64,000 nt of DNA from Malacoraja senta (Eukaryota), in assembly GCA_038087875.1 (NCBI GenBank), contig CM075989.1, positions 22,632,001-22,696,000 on the forward strand, written 5' to 3'. How positions within the stretch are numbered: the first letter of the stretch is position 1; every line of letters starts with the position of its first letter. Made by a program: the position numbers and the translations under genes. This document shows positions 1-64,000 of the stretch, piece after piece. Below the pieces are notes generated by a model. That model saw nothing but the letters and a program-made list of their open reading frames with translations. It was not told where the DNA came from and made no database searches.

Positions 1-91
1 ACAATGGCAAAATTAATATGCAATAATCTTCATTGCATTTTAAATTCATATAATCTCAAAATTGTACATTGTAGGACAAGGTTATTCAGCC

Positions 92-324
92 TGAGTTATT
101 GAGTCTGAAGAAGGGTCTCAACTCGAAACGTCATCTATTCCTTCTCTCCAGAGATGCTGCCCGTCCTGCTGAGTTACTCCAGCTTTTGGTGTCCATCTGC
201 GGTTTAAACCAACATCTGCAGTTCCTTCCTACACATTTTGTCTGTTCCACTGCGAAATCTCCTCAAGGTATACATTTAAGATGTTCTCCTCCTCTCCCCA
301 ACAGTCTGAAGAAGGGTCTCGACC
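92..324 (+). mobile_element. PLE-derived terminal-repeat element, tandem two-hammerhead unit (left part; continues at 1884-1964)
   Basis: CTGAAGA at 105 and 306; family body ...GATGCTGCC...CTGAGTTACTCCAGC...GCAGTTCCTTCCTACACA; GTTATTCAGCC repeated at 81-91 and 1965-1975. Confidence 0.75.
105..132 (+). ncRNA. minimal type I hammerhead ribozyme motif, degenerate stem II
   Basis: CTGAAGA-A-GGGTC-TC-AACTC-GAAAC-GTC. Confidence 0.55.
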
Positions 325-1883
325 TGGGCCTGATGGCCTGCATCCCAAGGTACCTAAGGAGGTGGCTCTAAAAATCGTGGACGCATTGGTGATCATTTTC
401 CAATTTTCTATAGATTCAGGATCAGTTTCTGTGGATTGGAGGGTAGTTAATGTTATTCCACTTTTTAAGAAAGGCGGGAGAGAGAAAACAGGGAATTATA
501 GACCAGTTAGCCTGACATCGGTGGTGGGGAAGATGCTGGAGTCAATTATAAAAGATGAAACAGCAGCAAATATGGATAGCAGTAACAGGATCGGTCCGAG
601 TCAGCATGGATTTATGAAGGGGAAATCATGCTTGACTAATCTTCTGGAATTTTTTAAGAAGCTAACTAGAAAGATGGACAAGGGAGAGCCAGTGGATGTA
701 GTGTACCTGGACTTTCAGAAAGCATTTGATAAGGTCCCACATTGGAGATTAGTGGGCAAAATTAGAGCACATGGTATTGGGGGTAGAGTGCTGACATGGA
801 TAGAAAATTGGTTGGCAGACAGGAAACAAAGAGTAGGGATTAACGGGTCCCTTTCAGAATGGCAGGCAGTGACTAGTAGTGTACCGCAAGGCTCGGTGCT
901 GGGACCGCAGCTATTTACAATATACGTTAATGATTTAGATGAAGGAATTAAAATTAGCAAATTTGCAGATGACACAATGCTGGGTGGAAGTGTGAACTGT
1001 GAGGAGGATGCTATGGGGATGCAGGGTGACTTGGACAGGTTGGGGGAGTGGGCAGATGCATGGCAGATGCAGTTTAATGTGGATAAATGTGAGGTTATCC
1101 ACTTTGGTGGCAAGAACAGGAAGGCAGATTATTGTCTGAATGGTGTCAAGTAAGGAAAAGGGGAAGTACAACGAGATCTGAGGGTCCTTGTTCATCAGTC
1201 ACTGAAAGTAAGCATGCAGGTACAGGAGGCAGTGAAGAAAGCGAATGGCATGTTGGCCTTCATAACAAGAGGAGTTGAGTATAGGAGCAAATAGGTCCTT
1301 CTGCAGTTGTACAGGGTCCTGGTGAGACCACACCTGGAGTATTGTATGCAGTTTTGGTCTCCAAATTTGAGGAAGGACATTCTTGCTATTGAAGGAGTGC
1401 AGCGTAGGTTTACAAGGTTAATTCCCCAGATGGCAGGACGGTCATATGTTGAAAGAATGGAGTGACTGGGCTTGTATACACTGGAATTTAGAAGGATGAG
1501 AGGGAATCTTATTGAAACATAAGATTATTAAGGGCTTGGACACGCTAGAGGCAGGAAACATGTTCCCGATGTTGGGGGAATCCAGAACCAGGTGCCACAG
1601 TTTAAGAATAAGGGGGAGGCCATTTAGAACAGAGATGAGAAAAAATGTTTTCACCCAGAGAATTGTGAATCTGTGGAATTCTCTGCCTCAAAAGGCAGTG
1701 GAGGTCAATTCTCTGGATGCTTTCAAGAGAGAGTTAGATAGAGCTCTTAAAGATAGCGGAGTCAAGGGATATGGTAAGAAGGCAGGAACGGGTTACTGAT
1801 TGTAGATGATCAGCCATGATCACAATGAATGGTGGTGCTGGCTCAAAGGGCCGAATGGCCTCCTCCTTTACCTATTGTCTATT
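325..1883 (+). mobile_element. CR1 LINE, 5'-truncated, disrupted ORF2 reverse transcriptase
   Basis: PGPDGLHP, NYRPVSLTS, YLDFQKAFDKVPH, VPQGSVLGP, FADD motifs; stops after 1150; 3' UTR ending CTATTGTCTATT; GACC duplicated at the flanks. Confidence 0.95.
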
Positions 1884-1964
1884 GACCCGAAACGTCATCT
1901 ATTCCTTTTCTTCAGAGATGCTGCCTGACCCGCTGAGTTACTCCAGCATTTTGTGTCCATCTTC
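1884..1964 (+). mobile_element. PLE-derived element, right part of the CR1-interrupted copy
   Basis: resumes GACCCGAAACGTCA exactly where 306-324 stops. Confidence 0.8.
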
Positions 1965-2094
1965 GTTATTCAGCCCGAAAGTCGCAAAGCCTTCTGAAGA
2001 TGGACTTTGGTTGGTCTTGCATCCTCAACACACTCTGCTGCCACACATTCAGGCAGGAAACTCCAGACTGACAGTACTTGCCCGCGTACTGTTT

Positions 2095-2563
2095 CTCTCA
2101 TCCTCCCTTCTTCCAAAAGGCAGCCAGCTTCATCAGAGACCCACACCACCCTGGCCACACACTCATTTCACCCCTACCATCGGGAAGAAGGTACAGGAGC
2201 CTGAAAACTAACAGAAGGTAGACACAAAAAGCTGTAGTAACTCAGCAGGACAGGCAGCATCTCTGGAGAGAAGGAAGGAAAACTAACATTCAGGTTCAGG
2301 AACAGCTTCTTCCCTACAGCCATCAGGCTATTAAACACTACAACCTCCATTAAGCTCTGAACTACATAGACTTGGGGGCATTGGTTTTGTCTTTCTACAT
2401 TATTATCATTTATTTTTTATGGATATATAAACACACTGAACTTTTTTTTCTCGTTTATTATATTATTTACAGTGTACGATGTTCACATATTCCGCTGTGC
2501 CGCTGCAAGTAAGAATTTAATCGTTCTATCTGGGACAGATGACAATAAAACACTCTTGACTCT
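2095..2563 (+). mobile_element. Rex1/Babar LINE 3' fragment, interrupted at 2214-2277
   Basis: encodes KAASFIRDPHHPGHTLISPLPSGRRYRSLKT..RFRNSFFPTAIRLLN; 3' UTR with AATAAA and CTCTTGA tail. Confidence 0.8.
2214..2277 (-). mobile_element. 64-bp PLE terminal-repeat insertion
   Basis: flanked by 11-bp direct repeat GAAAACTAACA (2203-2213, 2278-2288). Confidence 0.8.
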
Positions 2564-2635
2564 TAAATCATTGACAATACATCTGTATAATTTTATCGGG
2601 TGAAATTTGATAATTCAGTAAACAGATATGAGAAT

Positions 2636-2858
2636 GGTAGACAAAATTGCTGGAGAAACTCAGCGGGTGCAGCAGCATCTATGGAGCGAAGGAAATAGGC
2701 AACGTTTCGGGCCGAAACGCTTCTTCAGACTGATGCAGGGTTTCGGCCCGAAACGTTGCCTATTTCCTTCGCTCCATAGATGCTGCTGCACCCGCTGAGT
2801 TTCTCCAGCACTTTTGTCTACCTTTGATTTTCCAGCATCTGCAGATCCTTCTTAAACA
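2636..2858. mobile_element. PLE-derived inverted-repeat element with a hammerhead-like core on each strand
   Basis: ~90-bp inverted arms; minus core 2701-2728, plus core 2730-2757 (CTGATGC variant). Confidence 0.8.
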
Positions 2859-3069
2859 GGGAGATACAAGTTACCCCAACAAGTATCAAACAGTTGGGAT
2901 GTTAACAATGACTTTATGGAGCTGAAAACCACAAAGCTGACAACAAGGGTCATTTTTTTAATTGATAGGTGTGGTCTGTAGACCTCACAGCGCCACCTGC
3001 AACTCAGCAGTGATCTTAGAAAGTCTCAGAAGATTCACTGGGAGGAAAGGAAAGGAAACCCTTAAATTC

Positions 3070-3680
3070 CACTGGTAATGAGCTCTCATTCCTCAAATTA
3101 CTCAGAACACTGATAAGGTTTTAAGTAATGAAGAGGCGAACATAATCAATCATAATCTAGGCTCATCTTGTCAATACACATTGAGAGGTGAGGGAGCACA
3201 CCCAAGTCCAGGGCAACGTCAGCAGAAATAAGTCTTGCTGTCTGTAGACTTGCAGAGTGAAACAGAACTCTGCCCTCCGCCATCGATCCGGCGAGGTCCC
3301 TAAAGGTTGACTAGTGGGAGAACATAAAAAAACTCTTAAACCCGCAGAATGCCAATAATGAGCTTTCATTACATATATTGCTGCAAACACTGATTAGTTT
3401 TTATCAGGCAGAGAAGGCGGCAATGATCAATCATAATCCCGGCCTGAGTTGTCGATGTACATCTAGGGGTTAGCCAATTCCGACAAGCATTGGCGACGTC
3501 AGCAAAAATTAATCAAACTGATCATTGGCCGGTAATAGATCCGAAGGAAAATTAGCGAGTGATTAAATTACCAGTGCCTGGGAACCAATAATTTAATTAA
3601 ATCACCTATTCACCTAGTTCCTATCAGAATAGCTCTTTATGCTAAAAACATTAAACTCAGAATGCTTATTAAACCTAAGG
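3070..3680. repeat. diverged tandem duplication, period ~280 bp
   Basis: AATGAGCT 3077/3357, AACACTGAT, ATCAATCATAATC 3145/3426, ACGTCAGCA all recur at a 280-281 bp offset. Confidence 0.7.
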
Positions 3681-3843
3681 TGAAAAGGAGTCATCTCCTT
3701 GAGAATTAGGTCGTGTCAAAAAAATACTGGCGCACAGCGTAAAATGATTTTAAAGTTTGTCATTGCTCATTCAACACGTCAAGGTTTCTTCTTAAAGAGC
3801 CTTTCTTCTTCTTTGTATATGAAGTACCTTTTCAATTAGAACT

Positions 3844-4057
3844 GGGTGGCGCAGCGGTAGAGTTGCTGCCTCACAATGCCAGAGACCCGGGTTCGATCCT
3901 GACTACGGGTGCCTACCTGTACGGAGTTTGTACGTTCTCCCTGTGACCTGCGTGTAGGATAGAGCTAGTGATCGCTGGGTGATCCGGGTGATCGCTGGTC
4001 GGTGCGGACTCGGTGGGTCAATGGGCCTGTTTCCACGCTGTATCTCTAAACTAAACT
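3844..4057 (+). mobile_element. HE1-type V-SINE, internally deleted
   Basis: A box TGGCGCAGCGG, B box GGTTCGATCC, V-domain start, (CTAAA)n tail. Confidence 0.85.
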
Positions 4058-4732
4058 ACACTACAATCAAAAAACGTTTCCTTTCCTCCCTGACCTTTCG
4101 TGAAGAAAACATTAAGTTCTTTTCAGTTGAAGAGACAGGACTCTAAATCGTGTTTTTGTGCGGCGTCCATTTCATTTATGGGGATAAAACTGCAGAGCCT
4201 CATTCATCTTTCATGTTTGACTTGACAGAAATTCTTCTTGAGCTGAAATTGTAAATGCATTCACTAATTTCATGATTATTTACATGGCAGTGGGAATAAA
4301 TGTTAGCAAACAGATGCACCGTAAAATAGAAATGGGATGAAAGACGGTCAGACCATCACTGAATAATATTTCGTGCATTTTCGTGTGATAAACGGGCTCT
4401 TTGCACCGATTCCATTTCCCTGCCCATTTATAATTCATGCCCTGTAATAGCTCCAAATATTTTTTTGGGAGAAACTCAATGTTTGCCAGTTGATCTGACA
4501 CGTTGGTCAGCACGCTAGGCACACATGGAGAGGTGGCGTGTTAATGACCCTGGCCCTGTGTTCAGCAGAAGTGACACAAGCTCTTGTTACAATACAAATT
4601 AACTTCCCTGAAGTTTGATGTCATTAACCAAGTTTGATGAGAGATTATATGCTTTCTGCCTTTTTGTTACATGGGGGGGGGGGGATAAAGCACTTAAAGA
4701 CACTATTTTTTGTATGGAACAGAAAAGAAAGG

Positions 4733-5038
4733 GCGGCACGGTGGCACAGAGTCGCTGCCTCACAGCGCCAGCGACCCGGGTTCGATCCTGACCACGGGTG
4801 CTGTCTGTATGGAGTTTGTACCTTCTTCCCGTGACCCGAGTGAGTTTTCTCCGGGTGCTCCGGTTTCCTCCCACGTGCCAAAGACGTTCAGGTTAGTAGA
4901 TTAATTGGCTTTGGTAAGATTTTAAATTGTCCCTGTGTGTGTAGGATAGTGTTAGTGTGCGAGGATTGCTGGACGGCGCAGACTTAGTGGGCTGAAGGGC
5001 CTGTTTCTGAGCTGAATCTCCACACTAGACTAAACTAA
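4733..5038 (+). mobile_element. HE1-type V-SINE
   Basis: B box, V domain GGAGTTTGTA..CCGGTTTCCTCCCAC, tail GAAGGGCCTGTTTC. Confidence 0.9.
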
Positions 5039-5045
5039 ATTCTCA

Positions 5046-5492
5046 GTTCAGTTTGGTTCAGTTTATTGTCACGAGGTACAGTAAAAAGCTTTTGTTGCAC
5101 GCTTTCCAGTCAGCAGAAAGACAATACATGATTACAATCGAGCCATTTACAGTGTACAGATACATGATAAGGGAATAACGTTTAGTGCAAGGTAAAGTAA
5201 GCAAAGTCTGATCAAGGATAGTCCAAGGGTCTCCAAAGAGGTAGATGGTAGTTCAGCACTTCTCTCTGGTTGTGGTAGGATGATTCAGTTGCCTGATAAC
5301 AGCTGGGAATGAATGAATGCATGAATAGGTTTATTGGCCAAGTATTCACATACAAGGAATTTACCTTGGTGCTCCGCCCACAAGTGACAACATGACAGTT
5401 GACAGTTAAGAATGACACATAAAACATTAAACATTAATAATAATATTATTCTTATAATAATAATAAATAAGAAAGTGTGCCTGAATCTGGAG
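5046..5492 (-). mobile_element. Rex1/Babar 3' end with a nested LINE tail (~5309-5469)
   Basis: same 3' UTR as 42285-42787; nested piece has a (CATT)n tail. Confidence 0.7.
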
Positions 5493-5549
5493 GAGATTCT
5501 CAGTTGCACCCCACTGTAAAATATGTTCGAGCCAGCCTTTTTACTGGCG

Positions 5550-5826
5550 TGTGAAAGATACATCTTCTAGATGCGCTGGGACGCATCCTCAGTCATATGA
5601 TCTGGGGTCATCGGGTGTTTCGGGTCTCACAACATCAGACACCCTCGCCCAGGCGACCCAGCCGGGGTTGGTCAGGCCCCGACTTGCGTCCCACCAGCAA
5701 CCGCCCACGGATCAGCCCTCTTAATCCAAAGCCACCTGGTGGCTTTCTCTGCGGCTTCGCTTGCGGATCGAATGGCCCTCTTCTTTGCCAGCCCCGTAAT
5801 GCCCAACTGGTTGAGGACTTTGCAAG
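5550..5826 (-). mobile_element. HERO-like (restriction-like-endonuclease) non-LTR retrotransposon 3' fragment
   Basis: minus frame 5824-5672 reads CKVLNQLGITGLAKKRAIRSASEAAEKATRWLWIKRADPWAVAGGTQVGA*, matching the HERO C-terminal AEKA.RWLW.KR motif as I recall it; followed by a structured 3' UTR. Confidence 0.75.
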
Positions 5827-6386
5827 CAAACTCAGCAAGCAAAGGATTATAGAATCCCCATTTTAAGGACGGGTTCTAAGGAAGAACCTGCCCTAATTTC
5901 AGATGGAAGTAGTTGTTGGCGCGATTTGTGTATCGAAACCGATGAGGCACAGCAACTCACGCACGACACAGTGTGAGGCTGGCTCGACGTTATACACGGC
6001 CCTGAACAATTACAGCCCAGTGTAATGGGCTTTCTGTGAGTTAGGATTCAGACTACATCATTGAAGTAATGTCAAGAGGACTTGACACTGCCCCTTACTG
6101 CCACCATAGATCAGTTCTCTCGGCAAGAACAATCAAGCGCTACTTAATGGGCAGGAGGAAGCCCTGAATGGCATTATTCAGTGGCAGGATTTTGTCATGA
6201 CCAAGGCTCTAGTAATTTGATTGATGTGGCTGCAATCCAGACAACCCCACCATGTGTCAAGAAACAAAAATGATAAAGAAAGCTCGGGAGATCTTTGCTT
6301 TCAACGCAGTCAACGTACCTGTCATCAAGTGAAATGTTGCGTTCAACGTGGACAAGGCAGAACTAAGGCCGTCTACTTATTTCCCT

Positions 6387-6582
6387 TGTTCAAGAAGGAA
6401 TTGCAGATGCTGAAAAATCTAAGGTAGACAAAATTCTTGGAGAAACTCAGCGGGTGCGGCAGATTCTATGGAGCGAAGGAAATAGGCAACGTTTCGGGCC
6501 GAAACCCTTCTTCAGACTGATGCAGGGTGGGGGGGCGGGAAGAAGCTTCCCGCCCCCCCCACCCTGCATCAGTCTGAAGAAG
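6387..6582. mobile_element. PLE-derived element with fold-back end
   Basis: family body on minus strand; inverted repeat GACTGATGCAGGGTGGGG..CCCCACCCTGCATCAGTC. Confidence 0.8.
6488..6515 (-). ncRNA. minimal hammerhead ribozyme motif
   Basis: CTGAAGA-A-GGGTT-TC-GGCCC-GAAAC-GTT. Confidence 0.65.
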
Positions 6583-6751
6583 ACTCTGAACAGTAACAGC
6601 CTATTGCGCTTTATCTGCTTATTTATGTGTATACTGAACTGAACTGTTCTGTATTGTTGCTTACAATATTCTGTTGTGCTGCAGCAAGCAAGAATTTCAT
6701 TGTCCTATCTGGGACACATGACAATAAACTCTCTTGATTTGACTTGACATA

Positions 6752-6891
6752 AAGATAGACACAAAATACTGGAGTAACTCAGCAGGACAGGCAGCATCTC
6801 TGGAGAGAAGGAATGCGTGACGTTTCGGGGCCTGAGGAAGGGTCTCGACCCGAAACGTCCCGCGAGTTACTCCAGCATTTTGTATCTATCT
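6752..6891. mobile_element. PLE-derived inverted element
   Basis: minus arm followed by a plus arm with internal deletion. Confidence 0.75.
6832..6859 (+). ncRNA. minimal hammerhead ribozyme motif
   Basis: CTGAGGA-A-GGGTC-TC-GACCC-GAAAC-GTC. Confidence 0.65.
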
Positions 6892-7215
6892 TGAATGATA
6901 TGTCTCAACTCTGCTTGCCAACCGTTGAATCACATCTCTGTTTTGGTGATTCAACCAAATCTCTGAAGAAGGATCTTCACCCGTAACGTCACATGTCCAC
7001 GATCCCCAGAGATGCTGCTTATAGACTCATAGAGTCATATACAGAGTGGAAACAAGCCAAGTTCATTTCAGTGCAGTCTCTCCGCCTACAGAATGGAGTT
7101 GCTATGTTTTCTTGGAAATTATTTATCGTTAATGTCTTTATTGACCTGCAATAGTTTAAATGTGTTTTTAATTGACTATTTGTGTTTTGTTAATCATGTA
7201 CATCATTGTTAGTAG

Positions 7216-7338
7216 CGTAGGAGGGAACTGCAGGTGCTGGTTGAGTCTGAAGAAGGGTCTCAACCCGAAACGTCACCCATTGCTTCTCTCCAGAGATGCT
7301 GCCTGTCCCGCTGAGTTACTCCACCATTTTGTGTGTAT
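7216..7338 (+). mobile_element. PLE-derived element with hammerhead core at 7247-7274
   Basis: CTGAAGAAGGGTCTCAACCCGAAACGTC plus family body. Confidence 0.75.
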
Positions 7339-7540
7339 CATAGTTAATCGCAGTTGAATGTCTATAGGGAGATTTGGCAGGGTGGATAACATGATGTTCC
7401 CTTCTGTGGGAGAATCTAGATGGAGGGAGTCGCCTACATAAGATCAAGAAGAGACATTTGTTTTACTCTCATGGGGTCATGAATCGTTAGAAAGATGTGG
7501 AGGAATTTATTCAGTCAGAGGGTGGTGAATCTAGAATTCA

Positions 7541-7830
7541 CAGCAGTAGAGTTGCTGCCTTACAGTGCCAGAGACCCAGGTTCGATCCCGACTATGGGCG
7601 CTGTCTGTACGGATTTTGTACGTTCTCCCCGTGACCTGCGTGGGCTTTCTCCGAGATCTTCGGTTTCCTCCCACCACCATGTACAGGCTTGTAGGTTGAT
7701 TGGCTTGGTATAAATGTAAGCTGTCTCTAGTGTGTGTTGGGTAGTGTTAATGTGCGGGGATCGTTGGTTGGTGCCGACTCGGTGGGTCGAAGGGCCTGTT
7801 TCTGCACTGTATCTCTAAACTAAACTAAAC
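7541..7830 (+). mobile_element. HE1-type V-SINE
   Basis: B box, V domain, (CTAAA)n tail. Confidence 0.85.
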
Positions 7831-8344
7831 ATACTAATGATCAGAACAATGGTATACAGTTCTAGTGGCATTCGTGAAGAAAGAAAGATTTCACATTGAT
7901 GACCAAACAAAATATTATTACAGATTTCCAGCATCTGCAATTTTATTCTTTTGAAGTCCTATTTTGGGACTATTTTTTCTTCACATCACTAAAGTCAATC
8001 TTTTGATCTCATAAAGTCCAAGTTATGATTATTTTTTTATCAATACCACAATATTGCTGCATGTAATCTTCTTCATCAAACTTTATTCAACTTAGTAAAT
8101 AGTTCTACTAAATGTCTGCAGACTATCCAAATAATTTAATATTTTCCATGGAAAATTAGTACTTAGCAAATTATTGTCAATGAATTATGCTCTAAATTCT
8201 GAACTCTACAAACTGGTAATGGCCAACGGAACATGAAAAGCTTTTAAGTCATTCTTTATCTGATTGAATCTTTGGTTATGTTAATATGTGGTGGAACTCT
8301 AACCTTTTGTAAAAAATCAGCCTTATAATGCTATGGTTTTCAAA

Positions 8345-8614
8345 CAGAGTCTTAGAGTCACACAGGATGCAAACATTCCCATCGGCCCAACTTGCCCACA
8401 CTGACCAAGAATGCCTCATTGACACTAGTCCCACCTGCCTGCGTTTGGCCCATATACCTCTAAACTTTTCCTATCCATGCCCCTACAGTCCATGTCTTTT
8501 AACAGTGATAGTATCTGCTTCAACTACCTCTTCTGGCAGCTCTTTCCATACACCCACCACCCTTTGTATAAAAAATCAGTTCCTATTAAATCTTTCCCCC
8601 GTCATTTTAAACCT
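8345..8614 (-). mobile_element. CR1 (HER1-type) 3' fragment
   Basis: reverse of ..GGTGGTGGGTGTATGG..GTTGGGCCGA..GACTCT tail. Confidence 0.7.
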
Positions 8615-8633
8615 ATGCTGCCTGACCCACTGA

Positions 8634-9438
8634 GTTATCCACTTTGGTGGCAAAAACAGGAAAGCAGACTATTATCTAAATGGTGGCCGATTAGGAAATG
8701 GGGAGATGCAGCGAGACCTGGGTGTCATGGTACACCAGTCATTGAAAGTAGGCATGCAGGTGCAGCAGGCAGTGAAGAAAGCGAATGGTATGTTAGCTTT
8801 CATAGCAAAAGGATTTGAGTATAGGAGCAGGGAGGTTCTACTGCAGTTGTACAGGGTCTTGGTGAGACCACACCTGGAGTATTGCATACAGTTTTGGTCT
8901 CCAAATCTGAGGAAGGACATTATAGCCATAGAGGGAGTGCAGAGAAGGTTCACCAGACTGATTCCTGGGATGTCAGGACTTTCATATGAAGAAAGACTGG
9001 ATAGACTCGGCTTATACTCGCTAGAATTTAGGAGATTGAGAGGGGATCTTATAGAAACTTACAAAATTCTTATGGGGTTGGACAGGCTAGATGCAGGAAG
9101 ATTGTTCCCGATGTTGGGGAAGTCCAGGACAAGGGGTCACAGCTTAAAGATAAGGGGGAAATCCTTTAAAACCGAGATGAGAAAAAACTTTTTCACACAG
9201 AGAGTGGTGAATCTCTGGAACTCTCTGCCACAGAGGGTAGTTGAGGCCAGTTCATTGGCTATATTTAAGAGGGAGTTAGATGTGGCCCTTGTGGCTAAAA
9301 GGATCAGGGGGTATGGAGAGAAGGCAGGTACGGGATACTGAGTTGGATGATCAGCCATGATCATATTGAATGGCGGTGCAGGCTCGAAGGGCCGAATGGC
9401 CTACTCCTGCACCTATTTTCTATGTATCTATGTATCTA
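8634..9438 (+). mobile_element. CR1 LINE 3' fragment nested in a PLE repeat
   Basis: RDLGV..LVRPHLEYC..RRLRGDLIETYK..FFTQRVVNLWNSLP; (CTATGTAT)n tail; PLE body split at TGAGTT. Confidence 0.95.
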
Positions 9439-9744
9439 TGAGTTCCTCCAGCACTTTGTGCTTTGCTCAAGATTCCAGCATCTGCAGTTTCATTAAGCAC
9501 AGGTACCCTGTCAAACCCCATTATGTTGTTAACCTTCGACACCCGTACCAATCAAGAATCTATCTATCTCTGCCTTAAAAATATCCACTCACCTGGCCTC
9601 CACGGCCTTCTGTGACAAAGAATTCCACAGATTCACCACCCTCTGACTGAAGATATATCATACTTGAAATGATCTCAGTAACAGACGTGCATCTGATGTT
9701 GCAATCCCCAGCGAGTTTAGTTATAGAAATCAGACCACTGTTAT

Positions 9745-10180
9745 GTATTACAATTGAGTCATTCACCCTGTACAGATACATGATAAGGGAATAACGTTTA
9801 GTGCAAGGTAAAACCAGCAAAGTTCGAACAAAGATAGTCCGAGGGTCACCAATGAGGTAGATAGTAGTTCAGGACTGCTCTCTAGTTGTGGTAGGATGAT
9901 TCAGTTGCCTGATAACAGCTGGGAAGAAACTGCCCCTGAATCTGGAGGTGTGCTTTTTCACACTTCTGTACCTTTTGCCTGAAGGTAGAGGGGAGAAGCG
10001 GGAGTAGCCACGGTGCAAATCGTCCTTGATTATGCTGCTGGCCTTGCCGAGGCAGCGTGAGGTACAAATGGAGTCAATGGAAGGGAGGTTGGTTTGTGTG
10101 ATGGTCTGGGCTGCGTCCACAATTCGCTGCAATTTCTTGTGGTCTTGGACGGAGCTGTTCCCAAACCAAGCTGGGATGTA
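9745..10180 (-). mobile_element. Rex1/Babar 3' fragment
   Basis: AWFGNSS..KKLQRIV..LPSGKRYRS..FFPAVIRQLN. Confidence 0.85.
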
Positions 10181-10235
10181 AAAACTGGGTTGCATAGATA
10201 ACCAAAACTGGGATAACCATCCAATGACCCGATAC

Positions 10236-10365
10236 CAGGAAGCAACTGCAGATGCTGATTTATACTGAAGATGGGAACAAAATGCTGGAGTAACTCAGCG
10301 GGACGGGCAGCATCCCTGGAGAGAAGGAATGGGTGAGGTTTGGGGCCGAGACCCTTCTTCAGACT
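10236..10365 (-). mobile_element. PLE-derived element, degenerate hammerhead
   Basis: family consensus match. Confidence 0.75.
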
Positions 10366-10523
10366 ATCTGCTGAATGGTTAGTACCCGACAAAAGCTTTT
10401 CACCGTACCTCGGTACACGTGACAATAAACTAAACTGAAACTGAAGCTTTCAATGTGCCAGCCTCAAGCCTGTCCTTGATCTTAATTAGGACAAAGAGTC
10501 CAGTTGATTTAGAAGAATCAAAT

Positions 10524-10850
10524 GGGCGGTGACGGTGGCGCAGCGGTAGAGTTGCTGCCTTACAGCGAATGCAGCGCCAGAGACCCGGGTTCGATCCCGA
10601 CTACGGGTGCTGTCTGTACGGAGTTTGTACGTTCTCCCCGTGACCTGAGTGGGTTTTCTCCGAGATCTTCGGTTTCCTCCCACACTCCAAAGACGTACAG
10701 GTTTGTAGGTTAATTGGCTTGGTAAATATAAGAATTGTCCCTAGTGGGTGTAGGATGGTGTTAATGTGTGGGGATCGTTGGTCGGCATGGACCCGGTGGG
10801 CCGAAGGGCCTGTATCCGCGCTGTATCTCTAAAACTAACACTAAAACTAA
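10524..10850 (+). mobile_element. HE1-type V-SINE, full length
   Basis: A/B boxes, V domain, tail; extra ~9 nt in the tRNA-like head. Confidence 0.9.
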
Positions 10851-11259
10851 AGAAAATGCACTATATTTTCTTAAGGGATTTCATCAAAACATATTATGAC
10901 ATTGTGCTGTTATCAATTTTAGAGCTAATTAGCAAATGGTATTTGCATTTCTTTTTTAAAGAGCATAAATGATTGCAAAGAACAAACAGATTAACATCAT
11001 TTTTCTGGAATTGAACGTGTCATTTGCCCCAGTTCGATTCACACTCTAAAAAGTGTTATGATATGTAGGACAGAAATCACATTTCTGAGATTGCACGAGA
11101 ATGACATTGAGCAGAAAAGCTCTACAAATACATAATGATGCCTGGCCTCAGATATATCAACGTGCTTCAGGAGCAAAGAAACATGATGGTGCATGAAACT
11201 TAAAATATCATGAGGTGAAATGGAAAGACAACAGCCATATTGTTTATAACAGTAAATAA

Positions 11260-11733
11260 GGCTCAGTGGCGCAGCGGTAGAGTTGCTGCCTTACAGCGCC
11301 AGATACCCGGGCGCACAGAGTTTGTACCTTCTCCCGTAACTGCGTGGGTTTTCTCCGAGTGCTCCGGTTTTCTCCCACATTCCAAAGACGTACAGGTTTG
11401 TAGGTTAAATGGCTTCAGTAAAAATTGTGTGTAGGATAGTGTTAGTGCACGGGGTGATTGCTGGTCGGCGCAGACTTGGTGGGCCGAAGGGCCTGTTTCC
11501 ACGCTCTATTGATCCCGACCATGGGTACTGTCTGTGTGGAGTTTGTGCGTTCTCCCCGTAACCATATGGCTTTTCTCCGGGTGCTCCGGTTTCCTCCTAT
11601 GCTCCAAAGACGTGCAGGCTTGTAGGTTAATTGACTTCTGTAAATTGTCATTAGTGTGTAGAACTGAACTGGTATACAGGTGATCGACGTGGACTGGGTG
11701 GGCCGAAGGGCCTGTTTCCACGGTGTATCTCTA
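11260..11733 (+). mobile_element. two tandem HE1-type SINE copies
   Basis: two V domains and two GGGCCGAAGGGCCTGTTTCC tails. Confidence 0.8.
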
Positions 11734-11984
11734 ACATGATGGCATCGGGTGAGAAAAGAATATTAGCCTCTTGTTACCTTCTTCAGGTGTCACCTGGACC
11801 AGCATCCCAGTGGGTCCCTCAGGTCCACCTAGATGTAGCTCAGAGCTGAGCATGAGGTCAACCCAACAGTCCGATAAATATGGAGGAAGGAACTGCAGAT
11901 GGTAGTTTACACTGAAGATAGACACAAAATGCTGGAGTAACCCAACGGGAAAGGCAGCATCTCTGCTGGAGAGAAGGAAACATT

Positions 11985-12350
11985 TCAACTTACCAAATAG
12001 TGAAAGGCCTGGATGGAGTGGATGTGGAGATGATGTTTCCACCAGTGGGAGAGCCTTGGCCACAAAACTGAGAATAAAAGAACATACCGGTGGAAAGTAG
12101 ATTAGGAGGAATTTCTTTAGTCAGAGGGTGGTGAATCTGTGGAATTCATTGCCACAGACGGCTGTGGAGGCCAAGTCAATGGATATTTCTAAGGCAGAGA
12201 TTGATGGATTCTTGATTAGTGCGGGTGTCAAGGGTTATGGAGAGAAAGCAGGAGAATGGGGTTGAGAGGGAAAGATAGATCAGCCATAATTGAATGGCGG
12301 AGTAGACTCGATGGGCCGAATGGCCTAATTCTGCTCCTATCACTTATGAA
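11985..12350 (+). mobile_element. CR1 3' fragment
   Basis: CAGAGGGTGGTGAATCTGTGGAATTC..GGCCGAATGGCCTAATTCTGCTCC. Confidence 0.8.
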
Positions 12351-12830
12351 CTGTACCGGCTGTGCCAGCGTGCGGCTATTGTCTCGATATGTAGTGGATA
12401 TTGATGAATGTTTTGACCTAGACCATGCCAGTCAGCTTTGTTAAACTGTGCCAGCTTGCGAGCGCCACCAAAGTGATAAATGTGATTAAGTATCGCTCAC
12501 ACCTCACGCTCCAGAATGTTCAGCCAGGGAAGTGCGGAGCTGACCTCAGGTTAATTAGTATTTAAATAGCGATTTGTGGATCTGACTCAGCCAGAGCAGG
12601 CTATCGTGCGGCCTTCAGTGACCACATTTGTCAGCATTTGTGGCCCACCCCAATTGTTCCAGCATTGAATTACTTTCAAAGGCTCGCCAGGGGTGGTTAT
12701 CCGTCACTCTAAAGCAAGTCTGGAGTCTCGTGAACAATATGGAGTCTAGATAAAAGGAATGGGTGACGTTTCGGGTCGAGACACTTTTTTCAGTCTGAAG
12801 AAGGGTCTCGTCCCGAAACAAGAGGAGTCG

Positions 12831-13622
12831 AATAGGAAGGCAGATTACTATCTAAATGGCGTCAAGTTGGGAAAAGGGGAAGTACAACGGTATCTGGGGG
12901 TCCTTGTACATCAGTCTATGAAAGTAAGCATGCACGTACAGCAGGCAGTGAAGAAAGCGAATGGCATGTTGACCTTCATAACAAGAGGAATCAAATATAG
13001 GAGCAAACAGGTCCTTCTGCAGTTGTACAGAGCCCTAATGAGACCACACCCGGAGTATTGTGTGCAGTTTAGATCGCCTAATTTGAGGAAGGACATTCTT
13101 GCTATTGAGGGAGTGCAGCATATGTTTACAAGGTTGATTCCCGGGATGGCGGGACTGTCATATGCTGAGAGAATGGAGCGGCTGGGCTTGTACACACTGG
13201 AGTTTAGAAGGAGAGGGGATCTCATTGAAAATTATAAGATTGTTAAGGGTTTGGACACGCTAGAGGCAGGAAACATGTTCCCGATGTTGGGGGAGTCCAG
13301 AACCAGGGGGCCACAGTTTAAGAATAAGGGATAAGCCATTTAGAACGGAGACGAGGAAACACTTTTTCCTCACAGAGAGTTGTGAGTCTGTGGAATTCTC
13401 TGCCTCAGAAGGCGGTGGAGGCCGGTTCTCTGGATGCTTTCAAGGGAGAGCTAGATAGGGCTCTTAAAAATAGCGGAGTCAGGGGATATGGGGAGAAGGC
13501 AGGAACGGGGTACTGATTGGGGATGATCAGCCATGATCACATTGAATGGCGGTGCTGGCTCGAAGGTCCGAATAGCCTACTCCTGCACCTATTGTCTATT
13601 GTCTATTGTCATATTGTCTATT
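12831..13622 (+). mobile_element. CR1 LINE 3' fragment nested in a PLE repeat
   Basis: ORF2 C-terminal motifs; (CTATTGT)n tail; PLE sequence on both sides (12745-12820, 13623-13810). Confidence 0.95.
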
Positions 13623-14176
13623 GAAATTGTCATATTCTCTCCAGAGATGCTGCCTGTCCCGCACAAATGTTGGAGTAACTCAGCGGGACAGGCAGCGTCT
13701 CTGGAGAGAAGGAACGGGTGATTTTTTTTCAGGTCGAGACCCTTCTTCAGACTGAGAGTCAGCGGAGAGGGAGGGGGAGATACAGAGATAAGGAAATGTA
13801 AAATGTGAGAACTCCCTTCCATTTACTCCATCTACACCTCATGCCCTCTCCACTGCTTGTGGCAGAGACTGCTTTAAACCATCTTCAGCAATAAAATGGA
13901 TGTACTGAGGATCGAGAGAAGAATGAAAATATCCTATGGTTAATACGCATTATGCTTTATTTTCTTTGCGATCCTGAAAAGTAACTGCAGTTTGCACCAC
14001 AAAGATCCAACAAGAAATAATTCAAACAGTCGGACAGGAAAGATTCCCTATTTCTTTCCATCAAAGATCAGATATCAGTAACGGATCCAGATACCACTTG
14101 GAATAGAGAATAAAATAATAAAATTGCCAGTGAACTGAAACGGGCACCAAAAATTTAACCAAATAATAGAAATCTA

Positions 14177-14200
14177 TTATTATTATTATTATTATTATTA
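14177..14200. repeat. (TTA)n microsatellite
   Basis: direct read. Confidence 0.9.
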
Positions 14201-14411
14201 TCCAAAGCATGGATAATTAAATAAATGAAATTATTATTATACTACAGCCATTAGTAATAGAGTTTTGGATTGATGAATTGAAAGATACAACATGGAAACA
14301 GGCCCTTCGGCCCTCCGAGCCCAGCCCAACCATCGATCACCTGTTTGCAGTAATTCCATGTTATTTCACTTTCACATAATGGTGTGGTGTTTGATGAGAC
14401 TAATTGTACAT

Positions 14412-14560
14412 AAGTGTAAGGAAGGAACTGCAGATGCTGGTTTACGCCAAAGATGGACATAAAATGCTGGAGTAACTCAGCAGATCAGGCAGCATCTCTG
14501 GATAGAAGGAATGGGTGACGTTTCAGGTTGAGACCGTCATCAGAAGGGTCTCGACCCAAA
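14412..14560 (-). mobile_element. PLE-derived element with 13-bp TSD
   Basis: ACTAATTGTACAT at 14399-14411 and 14561-14573. Confidence 0.8.
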
Positions 14561-14635
14561 ACTAATTGTACATTACTTGAATTCACCCTTGAAGTTTAAT
14601 TTTCCTCTGATGCTGGAACTGTTTGCCTGGTCAGG

Positions 14636-15098
14636 GGCACCACAGTGGTGCAGCGGTAGAGTTGCTGCCTTACAGAGCCGGGTGCTGTCTGTATGAAGCT
14701 TGTACCTTCTCCCTGTGAACTGTTTAAGTAGGAACTGCAGATGCTGGAAAATCGAAGGTAGACAAAAATGCTGGGGAAACTCAGCGGGTGCAGCAGCATC
14801 TATGGAGCGAAGGAAATAGGCAACGTTGCCTATTTCCTTCGCTCCATAGATGCTGCTGCACCCGCTGAATTTCCCCAGAATTTTTGTCTACCTCCCTGTG
14901 AACTGCGTGGGTTTTCTCTGGGAGCTCCGGTTCCCTCCTACACTCTAAAGACGTACAGGTTTGCCGGCTAATTGCCTTTGTAAATAATGTAATTTGTAAA
15001 TTGTCTCTCGTGTGCGTAGGATAGTGTTAGTGTGCGAGGATCATTGGCTGGTGGGCTGAAGGACCTGTTTCCGCGCTGTATCTCTTAACTAAACTAAA
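14636..15098 (+). mobile_element. HE1-type V-SINE interrupted by a PLE element
   Basis: V domain split at CTCCCTGTGAACTG. Confidence 0.8.
14721..14891. mobile_element. palindromic PLE-derived element
   Basis: inverted arms centred on GGCAAC|GTTGCC; TSD CTCCCTGTGAAC(TG). Confidence 0.85.
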
Positions 15099-16161
15099 TT
15101 CAATGTCAATCAATAAATTGCCCAGCTAACTAATAAGGGATGAAATTGTCTTTTGTTTTTATTACATATAATCGTGAGAATATTTGACATAACGTTCTAT
15201 ACTACAAGGGAAAGGGGACATGGTAGAAAATCAAAAATTATCAGATTAAATACATATATTTCGATATACGGTTTGCATTAGAACACACACAGCTATTGTA
15301 TTGAAGATACTTTTGAATAGGCACATGGACATGCAGGGAATGGATGGACATGGATAATATGCAGGCAGATATGAGTAGTTCTTGGCATCAGGTTCAGCAC
15401 AGACTTTATGGGCTGAAGGGCCTGTTCCTGTGCTATAATTCCTGTATATGGTTGAATGAGGCTCTCGTTCTTCTCAACAACAGGGAACAGAGGCCCAGAC
15501 CACATCATCTCTCCACACAAGACACTCTCGTCAACCCCTATCAATCTGGTGAATGTTTACTTCACTTCCTATAGAGTGACTGGGTTGTTTTTTTAGGTGA
15601 GGAGACCAACATTTTACATGGTATTCCAGGTGTGGTCTCAACAGGGCATTGCATAATTGCAGTAAGGCATCTTAAACTCTGGCGCTGAAATTGTCTCCAC
15701 AAGAAAAGCCCGCACACACCCACAGTTCGCTTTCCTAATTGCCTTCAACACCTGCATTTTATTGACCCGTCTTAGAGGATTTGCAAGCTGCATTGAACAT
15801 TAACAAAGACAGACACAAAGTGCTGGAGTAACACAGCGGGTCAGACAGCATCTCTGGAGAAAAAGAATGGGTGATGTTTCAGGATGGGACCCTTATTCAG
15901 TCTGAAAGTAGGGGTTTTGGGGGGGGGGGGGTTGAAGAAATGGGGGAGAGAAAAAAACTGAAACCGATCAAGGCTGGCCACAAATAACCTCAGACAGGAA
16001 ATCTTTCTCAGCCTCCTATCATTTTTTTAAAAACCAGAGTCTATGGTTCAGCTGTTCGTTTTACAGTGGGTAAATATATTTATGTGAAAATCCTTGCGAA
16101 TATGATGTTTTACATCACAGAATACATGGAAAGTAAATACAATGGTAAATTTGTTTTTTAT

Positions 16162-16380
16162 TGTGTAGGAAGGAACTGCAGATGCTGGTTTAGACACAAA
16201 AACTCAGCAGGACAGGCATCATCGCTGGAGATAAGGAATGGGTGACGTCTCAGGTCGAGACCCTTCATCAGACTGAGAGTCAGAGGAGAGGGAGAATAGA
16301 GATATGGAAGGGTGCAAAGAGCATGTCAGGTGTGAAAAGGACAGATAAAAGCAGACAATGCTCAAGGAAATGGAGAATGG
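16162..16380 (-). mobile_element. PLE 3' UTR and terminal repeat
   Basis: family body; degenerate CTGATGA core ~16244-16271. Confidence 0.7.
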
Positions 16381-16613
16381 AGAAAACCCACGCAGGTCAA
16401 GGGGAGTCCGTACAAACGGCGTCAGCATCAAACCCAGGTCTCCGGCGCTGCAAGCGCTGTAAGGCAGCAACTCTACTGTTACACCACCATGCCGCCCAAT
16501 TATTGGGCCTCTTAAATTTTAATCTGCAATACAACACACACCCAGGCTTCAATGGCAATATGATTTAAGAATTTTCCAATTAATTTATTGTTTGTTTTAA
16601 TAAAGTAAAATAA

Positions 16614-16860
16614 AGCCCTGTCCCACTTGTACGACCTAATTGCCGACCTCTGCCGAGTTTGCTCTTGACTCATACTAGCAGCATGGTGGCCACGAGGTCG
16701 TAGGAGGTCGTGGGAGGTCTTCGTAACTCTTCCTCATGCTCGTGAGTGGTCTCCGCGTACTCGTGGCCTCAAGTTGGTTGCGGCGTTTTTTCCAACCTGA
16801 TAAAAAAATGTCCACGAGTAAAAAACGGTCGGCATAGGTCGTCCACGTGGGACAGGGGCA
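16614..16860. mobile_element. PIF/Harbinger-type MITE
   Basis: TIR AGCCCTGTCCCAC..GTGGGACAGGG; TAA on both flanks. Confidence 0.8.
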
Positions 16861-16874
16861 TAATGTAATTGTAA

Positions 16875-17255
16875 GTGCGTAGGAAGGAACTGCAGATGCT
16901 GGTTTACTCCGAAGATAGATACAATTCAGCGGGACAGGCAGCATCTCTGGAGAGAAGGAATGGGTGACATCTCGGATCGAGACCCTTCTTCAGACTGATT
17001 CATCACCCATTCCTTCTCTCCAGAGATGCTGCCTGTCCCGCTGAGTTACTCCAGCTTTTTGTGTCCACCTTCTGTTTAAACCAGCATCTGCAGTTCCTTC
17101 CTCGCACATGGTTCATTGTTGGCTGAGGGGAAGGTGACAACGAGGCGTCCAAACAGTAACATTAATCAGGAGGACAGTGAAACTAGTTTGAGAACTCGGG
17201 TGAGGAAGGGACAGGGAGAGAGAGAGAGAGGGAAGGCAAGGGTTACTTGAAGTTA
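16875..17255. mobile_element. PLE-derived inverted element plus PLE 3' UTR fragment
   Basis: inverted arms 16875-17108; minus-strand AAC TTC AAG TAA (NFK*) near 17243-17254 resembles the PLE ORF end at 31336. Confidence 0.7.
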
Positions 17256-17559
17256 ATTATAAGGCTGCTGTGTCCTGCATCTCACAGTTCCAGCATGTTG
17301 TTTTTCTCTCTTCACTATCCTCAGCCATCACCCTCCATTCACACCTCCTTCAGACAGTTTGGCTGCAATTATTCAGCACTCGTCATCTGCACTCAGACAA
17401 TGATGACAGCACTGGTCTCACCTCCACAGCCTTCAAATCCATCTTCTCAATCCCATCCCACTGCTCTCATCTATCTGCCCTGAACAATGATCACTGCCCG
17501 GTCCACCACGGGTACTGACCTCCCCACCGTCGAAGGGATCTACAGGAATCGCACTATTA

Positions 17560-17796
17560 TTACAGCGCCAGAGACCCGGGTTCGATCCTGACTACGGGTG
17601 CTGTCTGTACGGAGTTTGTACGTTCTCCCCGTGACCTGCGTGGGTTTTCTCAGGGTGACGTACAGGTTTGTTGGTTAATTGGTTTGGTATTATTGTAAAT
17701 TGTCCCTAGTGTGCGTAGGGTAGCATTAGTACTGGTCAGTGCGGACCCGGTGGGCGAAGGGCCTGTTTCTGCGCTGTATCTCTAAACTAAACTAAA
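17560..17796 (+). mobile_element. HE1-type V-SINE
   Basis: B box, partial V domain, tail. Confidence 0.85.
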
Positions 17797-17926
17797 TCTA
17801 AGATAGACACAAAAAGCTGGAGTAACTCAGTGGGACAGGCAGCATCCTCTCTGGGGAAAAGGAATGGGTGACGTTTCGGGTCAGAGCCTCTTCAGAATCT
17901 AAACTAAATCTACCTCTCTTGGTATC

Positions 17927-18126
17927 NNNNNNNNNNNNNNNNNNNNNNNNNNNNNNNNNNNNNNNNNNNNNNNNNNNNNNNNNNNNNNNNNNNNNNNNNN
18001 NNNNNNNNNNNNNNNNNNNNNNNNNNNNNNNNNNNNNNNNNNNNNNNNNNNNNNNNNNNNNNNNNNNNNNNNNNNNNNNNNNNNNNNNNNNNNNNNNNNN
18101 NNNNNNNNNNNNNNNNNNNNNNNNNN
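17927..18126. other. assembly gap (200 N)
   Basis: run of N. Confidence 1.
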
Positions 18127-18174
18127 AAATGATCCCTTTGGCTAAGAGATGCAATTTGTTGGCTTTGCTTACAG

Positions 18175-18265
18175 CAGAGATTCGGAACAGGAACCGCATT
18201 ACCATCTTGCTCCCACCTACTGTCATATTATCAGAGATGAATTACAAGCACATGTGAGGTGGGAA
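18175..18265 (+). CDS. candidate internal coding exon of an unidentified host gene
   Basis: acceptor TTGTTGGCTTTGCTTACAG; open frame RDSEQEPHYHLAPTYCHIIRDELQAHVRWE; donor GTAAGA at 18266 (alternative GTGGGA at 18259). Confidence 0.4.
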
Positions 18266-19198
18266 GTAAGAACTGAACTTCAAGTCAACACCCTCAGGGG
18301 TACACAACGCCGCAATAATCTTTGTTTTACCGACACATAATCTTGCAATATTAATAAAAATACCAGTGGCTGGCTATACGTGGAGAAGGCCATTTTTTCT
18401 CTCTACTAAGTTACACTTGGCATGCCCAAGGGCAGATGTAAGCTCATGTCTATCTCAGTAATTATAGTGGGAATAGTAAAATGAACTAAAACATGCCAAT
18501 ATAATCTAAACCTTGCACTGCAAATCTGTTTGAAGATCCGAGAATCTGGATCATTTCATGCAAATATGTCCATTGACAAAAAAAAATAGAATATCTAATA
18601 CGATCAAACCACTCATTAGATACATCTGAATAAATGTCCAAGTTTTTAAAATTGTATTGCATTTTTGTTCATTAGATTTATTATTTTTTTATTAAATTCA
18701 CGCTTTACACTCAATCCTCCACAGTGTTCTCAATTTTTAGCTTGGTAACAAATGAAAAAAATCATACTATTAGTTTAGATAATAATTTAACACATTAAAT
18801 TATTACAAAAATATTACATTAAATAGATTAAGAATCTGATAATTAAAATTTGACCTTGGTCACTATAAAACGCAATCTGAAGAATGTTTGAGGTAGGTCG
18901 TGCCCCAAAAACGTCACCCCCTCCTTTTTCTCCGGAGATGCTGCCTGACCCGCTGAGTTACTCCAGCACTTTGTGTCTATCTTTGGTATAAACCAGCACC
19001 TGCAGTTATTTGTCTCTACATTTATACGGCAGGACTTATATGGCAGATGGTGAGTGTTGCAGGACAGAGAGATCGATGAGTACAGGTGCACGGTTCCCCT
19101 TAACGTCACTAGTCAGGTCGACAGTACGGTCAGGAAGATAGACACAAATGCTGGAGTAACTCAGCGGGACAGGCAGCATCTATGAGAGAAGGAATAGG

Positions 19199-19226
19199 GA
19201 CGTTTCGGGTCAAGACCCTTCTTCAG
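19199..19226 (-). ncRNA. minimal hammerhead ribozyme motif within PLE element 19132-19228
   Basis: CTGAAGA-A-GGGTC-TT-GACCC-GAAAC-GTC. Confidence 0.65.
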
Positions 19227-19464
19227 ATGCAGTTGTACAAGTCGTCGGTGAGACCACTCTTGGAGCACTGTATGCAGTTCAGGGCTCCCAGCTACAGGAA
19301 GGATGTTATTATGTTGGAAAGGGTGCAAAAGAGACTTATAATTAAGATTGAAACTTGCTCGCTGTAATGGGTTCCATTCTTTGGGAATGCAGCGAGTGGC
19401 TGGAGATCAAGACCACTCTTTGATAAACAATGCTGCAGTGAGGACTTTCATCTGGACATGATTC

Positions 19465-19890
19465 AAGATTCAAGAGAGTTCAAGAGAGTTTATTGTCATG
19501 TGTCCCTGATAGGACAATGAAATTCTTGCTTTGCTTCAGCACAACAGAACATAGTAGGCATTGACTACAAAACAGATCAGTGTGTCCATATACCATTATA
19601 TAAATATATACACACATCAATAAATAAACAGATAAAGTGCAAATAAACAGATAATGGGCTATTAATGTTCAGAGTTTTGTATGAGTTGAGTTTAATAGCC
19701 TGATGGCTGTGGGGAAGTAGCTATTCCTGAACCTGGACGTTGCAGTCTTCAGGCTCCTGTATCTTCTACCTGAAGGTAGCGGGGAGATGAGTGTGTGGCC
19801 AGGATGGTGTGGGTCCTTGATGATGCTGCCAGCCTTTTTGAGGCAGCGACTGCGATAGATCCCCTCGATGGTAGGGAGGTCAGAGCCGAT
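19465..19890 (-). mobile_element. Rex1/Babar 3' fragment
   Basis: IIGSDLPTIEGIY..DPHHPGH..LPSGRRYRSL; CTCTTGAA-type tail. Confidence 0.85.
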
Positions 19891-20339
19891 GATAAACAAC
19901 CTTTTCAAATATTAGAGAGTCGTGAAGTTATCTGAGCGGGTTTTTAAAATTGGATGATGATTGAAAGATAGAGTACGGAAACACACCGATCACCTCTTCT
20001 CACTAGTTTTACATCAGCCCATTTTCATGTTCGATACAATACAACTTTATTTATCCCAGGAGGGAAATTGATCTGCCAAAGTCACAAAACATAACAGGGT
20101 ACATGAAACATGAAATTAAAGTGCCCAGTGAAAGTCCAGGATTGGGATGTGCAAAGATTGGAAGCGGGGTGGGGGGTGGGGGGGGGGGGGGGGGGGTGGA
20201 GGGAGGAAGTCAGTCTACGCGTCAACAGAAGGGGGAGGAATTGTACAGTTTGATAGCCACAGGGAGAAAAGGATCTCCTGTGGTGTTCTGTGCTGCATCT
20301 TGGTAGAACCAGTCTGTTGCTGAAGGTGCTCCTCAGGAT

Positions 20340-20652
20340 TAGTTTGGTTTAGAGATAAAGCGCGGAAACAGGCCCTTCAGCCCACCGGGTCCATGCCGAC
20401 CAGTGATCCCCGCTCGTTAACATTATCCTACACACACCAGGGACAATTTTTACATTTATACCAGCCAATTAACCTACAAACCTGTAGTCTTTGGAGTGTG
20501 GGAGGAAACCGAAGATCTCGGAGAAAACTCACGCTGGTCACGGGGAGAACGTACAGACTCCGTGCAGACAGAACCCGTAGTCGGGATCGAACCCGGGTCT
20601 CCGGCGCTGCATTTGCTGCAAGGCAGCAACTCTACCGCTGCGCCACAGTGAC
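20340..20652 (-). mobile_element. HE1-type V-SINE, full length
   Basis: reverse-complement A/B boxes, V domain, tail. Confidence 0.9.
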
Positions 20653-20709
20653 CAGTGCGTCATAGAGGGTGTGTGCTGTATTGTCCAAGATGCCCCCCAG
20701 TCTGCCCAC

Positions 20710-20921
20710 TCCACACCCTACACACTCAGGGTAATTTACAGAGGCCAAGAAACCCGCACGTCTTAAGGATGCGGGGCGGGGGAAACCGGAGCACCCGGTG
20801 GGAAGCCACGCGGACGCAGGAGAACGTGCAAACTCCGCACAAACAGCGCCTGTGGTCAGGATCGAACCCAGGTCTCCGGCGCTGTGAGACAGCGGGCTCT
20901 ATCGTGGAGCCACTGTGCCGC
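20710..20921 (-). mobile_element. diverged HE1-type V-SINE
   Basis: GGATCGAACCC B box, V domain. Confidence 0.7.
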
Positions 20922-21573
20922 CCACCATCAAGGAAAGTGAGCAGAGTTTTTCAAGTGATGATTTTTCAAATTATTATCAGACAAATTAACGTAGTAGCAA
21001 TAACAGGACCACTGATTTATGGTGACTTAATAATTCAAATTCCATTTTTATTACTTGGTATTCAGAGAGTTTTAGTGGCGTTTCGGGGACTGCATTCTAC
21101 ATGCCATCCAGGTATAATTACACCTATTGGTGCACAGAGGCAGGGCAAGTCAAATTCCATTTTTATTACTGAGGATTATAGGTTTTGCTGGGATCTTCAA
21201 TGCAGTTATGGGAATAGTATTCTGTGATTTTGGTATTTTATTATTCCTCAAAAGCAAAACGCAACTCGTTGATTATGAGTGATTCTGTTGGGTTCCAGCA
21301 ATGTTCAGGGGCATTGCTAGAAGCCAGCAGGAAGGTTGCAGTTAATTAATGGCTGTTGGAGCTCATTATCTAAACTTTCCCAACTCCACAAGCAGTCATG
21401 TTGGTCTCAATTTCTTTTGACTGCAGAGAGACAGCGTGGAAACAGGACCTTCAGCCCACCGAGTCCGCGCCGATCAACGATCCCCATACATTACTTCCAT
21501 CTTAAACTTAAGGGACAATTTGAGTTTGAGTTTAGTCTATTGTCACGTGTACCGAGGTACAGTGAAAAACTTT

Positions 21574-22101
21574 TAGAAACATAGAAAATAGATGCAGGAG
21601 GCCATTCGGCCCTTCGAGCCAGCACCGCCATTCATTGTGATCATGGCTGATCGTCCCCAATCAATAACCCGTGCCTGCCTTCTCCCCATTCCCTTGATTC
21701 CACCAGCCCCTAGAGCTCTATCTAACTCTCTCTTAAATCCATCCAGTGATTTGGCCTCCACTGCCCTCTGTGGCAGGGAATTCCACAAATTCACAACTCC
21801 CTGGGTGAAAAAGTTTTTTCTCACCTCAGTCTTAAATGGCCTCCCCTTTATTCTAAGACTGTGGCCCTGGTTCTGGACTCGCCCAACATTGGGAACATTT
21901 TTTCCTGCATCTAGCTTGTCCAGTCCTTTTATAATTTGATAGGTTTCTATAAGATATCCCCTCATCCTAAACTCCAGTGAATACAAGCCTAGTCTTTTCA
22001 ATCATTCCTCTATGACAGTCCCGCCATCCCAGCGATCAATCTCGTGAACCTACGCTGCACTGCCTCAATCACAAGGATGTCCTTCCTCAAATTAGGAGAC
22101 C
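21574..22101 (-). mobile_element. CR1 3' fragment nested in a Rex1/Babar tail (21520-22380)
   Basis: LGLYSLEFR..FFTQGVVNLWNSLP; host tail resumes after 22101. Confidence 0.9.
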
Positions 22102-23984
22102 ATTTGTGGCATGCTCATCAGTCAGCGGAAAGACAATACATGATTACAATTGAGCCGTCCACAGTGTATAGATACAGGATAAAGGGAATAACGAGAATGA
22201 CATTTAGTGCAAGATAAAGCCAGTAAAGTCCAATCAAAGATTGTGCGAGGGTTTCGCTGAGTAAGATAGGACTGCTCTCTAGTCGTGGTTGGATGGTTCA
22301 GTTGTCTGATGACAGCTGGGAAGAAACTGTCCCCGAATCTGGAGGTGTGCGTTTTTCACACTTCAGTACCTCTTGCCTGAAGTCAATTAGAATAAGCCAA
22401 TAAACCCAAACAATTGAATCATTGACTGATTGAAAGATACAGCATGAAAAGAGGCTCCTTCAACCCACGCTGCCCATCCATCTCCCGTTCACACAAACTC
22501 CAAATAATGCATAACCTCAAGAATTGAGGCCAGACCATTGAGGGGTCAAAGCAAGGCGCACATCCCTCAAAGAGAAATAGATAGCATTCTGTCCAAAATC
22601 TAGGGTGGGGAATCCGTGGAATTCTTTGCCACACACGACAGTGGAGGCCAAGTCAGTGGGTATTTTTAAAGCAGACATTTAGACATCAAGGCTCTTGATT
22701 AGTGCTGGTGTCAAGGGGTTACGGGGAGAAGGCAGGAGAAAGGGGTTGAGAGGGAAAGATAAGATCAGCCATGATTGGATGTCAGAGTAGACTCAATGGG
22801 CTGAATTACCTAATTCTGCTCCTATGATCTGATGAAAACTATGCCCTCTAATCTTTGACATGTGTGACTGGAGGGAGAATGGGGAGGCAAAGGTGTTCCC
22901 AAATACCACCTGCCTCTTGCCGTTCAGAGTGGCAGCTGGAAGTTTGGTTAGAAACATAGAAAATAGATGCGGGAGCAGTCCATTCGGCCCCTCGAGCACG
23001 CACCGCCATTCAACATGATCATGGCTGATCATCCAAAAATCAGTACCCCGTTCCTGCTTCCTCCCCACATCCCTCGATTCAGTTAGCCCCAAGACCTATG
23101 GTTGGGGTGCAGCAAACAAAAACATCTCAGTGACCAACTTCAGAGTTTTCAACCAAAGCCTTTTGGCTTCCTCTGGTGTCTTTATCTGCAATGTTTTCAA
23201 GAGAGAGTTAGATTTAGCTCTTAGGACTAAAGGAATCAAGGGATATGGGGAAAAAGCCGGAACGGGGTACTGATTTTAGATGATCAGCCACGATCATATT
23301 GAATGGCGGTGCTGGCTCGAAGGGCCGAATGGACTACTCCTGCACCTATTTTTCTATGTTTCTAATGCTGTACATGGTATGCACTTCTCAAGTCCAGCGT
23401 AACCGCCAGAAATGAAATAAAACGTGGCTACAATCTTAAAAGAGGAAAAAAATATAGAAGTATATTCAAAGAAAATATCCTTTCTTCTGCGAAAGGAGGC
23501 TGCAGGTGGCGTTCACAAGAGGGTTTCTGCGTGGGTTGCAATGAAAGGACCAGAGGCTCCCGAGAGGCTCAAGGTCAGATTATGAACAGACATCCAGGCA
23601 TGTCAGAGTTTTCCTGGTGCAGATTTCAAAGTTAACTTTGTAGCCATTTATTCAGTTTAACCTCCAGACCTTCCCCCCCCCCCCCCCCCCCCCAACTTCT
23701 CCCGCTTTTACCAAAACATTGTCGGTGTTATAGAAAGAGGAGGAAAGCTGTTACAGATTAATAAACATCTCCAGGATCACAAATCCCACCAGAAACCCTG
23801 CTGTCTGAATGGAGAGATGCGAGGTTTGGGGGGAGCAGGTGCAAGGATGGGACGAATGTGGTCTTTCACCCAGAGTAGGGGCATAAAGGGAGCCACTAAA
23901 TGCCAGCGTAACTCAGCGGGACAAGCAGCATCTCCGGATAGAAGGAATGGGTGACGTTTCGGGTCAAAGATTCTTAAAGAACCA

Positions 23985-24295
23985 GAGGATGTAGGTTCAA
24001 GGTGAAGGGGGGCGGGAGGGGGGGGGGGAGATTTAATAAGAATCCGAGGGGCAAATATAAAAAAAAACATTTTGCTAAAGGAGGTGGCTATATGGAACAA
24101 GCTACCAGAGGGGGTAGCTGAGGCAGGTACCATCATAACGTTTAAGAATATTATGGACAGCTACATGGATAGGACAGGTTTGGACAGATATGGGCCAATA
24201 CATACGCAGGCAGGTGGACTAGTGTAGATGGGCCATATTGGTCGGCATGGGCAGATGGGCCGAAGGGCCTTTTTCCACGCTGTATGACTCCATGT
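23985..24295 (+). mobile_element. CR1 (HER1-type) 3' fragment
   Basis: 3' end GGGCCGAAGGGCCT..TGTATGACTC, shared with the SINE tails. Confidence 0.7.
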
Positions 24296-24530
24296 ACATT
24301 TATGATTTGATATTACTAACAAAGTGCTGCCTTATTCACTCCAAGGTAAATACTTGATGATAGAATATAATCTTCCCATAAAACAAGAGCAAAAACAATT
24401 ACCTGTACCCAAGGCACTGAGAATTAAGTCTGTGGTGACAACTTATGTCAATTCTATTATCACCTTTAAAATATCATCAGATAAATGTCGTGATATTTTA
24501 CTTTACGACTCTTTGGGCAGCACGTTGACG

Positions 24531-24862
24531 TAGAGGTAGTGTTGCTGCCTTACAGCGCTTTCAGCGCCAGAGACCCGGGTTCGATCCCGGCGACAGGTGC
24601 CGTCTCTACAGAGATTGTACGTTCTCCCCGTGACCACGCCAAGCCAATTAACTCTGCATTTAATACTGGTTACCCAGCCAATTAACCTACGAACCTGTAC
24701 TTCTTTGGAGTGTGGGAGGAAACCGAAGAGATCCCGGACAAAACCCACGCGGGTCACGGGGAGAACGTACAAACTCCGTACAGACAGCACCCGCAGACAG
24801 GATTGATCCCGGATCTCTGGCGCTGTGAGGCAGCAACTCTACCGCTGCGCCAGCGTGATGCC
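24531..24862. mobile_element. inverted pair of HE1 SINE 5' halves
   Basis: plus copy 24531-24637, minus copy 24676-24862. Confidence 0.75.
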
Positions 24863-25374
24863 CTAAAATTATATATCAGAAATTTGATATATCTTGGGTA
24901 TACGTGCAAAGAATAAAACAGATGGACTGATTAACATTCAGGGTGGCCAGTTGTATTAGACAAGTTATTTATTCATCAAAAACCTTATTCTTGAAAGTTT
25001 GCCAAGTTGAAATTAGCTAACAAAGAAGAGGACACTACATCACTTCCTACATAAAGTCAGAGCACTGTTTGAATGTAAAAGACAAATGGCTGCGGAAGTC
25101 TTTAATAATTATCTAATTTATCAACAGAAGATTTGTGGTTGCAGTGTTAAGGATAAAGGTTTGCTAAATACTTTGAGCACTGAATTCTTCCAGCACTTTG
25201 GTCAACATATTGATTGCCATCACTGATGTCTATCATCTCCAGTAAAATCTGAATATCAAATAATTTAACAAGGGATAGAACGCAGGCAGCATAACACTAT
25301 ATTCATTGCAGCAATCTCCGAACAAATCACACTTTTTATATAACTGCTTGTGACGTGGTGGAAGAAATGAATAT

Positions 25375-25688
25375 GTTTTAGTTTAGTTCAGTGATACAGC
25401 ACGGAAACACCATTTACCTTCAGCCCACCAAGTCGCCCACGATCCCCGCACATTAACACTATCCTACACACACACTAGGGACAATTTACTGTTTTTATCA
25501 AAGCCAATTAACCTACAAAAGCTGTAGGTCTTTGGAGTGTGGGAGGAAACTAGAGCTCCTGGAGAAAACCCACGCAGGTCAAGGGGGAGAACGTACAAAC
25601 TCCATCCAGACAGCACCCATAGTCCAGATTGAACCTGGGTCACTGGCGCTGTAAGGAGGTAACTCTACCGCTGCGCAGCCCTTGCCGC
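25375..25688 (-). mobile_element. HE1-type V-SINE
   Basis: consensus match. Confidence 0.85.
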
Positions 25689-25952
25689 CTTCTTTGCAGA
25701 TAATGGTTCAATGGGCCTTTATTTGTCACACATCAAACTGCATGGTGACATTTATTTTGCATAGATTACACATGCAGGTGCAGCCATATTTCAATGCCAT
25801 TTCCAAAGTCCAATCGGCCCACCCGCTCGAAATACTGGAATAGTTCCCGCCAACCAGTGTCACTATCCCTCACCCGGTATTCTTTGTCATTTCACTATTA
25901 CCTACCTACCAAAAAAAGGTGATTTTGCTGCACATTTTACTATAGTCTGTCA

Positions 25953-26284
25953 AGGGCCTGTCCCACCTACGCGATTGTTTCGGTGACTTGCCGGCACCTG
26001 TCATAGTCGCAGCAGGTGACTGAAAAATGTCAACATGTTGAAAAATCCAGCGGCGACCAGAAAAAGGTACGACTCTTTGGGCGACTACTCACGACCGTAC
26101 AGGTGTCACGTGTTGACATGTCGCGGGGTGAAGCCTGTGTGGTCGTGAGTAGTCACCCAAAGAGTCGTACCTTTTTCTGGTTGCCGCTGGATTTTCAACA
26201 TGTTGAACATTTTCGGCCACCTGCTGCGACGACGATGGGTGCCGGCAAGTCGCCGAAAAAAATTGCGTAAATGGGACAGGCCCT
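25953..26284. mobile_element. PIF/Harbinger-type palindromic MITE
   Basis: TIR AGGGCCTGTCCCA..TGGGACAGGCCCT; arms complementary over ~150 bp; TCA/TTA flanks. Confidence 0.85.
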
Positions 26285-27259
26285 TTATTGTCACGTCTAC
26301 AGAGGTGCGGCAAAAGCTTCTCTGATGTGTACTGTCCAGTCAGCAAAAGACTCTACATCGATTACAATCAATCTGTCCACAGTGTATATTTTTCTAATGT
26401 TGAGATAATGCAGACATGTTAAGGAGGGATTTTCCACTTATGTCAGTGAGATTGACTCTGCATTTAATACTGGTTATCGTGCAATATCTTAAATACGCGC
26501 AATGGGGATTATGTACCCACTAGGTATGTTTTATCGTTCATCACACCGAGCAAATTGGAGAAATGGCTGTAGGGGGCAGGCATCTGGACAAGATATATTT
26601 CCTACTGTTCATTAAAAATGCTGATGGCCTGAGGAAATCTCAGGTACTGCCACCGTAACTGAGGGATGAACTCCTGACAACACAGTGACTGGAATTAATT
26701 TGTTCCAGTCTTCCTTCTTTTCACTTGGTGGGATAAGTCAGCAATAATCTCTAAATAAAATGAACGTACATGGGTCCCATTCCAAGAGAGACATTGCCAC
26801 TTGCAATATTCAAACCAACCTGCCTGATATTATATCTTTACATCAGCTTCACACTGCAAGTGTGATTAGCTGTGATGTGCTCATGCTTTTAATTTAAGAA
26901 AGAACTGCAGATGGTGGAAAAATCAAAGGTAGACAAAAATGCTGGAGAAACTCAGCGGGTGAGGCAGCGTCTATGGAGCGGAGGAATAGGTGACGTTTCG
27001 GTTCTGAAACTAAACTACTGCCAAATCCACATCGAGACTAAATTAAAACAAATTTGATTTGCACGTAATCCTTCTCCACATCCACTCTATCCAGGCCTGG
27101 AAATTGCTTCCAAAGCAAATCTTCTCCAAAGAACCTGTATCAATGTTCTTCACCCTCCAGAGCTGTTTAATTTACTGTCACCATAAACACAGCCCTTTAC
27201 CGAATTCTTACAAGGATAGTATGGTGCAACACAACTTTGGATTTAAATCCAACGATGGG

Positions 27260-27580
27260 TTGGGTGAGGTGGGGGGGACGGGGGGTGGGGGGACGAGAGC
27301 CAGGTATATCTCCACTTTTTTTTTTTCCTTTCTTTTTTTTTTCTTCTCTCTTACATCTTTATCCACTCTTTGGCCACACTACTTGGGTAGTCTAGGGGTC
27401 CTATCTTTCCACCTTTCACTTTTTCTCTTTCTCGTTCTTTCTCTTTTCTTTTCCCTTATTTTCAAGTTAAAAGGTTAAAATTGAAGCTGTACATTAACTG
27501 TATAATTTTACATGCCGAATGTTTTATTCTTGTACAATTGCTTCTAATTAAAATAATTTAAATAAAACAACAAAAAAAAC
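27260..27580 (+). mobile_element. probable L1/Tx1-like 3' UTR
   Basis: G-rich then pyrimidine-rich tract ending in AATAAA and an A-rich tail; no coding evidence. Confidence 0.35.
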
Positions 27581-27952
27581 ATAACATAGCCCAAAATAAA
27601 CGCTGGATTTGATGAGATTTTCAGACTGACAAGCCTCATTAGTGCTCAGCACCGTCAGTATTTAGCGTCCGTTTTCATTCTTGCACAAAAATAACTTATT
27701 GTTTTTGGTGATTAACGCGCACATGGTCTTTGCATCAACAGCCCAACACTGTCCCGTTCCCAACCAACTATCGGGTGGTGAATCTGTGCAATTCATTGCC
27801 ACTGACGGTTGTGGAGGTCACGTCAATGGATATTTTTATGGCAGAGATAGATAGATTCTTGATTATTACTGGTGTCAGGGGCTATGGGGAGAAGGCAGGA
27901 GAATGGGGTTATGAGGGAGAGATAGATCAGCCATGATTGAATGGAGGAGATT

Positions 27953-28160
27953 TTTAGTTTAGTTTAGTTTAGAGATACAGCATGGAAACAGGCCCTTAGA
28001 TCCACCGGGACCGCGCCGACCAGCGATCCCTGCACATTAACACCATCCTACACCCACTAGGGACATTTTTTACATTTACTAAGCCAATTAACCTACAAAC
28101 CTGTACGTCTTTGGAGTGTGGGAAGATCTCAGAAAAAACCCACCCAACAAACGCCGTACA
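27953..28160 (-). mobile_element. HE1-type SINE 3' part
   Basis: (TTTAG)n tail and V-domain end. Confidence 0.8.
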
Positions 28161-28945
28161 GTCAGGCAAAATAGTCTCTTATTATCTACCCAGTTTGGAC
28201 CCATCTATTCAAAAGATATTTGGAACGATACAATTAGAAAGGGTTTAGTGGGCTATAGGTCAAATGCAGGTAAATGGGACAAGCCCAGAATGCCAACTTG
28301 GTTGGTATGGAGGAGATGGGGCTGAAGGGCCCATTTCCATGCTGTATGCCTCCCATGATAATGAATTCTCATAATTATACACAACATCTATAGACATCCC
28401 CAGCCTTGTACACTCCAGAGAAAACAATCTACATTTGGCCAACATTTCCTTAAAGTTAATATGCTCCCATCCAGGCAACATTCTGGTGAACTACTTCTGA
28501 ACTTGCCCCAAAGCCGTCACATCCTTCCTGTTGTGCAGTGAGCATAATATTCTAAAAGTGGCCGACAGTTACAACACGAAAAGCAACCTTTTACACTCAA
28601 TAGCCCCATCTTGAAGCAACGACCAAGAAAGCACCCCAACGCCTCTACTTCCTCAGGAGGCTTAGAAAGGTTGGAATATCTCACTAATATAGATGTACCA
28701 TAGAAAACATTTTATCAGGTGCATCATAGCATGGTTTGACCTTCCAAGGGGGTGTTCAATCACTTGCTGCAGAAGCGGATCCAAGAATCTCCAGCTATAG
28801 ATCCGGCAGCAGAAGGCGATGGTTTCACATGGAGCAGTTTGCAGCCATGTTAGGCATTTCTTGGAGCCCGACCACTCAAGGGGTGGCGAATTTACCAGTG
28901 TTTCCCTAAACGCAGGCAGTGCAGGGTTGGAGATACGACTAGATG

Positions 28946-29135
28946 ATGACATAGAAACATAGACAATAGGTGCTGGAGTAGGCCATTCGAGCCTGCACCG
29001 CCATTCAATATGATCATGGCTGATCATCCAACTCAGTATCCTGTACCTGCCTTCTCTCCATACCCCCTGATCCCTTTAGCCACAAGGGCCACATCTAACT
29101 CCCTCTTAAATATAGCCAATGAACTGGCCTCGACT
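28946..29135 (-). mobile_element. CR1 3' end
   Basis: matches 9250-9430. Confidence 0.85.
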
Positions 29136-29159
29136 ACGTTTTCTACGTTTAAATGACGT

Positions 29160-29872
29160 TTTCAAGTTCAAGTCTATTGTCACTTAACCAACTAAGGTAC
29201 AATGAAATTTGAGTTACCATACAGTCATACAATACACACAAAAAATAAACTTAACATAAACATCCACCGCAGTGGAATCAACATTCCTCACTGTGATGGA
29301 AGGCAACAAAGTTCAGTCATCTTCCTCCTTTGTTCACCCGTGGTCGGGGCCTTGAACCCTCCGCACTTGCCGTTGCCGACGGTCCGATGTCCAAGCCCTT
29401 TCGTCGGGATGATCGAAACTATAGCGTCGGGACGGACCAGAGCACTCGAGCTCCCGAGTCGGCCACTTCTTACCGGAGACCGCGGGCTTCACAATGTTAA
29501 AGTCCACAGGCCCCGCGAGCGGAGCTCTTCTTCCGGCGATCCTCGGCAAAGCATCCCCGGCTCCACGATGGTAAGTCCGCTCCGTGCCCACGGCTTGAAG
29601 CTCCGGGCCAATCTCCAGGAAAGGCCGCACCACACCACATTGTTAGGCCACAAAGTGGGGGGGGAGGCGGAGATGTGACACGGAGAAATTCGCATCTCCG
29701 TCGAGGTAAGTGACTGAAAAGTTTCCCCCTATTCCCCCCTCCCCTCCCCCCACAACACCCCACATAAACTCACCAAGAAACATTGAAACATTTAGAACAT
29801 AGTTAAAATAATAAAAACAGTAGAAAGGACATAGACTGTTGGCGAGGCTGCCGCAACGGTGGCACCACCTGG
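29160..29872 (-). mobile_element. non-coding GC-rich non-autonomous retroelement with LINE-type 3' tail
   Basis: (TTGAAC)n tail; shares CTCACTGTGATGGAAGGCAA..TTCACCCGTGGTC with 40688-41113. Confidence 0.6.
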
Positions 29873-30095
29873 TTCAGATCAAGGCTGTGCAGTCACACAC
29901 CAAAGTGTTCGAATGTTTCCATGTTTAAATTATTGCCCTGACCCGAAACGTCATCTATCCGTTGTTCTCCAGAGAGGCTGCCCGACCTGCTGAGTTACTC
30001 CAGCACTTTGTGTCCTTTAGTATAACGTCTATCCGCATATATTCACCATACCATCGCTCAAAGATAAATATTTAAGCAAGCGACCCGTTTAAGTA

Positions 30096-30353
30096 TTGTT
30101 TAAGAAAGAACGCTGAAAAAAATTGGTAGGCACAAAATGCTGGAGAAACTCAGCGGGCGAGGCAGCATCTATGGAGAGGAGGAATAGGCGACCTTTCGGG
30201 TCGAGACCCTTCTTCAGAAGTCTTCTGAAGAAGGGCCTCGACCCGAAACAAGTCGAAGACCCTAAGAAGGGTCTCGACCCGAATCGTCGCCTATTCCTTC
30301 TCTCCATTGATGCTGCCTCACCCGCTGAGTTTCTCCAGCATTTTGTATCGACT
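30096..30353. mobile_element. PLE-derived inverted element with three hammerhead-like cores
   Basis: minus core ~30190-30217; plus cores ~30225 and ~30262, degenerate. Confidence 0.8.
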
Positions 30354-31164
30354 TGTTAAATTAGACAGTTTTTAATTCAGTATTTATACTCTGTAGTGCA
30401 ATTGAGAGCAAAGCTAGGATACGACGTGATTTTTTTTTTTTTTTTGCAAAGCTAACAGGATCACCAGCAGATGAAGCAGGTCAATAGACTATGTTCATCA
30501 ACAAAGATTTGCAATTATACAAAAATTATCTTAAATTATTTTTCCGTTGGCTAAAATCTGTCATGAATGATGGTTGAAAGGATTTTTCTGAGCTGGAGCC
30601 AATTACTGACATGTCCAGTGCCTTTGAACAAAGCCTTCCAGGCATCATTGAGATACAGAGAGAAAATTATTTTGAGTTGGCATCCGCCCCAATAAACATT
30701 AGCAGTCGATCAGCATAAAGCTGGAAAAACCAATGGAGTGGGCTGCGTAGATAGAAGCCCTTAATTAAACAGTTCACTGGAAGAAAGTGAACTCCACACT
30801 GCATCATCAAGTTATTGGCATGGATTTTATTTATTCTGAATTCTTAAAGGTTGCTCCAGGCAAAGAGAAAAAGAGGAGGCTATTAATGATCTTAGAAATC
30901 TCTGCCTTGGGCTGCCTACTTCTGCGAGAGTTGCCCTTCGGAGCCGAGGCTGCTGTTTGACATGGATATAATCTTTAAAGTCCCAGAGCATACACTTCCC
31001 ATCAATTAGAAGGGGGGGGGGGGGCTCTGGTAAAAGCAAAGACAGAGGAATTTTAATAACATCAGTGGTTCCAAAAGGTGGTTTCGGCATAGGTACAAGC
31101 AGCCGCACGCTTTGATATGTGTGTTATCGTGTAGACTGTGAGTGGATTTGTTGTGTGATGCTGA

Positions 31165-31335
31165 AGGGCCCGTCCCACTTACGTGAATATTTTTCGGCGA
31201 CTTGCCGGCACCCGTCATAGTCGCAGCAAGACACCGAAAATTCTCAACATGTTGAAACTCCAGCGGTGACCCAGAAAAAGGTACGACTCTTTGGGCGACT
31301 ACTCACGACCATACAGGCGTCACTCCGCGGCATGT
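31165..31335. mobile_element. left half of a Harbinger-type MITE
   Basis: same family as 25953-26284. Confidence 0.8.
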
Positions 31336-31410
31336 CTACCTGAAATTGGAGAAAGCAATGTTCACAACATTGGGCTGGAGTCGAGCCAAGCAGAATACGA
31401 GGTGCTGTTC
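31336..31410 (-). pseudogene. C-terminus of a Penelope-like element ORF (GIY-YIG endonuclease end)
   Basis: EQHLVFCLARLQPNVVNIAFSNFR* resembles the E..LI..L..L.P.G.N end of PLE GIY-YIG domains; abuts an inverted terminal repeat at 31409-31452. Confidence 0.7.
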
Positions 31411-31713
31411 TCCAGGGATGCTGCCTGATCTGCTGAGTTACTCCAGCACTGTCTTTTTGTCAATAAACTGATGTGGCTTTTGCTGTCATCCAGACTCCAA
31501 AATCTGCAGGACAATTACAAAACCTACAGACGCCGGAAATACTCGGGTCTGGTGACATCCAGAGAGAAGACAAGAGTTAACATCTCGGGTCAAAGAGCTT
31601 TCAGGACTGTTTTATTCCAGGATCTGTGGAGCATGTAGCAGTGAACTCTAACTTGCATTCATTTCCAACTGAACCAATTTCCACTCGGCGGAAATCAAGT
31701 ATAATTCCTGTGG

Positions 31714-32078
31714 TTAAGGGCTTGGACACGCTAGAGGCAGGAAACATGTTCCCGATGTTGGGGGAGTCCAGAACCAGGGGCCACAGTTTAAGAATAAGGA
31801 GTAAGCCATTTAGAACGGAGACGAGGAAACACTTTTTCTCACAGAGAGTGGTGAGTCTGTGGAATTCTCTGCCTCAGAGGGCGGTGGAGGCAGGTTCTCT
31901 GGATGCTTTCAAGAGAGAGCTAGATAGGGCTCTTAAAAATAGCGGAGTCAGGGGATATGGGGAGAAGGCTGGAACGGGGTACTGATTGGCAATGATCAGC
32001 CATGATCACATTGAATGGCGGTGCTGGCTCGAAGGGCCAAATGGCCTACTCCTGCACCTACTGTCTATTGTCTATTGT
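31714..32078 (+). mobile_element. CR1 3' fragment
   Basis: KGLDTLEAGNMFPM..WNSLP; (CTATTGT)n tail. Confidence 0.9.
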
Positions 32079-32329
32079 TAGACACAAAAAGCTGGAGTAA
32101 CTTTTAAATCAGCATCTGCAGTTCCTTCTTACACATAATTCCTGTGGAGTTGAATTGCTTTGAAATGTCACATCTGGCATTAGGCAGAGAATTAGATGAT
32201 CCACGACATATTTGGGATGCAGGGTTCATACCATTGACCAAAGTTGGACAAGTGGACTGCGGAATAAAATGTTTTCCTTTCAACCCCATGTAGCAATGCT
32301 GACCCCCCCCAACATACCAATCAACTGGT

Positions 32330-32622
32330 CGTTTAGTCTAGAGATACAGTGTGGAAACAGGCTTTTCAGCCCACCGAGTCCACGCCGACCTCCACACACT
32401 ACCACTACCCTACACACACTAGGGACAATTTTACATTCATACCAAGCCAATCAACCTACAAACCTGTACGTCTTTGGAGTTTGGGAGGAAACCGGAGATC
32501 TCAAAGAAACCCCACGCAGGTCACGGGGAGAAGGTACAAACTATGTACAGACAGAACCCAAAGTCAGGATTGAACCCAGGTCTCTGGAGCTGCGAGGCAG
32601 CAACTCTACCGCTGTGCCACCC
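32330..32622 (-). mobile_element. HE1-type V-SINE
   Basis: consensus match. Confidence 0.85.
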
Positions 32623-32677
32623 TTGTGGAAGTGGAAACAAACAGAAGCACATTAACACTCAACATGAATGAACTTTT

Positions 32678-32923
32678 GAAGATGGACACAAGGTGCTGGA
32701 GTAACTCAGCGGGTCAGGTAGTATCTCTGGAGAGAAGGAAAAGGTGACATTTCGGGTCGAGACACTTCTTCAGACAGTCAGATCTCAGACCTCCCAGTCT
32801 GATGAAGGGTTCCGACCCGAAACATCACCTATTTATTCCTTTTCTCCAAAGATGCTGCCTGACCCGCTAAGTTACTCCAGCATTTTATGTTTATCTTCGA
32901 TTTCAACCAGCATTCCTTCCTAC
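32678..32923. mobile_element. PLE-derived inverted element; hammerhead core CTGATGA..GAAAC-ATC at 32799-32826
   Basis: inverted arms with a core on each strand. Confidence 0.8.
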
Positions 32924-33225
32924 ATTATCATCATCGTGGAAAACATCAACGGGCACGCTGCCTTACAATGCCGTGTACGACACTGATCGCAACTTCTACT
33001 GAAGTGTGGATGGCCGTTTGCTCACTAGGAGCTCATCTGCCCTTTGACAGGTCTTGTTTTTGGTCCTGCTGGGGGTCCACAGCCCCCTCCTCACCTGGCA
33101 AACCAGGTGGGGGAGACAGTTTAGTCGCCGACTATCCGACCATGGAGCAGGTAGCACGGGATTACATGGTGCCCGAGGCGGGGGGAACTCCCCCAGACAT
33201 GGCCTGTGCCTTCGTACATACTCAG
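32924..33225 (-). mobile_element. short structured retroelement, possibly RTE-related
   Basis: minus strand has several GC hairpins and ends in GATGATGATAAT; family assignment from memory only. Confidence 0.45.
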
Positions 33226-34188
33226 TTTATTGTATTTCATTCATCGCATAACGACATCGTTGGCGAGGCCATTTCATGCCCATACCCAGTTAGCCTTGAA
33301 AAGATGGCAGAGAGCTGCCTTCGTGAACTGCTGAAATGCACGTGGTATTCAATTAGATGTCGAGATCAGTCGATAATATCTCTTTTTGCAAAGCCAGTTT
33401 TGCTTAAGGCACAGCTGTGAGATTCCTTTGCAGATTAGCTTTCAGTGTAATATTACAGCAGTCATAACCCCAGCACAGGCAGACATAATTGGCAGTGACA
33501 AGGAGACGCAAACTGGCAGAGGTTTGATAACCATTACACACAGATGACAGAAATCAGAGATGTATTACTGGTGCTGTGACATATTGCATTACCAGTGTGA
33601 ATAAAATAAGAGATACTAAATGCTTATGCAGTTCAAAGCCGAGCCATTTCTTGCTTCTCTAGTGGGTCCATTATCTCCATTTAGCACCACTAATCGCTTG
33701 GTCAGAGCTGTCACCCATAGATCCTGTTGCATTTCAATTGAATTAGAACAGCTAAGACTCATAGCAAATCATGAAGTCCTTTAACACTTGAAAAGCAATT
33801 TATGTTACGTGTAATTATTTTTACACTGGTTTCCTCCCCGCTCTCTGCTACAGAGTCGTAAGACATGCAATCTGCATCTCCCGATATGGCCAGAGGTTTT
33901 GATAGCAGTGACATTAAATGGTTTATCCCCGTTAGAATCTAAATTACCTTTGGTGTGGCAGATCTTTTGGGAACGATACACTGTCAATTTGGTTTCATCC
34001 TAACATCAGTTGAAGTCATCAACAAACCAATGGATAGAATTACATTTTAACATGCAACTTGAGACCAGCTACATTATAAATATTGGAATAAGCCATCAAG
34101 CCTACTTTATCACGGTGCCGAGTAACAAAGGTACCAGGTCGATCCTATCAAGTAACAATTTCATTCACTCACATGATATTTAGACAGA

Positions 34189-34390
34189 AGACAGACACAA
34201 AATGCTGGAGTAACTCAGAGGGACAGGCAGCATCTCTGGAGAAAGGGATATGTGACGTTGCGAGTCTCGACCCTTCTTTAGGGTCTCGACCCGAAACGTC
34301 ACCCATTCCTTCTCTCCAGAGATGCTGCCTGTCCCGCTGAGTGACTCCAGCATTTTGTGTCTATCTTTGGTTTAAACCAGCATCTGCACA
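34189..34390. mobile_element. PLE-derived inverted element with 14-bp TSD
   Basis: GATATTTAGACAGA at 34175-34188 and 34391-34404. Confidence 0.85.
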
Positions 34391-34960
34391 GATATTTAGA
34401 CAGATTTGACCTAAAGGACAATCGTCAGGTTTGTGAAGCTTTTGTATATTTATGAAGTTTATATCAGTAAACAACTGCCTCCTTTCACTTGCAATGTTAC
34501 TTGCTATTTTAACTTAATTCCAGGCCCTAAGAGGTGACGACTAAAGGAAAAGTTTTTAAGATTCGAGTCATGAGAAGAATGTTCGGTCTCATGGTGTCTG
34601 TGGCAATGATTCCACAGATTCACCATCCCCCAGCTAAAGACGTTTCTTCTCATCTGTATTCTAAAGGTACATCCTTAAATTCTGTGGCTGTGTCCTCTGG
34701 TCCTAGACTCTCCTACTAGAAATATCCTCTCTCGGTCTTTTATTCTGGAGAGGTGGGGGGGGGGGGGGGGGCAGAAAATCCAATATTCACAAGCACAACG
34801 TTGGCAGGCACTGCACCTTTTGATTTAGTTTCAAAGCCAGCTTGTCTTAGTTGGTAACAGACCTCTAGCTTGTGTGGTTATAAAACATAGATATTGTTAT
34901 TTCCAGCATCCTGAGGCATTTCACAGCGTCCGATGGACTGAATACTTTCCGTAGCGCATC

Positions 34961-35515
34961 TATTGCATAGAGTTTTGGTCTCCTAATCTGAGGAAAGACA
35001 TTCTTGCCATAGAGGGAGTACAGAGAAGGTTCACCAGACTGATTCCTGGGATGTCAGGACTTTCATATGAAGAAAGACTGGATAGACTCAGCTTGTACTC
35101 GCTAGAATTTAGAAGATTGAGGGGGGATCTTATAGAAACTTACAAAATTCTTAAGGGGTTGGACAGGCTAGATGCAGGAAGATTGTTCCCGATGTTGGGG
35201 AAGTCCAGAACAAAGGGTCACAGTTTAAGGATAAGGGGGAAGACTTTTAGGACCGAGTTGAGAATTTTTTTTTTCACACAAAGAGTGGTGAATCTGTGGA
35301 ATTCTCTGCCACAGAAAGTAGTTGAGGCCAGTTCATTGGCTATATTTAAGAGGGAATTAGATGTGGCCCTTGTGGCTAAAGGGATCAGGGGGTATGGAGA
35401 GAAGGCAGGTACAGGATACTGAGTTGGATGATCAGCCATGATCATATTGAATGGCGGTGCAGGCTCGAAGGGCCAAATGGCCTACTCCTGCACCTATTGT
35501 CTATGTTTCTATGTT
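34961..35515 (+). mobile_element. CR1 3' fragment
   Basis: GLSYEERL..RRLRGDLIETYK; CTATGTTT tail. Confidence 0.95.
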
Positions 35516-35790
35516 TTCATCTATAGAAGTTAGAGAGTATCCTCAGACTTGCAGAATCTTCTCAGGGGCCTAGGAAAATAAATAAGCTGATGCACTTTCC
35601 TGATCACCACATCAATGTAGAGGGACCAGCTTAGTTTAGTTTGATGGAATCGACTGCAGCTTAATATTGTTACGTGTACAGAGGTACAGCCAAAAGCTTT
35701 TGTTAGTGTGCTATCCTGTCCAAGAATACAATGCCCAAATACAATCAAGTCATCCAGAGTGTACAGATAACGTTAAAGGGTTCAACATTT

Positions 35791-36626
35791 AATAATAATA
35801 ATAATACATTTTATTTATATAGCGCTTTTCAAGGAATCCAAGTCGCTTTACATTGAGAGTCAACATTTTTTTTTTTAAATAGAGCAGTAAGACAGAGATG
35901 CAAAGGGGAGGGGAACATGGGACTAAGGGTATGCAGAGGTGAAGAGATGGGTCTTGAGGCGGGACTGGAAGATGGTGAGGGACTCAGAATTTCGGATCAG
36001 TTGTGGGAGGGAATTCCAGAGCCTGGGAGCTGCCCTGGAGAAGGCTCTGCCTCCAAAAGTGCAGAGGTTTGATTTCGGAGTGGAGAGGAGACCAGCTGAT
36101 GTGTATCTGAGGGACCGTGAGGGTTGGTAGGGGGAGAGGAGGTCAGTGAGATAAGGGGGGGCCAAGTGGTTGAGGGCTTTGTAGGTGAGGACCAGGATTT
36201 TGTAGATGATCCGGTGGGAAATGGGAAGCCAGTGAAGTTCTTTGAGAACTGGGGTGATGTGGTGCCAGGATTTGGTGTGGGTGACGAGTCGGGCGGCTGC
36301 ATTCTGGACCAGTTGGAGTCGGTTGATGTTGCTGGAATTAATGCAAAGAGAAGAGAATTACAGTAGTCCAGTCGGGAGGAGATGAAGGCATGGATGAGTC
36401 TTTCAGCAGCGGGGGGTGTGAGAGAGGATCTGATTTTGGCAATGTTGCGGAGGTGAAAAAATGATGTTTTGACAACATGGCGGATGTGAGGCTCAAAGGA
36501 GAGGGTTGAGTCAAAGATCACGCCAAGGTTGCGGGCCTGAGGAGATGGGGAGACAGTGGTGCTGTCAATAGTGAGAGTGGGGTTGTTAATTTTAGTGAGT
36601 GTTGATTTGGAGCCAATGAGGAGCCA
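35791..36626 (-). mobile_element. L2 LINE 3' fragment, frameshifted ORF2
   Basis: ARNLGVIFDSTLSF..FFHLRNIAKIR..HAFISSRLDYCNSLL, GGRAFSRAAPRLWNSLP; 3' AAGCGCTATATAAAT(TAT)n; ATTT duplicated; nested in a Rex-type tail. Confidence 0.9.
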
Positions 36627-36748
36627 ATTTAGTGCAAACATATAGTATTGAAGTCCAATTAAAGATAATTCAAAGATCTCCAATGAGGTAGAGGGGAGGT
36701 GGAGTAACTCAGCGGGACAGGCAGCATCTCTGGAAAGAAGGAATGGGT

Positions 36749-36776
36749 GACGTTTCGGGTCGAGACCCTTCTTCAG
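36749..36776 (-). ncRNA. minimal hammerhead ribozyme motif within PLE insertion 36701-36781
   Basis: CTGAAGA-A-GGGTC-TC-GACCC-GAAAC-GTC; insertion flanked by AGAGGGGAGGT/AGATGGGAGGT. Confidence 0.7.
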
Positions 36777-38184
36777 GCCCAAGATGGGAGGTCAGGACTG
36801 CACTCCAGCTGATGAGAGGATGGTTCAGTTGCCTGATAACAGCTGGGATGGAACCGTTCTGGAATCTGTAAGTTGTTGGTGGCATGGATTCCTTGGAACA
36901 TGAAGCTGTAGACCATCTCTAGAGGAAGGTGCCTTGTATTCCCCCCTCCCCCCATGTTTCCTTAGGACAACAATCTCTTTTCTCTTGCTGACATTAAGGG
37001 GCAAGATGTTGACCCGACATCACGGCACAATTTCCTCCATTTCTCCTCCGCACATTGTCGTTGATCCAGCTAACAACAGTGATATCATCGGCAAACTTAA
37101 AGATCGAGTACAGAAGTGAAAGATGCAATCAAATTTAGTGATAGAGTTTTCAGATTCAATTCCTTTAAGTAGTGCACAATAACATTGCAATATTTTTTTT
37201 AAACGGACACTATTTCTTTCTCAAGGACAAAGATTACAAAGCAATATAAACAGATTAAGAGGAGATAAGGTGATCTATCCATTGGAATATAATGTGGAGA
37301 CACCAGAAATTGTCCACTTTGACAGGAAATAGAGAAACATAACTAAATGACCAGAGATCAGAAAATAAATAAACAACAAACTGATGGAATAACTCAACAT
37401 AGTAAGCAGCCTCTGTGAAGGCAAAGCAAGGTCCATGTTTTGGAGTCGAGCACCTGTATCAAGCCCGAAGGTGTATAGAGAAGTGAGAGAGAGGGAGGGA
37501 GGGGTGGGACAGAGACCAGTGGTCCAATGGTCCTTTATTGTCGGGTGTTCTGAGGTAGAGTGAGGGATTTGATTCACCATACAGTCACACCAAAAAAGCA
37601 ACAAGATACAAAACTAAATTAAATTTTAAATATAAACAGCCACCACAGTGCCGTGTGAGAATTTATGGGGAGAACAGACAAACACCGTACAGATAGCACC
37701 CATAGTCAGAATCGAACCTGGGTCTCTGGTGCTGTGAGGCAGCAACTCTACCACTGTGTCATCGTGAATTTCTTAATTTCCTCACATTGCAACAACTTTT
37801 CTTGCATCATTATTACCCCAGACAGAGGGAACAATTGACAGTTTCCAGGTGTTTTTGAAACGTTTCCTGTGTTTATCCACCCAGGTGTATTTGTAGAGAA
37901 AATCTGATGGAAGAGTCCAGAATCTGCTTGCCCATTTAGGATATACAATGGGATGAATTAGTTTAGTTTTGGAAACAAGCCCTTCGGCCCATCTGGTCCG
38001 CACCGATTTCTTATTTTCTCCCCTCGCTCAGATGGTTGCGAGTCCTTAGAATTTCCTTTCCCAAATGACAATGGAAGCAAAGAATATGTTTTCCAAGGCA
38101 GAGTTAGATTGGTATTTGATAAACGTGGAGTTTCAACATTATTACGGGTTGGTGGATATGCAGATTTGAGCCTACAATCATATC

Positions 38185-38680
38185 CGCTTTAGACTTTCGA
38201 GATACAGCGAGGAAACAGGCCCTTCGGCCCAACCGAGGCAACGGTGACCAGTGAGCACACCATACACTAACACTATCCTACTCACACTGGGAACAATTTT
38301 ACAACTTACCGAAGCCAATTAACTTAGGTCGTGAAAGTAGGACAGGCCCTTAATTCATGACCTCTGTCGTCACGAGGTCGTAGGAGGTCGTAGGTAGGCC
38401 GTGATGCTAGTCGTAGGTACTCATGGCATCAAGTAGGTCGGGGCGTTTTTTCAACATGATGAAAAATGTCCACGAGTAAAAAAGGTCGTGAATTAGGTCG
38501 TGAAAGTGGGACAGGCCCTTTGCTGACCTATACGTCTTTGGAATCTGGGAGGAAACCAAATCCGCTCATGGGGAGAACGTACAAACTCCGTACAGACAGC
38601 ACCCAGAGTAATGATCGAACCCCGGTCTCGGGCTCTGTGAGGGAGCAACTCTATCGCTGCACCACCGTACCGCCCCGGCT
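38185..38680 (-). mobile_element. HE1-type V-SINE interrupted by a MITE
   Basis: consensus match on either side of 38324-38519. Confidence 0.75.
38324..38519. mobile_element. Harbinger-type MITE with flipped left TIR
   Basis: related to 16614-16860; both ends read TTAGGTCGTGAAAGTRGGACAGGCCCT. Confidence 0.75.
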
Positions 38681-38698
38681 ATGATCTTGTTGATCTGG

Positions 38699-38998
38699 AG
38701 GCGACATGGTGACGCAGCGGTAGATTTGCTGCCTTACAGCGTCAAAGACCCGGGCTCAATCCGGACCACGGCTGTTGTCAGTACGGAGTTTGTACCTTCT
38801 CCCTGTGACCTGCGTGGGTTTTCTCCAGTTGCCCCAAAGACCTACAGATCTGCAGGTTAATTGGCTTTGACAAAAAATTATAAACTGTCCCTAGTGTGTA
38901 GGATAGTGATAGTGTACGGAGGTGACCGCTGTGGACTTGGGGGGGGGGTGGGGGGGCGAGGGTCCTGTTTCCACGCTGTATTTCTAAAGTAAAACTAA
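38699..38998 (+). mobile_element. HE1-type V-SINE
   Basis: consensus match. Confidence 0.8.
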
Positions 38999-40094
38999 AA
39001 ATATGAGAGAAGAGGAGTGAAATGCATTTTTGCAATAGAAACTGTAGCTTGGAGACCAAGGGTAAAACATTCTGCGAATAGTTATTGCAACTGAACATTT
39101 GCTGATAGGACTGAACCAACAATGAAACAATTAATTTTTATGGGCCCAGTAAAATCAAAGAACAAAAACATAAATATAATAATCGACACTGCAATGAAAT
39201 AATCACTTGGCACAAAGTGCAAAACAAAGTCTGTCATTAAAACTTCCTTCATAACTGATGGGAGGTTTGGAACTCCACGATTTGAAGATGTATCTGAAGA
39301 AGGATCTCGAAACCGAAACATCACCCATTCCTTCCCTCCAGAGATGCTGCCTGTCCCGCTGAGTTACTCCAGCGTTTCGTGGAGTAACCCACCCCATGGA
39401 TTGGGGTGGGTTCAATACTTGAACTGCAAGCAACTTATCCTTAACATTCACCATTTCACACAGGTCGAGCCTCAGCCGACAATATTAATTTAGCTTGTTA
39501 TTGTCACGTGTATCCAGCCAGCGAAAAGACAAAAACATGATTACAATCGAGCTGTCCACAGCGTACAGATACAGGATAAAAGGAAGAACATTTTAGTGCA
39601 AGATAAAGTCCAATGTAGAGCCATTGATGCAAAGTATTATTGCAGTCAAGCAAAATGGGTGCAAGTTTATAAGTTGGTTGTGGTATTGACAACAGCCAAA
39701 GAAATAAAGACAAAAAGATCAAAATCCAAAGCTCCAAAGCAAAAAGAACTCAAGAAAGAGAGCAAAGGATCCATTAACTTCCAATTGTAACCAGCACTTG
39801 GTTTATTGGACTGAGAATGCGAGTTATAAGAATCCAATTTGGGCAAACTTCAAATAACATTGGAAGAAATCATCCTGTGATCAAACAGAGCACTTCCTTG
39901 TCCTTTTGGAGGGGGGAGGGGGGGGGTGGGTAAATCAACCCATAGAATAGATTCAGGCTCAACAAGCAGCTTTGATATCATCCATTCAATTAGTGCAGCT
40001 GTCCGATTGCCTGCAGTCTTGTTGCTGTGACTGAGGATGATGCACCCCACACTGCCAGAGCACACACCGACCGACCGCAGCTTTCAAATGTTCC

Positions 40095-40345
40095 TTTAGA
40101 CTTTAGAGATACAACGTGGAAACAGGCCCTTCGACCCACCAAGTTCCTGCCACCAGCAATCACCTCAAACACTAACCCACATACACGATGAACAATTTTA
40201 CAACTTACCGAAGCCAATTAACCTACAAGCCTGTACATGTTTGGGATGTGAGAGGAAACCAGAGCACCCATAGAAAACCCACGTGGTCATTGGGAGAACG
40301 TATAAAACTCAGTACATTCAGCACCCGAGGTCAGGATCAAACCCG
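40095..40345 (-). mobile_element. HE1-type V-SINE, 5'-truncated
   Basis: consensus match. Confidence 0.75.
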
Positions 40346-40520
40346 AGAGGGTCTTGTTTAGAACGGGCATCAAAGGTTTCAGGGAGAAGGCAGGAGAATG
40401 GGGTTGAGAAGGAAAAATAGATCAGTCATGATCGAATGGCAGAACAAAATCCATGGCATCAATGCCCTAATTCTGCTCTTATGTCTTATGATGAAAAGAT
40501 ACTCTGATGCATCAAGTTGC

Positions 40521-41240
40521 GGCAGCACAGTGGTACCGCGGTAGAGTTGCTGCCTTACAGAAGTCAGACCCAGGTTCGATCCTGACTACGGGTGCTGTCT
40601 CTATGGAATTTGTACATTCTCCCTGTGACCGCATGGGTTTTCTCCAGGTGCCCCGGTTTCTCCCCAATCTAAAAAGACATACAGGTTTAGAATAGAATAG
40701 AATGCTATTTATTGTCATTCAAACCTAGGCTTGAATGAAATATCATTACTACAGTTTTTTACATTACTAAAAAACCCAAGCCCCACACTTAACACATTTA
40801 CATAAACATCCATCACAGTGAGTCTCCAACACCTCCTCACTGTGATGGAAGGCAAAGTCTTATCTCTTCCCTTTATTCTTCACCCGTGGTCCAGCAGTCC
40901 AACTGCAGCGTCTAGGCGAACTGGGGCTCCGGTGTTAAAGCCCCCGGCGGACGATGGTAAGTCCTGTGGCCATTTAGCCACGCCGGGCGATGCCAGGCCC
41001 CGGCTCCGTGTCCTTCAAACCCCGCAGTTCAAGCAGTCCAACCCGCAGTCCAACTGCAGCGTCTAGGCGAACTGGGGTTCCGATGTTAGAGCCCCCGGCA
41101 GACGATGGTAAGTTTGTAAGTTAATTGGCTTCTGTACATTGTAAATTGTGTCAAGTGTGTAGGATAGTGCTGGTGTATGGGGTGATAGCTGGTTGGCATG
41201 GACCCAGTGGGCCGAATGGCCTGTTTCCATGCAATATTTC
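40521..41240 (+). mobile_element. HE1-type V-SINE with nested minus-strand element 40688-41113
   Basis: SINE split at ACAGGTTT|GTAAGTTAATTGGC; insert has a (TTCTA)n tail and an internal ~70-bp repeat. Confidence 0.75.
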
Positions 41241-41486
41241 AGCAGTTAGCTAAAGGGAATTAAAGGCAAGGAGCAAATAGGAAGAACTCCATTGGAAAGG
41301 AGGTCGCATCCCTTTACACCAACCATTATGCTGCTCTTCCATTTCCACGCTGTAATTCAGAAACAGTAATTACTCATTCCATTGAATTGTTGATGCTGTC
41401 TTAAAAGGCTAGTGTTAACCAACTTTTTTTATTCTGTTGAGCAGGATAGAAAGCTACTTATCAGATGGTTTTGTGGTGCTATTTAT

Positions 41487-41522
41487 GGGTCAGGGTCAGG
41501 GTCAGGGTCAGGGTCAGGGTCA
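41487..41522. repeat. (GGGTCA)6 hexamer array
   Basis: direct read. Confidence 0.95.
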
Positions 41523-42166
41523 GAGCATACATTTAAAAAAAAAAAAATTTTTGAAATGAAAACAATTTCCAATGGTTCCATTCACCAATGTTGTTGCTAT
41601 GAATGCACTGTACAATGAAATAACAGAAAAGTACATATTTGTATACATAAATGCAAACATTCTTTGCGATACTATGGATGAATAAGGAATTAAAGTTGTC
41701 CAGAAAATGTTTTTATGGCTGTGCCACAATTCCTATTTGAAATAATTCAATATATATGTGGAAAGTCAAGTGTTCAGAAATATACAGTAATTGAAATATT
41801 TCCTGAGGGACACGGAGGAAATAAGTTGTGCCTCAGGACTTGGTGTCTCGTAAATAAGCTCCACAGAAACACGGATAATTTCAACACATAATAAATTGGA
41901 ACCAATGTCCAAGGACGGCTCTTGAAGGCAAATCCAAACATTAGACCCGTTACCAATGTCGCAACCAGATTAAACAAAACCAAAGTGTACAACACAATCT
42001 ACCTCTCCACTGAATGCCATAATTGCCCCTTAATACAGCTGGCTTAAGAGAAGTTAACCTTCAACATTTTACTTACCTTGTCCGTACTTTGCCTCTACAC
42101 GCACTCTTCGCCAAAGTCCTGGTGTTCATCAAAGTCCACACTTCGACCCCCAGGCATCACTTTCAC

Positions 42167-42259
42167 CTCAAGGCATCCCCTCTCAAAATGGCTGCCTCAC
42201 CAAAGCATCCTCACTCAAAATGGCAGCTCTGGCAAAGCAGACCCTCTTAAAATGGTTGC
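42167..42259. promoter_or_regulatory. three ~32-bp diverged repeats each with a YY1-like AAAATGG motif
   Basis: CAAAATGGCTGC, CAAAATGGCAGC, TAAAATGGTTGC. Confidence 0.35.
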
Positions 42260-42284
42260 TCCACTAATGCCCGACTCCCTTTCA

Positions 42285-42787
42285 CAGCTTGTCTTGGGAG
42301 CAGCTCCATCCTGGACCGTAAGAAATTGCAGCAAGATGTGGACAAAGCCCAGGCCACCACACAAACCAACTTCCCTTCTATTGATTCCATTTATACCACA
42401 TGCTGCCTCGGCAAGGCCAGCAGCATAATCAAGGATGTCACACCCTGGCCACTCCCTCTTCTCCCCTCTGGCAAAAGGTATTGAAGTGTGAAAATGCACA
42501 CCACCAGATTCAGGGACAGTTTTTCCCAGCTGTTATCAGGCAACTGAACCATCCTATCACAACCAGAGAGCAGTGCTGAACTACTATCTACCTCTTTGAT
42601 GTCCCTTAGACTATCCTTGTCCAGACTTTGCTGGCTTTATCTTGCACTAAATGTTATTCCCTTATCATGTATCTATACACTGTAAATGGATTGAATGTAA
42701 TCATGTATTGTCTTTCTGCTGACTGGTTAGCACGCAACAAAGGTTTTTCACTGTCCCACAGTACACGTGACATAACACTAAACTAAA
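42285..42787 (+). mobile_element. Rex1/Babar 3' fragment
   Basis: homologous to 9745-10180, with full 3' UTR and CTAAA tail. Confidence 0.85.
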
Positions 42788-43414
42788 ATTCCCTTGGTCA
42801 TTTTCAGTGGTGCCTGAAACCAACATCCATACCTGCTGATAGACCTTTAACATGCTCTGGCACCTCCTCTCTGCTGCAAAGAATGATGGGCCCTGAAAAG
42901 TTAATTAGAGCTGATTTGAAATAATTAATTTCACAAAAAAGGTCTAGTTATAATGTCATGGTGTTCGTCAGTCCCACTTATAAAGATTATTTTTTAACTT
43001 CAGCAAACAAAAAAAAAGAAATAGTAAATGTCACAGCCTTTTCACCTCATTTGAATAAAAGGGAAGATTACATTGTGGGAAAAGACTTCTTGGTTAATTG
43101 ATCCTTCATAGTATTTATCATCTTTATTACTAGTTAGACTGCAGAGACTCCATCATAAGCAATGTCATCCCCACCAGTAAAGCATCAACACAAGGCACTG
43201 CCTCAAGAAAGCAACATCTATCATCAAAGATCCTTGTACATCCTGGCCATGCTCTCTTCTTGCCTCCACCATGGGACAGGTGGTACAGAAGCTTGATATC
43301 CCACACCACCCAGGTTAGGAACATTTACTTTCCTAGGAACATCAGGTTCCTAAACCCACAAATCCAGGACCTTCTGGACCCTCTCCAAAGCCTCCACATG
43401 CTCCCTCTAATGGC

Positions 43415-44154
43415 AACATAGAAAATAGGTGCAGGAGGAGGCCATTCGGCCCTTCGAGCCAGCACCGCCATTCATTGTGATCATGGCTGATCGTCCCCAA
43501 TCAATAACCCGTGCCTGCCTTCGCCCCATATTCCTTGATTCCACTAGCCCCTAGAGCTCTATCTAACTCTCTCTTAAATCCATCCAGTGATTTGGCCTCC
43601 ACTGTCCTCTGTGGCAGGGAATTCCACAAATTCACAACTCTCAGGGTGGAAACGTTTTTCTCACCTCAGTCTTAAATGGCATCCCCTTTATTCTAAGACT
43701 GTGGCCCTTGGTTCTGGACTCACCCAACACTGGGAACATTTTTCCTACATCTACCTTGTCCAGTCCTTTTATAATTTTATATGTTTCTATAAGAATCCCT
43801 CTCATCCTTCTAAACTCCAGTGAATACAAGCCTACACTTTTCAATCTTTCCTCATATGACAGTCCCGCCATCCCAGGGATCAATCTCGTGAACCTACGAT
43901 GCACTGCCTCAATCACAAGGATGTCTTTCCTCAAATTAGGAGACCAAAACTGTACACAATACTCCAGATGTGGTCTTACCAGAGCCCTATACAACTGCAG
44001 AAGAACCTCTTTACTCCTATTCTGAAATCCTCTTGTTATGAAGGCCAACATTCCATTAGCTTTCTTCACTGCCTGCTGTACCTGCACGCCAACTTTCAGT
44101 GACCGGTGTACAAGGACACCAAGGTCTCGCTGTACCTCCCCCTTAGCTAACCTA
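43415..44154 (-). mobile_element. CR1 3' fragment nested in an older CR1 remnant
   Basis: VQRDLGVLVH..LVRPHLEYCVQFWSP. Confidence 0.95.
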
Positions 44155-45659
44155 ACCACTAATGGAACAACCAGAACTGCGCACAATACTCCGAAGTCCT
44201 ATAAAGCGACAACATCATTTCCTGACTCTTGTACACAATGTCCCAATCGATGAAGGCCAGATGCCTTCATTGCCATTCTATCTACGTGTGTTGCCACTAT
44301 TAGGGAGCTAAGCACTTGGATTCCAACTCCCTCTGTACATCAATGAACAATCGTGAACCAGAGTCAAAGTGTTGGGAGGCTGGCTGGCAGATTCCCACTC
44401 ATCTCTCTGCACCTCCCATTCCAGAAGAAACAAGTTCCCAACTCCAAGAATTCTTTTTTAAATGGGGGTGAAACTTCTGCTATTTCTGACCCTTTCTTTT
44501 AGTCAGAGGGTGGTGAATCTGTGGAATTCTTTGCCAAGGAAGGCTGTGGAGGCCAAGTCAGTGGATATTTTTTAGGCGGAGATTCTTGATTAGTACAGGT
44601 GTCAGGAGTTACGGGGAGAAGGCAGGAGAATTGGGTTGAGAGGGAGAGATAGATCAGCCATGATTGAATGGCAGAATAGCCGATGGGCCGAATGGCCTAA
44701 GGATGCTTCTATACCTTATGAACATGCTGCTAACAGGCAACCGAATCATCCTACCACAAGCAGAGATGTATCTACCTCATTGGTGACCCATAGACTATCC
44801 TTAATCGGACTTTGGTGGCTTTACCTTGCACTAAAAGTTATTCCATTATCATGTATCTGTACACTGTAAATGGCTCGATTGTAATCATGTATTGTCTTTC
44901 TGCTGGCTGGTTAGCACGCAACACAAAGCTTGTCACTGTACCTCGGTACACGTGGCAATAAACTGAACTGAAACTGACCCACAGGCAGACTTGGGTATCT
45001 GCAAATCTTCTCTCCACAAATTTGCTTTTGTCTCCGACAATTGGTAAACCCAATCAGCCAAAAAATGGATGAATGTGTCGTCCTTCCGTACAGACAGCCA
45101 CCCATCGTCAGGTTCGAACCTGGCAGCATATAATACGTATGGGCATTTATTTATTACAGAGAGCGGTGGGTGCCTGGAACATGCTGTCAGGGGTGGTGGT
45201 GGAATTTAAGTCGTGGCGTTTAAGAGGCTTTTAGATAGCCACGTGGATATGCGGAGAAAGGAGAGATATGGACCACATGCAGGCAGAGAAGATTAGTTTA
45301 ATAGACAATAGACCATAGGTGCAGGAGTAGGCCATTCGGCCACAAGCCAGCACCGCCATTCAATGTGATCATGGCTGATCATCCCCAATCAGTATCCCGT
45401 TCCTGCCTTCTCCCCATATCCCCTGACTCCGCTATCTTTAAGAGCCCTATCCAGCTCTCTCTTGAAAGTATCCAGAGAATCGGCCTCCACCGCCCTCTGT
45501 GGCAGAGAATTCCACAGACTCACAGCTCTCTGTGTGAAAAAGTGTTTCCTCATCTCCGTTCTAAATGGCTTACCCCTTATTCTTAAACCGTAGCCACTGG
45601 TTCTGGACTCTCCCAACATCGGGAACATGTTGCCTGCCTCTAGCGTGTCCAAACCTTTA

Positions 45660-46392
45660 AGTGGGCCTGTCCCACTTATGCAACTTTTTCGGCGACTGCC
45701 GGCACCCGTCATAGGTCGCCGAAAATGTTCAACATGTTGAACATTCAGCGGCAACCAGAAAGACGCTACGACTCTTTGGGTGACAAGGAGACCTCTCACG
45801 ACCATACAGGCAACACCCTGGCAACATGTCGCGGGGTGAAGCCTGTATGGTCGTGAGTAGTCGCCCAAAGAGTCGAACCTTGTTCTGTTGAAAATTTTCG
45901 GTGACCTGTAACGACCTATAGATACATAGATACATAGAAAATAGGTGCAGGAGTAGGCCATTCGGCCCTTCGAGCCTGCACCGCCATTCAATATGATCAT
46001 GGCTGATCATCCAACTCAGTATCCCGTACCTGCCTTCTCTCCATACCCCCTGATCCCCTTAGCCACAAGGGCCACATCTAACTCCCTCTTAAATATAGCC
46101 AATGAACTGGCCTCAACTACCCTCTGTGGCAGAGAGTTCCAGAGATTCACCACTCTCTGTGTGAAAATGTTTTTCCTCATCTCGGTCTTAAAGGATTTCC
46201 CCCTTATCCTTAAGCTGTGACCCCTTGTCCTGGACTTCCCCAACATCGGGAACAATCTTCCTGCATCTAGCCTGTCCAACCCCATAAGAATTTTGTACGT
46301 TTCTATAAGATCCCCTCTCAATCTCCTAAATTCTAGCGAGTATGACGGGTGCCGGCAGTCGCCAAAAAAGTCGCGTAAGTGGGACAGACCCT
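45660..46392. mobile_element. Harbinger-type MITE (TTA TSD) interrupted by a CR1
   Basis: TIRs GGGCCTGTCCCACTTA..TAAGTGGGACAGACCCT; same family as 25953-26284. Confidence 0.85.
45917..46340 (-). mobile_element. young CR1 3' fragment nested in the MITE
   Basis: near-identical to 9016-9438; (CTATGTAT)n tail. Confidence 0.9.
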
Positions 46393-46908
46393 TTAATAAT
46401 CTTACATGTTTCAATAAGATGCCCTCTCATCCTTCTAAATTCCAGAGTATACATGCCTCTGGCTTTAACTTAGCATCATGTTCAGCACAGTCATTGTTGA
46501 ATGGCCGAAGGGCCTGTTTGTTTGCTGCACTCTTCTAGCTCCTGCGTTTTTAGATAAAAGTGTAACTGTGTATAATACAGTATAACATATTAAGTTGAAG
46601 AGTGGAAAGAGGCGTTTGAAATACCTAGTTTCAGAATAGCGTGCTTTGTGCAGTTTAGCGACAGACTACAATCCATCAAGCGGCACATCATTTAAGAAAC
46701 TAAACCTGCCCACAATGTCCAAGGTTTTGCCACAAGGACATCTGCAATGGTCTGGATACATCCATGCAAATACTCGATCAAAGACTGAATGGAACTTCAA
46801 AGAACAGTGCAGTGAGATTGGCAGCTAAAACATCCTCAAGGTTTCCCCAGTGATTACAGTGGCCACAAGATTGAGTTTGCTTCAATACATTATGGGAGGT
46901 TTATAGTA

Positions 46909-47506
46909 AGGCGTGGTGGTGCAGCGGTAGAGTTGCTGCCTCACAGCGCCAGAGACCCGGGTTCGATCCTGACTACGGGTGCTGTCGGTACGGAGTTTGT
47001 ACGTTCTCCCCATGACCTGCGTGGGTTTTCTCAGGGAGCTCCGGTTTCCTCCCACACTCCAAAGACGCACAGGTTGGTAGGTTAATTAGCTAAGTAATAG
47101 CCCTGTCCCACTGTACGAGTTCTCCCGAGTTTTGCCCTGATTCTAACTCGGAGATTTACGGTAATGGCCGCTCGTAGGTACTCGGGGCTCTCGTGAACAT
47201 TTTTCAACATGTTGAAAAATATTCACGAGTTTCCCGAGCTTACAGCGTTTCCCGAGTACCTGCCGTTAGCGTTATGAGCCGCTAAGAGATGTCCCCGAGC
47301 TCTGACGTACCCGCTACGTAGATTCTACGTGCTTACCACGAGTTTGATTTAAAAAAAAACTTTTTTCGTACAGTGGGACAGGGCTTTTAAGCTGTAAATT
47401 TTCCCAAGTGTGTGTAGGATAGTGTTAGTGTGTGGAGATCGCTGGTCGATGCAGACTCGATGGGCCGAAGGGCCTTTTACCGTGCTGTATCTCTAAACTA
47501 AACTAA
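46909..47506 (+). mobile_element. HE1-type V-SINE interrupted by a MITE
   Basis: A/B boxes, V domain, tail resumes after 47390. Confidence 0.85.
47098..47386. mobile_element. Harbinger-type MITE
   Basis: 20-bp TIR AGCCCTGTCCCACTGTACGA; TAA-like flanks. Confidence 0.85.
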
Positions 47507-47969
47507 AGGTTTCCATATTACACATTCAACTCAGAACAATCACTGCACTGCAGATATGATGTTTAGTTTGTTTTAGTCTAGGTTAGTTTAGCTGAATAAT
47601 CTGAGTTTAGTTTAGTTTATTGTCACGTGTACCGAGGTACAGTGAAAAGCTTTCGTTGCTTGCTAACCAGCTAGCGGAAAGACAATACATGATTACAATT
47701 GAGCTATCCACAGTGTACAGATACATGATAAAGGCACTAATATACCTGTTTATAATATTTTAAAGGGATTTTGATTAATATATAACTCCCAAGATTTAGG
47801 GGCAGTTTATAAAATAATGAGTATTTAATAGAGACCAGTAAATGTTTAAGTAATTGGAGCAGATATATGGTGCTGTAAATTAATGACTTAAAGAAGAACT
47901 TATGTCAAAGATTTCCACAAGTAAAATATACTGACGGCAATTTGGGTCTGATTTAATATTTTTTGATAG

Positions 47970-48185
47970 ATGGAACGGGGGGGAAAATTGAGATAATATC
48001 TTCAGACTGCAACTTGATTTGTGCTGCTGATGGAGTTACTGAATTAAACTTGCTGGAAAATGACACGTACAGACTAGCTAGCAGAGAACAGGATGAGCCA
48101 AGGTGCAGCAAGAAAGATTCACAAATATCTTTGGATGGAGAGCCTCGTCTCTTGCAAAAGGAAGACAGGTCGGATGTCCTCGAGG
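47970..48185 (+). CDS. candidate 216-bp phase 1-1 coding exon of an unidentified host gene
   Basis: acceptor TATTTTTTGATAG; open frame GTGGKIEIISSDCNLICAADGVTELNLLENDTYRLASREQDEPRCSKKDSQISLDGEPRLLQKEDRSDVLE; donor GTAAGG at 48186. Confidence 0.5.
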
Positions 48186-48232
48186 GTAAGGTCTCGTCTT
48201 GGGAGGAGTTGCAGTGGAGACAGAGAGAGTTA

Positions 48233-48771
48233 AGGGCTGTCCCACTTGGGAATCATTTATGCGACATCCCAAAAATTGGTTGGTGCGTCGTGACGCGCGG
48301 TAACGCACGGCGCCCCAGGATTTTGTGAGGCTCAAAATCCTCGCGCGCCACCTGCGTGACGTATCCCTTGTGTACGCTGACATACTGACGGCGTACGTGT
48401 AGCGCGTGGTGACGCATGGTTACGCACGGTGACGCACGAACATTGCCTATGCTAATTTATTATGCGTCACCGCGCGTCAACGTCCGTAACCATGCGCCGC
48501 CCGTACGCCATTTGCGCGTCATTTGAGCGCCGCACCACGTGACCACCCGGGTATAAAGCGCGTGTTGTTTTGAAAGATTTTCACTGGGAAAATCCTTGCC
48601 GCGGAGATCGGACTCACTACGAACGACATTGCAAATGGCTCCCAAAAGAAGCAGGGCCCTCAAGAGCACTTGGCACGCGACTGTCGTACTGCTAGACGAT
48701 ATTCGCGCGACAGTCATTACCGGCCTGTCGCGTAAATGACGAGCAAATGACGCCTAAGTGGTTCAGGCCCT
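48233..48771. mobile_element. CpG-rich Harbinger-type non-autonomous DNA transposon
   Basis: TIR AGGGCTGTCCCACTT..AAGTGGTTCAGGCCCT; subterminal TCATTTATGCGACA/TGTCGCGTAAATGA; TTA/TAA flanks. Confidence 0.8.
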
Positions 48772-48902
48772 TAAGGGAAAGAGGTGGCATGCTTACAAAG
48801 AGGTAGAGTGGAACTGAAGATGCGGGTTTAAACAGAAGATAGACACAAAAAGCTGGAGTAATTCAGCGGAACAGGCTGCATCTCTGGAGAGAAGGAATAG
48901 GT

Positions 48903-48930
48903 GACGTTTCGGGTCGGGACCCTTCTTCAG
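48903..48930 (-). ncRNA. minimal hammerhead ribozyme motif within PLE element 48810-48933
   Basis: CTGAAGA-A-GGGTC-CC-GACCC-GAAAC-GTC. Confidence 0.7.
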
Positions 48931-48954
48931 ACTTTAGTCTATCTTAACTTTGTC

Positions 48955-49277
48955 AGCGCAGTGGTGCAGCTGGTTGAGTTGCCACCTCACAGTGTCAGAG
49001 ACCCAGGTTCGATCCTGACCTTGGGACCCGTTTACGTGAAGTTTGCATGTTCTCCCCGTGACCGCGTTTGCCTCCTCCGGGCGCTTCGGTTTCCTCCCAC
49101 ATCCCAAAGACGTGCAGATCTGCAGGTCAATTGGCCCCTGTAAATTGTATCAAGTGTGTCGGTAGTGGATGAGAAAGTGGGACAACATAGAACTGGTGTG
49201 GACGGGCGATCATTGGCTGGCATGGACTCGATGGGCCGAAGGGCCTGTTTCCAAGCTGTACCTTTCAATCAATCAAT
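48955..49277 (+). mobile_element. HE1-type V-SINE
   Basis: B box, V domain, (TCAA)n tail. Confidence 0.85.
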
Positions 49278-50029
49278 GAATCGACTTTGTACACTCACGT
49301 CTTATAAACAAGCATCTGCAGTTCCTGTTTATTAAATTCACATTGAGGATGGTGGGTATATGGAATGAGCTATCGAGGAGGTAGTTGAGGCAGGTACAAT
49401 AAGACATTTGGACATAGGTAGGAAAAGCTTAAAGAGGTATGGGTCAAATGCAAGCAAATGGGACTAACTTAGAGGAGGCATCTTAGTATGGACAAATTGG
49501 GCCAAAGGGCCTGTTTCTGTGCTGTGTGACTCTATGACTCGAAGGAGTGTCACTATCAAAGTTTTACTGTAATAACCCATGGCCATTACATCTGGTCTGA
49601 CTACAGAGCAACTGAATAGGGATGCCAATCACAAAACAAAAATTAGACAATGCATTTGCGTTAATCACTTGTGTAAGTTTGCACAACATGAAAGTTTAAT
49701 ATTTTTTAATTAGTCTGTAAATTGCACATTCTCAAGAAAATTATTTATGACAAATCTAATAACCAACTGGATATAAATATAGCAGTGTAGCTCAATCCTT
49801 TCAAAATAAATGACCCGTTGGCTCTCTAATCCGATGCGTTTAGCAAGTTAACAGGAATTAAATATTAAAATGCATGGGACGGAAACTAGAGTGAAATAAA
49901 ATAACCAGTTTTCAAAAGCTCAACTTTCATCAGGGCAGGAGACATTGATGGAAAGCGAGAATAGTTCATGGATGTGGGAACATAAGAGTAATGAAGGCTT
50001 CCAATGGCCGTGATTGTTGTTTGGAGGAG

Positions 50030-50480
50030 GTTGCCAGGACTAGAGGGTCTGAGCTGCAGGGAGAGGTTGAGTAGCCTGGGACTCTATTCCATGGAGCGCA
50101 GGATGATCTTATATAGGTGTATAAGATCACAAGAGGAATAGATCGGGTAGATGCACAGAGTCTCTTGCCCAGAGTAGGGGTATCGAGGACCAGAGGACAT
50201 GGGTTTAAGGTGAAGGGGAAAAGATTTCATAGGAATCTGATGGGGTAACTTTTTCACACAAAGGGTGGTGGGTGCATGGAACGAGCTGCCAGAGGAGGTA
50301 GTTGTGGCTGGTACTATCCCAACATTTAAGAAACAGTTAGACGGGTACATGGACAGGACAGGTTTGGAGAGATATGGTCCAAACGCAGGCAGGTGGGACT
50401 AGTGTAGATGGGACATGTTTACCGGTGTAGGCAAGTTGGGCCGAAGGGCCTGTTTCCACACTGTATCACTCTGTCACTCT
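50030..50480 (+). mobile_element. CR1 (HER1-type) 3' fragment
   Basis: LPGLEGLS.RERL..FFTQRVVGAWNELP; 3' end shared with the SINE tail. Confidence 0.85.
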
Positions 50481-52486
50481 AATAGCGTTCAAAAAGGCTC
50501 AAGATATGTCACTAATTATCACTATTGGATTACCACGTTGTGAAGCTGCATGTTTTCAATAACCCATGCTTATATTTTATTCCTTCAAAAAGGCAACATA
50601 TCACGTTTGCTGGCTGGATGTCACTTCCAACTGTTCTGGACAGATAATAACAGACTAACTGTGATCACAGCAACGGGTGACTTGACTGAAAATATCTTGC
50701 ATGATGTTATACTTACGCGCTATACGCAGGGGGATGATGCGATAAGATTTTAGGCCCGTCTGCCAAGCACATGACAAGAGAGCAGTGTTGAACGTTGGTC
50801 TACATGCTAAGTCTGAGGTGTTTGGGCTGCTGGTTGAATCAGTTGTCATTCCTATCCATGGATCAGTATTCCCTGGTTAGTTTGTTAGCTGAGCCCTCTC
50901 ATGCCCGCCGCGTGATGCGGTGCGTTCCCCCCAGTGTTGCCTTCCTTTCTTTGCCATCTGCCGCGTCTCCTGGGCCGCTGCCTGCAGCTACGAAGCCTGT
51001 TTATAATGGACGCCCGTCACCGCAAGCTCATACTCCCCCAACCCATCGTTCCACCAACTGAGACATGCACCATTGATTGTGTGAGCCTCCATCCATGCAT
51101 TCATCGCGTACAGTCAAAACCACTGAAGGAAAAGACAATGTCTTGATAGCTAGCAGCCTTCATCAAACACTGATATTCTTCAAGGTCTGGTTCACAACAC
51201 ATTCCCACCAGTACCTTTAGCCCACTTATTCTCATATAACCGGATGATTGAACTGATTGAAAGATACAACAAACACATTGGTGAGGCCACATTTGGAATA
51301 GTGCAGATAAACACAAAAAGCTGGAGTAACTCAAAGCTGAAGAAGGGCAACATCACCCATTCCTTCTCTCCAGAGATGCTGCCTGTCCCGCTGAGTTACT
51401 CCAGCTTTTTGTGTCTATCTTCGATTTAAACCAGCATCTGCAGTTCTTCCTTACGCAAAAACTCCTCAGTGACTTGGGTTGATTTCAAACCCAAGTCCAG
51501 GGGTGTATATAACCCAGTGGGTCAACTGAACCTTTGGAATATATCAGCTGGCACTCCCAGCTGGGAGAGGGAAGCTCCATGGATGAGAACAAACATCTCC
51601 TTGCCTCTGACACTCAAGCTGAAATGCAGATCAACAGTCGGGCCAAAGGTCCCCTCTTCCTCTGACAGCTGGAAAGGTCTGAAGGAAATGAGTTTGACTT
51701 GTCTCTGCCCAGCTCCTGTTGAATATAAACTACAGCATAGCACCAAACGTAATTTGGCAATTGGCAGTTTCAATCAGAAATGTCACAGGGATAGCTAATG
51801 TGGGAAATTGAAATGTCACGTTGATGCAGTAGGCTGATCTTCGGTGGCTGGGGTTAAGGCATATTTGTCGAGGCAGAGCATCGCAGAACTTTACTCTCAT
51901 GCTGAAGTGTGCTGCACTTTGCTATAAGCACCAGCCTTCACCTTCCAACATCTGAGATTTTAAAATGATTAATATTGATGTTAAATTGACCACTTTATTA
52001 AACATAGGTTACTGAGTGCAGAGCATAACATGGTGTTCTATTAAACCAGACTGACGCCACTATGATTAAAACAACATTTCAACAAAAATGGAATAAATAC
52101 ATTTTTCATACATCCTTAGGATGATATCACTTAGATTGTATTTTATTGGTAATTAGTGGTTAGTTCTTCAGTTGTGCACTGAAAATAAGTGGAAACACAT
52201 TTATCACAAAGCAAATATTCAAATGCTTTCACTCTTTTGGTAAATGGGTACCAGGACTGAAGAAGGGTTTCGGCCCGAAAAGTTGACTATTTCCTTCGCT
52301 CCATAGATGCTGCCTCACCCGCTGAGTTTCTCCAGTATTTTTGTCTACCAGGACTGAAGAGTTGTTTGGAAAATATCTGAGTTCATTCGCTTTCTGAATA
52401 CGCGTTACATCATGGACACAAAGTGCTGGAGTAACTCAGCGGGTCAGGCAGCATCTCAGGAGAAAAAGGACGGTAGTCCTGACACA

Positions 52487-52750
52487 AAACGTCACCTATC
52501 CATGTTCTCCACAGATGCTGCCTGACCCGCTGAGTTACTCCAGCACTCTGTGAAACGTCACCTATCCATGTTCTCCACAGATGCTGCCTGACCCGGTGAG
52601 TTACTCCAGCACTCTGTGAAACGTCACCTATCCATGTTCTCCACAGATGCTGCCTGACCCGGTGAGTTACTCCAGCACTCTGTGAAGCGTCACCTATCCA
52701 TGTTCTCCACACATGCTGCCTGACCTGCTGAGTTACTCCAGCACTTTGTG
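52487..52750 (+). repeat. 4 x 66-bp tandem array derived from the PLE terminal repeat (duplicate at 54096-54359)
   Basis: units start at 52487, 52553, 52619, 52685. Confidence 0.9.
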
Positions 52751-53172
52751 TCCTTTTGTGTAAACGGGCATCTGCAGTTCCTTGCTTCTACATATTACTT
52801 TGTGCTGGTTGATCACAAAGACATTCTCTACCAGTTTCCAATGTTGGATCTTACATAGGATGTAGAAAAGGAGAAAGCCATTTAACCTCCAGTACATTCC
52901 AAAGCTAGAAACGTCCGATGGTTAAGTCAGAAATTAGACTGAGAAAAAGTTAACATTTCTGGTCACTGGCCCTTAATTGGATCTGGGAAAATTTAACGTT
53001 AAATGTGATTTAAGATCACATAGTATCATACAGGTGAGGCAGCATCTGTGGAGGGAAAAGGGCAGATGACTTCTCCAGTTGGGAACCATGGGACAATTGA
53101 AAATACTTACTCTCAGTCTGAATGGACGGAGTGTTGTCAATATATGAAGTTTATCAGGCAAGAGGTTTAGAA

Positions 53173-53610
53173 AGAAAATAGTGTAGTGGTGCCTACTGGT
53201 GCACGCAGGTATCGAACCCGGCGTTCGGAAGCCGCGGGCCACGTGATTCGGGAGGGGCCGCTTGTTTTCGCGCGGTTTCGCTTTCGCGCGTTAGTTCAGC
53301 GCTGACCACCGTTGTGGCCAGACATGTCTAGAGAACCTGTCTACAAGAAACCGAACTTTTGAATAAAGATCTGTTGGAAACTTCAGTGGTCGTTCTTCAG
53401 ACCGCCAAAATAGACACAAAAAGCTGGAGTTACTCAGCGGGTCAAGGCAGCCTCTCTGGAGAGAAGGAATGGGTGAAGTATCGCGTCGAAACATCACAGA
53501 AACGTCACCAATTCCTTCTCTCCAGAGGTGCTGCCCATCCCGCTGAGTTACTCCAGCTTTTTGTGTCTATCTTCGGTTTAAACCAGCATCTGTAGTTCCT
53601 TCCTACACAC
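53173..53610. mobile_element. PLE-derived inverted element with 11-bp TSD, inside a Rex fragment (duplicate at +1609)
   Basis: GAGGTTTAGAA at 53162-53172 and 53611-53621. Confidence 0.8.
53182..53409 (+). mobile_element. probable solo LTR, Gypsy-like
   Basis: starts TGTAGTGGT, ends ACCGCCAAA (imperfect inverse), internal AATAAA, 4-bp TSD ATAG. Confidence 0.65.
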
Positions 53611-54790
53611 GAGGTTTAGAAGTGTGAAAACACACAACATGGTGTTCTATTAAACCAGACTGACGCCACTATGATTAAAACAACATTTCAACAAAAATGG
53701 AATAAATACATTTTTCATACATCCTTAGGATGATATCACTTAGATTGTATTTTATTGGTAATTAGTGGTTAGTTCTTCAGTTGTGCACTGAAAATAAGTG
53801 GAAACACATTTATCACAAAGCAAATATTCAAATGCTTTCACTCTTTTGGTAAATGGGTACCAGGACTGAAGAAGGGTTTCGGCCCGAAAAGTTGACTATT
53901 TCCTTCGCTCCATAGATGCTGCCTCACCCGCTGAGTTTCTCCAGTATTTTTGTCTACCAGGACTGAAGAGTTGTTTGGAAAATATCTGAGTTCATTCGCT
54001 TTCTGAATACGCGTTACATCATGGACACAAAGTGCTGGAGTAACTCAGCGGGTCAGGCAGCATCTCAGGAGAAAAAGGACGGTAGTCCTGACACAAAACG
54101 TCACCTATCCATGTTCTCCACAGATGCTGCCTGACCCGCTGAGTTACTCCAGCACTCTGTGAAACGTCACCTATCCATGTTCTCCACAGATGCTGCCTGA
54201 CCCGGTGAGTTACTCCAGCACTCTGTGAAACGTCACCTATCCATGTTCTCCACAGATGCTGCCTGACCCGGTGAGTTACTCCAGCACTCTGTGAAGCGTC
54301 ACCTATCCATGTTCTCCACACATGCTGCCTGACCTGCTGAGTTACTCCAGCACTTTGTGTCCTTTTGTGTAAACGGGCATCTGCAGTTCCTTGCTTCTAC
54401 ATATTACTTTGTGCTGGTTGATCACAAAGACATTCTCTACCAGTTTCCAATGTTGGATCTTACATAGGATGTAGAAAAGGAGAAAGCCATTTAACCTCCA
54501 GTACATTCCAAAGCTAGAAACGTCCGATGGTTAAGTCAGAAATTAGACTGAGAAAAAGTTAACATTTCTGGTCACTGGCCCTTAATTGGATCTGGGAAAA
54601 TTTAACGTTAAATGTGATTTAAGATCACATAGTATCATACAGGTGAGGCAGCATCTGTGGAGGGAAAAGGGCAGATGACTTCTCCAGTTGGGAACCATGG
54701 GACAATTGAAAATACTTACTCTCAGTCTGAATGGACGGAGTGTTGTCAATATATGAAGTTTATCAGGCAAGAGGTTTAGAAAGAAAATAG

Positions 54791-55018
54791 TGTAGTGGTG
54801 CCTACTGGTGCACGCAGGTATCGAACCCGGCGTTCGGAAGCCGCGGGCCACGTGATTCGGGAGGGGCCGCTTGTTTTCGCGCGGTTTCGCTTTCGCGCGT
54901 TAGTTCAGCGCTGACCACCGTTGTGGCCAGACATGTCTAGAGAACCTGTCTACAAGAAACCGAACTTTTGAATAAAGATCTGTTGGAAACTTCAGTGGTC
55001 GTTCTTCAGACCGCCAAA
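54791..55018 (+). mobile_element. probable solo LTR, duplicated copy
   Basis: identical to 53182-53409. Confidence 0.65.
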
Positions 55019-56654
55019 ATAGACACAAAAAGCTGGAGTTACTCAGCGGGTCAAGGCAGCCTCTCTGGAGAGAAGGAATGGGTGAAGTATCGCGTCGAAA
55101 CATCACAGAAACGTCACCAATTCCTTCTCTCCAGAGGTGCTGCCCATCCCGCTGAGTTACTCCAGCTTTTTGTGTCTATCTTCGGTTTAAACCAGCATCT
55201 GTAGTTCCTTCCTACACACGAGGTTTAGAAGTGTGAAAACACACAACTCCAGATTTAGGGACAATTTCTTCGCAGCTGTTATCAGGCAAATGAACCATCC
55301 TATCACCAACTAGAGAACTACTATATTTACTGGACTTGATCTGGCAGTAAACGTATCGGTTTCAGTTCAGTGTAGTTTATTGTCACCTGTACCGGGGTAC
55401 AGTGAAAAGCTTTTGTTGCGTGCTAACCAGTCAGCGGAAAGACAATACATGATTACAATCGAGCCATTGGCAATGTACGGATACATGATAAGGGAATAAC
55501 GTTTAGTGCAAGGTAAAGCCAGTTAATGCAAGGTATTCCCTTTATCCTGTAACTTTACACTGTGGACGGCTTGATTGTAATCATGTATAATCTTTTCACT
55601 GAGTGGATGGTACGCAAAAAAAACGCGTTTGTAGGATACTGCTAGTATATCGGGTGATCGCTGGTCGGTGGGCCGAAGGGCCTGTTTCCACGCAGCATTG
55701 CTAAATGTTTCACTGAAGCTCGTTACACGTGACAATAAACTAAACTATCAAACCATCAGCTGAATCCAAATGATCTACGTTTTATATACACATTTTACTT
55801 ATGTAAAGGCATGTGAAAGACTGACAAACTTTCATTCCGATGCCTTTGAAACATCAATAGCAGTTTTGGGAGTGGGGTGGCACTTGCGTGTGGGACTCAG
55901 GTTTCCGTTCCTGTGGCTCTCGATTAGTGCGAGAGAGAGACCAAGAGGGTCGCAGGGAAATGCCACAAAAGATGCTGTCAATCCACGGCCCCGATATAAT
56001 TTGCAGAGATGAATGAAGTGTTTTTTAGACTGCCATCGCTCCTGTTCAAATGCATTTGCATCTCTCACAGCCTCTGCCACTTGTATCTGACACCAGCTCT
56101 TCAGGGTAACGTTATGGGGATGATCTCGCTGCTAATCACCTATCACATGTGATGGATTTCTGCAGACTCAGTCCTGACTTGTTAAATTTGGAGCCAAGGC
56201 CTGTGGCTTCATTCCTGCCAGTTATTTATCAAAGATGACAGCTCACAAATATCTCAATCTGGGAGAAGGCACCACGGTGACACCAAGGCTCGGCGTGAAA
56301 TTGCAAGAGTCAGCAGTCAGCATTCATTTCATCAGCGTTGATCCAATCATCAGAGCTCCTTTGACAGTTGGGATTGTGGCTGCTTCTTGGATGACTATCC
56401 AGTGGTCACTTTAATCTATTCTGTGCAGTTCCACGTGAAGCACTGATAGGAAAATGCAAAGGAAAGACCGCCAATGTTTTGTGTGTCTCCAGACTTCTTA
56501 CTAACTTTGTCATTCATCTGGTTCTCAGGATAACACTTGACACCTGAGTGCAATGTTTTAACTCGTTGTTTGAAGCAAGCAAAGGGCCAGGGAACACTGT
56601 TTCAAATGTTTTGTTGCACGTCACTTTACCGTGCTTGGTGGTCGACTTTTTGTT

Positions 56655-56952
56655 TTCGTTTAGATTCGAGATACAGCGCGGAAACAGTTCCACCGAGTCC
56701 GCACTGACCAGCAATCCCCGCGCACTAACACTATCCTCAACACACTAGGGACAATTTACAATTAAATCAACCCAATTGACCTACAGGCCTGTACGTCTTT
56801 GGAATGTGGGAGGAAACCGGAGCACCAAGAAAAACCCAAGCAGGTCACGGGGAGAACGTACGGACTCCGTACAGACAGCACCCGTGGTCAGGATCGAACC
56901 CGGGACTCTGGCGCTGTGAGGCAGCAGCTCTACCGCTGCGCCACCTTGCCGC
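56655..56952 (-). mobile_element. HE1-type V-SINE
   Basis: consensus match. Confidence 0.9.
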
Positions 56953-56988
56953 CCCCTTGACCAATTTTGAACAGAGTAAAGAAACTTT

Positions 56989-57200
56989 TAAGTGTAGGAA
57001 GGAATTCCAGATGCTGGTTTATACCGAAGATGGATACAGAATGCTGGAGTAACTCAGCGGGTCAGGCAGCAACTCTGAGGTTTCAGGTCAGAACCTAAAG
57101 AAAGAGTCTGAAGAAGGGTCCCGACCCGAAACCTCGCCCATTCCTTCTCTCCAGAGGTGCTGCCAGTCGTGCTGAGTTACTCCAGCATTTTGTGTCTATC
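56989..57200. mobile_element. PLE-derived inverted element with 12-bp TSD; hammerhead core at 57108-57135
   Basis: TAAAGAAACTTT at 56977-56988 and 57201-57212; CTGAAGA-A-GGGTC-CC-GACCC-GAAAC-CTC. Confidence 0.85.
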
Positions 57201-59050
57201 TAAAGAAACTTTCAATATGGCCTTCACATGTTTATGGTAACTAGGCAATGGCGTGAACGTGGAGTCTATGTCTATGTAATGCTTCAATTTGGCAGGTCTG
57301 GTTGGAATTGCTGGAGTAACTCAGCAGGACAGGCAGCATCTATGGGGAACATGGATAGGTTACGTTATGGATCGGGACCCTTCTTCTGACTAATTGTGAG
57401 GAGAGGGGGGGAAAGAAAGTTGAGAGAGAAGAGGGGCAGCACAAAGCATGGCTGGACTTTTATTCCCTATTGGAAAGGAATTTTTTCTTAGAGATACAGC
57501 GTGGAAACAGGTTCTTCAGCCCACTGAGCCTGCACTGACCAACAATCACCCTGTACACTAATTCTATCCTAACACACTAGGGACAATTTACAGAAGCCAA
57601 TTAACCTACAAACCCATACGCTTTGTTCCATTAGTAATTTTAAGATAAGGCTATCTCGTATTGAAGCCATATAATTTAATTATTTTGTATTCACGATTGC
57701 TCATAAATGTGGATAATAAATTAAGTAATGATAGATTACGTAATGAATGATAGGCTGAGGTAGATAGATCCTTGATTAGTACGGGTGTCAGGGGTTATGG
57801 GGGAGAACGCAGGAGAATGGGGTTAGGAGGGAGAGATAGATCAGTCATGATTGAATGGCGGAGTAGACTTGATGGGCCGAATGGCCTAATTCTTATCCTA
57901 TCACTTATGAACTCATGAACTTACTTGGCCAAACAATCTTGGTCATAAATGTATCTCTGTAACTTTGTGAAAGTTTCACAGCCCGAAGGATTATTCTAAT
58001 AAATATTAAACTCCCCTAATGACCAATGAGTTAGAAACGGATGCAAATCACTCCCACATAACATGGCTTGCTGGTGAAGGTTTGATTCAGCTGGAGTAGA
58101 GCAATATTGTACACATCTCTAGGTGCCAAAGGATTTTCATTCTAACCCTCCTTCCCGCATAAAGATTTCAGCGGAAGATGCAACTACAGCGAGAAATCTG
58201 ACCTCACTGACTGGCAGAATAGCAGTCCTGTTCACTGAGAGAACAGAACCTTTTCTCCATCAAACTGCAGTTTAAAAGGGTAACGTATAGGCTAACTACA
58301 TAGGCTATTGTTGTTATTATTGTGTAGGAAGGAACTGCAGATGCTGGTTTACACTGGAGATAGACACAAAATGCTGGAGTCACTCAGCGGGTCAACATCT
58401 GTGGAGAGAAGGAGTAGGTGACGTTTCAGTTCGAGACCCATCTTCAGACTCTGTTATTGTTATTCTTGTTGTTATTGAGCTAGATAGGGCTCTTAAAAAT
58501 AGCAGAGTCAGGGGATATGGGGAGAAGGCAGGAACGGGGTACTGATTGGGGATGATCAGCCATGATCACATTGAATGGCGGTGCTGGCTCGAAGGGATGA
58601 ATGGCCAACTCCTGCACCTATTGTCTATTGTCTATTATTGCACTATTATTGGGGGTTTTATGTGTACGTATGTGTGCATGTATATATATATATATATATA
58701 TGTGTGTCGATGTATATATGTGGGTATGTGTAACTTTTTTTCTCGTTTATTATATTGTTAACAGTGTACTATGTTTCCATGTTGTGTTATGCTGCTGCAA
58801 GTAAGGATGTCATTGTTCTATCCAGGACACATGACAATAAAACACTCTTGACTCTGGACTCATGACATTCAAACTCTATCCTTCCTTCCTGAGATAGATC
58901 TGCAACCTTCTAGTAACTCAGTTATAATCTAAAACTTGGGCCTTGGCTGCTCTGTCTGTAAAGATCAAGATCAAGGAAAACTCTCAGCCTCTGAGCCACT
59001 GAATCTCAGCCACATCTGACCCCTCGTTACTGCATTAAGGAAACCACCGT

Positions 59051-59334
59051 GGGCGGTACGGTGGCACTTGCAGCACTGGAGACCCGGGTTCGATCCTGAC
59101 TACGAATATTATCTGTACGGAGTTTGTACCTTCGCCTGCGTGGGTTTTCTCCGAGATCTCCGGTTTCCTCCCACACTCCAAAGACGTACAGGTTGGTAAC
59201 TTAATTGGCTTGCTATAAATGTAAGTTGTCCCTAGTGTGTATAGGATCGTGTTAGTGTGCGGGGATCGGTGGTTGGCGTGGGCTCGGTGGGCCGAAGGAA
59301 CTGTTTCCTCTCTGTATCTCTAAACTAAACTAAA
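59051..59334 (+). mobile_element. HE1-type V-SINE
   Basis: B box, V domain, tail. Confidence 0.85.
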
Positions 59335-59382
59335 CACTTTTCCCAATAAAGAAGGAAAAGATAATTTGTACCTTGGTTATAA

Positions 59383-60496
59383 TGTTGGACATGGGCATTC
59401 ACCTAACCATGTGCCATTGGATTTTACATTTTCTGACAAACAGACAACAAAGAATCAAGGTGGGTGAAAAACTCTCCAGCCCTCTGACTATCAATACAGG
59501 AGCCCCTCAAGGGTGCGTTCTGTCACCTCAGCTCTTCTCACTTTACACCAACAACCTCACATCCCAATGCAGCTCAGTTAAAATTTTCAAATATGCAGAC
59601 GACACGACAATAATTGGCCTCATCTCAGACAACAATGAATCACAATACCATCAAACAGTGGACAGCGCAGTCAAATGGTGCGCAGAAAACAACCTCCAGC
59701 TTAACACCTCAAAAACCTTAGAAACCATCATAGATTTCAGACGCAAACAAAACCTCAAACCCCCGGTCCATGTCAACTCCCATCCCATAACCTCCACGAA
59801 CTTATTTAAGTTTCTGGGCACCTATATCTGCAATAATCTAAAATGGCACATCAATGCTGACCACATCATTAAGAAAGGACAACAACGCCTATACTTCCTC
59901 AGACAGCTCAAGAAGTTCAGAGTCCACAAACACCTCCTGGTACGCTTCTATCAATCCATCATTGAAAGCATCATCACTTCCTCAATCACAGTCTGGTACG
60001 GAAACACTGACAGTCACTCACTACACAGAATACAGCGCATTGTCTCCAAGGCCTCTAGGATCATCAACTCTCCCCTCCCCTCAATCCATTCCATTTACCT
60101 CCAACGTACCTCAAAACGGGCAACAAAGATCATCTCGGACCCCTCCCATCCAGCAAACCACATTTTCCAGTCTCTCCCTTCAGGGAGGCGCCTTAGGTCA
60201 CTTGCTACAAAATCCACCCGTTTTAAAAACAGTTTCTTCCCCTCAGCAATAAGAACACTTAATTCCCTCCAATAACTTTTTGACTTTGATGTATACAGTG
60301 TCTTGTCTATGGTTTTTGTCTGTTCTTTTGCACTATGTATTGTTGGTGAGATTTGTGATTTGTGATGTGCTTTATTATTATGATCTGTGTTGTTATTAGT
60401 GTTAATGTGCTAAAGCAGTGTACCATCATGTACCGAACCCAATTACCACCAACCCTGGTCGTGTGGCAAATAAAGTTTCTATTCTATTCTATTCTA
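59383..60496 (+). mobile_element. Rex1/Babar LINE, 5'-truncated, reading frame open to 60275
   Basis: WILHFLTNRQQ, TGAPQGCVLSP, YADDTT, KKGQQRLYFLRQLKK, LPSGRR; AATAAA and (TTCTA)n tail. Confidence 0.92.
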
Positions 60497-60530
60497 ATGA
60501 AGAGCTCACCATCCATACGGCAATGTTCAA

Positions 60531-60684
60531 GAAAGAACTGCAGATGCTGGTTTAAATCAAAGGTAGACACAAAATGCTGGAGTAACTCAGCGGGTGAGGC
60601 AGCATCTCTGTTTTAAATCAAAGGTCTACCTTCAGCCAGAGATGCTGCCTCACCCGCTGAGTTACTCCAGCATTTTGTGTCTAT
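60531..60684. mobile_element. PLE-derived inverted element with 13-bp TSD, no hammerhead core
   Basis: CGGCAATGTTCAA at 60518-60530 and 60685-60697. Confidence 0.85.
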
Positions 60685-60916
60685 CGGCAATGTTCAATGT
60701 CTCTTCACCTTGGACAATAAACAACAAGATTATGATATGGACCAAGTAGCATAATGTCACCCATGGCTAAGCATCTAAAATAACGTCTCCTGCTCTTAAG
60801 TCTGCATCAAATGATAAATGATGGCATTGAGGTACAGTGTCAAGTCGTACTTTGAAAATTAGATTAATAGACAAAAGTTGGAAAAGTCCAAAGATAGAGA
60901 ACACATATTTACTCTT

Positions 60917-61057
60917 GTGTAGGAAGGAACTGCAGATGCTGGTTTAAACCAAAGATAGACACAAAAAGCTGGAGTAACTCAGCGGGACAGGCAGCATCTC
61001 TGGAGAGAAGGAATGGGTGACGTTTCGGGACGAGACCCTTCTTCAAACTTCAGACAG
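60917..61057 (-). mobile_element. PLE-derived element with 14-bp TSD
   Basis: ACATATTTACTCTT at 60903-60916 and 61058-61071. Confidence 0.85.
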
Positions 61058-61767
61058 ACATATTTACTCTTCCCTTGTCGCTTGCCTCAATGCTGAGAAC
61101 TATATTATTTCTCCCTGTATCGTTCCCTTTGCTCTGTATAGAGTCATAGAGTCAAACAGCGTGGAAACAGGCCCATCGGCCCAACTTGCCCACACTGACC
61201 AACATGTCCAATCTGCACCAGTCCCACCTGCCTACGTTTGGCCCAAATCCCTCTAAACCTGTCCTATCCATGTACCTGTCTAAATATTTCTTAAACCTTG
61301 TGATAAGTTGGCCCAGGATGTAGGGAGTGGATAAGATAACATAGAACTAGAGTGAATGGTGGTCAATAGGTGGCGTGGACTCAGTGGGCCGAGAGCCTGT
61401 TAATATTGCTGTATCTTTCAATCAATTTAATTCATAAAAGGGATATTCCAAACAAGGGAAACAAACTAGAACGTGATTTCCTGACAAGTCAAGTCACAAT
61501 GGAATTTAATAAATTATTAACCATTTCGAAATCCATATGCATAGCTTCAAAATGTCAAGTACATGCATATACCTGCACCGACCCCAAGTTCAAAGTAACA
61601 ACAGAAAACTATGCCCTAGAAAATTGCACCAGGTGTAATGAGGCCGGTTAAAGTCTGTAACTGGGCTGATGTTGTGTGGGTTCATGCTGTGGCTTTTATC
61701 TGGATAAGCAAAGTATTATTTAATACACAAATAACTAAGATAAACACTGTGAGGAGTGTCTATAAAT

Positions 61768-62067
61768 GGCGGAGTGGTGACACAGCGGTAGAGTTGCTGC
61801 CTTATGGCGCCACAGACCCAGCTTCGGTCCTGTCTACGGGTGCTTGTCCATACAGAGTTTGCACATTCTCCCCGTGACCTGAGTGGGTTTCCTCTGGGTG
61901 CTCCGGTTTCCTCCCACACTCCAAAGGCTTGTAGGTTTGTAAGTTAAATAGCTTTGGTAAATATTGTAAAATTGTCCCGAGTGTGGAGGATAGTGCTAGT
62001 GTATGGGGTGATCACCGGTCGGCGCTGACTCGGTGGGATGTAGGGCCTGTTTCCGTGCTGTATCTCT
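61768..62067 (+). mobile_element. HE1-type V-SINE
   Basis: consensus match. Confidence 0.8.
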
Positions 62068-62422
62068 GAGGTCCAAATGTTGACACTATCTGCAGGCGAT
62101 AGGTACAAAGACCTGCTGAGGTGCTTGTACAGTTTAGGACTGTGGCCAGTGTGTGGTAATGGCGAGGTTGAGAGGGAGCCAGTTGGACAGTTTCCCAGAA
62201 TATGCTACAGTTCTCAAGCAACAAATGTCCCAAGGTGTCATTCCTGGGCAATCATTCCTGTCCTAAAATCTAAATTCAATTTGTTCAGGCGTCATGTAAT
62301 CTGGAAGAGTGCGAGTGTGTGAGTGTAATAGGCTGTGTTTTCCCTCTTCTGGGAAGCTGGGACTCAAACATAAATGGTTGTGAATAATCTACATGGTACA
62401 GTTTTGAACAGATAATCGACTT

Positions 62423-62838
62423 GAGCGACTGAGCTTGTATCCACTGGAATTTAGAAGGATGAGAAGGGATCATTGAAACATATAAGATTGTTAAGGGTTT
62501 GGACACGCTAGAGGCAGGAAGCATGTTCCCAATGTTGGGGGAGTTCAGAACCAGGGGCCACAGTTTAAGAATAAGGGATAACCCATTTAGAACGGAGATG
62601 AGGAAAAACGTTTTCACCCAAAGAGTTGTAAATCTGTGGAATTCTCTGCCTCAGAAAGCAGTGGAGGCCAATTCTCTGGATGCTTTCAAGAGATAGTTAG
62701 ATAGAGTTCTTAAAGATAGCGGAGTCAAGGGATATGGGGAGAAGGCAGGAACAGGGTACTGATTGTGGATGATCAGCCATGATCACAGTGAATGGCGGTG
62801 CTGACTCAAAGGGCCGAATGGCCTACTCCTGCACCTAT
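62423..62838 (+). mobile_element. CR1 3' fragment
   Basis: homologous to 1460-1875. Confidence 0.9.
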
Positions 62839-63033
62839 ATATTCTTCTTGCAGAGACTGAGCCCTGGATTGGGCCTGTTGCAGGTGGGAAGGTGCGAGGG
62901 TCTCTTGGACCCTCTGTTGCAGGGAGAGAGAAACAAATACGCTGACATAATAACCACAACCATCTTGGTTAAAAAAGACCCAACACAAAATGCAATGTGT
63001 CGGAAGTAACCGCCTAATGTGTAAGAAGGAACT

Positions 63034-63322
63034 AGCGGTAGAGTTGCTGCCTCACAACTCCGGGGTCCCGGGTTTGATCCCGGCTACGGGCGTTGTGTGT
63101 ACGGAGTTTGTACGTTCTCCCCATGGCCTGCGTGGGTTTTCTCCGAGATCTGCTGTTTCTTCCCACACTCCAAAGACGTAAAGGTTTGCCGGCTAATTGG
63201 CTTGGTATAAATGTAAATTGTCCCTAGTGTGTGTAGGATAGTGTTAATGTGCGGGGATCGCTGGTCGGCGTGGACTCGGTGCGCCTGTTTCCGCGCTGTG
63301 TCTCTAAAACTAAAACTAAATA
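63034..63322 (+). mobile_element. HE1-type V-SINE
   Basis: V domain and tail. Confidence 0.85.
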
Positions 63323-63859
63323 CTAAAACTCGGCAGGTCAGGCGGCATCTTTGGAGAGAAGGAATGGGCCTGAAGAAGGGTCTTGCCCCAAAACGTCACC
63401 CATTCCTTCTCTTTGCCTGTCCTGATGAGTGACTCCAGCATTTTGTGTCTACAAAATGGCAGCAGCATAACCGTGAGGTTTAACTCTTTGGAATCAACGA
63501 CACTTTATTGCCCAGTCCCTGTTGTTAAACACAGGCACTTGTGCCAAAATATACATCTGTATATGATTTAAGAAACACCCGGATTTATTTTTTGAGGATG
63601 TAAATTGAATGTTATTCTTTGAAGGGAGCGCAGGGACAGAAAATCCCCGAGGTTTATGTTCACGAATGGATGAAGGTAGTATGAGACTTTTAATAAAAAA
63701 TATATTAACAATCTCACACAATCTTAGGCCCAGAGAGAAAGACGGAACACTACAAAGACCGTCACAACAAGCAGCAATATCATGGGAACTGTTCTTGGGA
63801 TTAACCAAGACTCCATGTGCTTCTAACTGCAGTCTTCTACACAGAGAAGTAGTGGAATG

Positions 63860-64000
63860 GAGTGGGTATATTTAAGGCAGAGATAGATAGATTCTTGATT
63901 AGTACGGGTGTCAGAGGTTATGGGGAGAAGGCAGGGAAATTAGGTTAGGAGGGAGAGATAGATCAGCCACGATTGAATGGTGGAGTAGACATGATGGGCC
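63860..64000 (+). mobile_element. CR1 3' fragment, runs off the window
   Basis: homologous to 12180-12316. Confidence 0.8.

What the first reader, a model, noticed from the sequence alone, without database searches (positions are those of the whole stretch)
92..63452. Hyper-abundant, non-coding, hammerhead-ribozyme-bearing mini-elements derived from a Penelope-like element
Seen: roughly 40-45 copies (about one per 1.5 kb) of a ~130-nt repeat whose 5' end reads CTGAnGA-A-[GGGTC-NN-GACCC or GGGTT-TC-GGCCC]-GAAAC-GTH. Intact cores occur at 6488-6515(-), 6832-6859(+), 19199-19226(-), 36749-36776(-) and 48903-48930(-). Variation among these falls at the free n position, in the stem II loop, or as G-U-compatible stem changes. 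Established: CUGAnGA, GAAA and NUH form the hammerhead catalytic core; PLE pseudo-LTRs carry minimal type I hammerheads whose tiny palindromic helix III (here ACGT/AACGTT) is thought to act as a dimer. Inference: the ribozyme-bearing end has been amplified to SINE-like density without its ORF, so any transcript crossing the locus carries many potential self-cleavage sites on both strands. Caveats: helix I is only ~2 bp by eye, and PLE hammerheads themselves are known. The scale and the non-autonomous forms are what may be undescribed.
Basis: partly seen in the sequence, partly recalled or inferred. Interest (0 to 1): 0.82.

Follow-up and report, generated by a model that had tools for sequence, protein, structure and literature searches.

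The report
Truncated Penelope retroelement ends with hammerheads
The short repeat that peppers this window is the cut-down tail end of a very abundant Penelope-like jumping gene and carries the small hammerhead ribozyme motif already described for such elements in 2014, so the catch is right but the kind is known, and whether these copies cut RNA was not tested.

Summary
The repeat is real and was under-counted. A profile finds 74 pieces in 64 kb (10.7% of the window). Seven still have an intact CTGAnGA / 4-bp stem II / GAAAC-GTH motif.

It is the 3' terminus of an old, very abundant Penelope-like element (PLE). In 10 of 11 copies of a GIY-YIG endonuclease reading frame taken from the genome, the repeat starts 105-127 nt downstream of the frame's end, on the same strand.

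The copies show the published PLE insertion hallmarks:
- extreme 5' truncation;
- two alternative 3' ends about 37-40 nt apart (the "tail");
- head-to-head inverted twins (38, against 3 tail-to-tail);
- no poly(A), and their own 8-14-bp target-site duplications.

The motif matches the minimal PLE hammerhead of Cervera and de la Pena (2014). That paper already reports solo and opposite-strand copies spread through animal genomes. Only the scale is larger here: roughly a million relics and about 10^5 strict core motifs, extrapolated from 200 kb.

Evidence that the motif is active is weak:
- no Rfam hammerhead match;
- helix I of 2 bp;
- no compensatory changes;
- no pile-up of copy starts at the predicted cut site.

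One feature is unexplained: copy starts pile up exactly at the 5' edge of the hammerhead.

The parts
36749..36776 (-). Letter-perfect minimal hammerhead motif (CTGAAGA-A-GGGTCTCGACCC-GAAAC-GTC) in a solo copy (36698-36776) that lacks the last part of the unit
   Evidence: No Rfam hammerhead hit even when only these 111 nt are searched.
6832..6859 (+). Intact motif with G at the free position. It is the right arm of a head-to-head pair (6740-6896).
6488..6515 (-). Intact motif of the second subfamily (GGGTTTCGGCCC, cleavage triplet GTT)
19199..19226 (-). Intact motif with a loop variant, in a short-form solo copy (19134-19227)
48903..48930 (-). Intact motif with a loop variant, in a long-form solo copy (48792-48933)
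   Evidence: The RNA fold of the copy is no better than shuffles, z -0.16.
7247..7274 (+).
102..302 (+). Copy with an intact motif (105-132). It starts at the hammerhead edge and reads about 65 nt past the usual 3' end into the PLE leader. A 24-nt restart of the repeat (303-326) and a LINE RT fragment follow.
   Evidence: blastn to L096 391-581. RVT_1 in 173-1150.
60908..61049 (-). Long-form solo copy (with tail), flanked by a direct repeat: a 14-nt exact match AAGAGTAAATATGT by the automated search, with 8 extra nt at the 5' junction
17787..17896 (-). Short-form solo copy (no tail), flanked by a 14-bp target-site duplication TAGATTTAGTTTAG
14419..14544 (-). Copy with a short inverted piece at its 5' end. 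The whole composite is flanked by a 13-bp duplication ATGTACAATTAGT.
16868..17109 (.). Head-to-head inverted pair: outer ends are element 3' ends, and the inner junction is at variable 5' positions. One of 17 such pairs in the window.
   Evidence: As RNA it folds into a near-perfect hairpin, -167.6 kcal/mol, z -22.
16156..16334 (-). Longer 5'-truncated copy that extends 59 nt upstream of the hammerhead into the PLE 3' untranslated region
52473..52791 (+). Internal 68-nt tandem duplication of unit positions 23-90, repeated again in the segmental duplicate at 54082-54400

Best explanation
The repeat is the 3' terminal 100-140 nt of an old, extremely abundant Penelope-like retroelement, and its copies are most likely dead-on-arrival products of that element's target-primed reverse transcription.

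**Shown**
- The full unit is about 3.6 kb, in this order:
  1. hammerhead motif;
  2. two 3'-end sites about 100 and about 138 nt downstream of the motif's start;
  3. a leader of about 960 nt;
  4. the RT/GIY-YIG reading frame;
  5. about 110 nt of untranslated sequence;
  6. the hammerhead motif again.
- Copies share the 3' ends and differ at the 5' end.
- About 40% of pieces are head-to-head inverted twins.
- Solo copies have their own target-site duplications.

**Inferred**
- Reverse transcription starts at the two internal sites, as shown in vitro for the Anolis element PAc. That would give copies with and without the 30-40-nt 'tail'.
- Reverse transcription usually stops within the first 140 nt.
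- Priming on both cut DNA strands would give the inverted twins.
- The hammerhead rides along as a passenger motif of the minimal, dimer- or protein-dependent PLE type. In these copies it is predicted to be mostly inert.
For: **Link to the PLE**
- A GIY-YIG search of the genome led to a 203-aa frame ending in a PLE-type endonuclease. The repeat lies 107 nt downstream of it.
- A search with that frame gave 107,298 first-look candidates; the 150 scored were all at E<1e-77.
- In the 10 loci returned, 10 of 11 endonuclease copies have the repeat starting 105-127 nt downstream on the same strand. The exception is L022.
- The RT part maps by tblastn to residues 184-758 of a second PLE's 759-aa frame.
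- In 12 of 20 loci around the RT, the repeat is the last shared sequence.
- In tandem context (L096, L094) the repeat runs straight on into the leader and the ORF.

**Insertion hallmarks**, as listed in PMC8557442 (passages read)
- 3' ends are bimodal, at unit positions 96-104 and 133-142. In the random sample, 20 and 28 of 105 pieces end in these two ranges.
- Close pairs: 22 head-to-head, 1 tail-to-tail and 4 tandem in 200 kb of random genome; 16, 2 and 7 in the window.
- L042 and L050 carry inverted 3' pieces of about 770 and 244 nt against their 5' ends.
- Exact flanking repeats of 8 nt or more occur in 12 of 33 solo copies, against 2.7% of mismatched flank pairs.

**Motif hallmarks**, from PMC4209133
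- An extra nucleotide between A9 and G10.1.
- A G10.1-C11.1 pair.
- A palindromic ACGU in place of helix III.
- H17 is C or U.

**Scale**
- 105 pieces in 200 kb of randomly drawn genome, 0.53 per kb or 6.4% of bases.
- 18 strict cores in the same sample.
Against: **On ribozyme activity**
- No Rfam hammerhead family matches at gathering score, at E<=10 over the window, or at E<=10 on 111 nt holding a perfect core.
- Helix I is only 2 bp even in the full PLE context.
- Among 107 copies there is no double-sided compensatory change in stem II, only wobble-compatible ones.
- Core positions are no better kept than other non-CpG positions.
- The hammerhead-like dimer conformation scores -12.7 kcal/mol, against -41.7 for the best dimer fold.
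- Copy starts at the predicted cut site (positions 31-36) are 2 of 105 and 3 of 71.

**On simple truncation**
- 40 of 105 random-sample pieces and 27 of 71 window pieces start within 10 nt of the hammerhead's 5' edge. Flanks upstream of that edge are unrelated.
- Random fall-off of the reverse transcriptase does not predict this.

**Limits**
- The random sample came almost wholly from one contig (19 of 20 regions from C1).
Confidence: 0.85

Rival explanations
1. The mini copies are a true non-autonomous, SINE-like lineage. A short RNA would start at the hammerhead's 5' edge and be copied in trans by the PLE reverse transcriptase. It could come from master mini copies, or from every PLE messenger if the promoter's start site lies there. 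In the second case each messenger would spawn 'cap to first internal initiation site' leader cDNAs.
For: - Copy starts pile up within 10 nt of the edge: 40 of 105 and 27 of 71 pieces.
- Upstream flanks of 33 solo copies are unrelated: 1 of 528 pairs match, and that pair is the segmental duplicate.
- Solo copies have their own target-site duplications.
- In PLE context the edge reads CATC|AGTC behind a CCCGCCCCC run. From recall, this looks like an initiator (TCAGTY) with a GC box.
- In Drosophila Penelope and in Chlamys-3_cRei, the transcription start lies in the pseudo-LTR (PMC8557442, passages read).
- Reverse transcription starts internally in PAc (PMC11167929, main text read).
Against: - Of about 7 independent copies that read through the 3' end into the leader, only one (window 102-302) starts at the edge.
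- Variant frequencies in mini and long copies look the same, so there is no mini-only subfamily. Only about 9 long copies were informative.
- No RNA data were available.
- The promoter reading rests on motif resemblance alone.
Confidence: 0.3
2. The hammerhead likeness is a coincidence. The conserved terminal sequence would serve only as the recognition and initiation region of the PLE reverse transcriptase, and would never act as a ribozyme.
For: - No Rfam hammerhead match.
- A 2-bp helix I.
- No compensatory change in 107 copies.
- A competing hairpin between GAAGAAGGGU and ACCCAUUCCUUC is the best monomer fold, at -19.3 kcal/mol.
- The whole terminal 140 nt is conserved, not just the core.
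Against: - Four features not needed for a chance CTGAnGA...GAAA match coincide with the published PLE min-hammerhead consensus: the extra base after A9, the G10.1-C11.1 pair, the palindromic ACGU, and H17 = C or U.
- The motif sits where PLE hammerheads sit, near the 3' end in the pseudo-LTR (PMC4209133, PMC8557442).
- The two subfamily changes in stem II keep pairing only on this strand.
- The Anolis PLE hammerhead cleaved only with its protein present (PMC11167929).
Confidence: 0.15
3. The repeat is a foldback MITE (a DNA transposon with ~135-bp inverted ends), or a tRNA-derived SINE read on the opposite strand. On that strand an A-box-like TAACTCAGCGG and a B-box-like GGGTCGAGACC lie 41 nt apart.
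For: - 34 of 74 pieces in the window form inverted pairs.
- The box resemblance was seen by eye, judged from recalled consensus sequences.
Against: - The inner junctions of the pairs vary (unit positions 1 to 48) while the outer ends are fixed.
- Solo halves have their own duplications of varying length, 8-14 bp.
- Longer copies extend upstream into a GIY-YIG reading frame on the hammerhead strand.
- On the opposite strand the fixed end would be a 5' end and the twins would be tail-to-tail with varying 3' ends. Target-primed reverse transcription does not produce that.
- ARAGORN finds no tRNA-like gene in the window.
Confidence: 0.02

Closest known systems
Minimal hammerheads (min-HHR) in the pseudo-LTRs of metazoan Penelope-like elements (Cervera and de la Pena 2014, PMC4209133; abstract, results, discussion and methods read)
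   Same: - CUGAnGA and GAAA boxes.
- An unpaired base between A9 and G10.1.
- A G10.1-C11.1 pair.
- No loop 3, with a palindromic 15.2-16.2.
- Location in the PLE terminal repeat.
- Most motifs are solo, in truncated elements, and some are close pairs on opposite strands.
- Several sequence families per genome.
   Different: - Stem II is 4-5 bp here, against 6-8 bp reported.
- Helix I is 2 bp, against 4-5 bp reported. Only the Drosophila virilis variant has 2 bp.
- Numbers are larger. About 10^5 strict cores are extrapolated here, against about 9,000 in Xenopus tropicalis and about 4,000 in the coelacanth. The extrapolation rests on 8-18 counts in 200 kb.
- No covariation was seen here, whereas the paper reports families full of it.
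PAc, the Poseidon-type PLE of Anolis carolinensis (Frangieh et al. 2024, PMC11167929; main text read)
   Same: - A hammerhead near the junction of pseudo-LTR and ORF.
- Two adjacent internal starts of reverse transcription a little over 100 nt downstream of the hammerhead, which explain an optional 30-40-nt tail.
- Both DNA strands are cut and extended.
- Hammerhead cleavage is not needed for insertion, and no RNA ends were found at the cut site.
   Different: - In PAc the ORF begins inside the hammerhead. Here the ORF starts about 1.1 kb downstream of it, after a long leader.
- The two 3' ends here are inferred from genomic copies, not measured.
Non-LTR retrozymes of animals (Cervera and de la Pena 2020, PMC7229834, listing and abstract only; Li, Clavereau and Pollet 2026 preprint, abstract and results read)
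   Same: Non-coding repeats with type I hammerheads, related to PLE pseudo-LTRs and present where PLEs are present.
   Different: - Retrozymes are head-to-tail tandem arrays thought to cycle through circular RNA.
- Here same-strand tandems are rare (4 in 200 kb, against 22 head-to-head pairs).
- Copy ends lie at the PLE 3' ends, not at the cleavage site.
Non-autonomous PLE derivatives such as MRC1 of Chlamydomonas (Craig et al. 2021, PMC8557442; passages read)
   Same: Short elements sharing only the 3' end with an autonomous PLE family.
   Different: - Those make pseudo-LTRs and head-to-tail multicopy insertions, and they lack canonical hammerheads.
- A self-propagating master was not shown here.

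Membership tests
Penelope-like element (terminal fragment) | [quoted passage not shown] | tested here: met
   - The repeat starts 105-127 nt after the endonuclease frame in 10 of 11 copies.
- Pfam GIY-YIG E=4.5e-7, above the cut-off.
- The RT part aligns to a second PLE's 759-aa frame.
Penelope-like element (terminal fragment) | High degree of 5' truncation with shared 3' ends | tested here: met
   5' ends are spread from -405 to +100 relative to the hammerhead start, while 3' ends cluster at about 100 and about 138.
Penelope-like element (terminal fragment) | Optional 30-40-bp tail at the end of the insertion | tested here: met
   - The two 3'-end clusters lie about 37-40 nt apart.
- Both forms occur with target-site duplications: 17787-17896 is short, 60908-61049 is long.
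Penelope-like element (terminal fragment) | An inverted 5'-truncated copy abutting the 5' end | tested here: met
   - 38 head-to-head against 3 tail-to-tail close pairs in the window plus the random sample.
- The same arrangement is seen at kb scale in L042 and L050.
Penelope-like element (terminal fragment) | Partial tandems forming pseudo-LTRs | tested here: met
   In L096 and L094 the repeat's 3' end continues directly into the next unit's leader and ORF. This was seen in 2 of about 8 loci that reach the unit's 5' part.
PLE minimal hammerhead (min-HHR) | Core boxes CUGAnGA and GAAA with cleavage triplet NUH | tested here: met
   - Present in the majority sequence.
- Intact in 38 of 107 copies that cover the region.
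PLE minimal hammerhead (min-HHR) | An unpaired nucleotide between A9 and G10.1, and a G10.1-C11.1 pair | tested here: met
   - The extra base is A in 138 of 145 copies.
- The first stem II pair is G-C in 74 and G-T in 20 of 107 copies.
PLE minimal hammerhead (min-HHR) | No loop 3, with palindromic 15.2-16.2 so that two copies can form helix III | tested here: met
   GAAA-CG-UC, so ACGU (or AACGUU in the second subfamily) is self-complementary.
PLE minimal hammerhead (min-HHR) | Helix I of 4-5 bp (2 bp in the D. virilis variant) | tested here: inconclusive
   Only U-A and G-C next to the core, both in solo copies and in full PLE context. This fits the D. virilis variant but not the common form.
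PLE minimal hammerhead (min-HHR) | Covariation in the stems among families of one genome | tested here: not met
   No double-sided change in stem II among 107 copies. Only U-A to U-G and C-G to U-G changes between the two subfamilies.
PLE minimal hammerhead (min-HHR) | Self-cleavage after H17 | not testable with these tools
   - No RNA run with raw reads was on offer.
- Genomic copy starts show no excess at the site.
Rfam hammerhead families (type I, II, III, HH9, HH10) | Score at or above the family's gathering threshold | tested here: not met
   No hammerhead hit at gathering score, none at E<=10 over 64 kb, and none at E<=10 on 111 nt with a perfect core.
Non-LTR retrozyme | Head-to-tail tandem repeats, each with a hammerhead | tested here: not met
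   - Same-strand close pairs: 4 in 200 kb and 7 in the window.
- In the window these include runs of an internal 68-nt duplication that does not hold a whole motif.
tRNA-derived SINE (opposite strand) | tRNA-like fold, with a fixed 3' end on that strand | tested here: not met
   ARAGORN finds none. The orientation of truncation and of the PLE frame contradicts it.

The most novel reading that the evidence does not exclude
The million-copy swarm is not random truncation. It is a distinct product class: every PLE messenger starts at the 5' edge of the hammerhead, and the reverse transcriptase starts at internal sites 100-140 nt downstream. Each messenger therefore spawns short 'cap-to-first-initiation-site' leader cDNAs, often as inverted twins. 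Internal initiation, a mechanism known so far only from one in vitro study, would then by itself fill about 6% of a vertebrate-sized genome with SINE-like, hairpin-forming, hammerhead-tagged inserts.
Probability: 0.25. Interest if true: 0.55.

Novelty: new member of a known kind. Interest (0 to 1): 0.3.

Why it matters
- It shows what a very common repeat of this genome is, and in which orientation it was made.
- It gives genomic support, from hundreds of copies, for two features so far measured in vitro only for the Anolis PLE:
  - two internal starts of reverse transcription;
  - extension of both cut strands.
- It suggests that hammerhead-cleaved RNA is not the usual template.
- The head-to-head twins are perfect long hairpins at a density of about one per 9 kb in the random sample. 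They are a plausible source of double-stranded RNA and of spurious microRNA-like predictions.
- None of this changes what is known about hammerheads.

Tried and rejected
**Searches that gave nothing or were corrected**
- One search used a spacer one base too long and found only a chance hit. It was corrected.
- Rfam gave no hammerhead hit at three settings. The weak microRNA-family hits are the inverted twins.
- Notes of this scan on this genome: none. Look-alikes by sequence: none.

**Second PLE family**
- A second, young PLE family (759-aa frame, tandem arrays) was tested as the parent. It has no match to the repeat.
- A CTGACGA...GAAAC string upstream of its frame does not continue as a min-hammerhead.

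**ORF start inside the hammerhead (as in PAc)**
- One frame of the repeat is open for about 45 codons.
- In tandem context the RT frame starts about 1.1 kb further on, and the stretch between shows no continuous frame in four decayed copies. The idea was dropped.

**Transcription-start idea, tested through copies that read into the leader**
- 30 loci were fetched, but most are one insertion multiplied by segmental duplication.
- About 6 were independent, and none of them starts at the edge.

**RNA evidence**
- No RNA holder is listed.
- The four runs laid are contigs, so they cannot show RNA ends. They are:
  - three guessed 'RNA?', one of which is flagged as probably DNA;
  - one DNA run.
- Their contigs cover only the repeat parts of the stretch.

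**Other tests**
- Conservation of core positions against the rest is uninformative in neutrally decaying copies.
- The MITE and opposite-strand SINE readings were rejected (see rivals).
- Literature searches for this repeat or for PLE abundance in cartilaginous fishes found nothing specific. I did not establish the organism.

Full report
**The observation**

- CTGANGA-N13-GAAAC occurs 13 times, against 0.04 expected.
- The 27-mer core with up to three mismatches occurs 26 times, against none expected.

A profile built from eight window copies finds 74 pieces. They cover 6,835 nt, or 10.7% of the window. Nine lie in the second copy of a 1.6-kb segmental duplication.

Two more pass the same test, giving seven in all.

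On the hammerhead strand the unit reads AGT-CTGAAGA-A-GGGTCTCGACCC-GAAAC-GTC-ACCCATTCC... It ends either about 100 or about 138 nt from its start.

**What it belongs to**

A search of the window's genome (1.94 Gb, 6,182 contigs) for GIY-YIG domains turned up a 203-aa open frame. It ends in a PLE-type endonuclease, and a full copy of the repeat lies 107 nt downstream of it on the same strand. Pfam confirms the domain.

A search with that frame gave 107,298 first-look candidates. The 150 that were scored were all at E<1e-77 and 69-80% identity. In the ten loci returned, 10 of 11 endonuclease copies are followed by the repeat at 105-127 nt. L022 is the exception.

The upstream part aligns to residues 184-758 of the 759-aa frame of a second PLE family of the same genome. 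In 12 of 20 loci fetched around that RT part, the repeat is the last sequence the copies share.

Walking further upstream shows the whole unit. In L096 and L094 the repeat's 3' end runs straight on into a leader of about 960 nt. An ATG and the RT/endonuclease frame follow. This is the partial-tandem, pseudo-LTR arrangement. The unit is about 3.6 kb. Unlike the Anolis element PAc, the frame does not begin inside the hammerhead.

**How the copies were made**

Craig et al. (PMC8557442, passages read) list the structural hallmarks of PLE insertions:
- strong 5' truncation;
- partial tandems;
- an inverted 5'-truncated copy against the 5' end;
- an optional 30-40-bp tail;
- a hammerhead near the 3' end.

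All are seen here.
- *3' ends.* In 200 kb drawn at random (19 regions from contig C1, one from C6), the 3' ends of 105 pieces cluster at unit positions 96-104 (20 pieces) and 133-142 (28 pieces). The window shows the same pattern.
- *Close pairs.* The random sample has 22 head-to-head, 1 tail-to-tail and 4 same-strand pairs. The window has 16, 2 and 7. The outer ends of the twins are element 3' ends, and the inner junctions vary from position 1 to 48.
- *Twins at kb scale.* L042 and L050 show the same arrangement.
- *Independent insertions.* Of 33 solo copies, 12 are flanked by exact direct repeats of 8-14 nt, against 2.7% of mismatched flank pairs. They are therefore separate insertions, not deletion remnants.
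- *No poly(A).*

Frangieh et al. (PMC11167929, main text read) showed in vitro that the Anolis PLE starts reverse transcription at two adjacent internal sites a little over 100 nt beyond its hammerhead. This explains the tail. They also showed that it cuts and extends both DNA strands. The genomic pattern here is what those two properties would produce. That step is inference.

**The hammerhead**

Against the published minimal PLE hammerhead (PMC4209133), the motif has:
- both core boxes;
- the unpaired base between A9 and G10.1;
- the G10.1-C11.1 pair;
- a palindromic ACGU in place of helix III;
- C or U at position 17.

It also sits where PLE hammerheads sit.

Several things speak against a working ribozyme in these copies.
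- No Rfam hammerhead model matches, even on 111 nt around a perfect core.
- Helix I is two base pairs, both in solo copies and in full PLE context.
- In 107 copies there is no double-sided compensatory change. The only changes are the wobble-compatible ones between two subfamilies.
- Core positions are kept no better than other non-CpG positions.
- A competing hairpin is the best monomer fold. The hammerhead-like dimer scores -12.7 kcal/mol, against -41.7 for the best dimer fold.
- Only 38 of 107 copies keep the boxes, and 28 also keep stem II.
- Copy starts at the predicted cut site number 2 of 105 and 3 of 71. Cleaved RNA was therefore not the usual template, as in PAc.

The 2014 paper found no detectable cleavage by single motifs and weak cleavage by dimers. 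The 2024 paper found cleavage only with the protein present.

**What remains unexplained**

Copy starts pile up at the hammerhead's 5' edge. Within ten nucleotides of it lie the starts of 40 of 105 random-sample pieces and 27 of 71 window pieces. The flanks upstream of that edge are unrelated to each other.

In PLE context the edge reads CATC|AGTC behind a CCCGCCCCC run. From recall, this resembles an initiator with a GC box. In two studied PLEs the transcription start lies in the pseudo-LTR (PMC8557442).

If messengers start there, internal initiation would turn each into a source of 100-140-nt leader cDNAs. I could not confirm this.
- Of about seven independent copies that read on into the leader, one starts at the edge.
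- No RNA data with read ends were available.

**Scale and novelty**

The random sample gives 0.53 pieces per kb and 6.4% of bases. If representative, that is about a million pieces. It also gives 18 strict cores, 11 with GTH and 8 with stem II as well, or very roughly 10^5 per genome.

An exact 40-mer of the motif region occurs at least 3,931 times. A reversed control occurs 0 times. One strand's count stands at a round 2,000, which may be a cap. The 40-mer was composed from several copies and is not itself in the window.

Contigs of runs from several other coded organisms hold only the repeat parts of a 2-kb stretch, so the family is shared among related species.

Cervera and de la Pena already reported:
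- a massive and widespread occurrence of these motifs;
- mostly solo motifs in truncated elements;
- some close pairs on opposite strands;
- about 9,000 in Xenopus tropicalis and about 4,000 in the coelacanth.

A 2026 preprint ties tandem hammerhead repeats to PLE pseudo-LTRs. Earlier notes of this scan on other genomes reach the same reading. They are unchecked and are not independent evidence.

**Verdict**

This is a correct catch of a known kind, at a larger scale than the published counts. One open mechanistic detail remains: the pile-up of copy starts at the hammerhead's 5' edge.

Noticed in passing
L013-L015 (G000:C5485:1-10000, C1804:1-10000, C14:18391000-18400000); many more places: - A second Penelope-like family with an uninterrupted 759-aa frame (RVT_1 plus GIY-YIG).
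- It stands in long head-to-tail arrays with periods of about 1.56, 5.3 and 7.5 kb, for example C14 18.24-18.41 Mb.
- Copies are near-identical, so it looks very young.
- It has no match to the repeat studied here, and I found no clear min-hammerhead in it.
   Followed up: partly
window 52200-53620 and 53810-55230: A segmental duplication of about 1.6 kb. Its repeat pieces have identical scores, and they include an inverted pair and a 68-nt internal tandem run.
   Followed up: no
window 2661-2798, 6502-6586, 13633-13712, 14751-14942, 51305-51420, 60573-60674: - The inverted twins give weak, below-threshold matches to assorted microRNA families in Rfam.
- The twin at 16868-17109 folds to -167.6 kcal/mol, z -22.
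- They may be mistaken for microRNA genes, and they could feed small-RNA pathways.
   Followed up: partly
window 173-1150 (+) and 59334-60272 (+): LINE-type reverse transcriptase fragments: RVT_1 at E=7.8e-32, and RVT_1 with ALKBH8_N. No host-gene domain turned up in any of the 40 open frames of 110 aa or more that were scanned. The second copy of a duplicated frame was left out.
   Followed up: no
window 61137-61340 and 61740-62074: Two other repeat families that contigs of the other coded organisms also hold at very high depth. Not identified.
   Followed up: no
L105, L108-L132 (unplaced contigs): One PLE insertion that starts at unit position ~108 recurs with the same flank on more than 25 small contigs. 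It looks like a segmental or satellite-like amplification of a single locus.
   Followed up: no
window 17792-17896 and L034 269-379: Two short-form copies sit in the same place of another repeat (flanks ...GTTTAGTTTAG and TTTAGAGATACAGCG...). This could be a preferred target or a composite repeat.
   Followed up: no
window 17927-18126: An assembly gap of 200 N.
   Followed up: no
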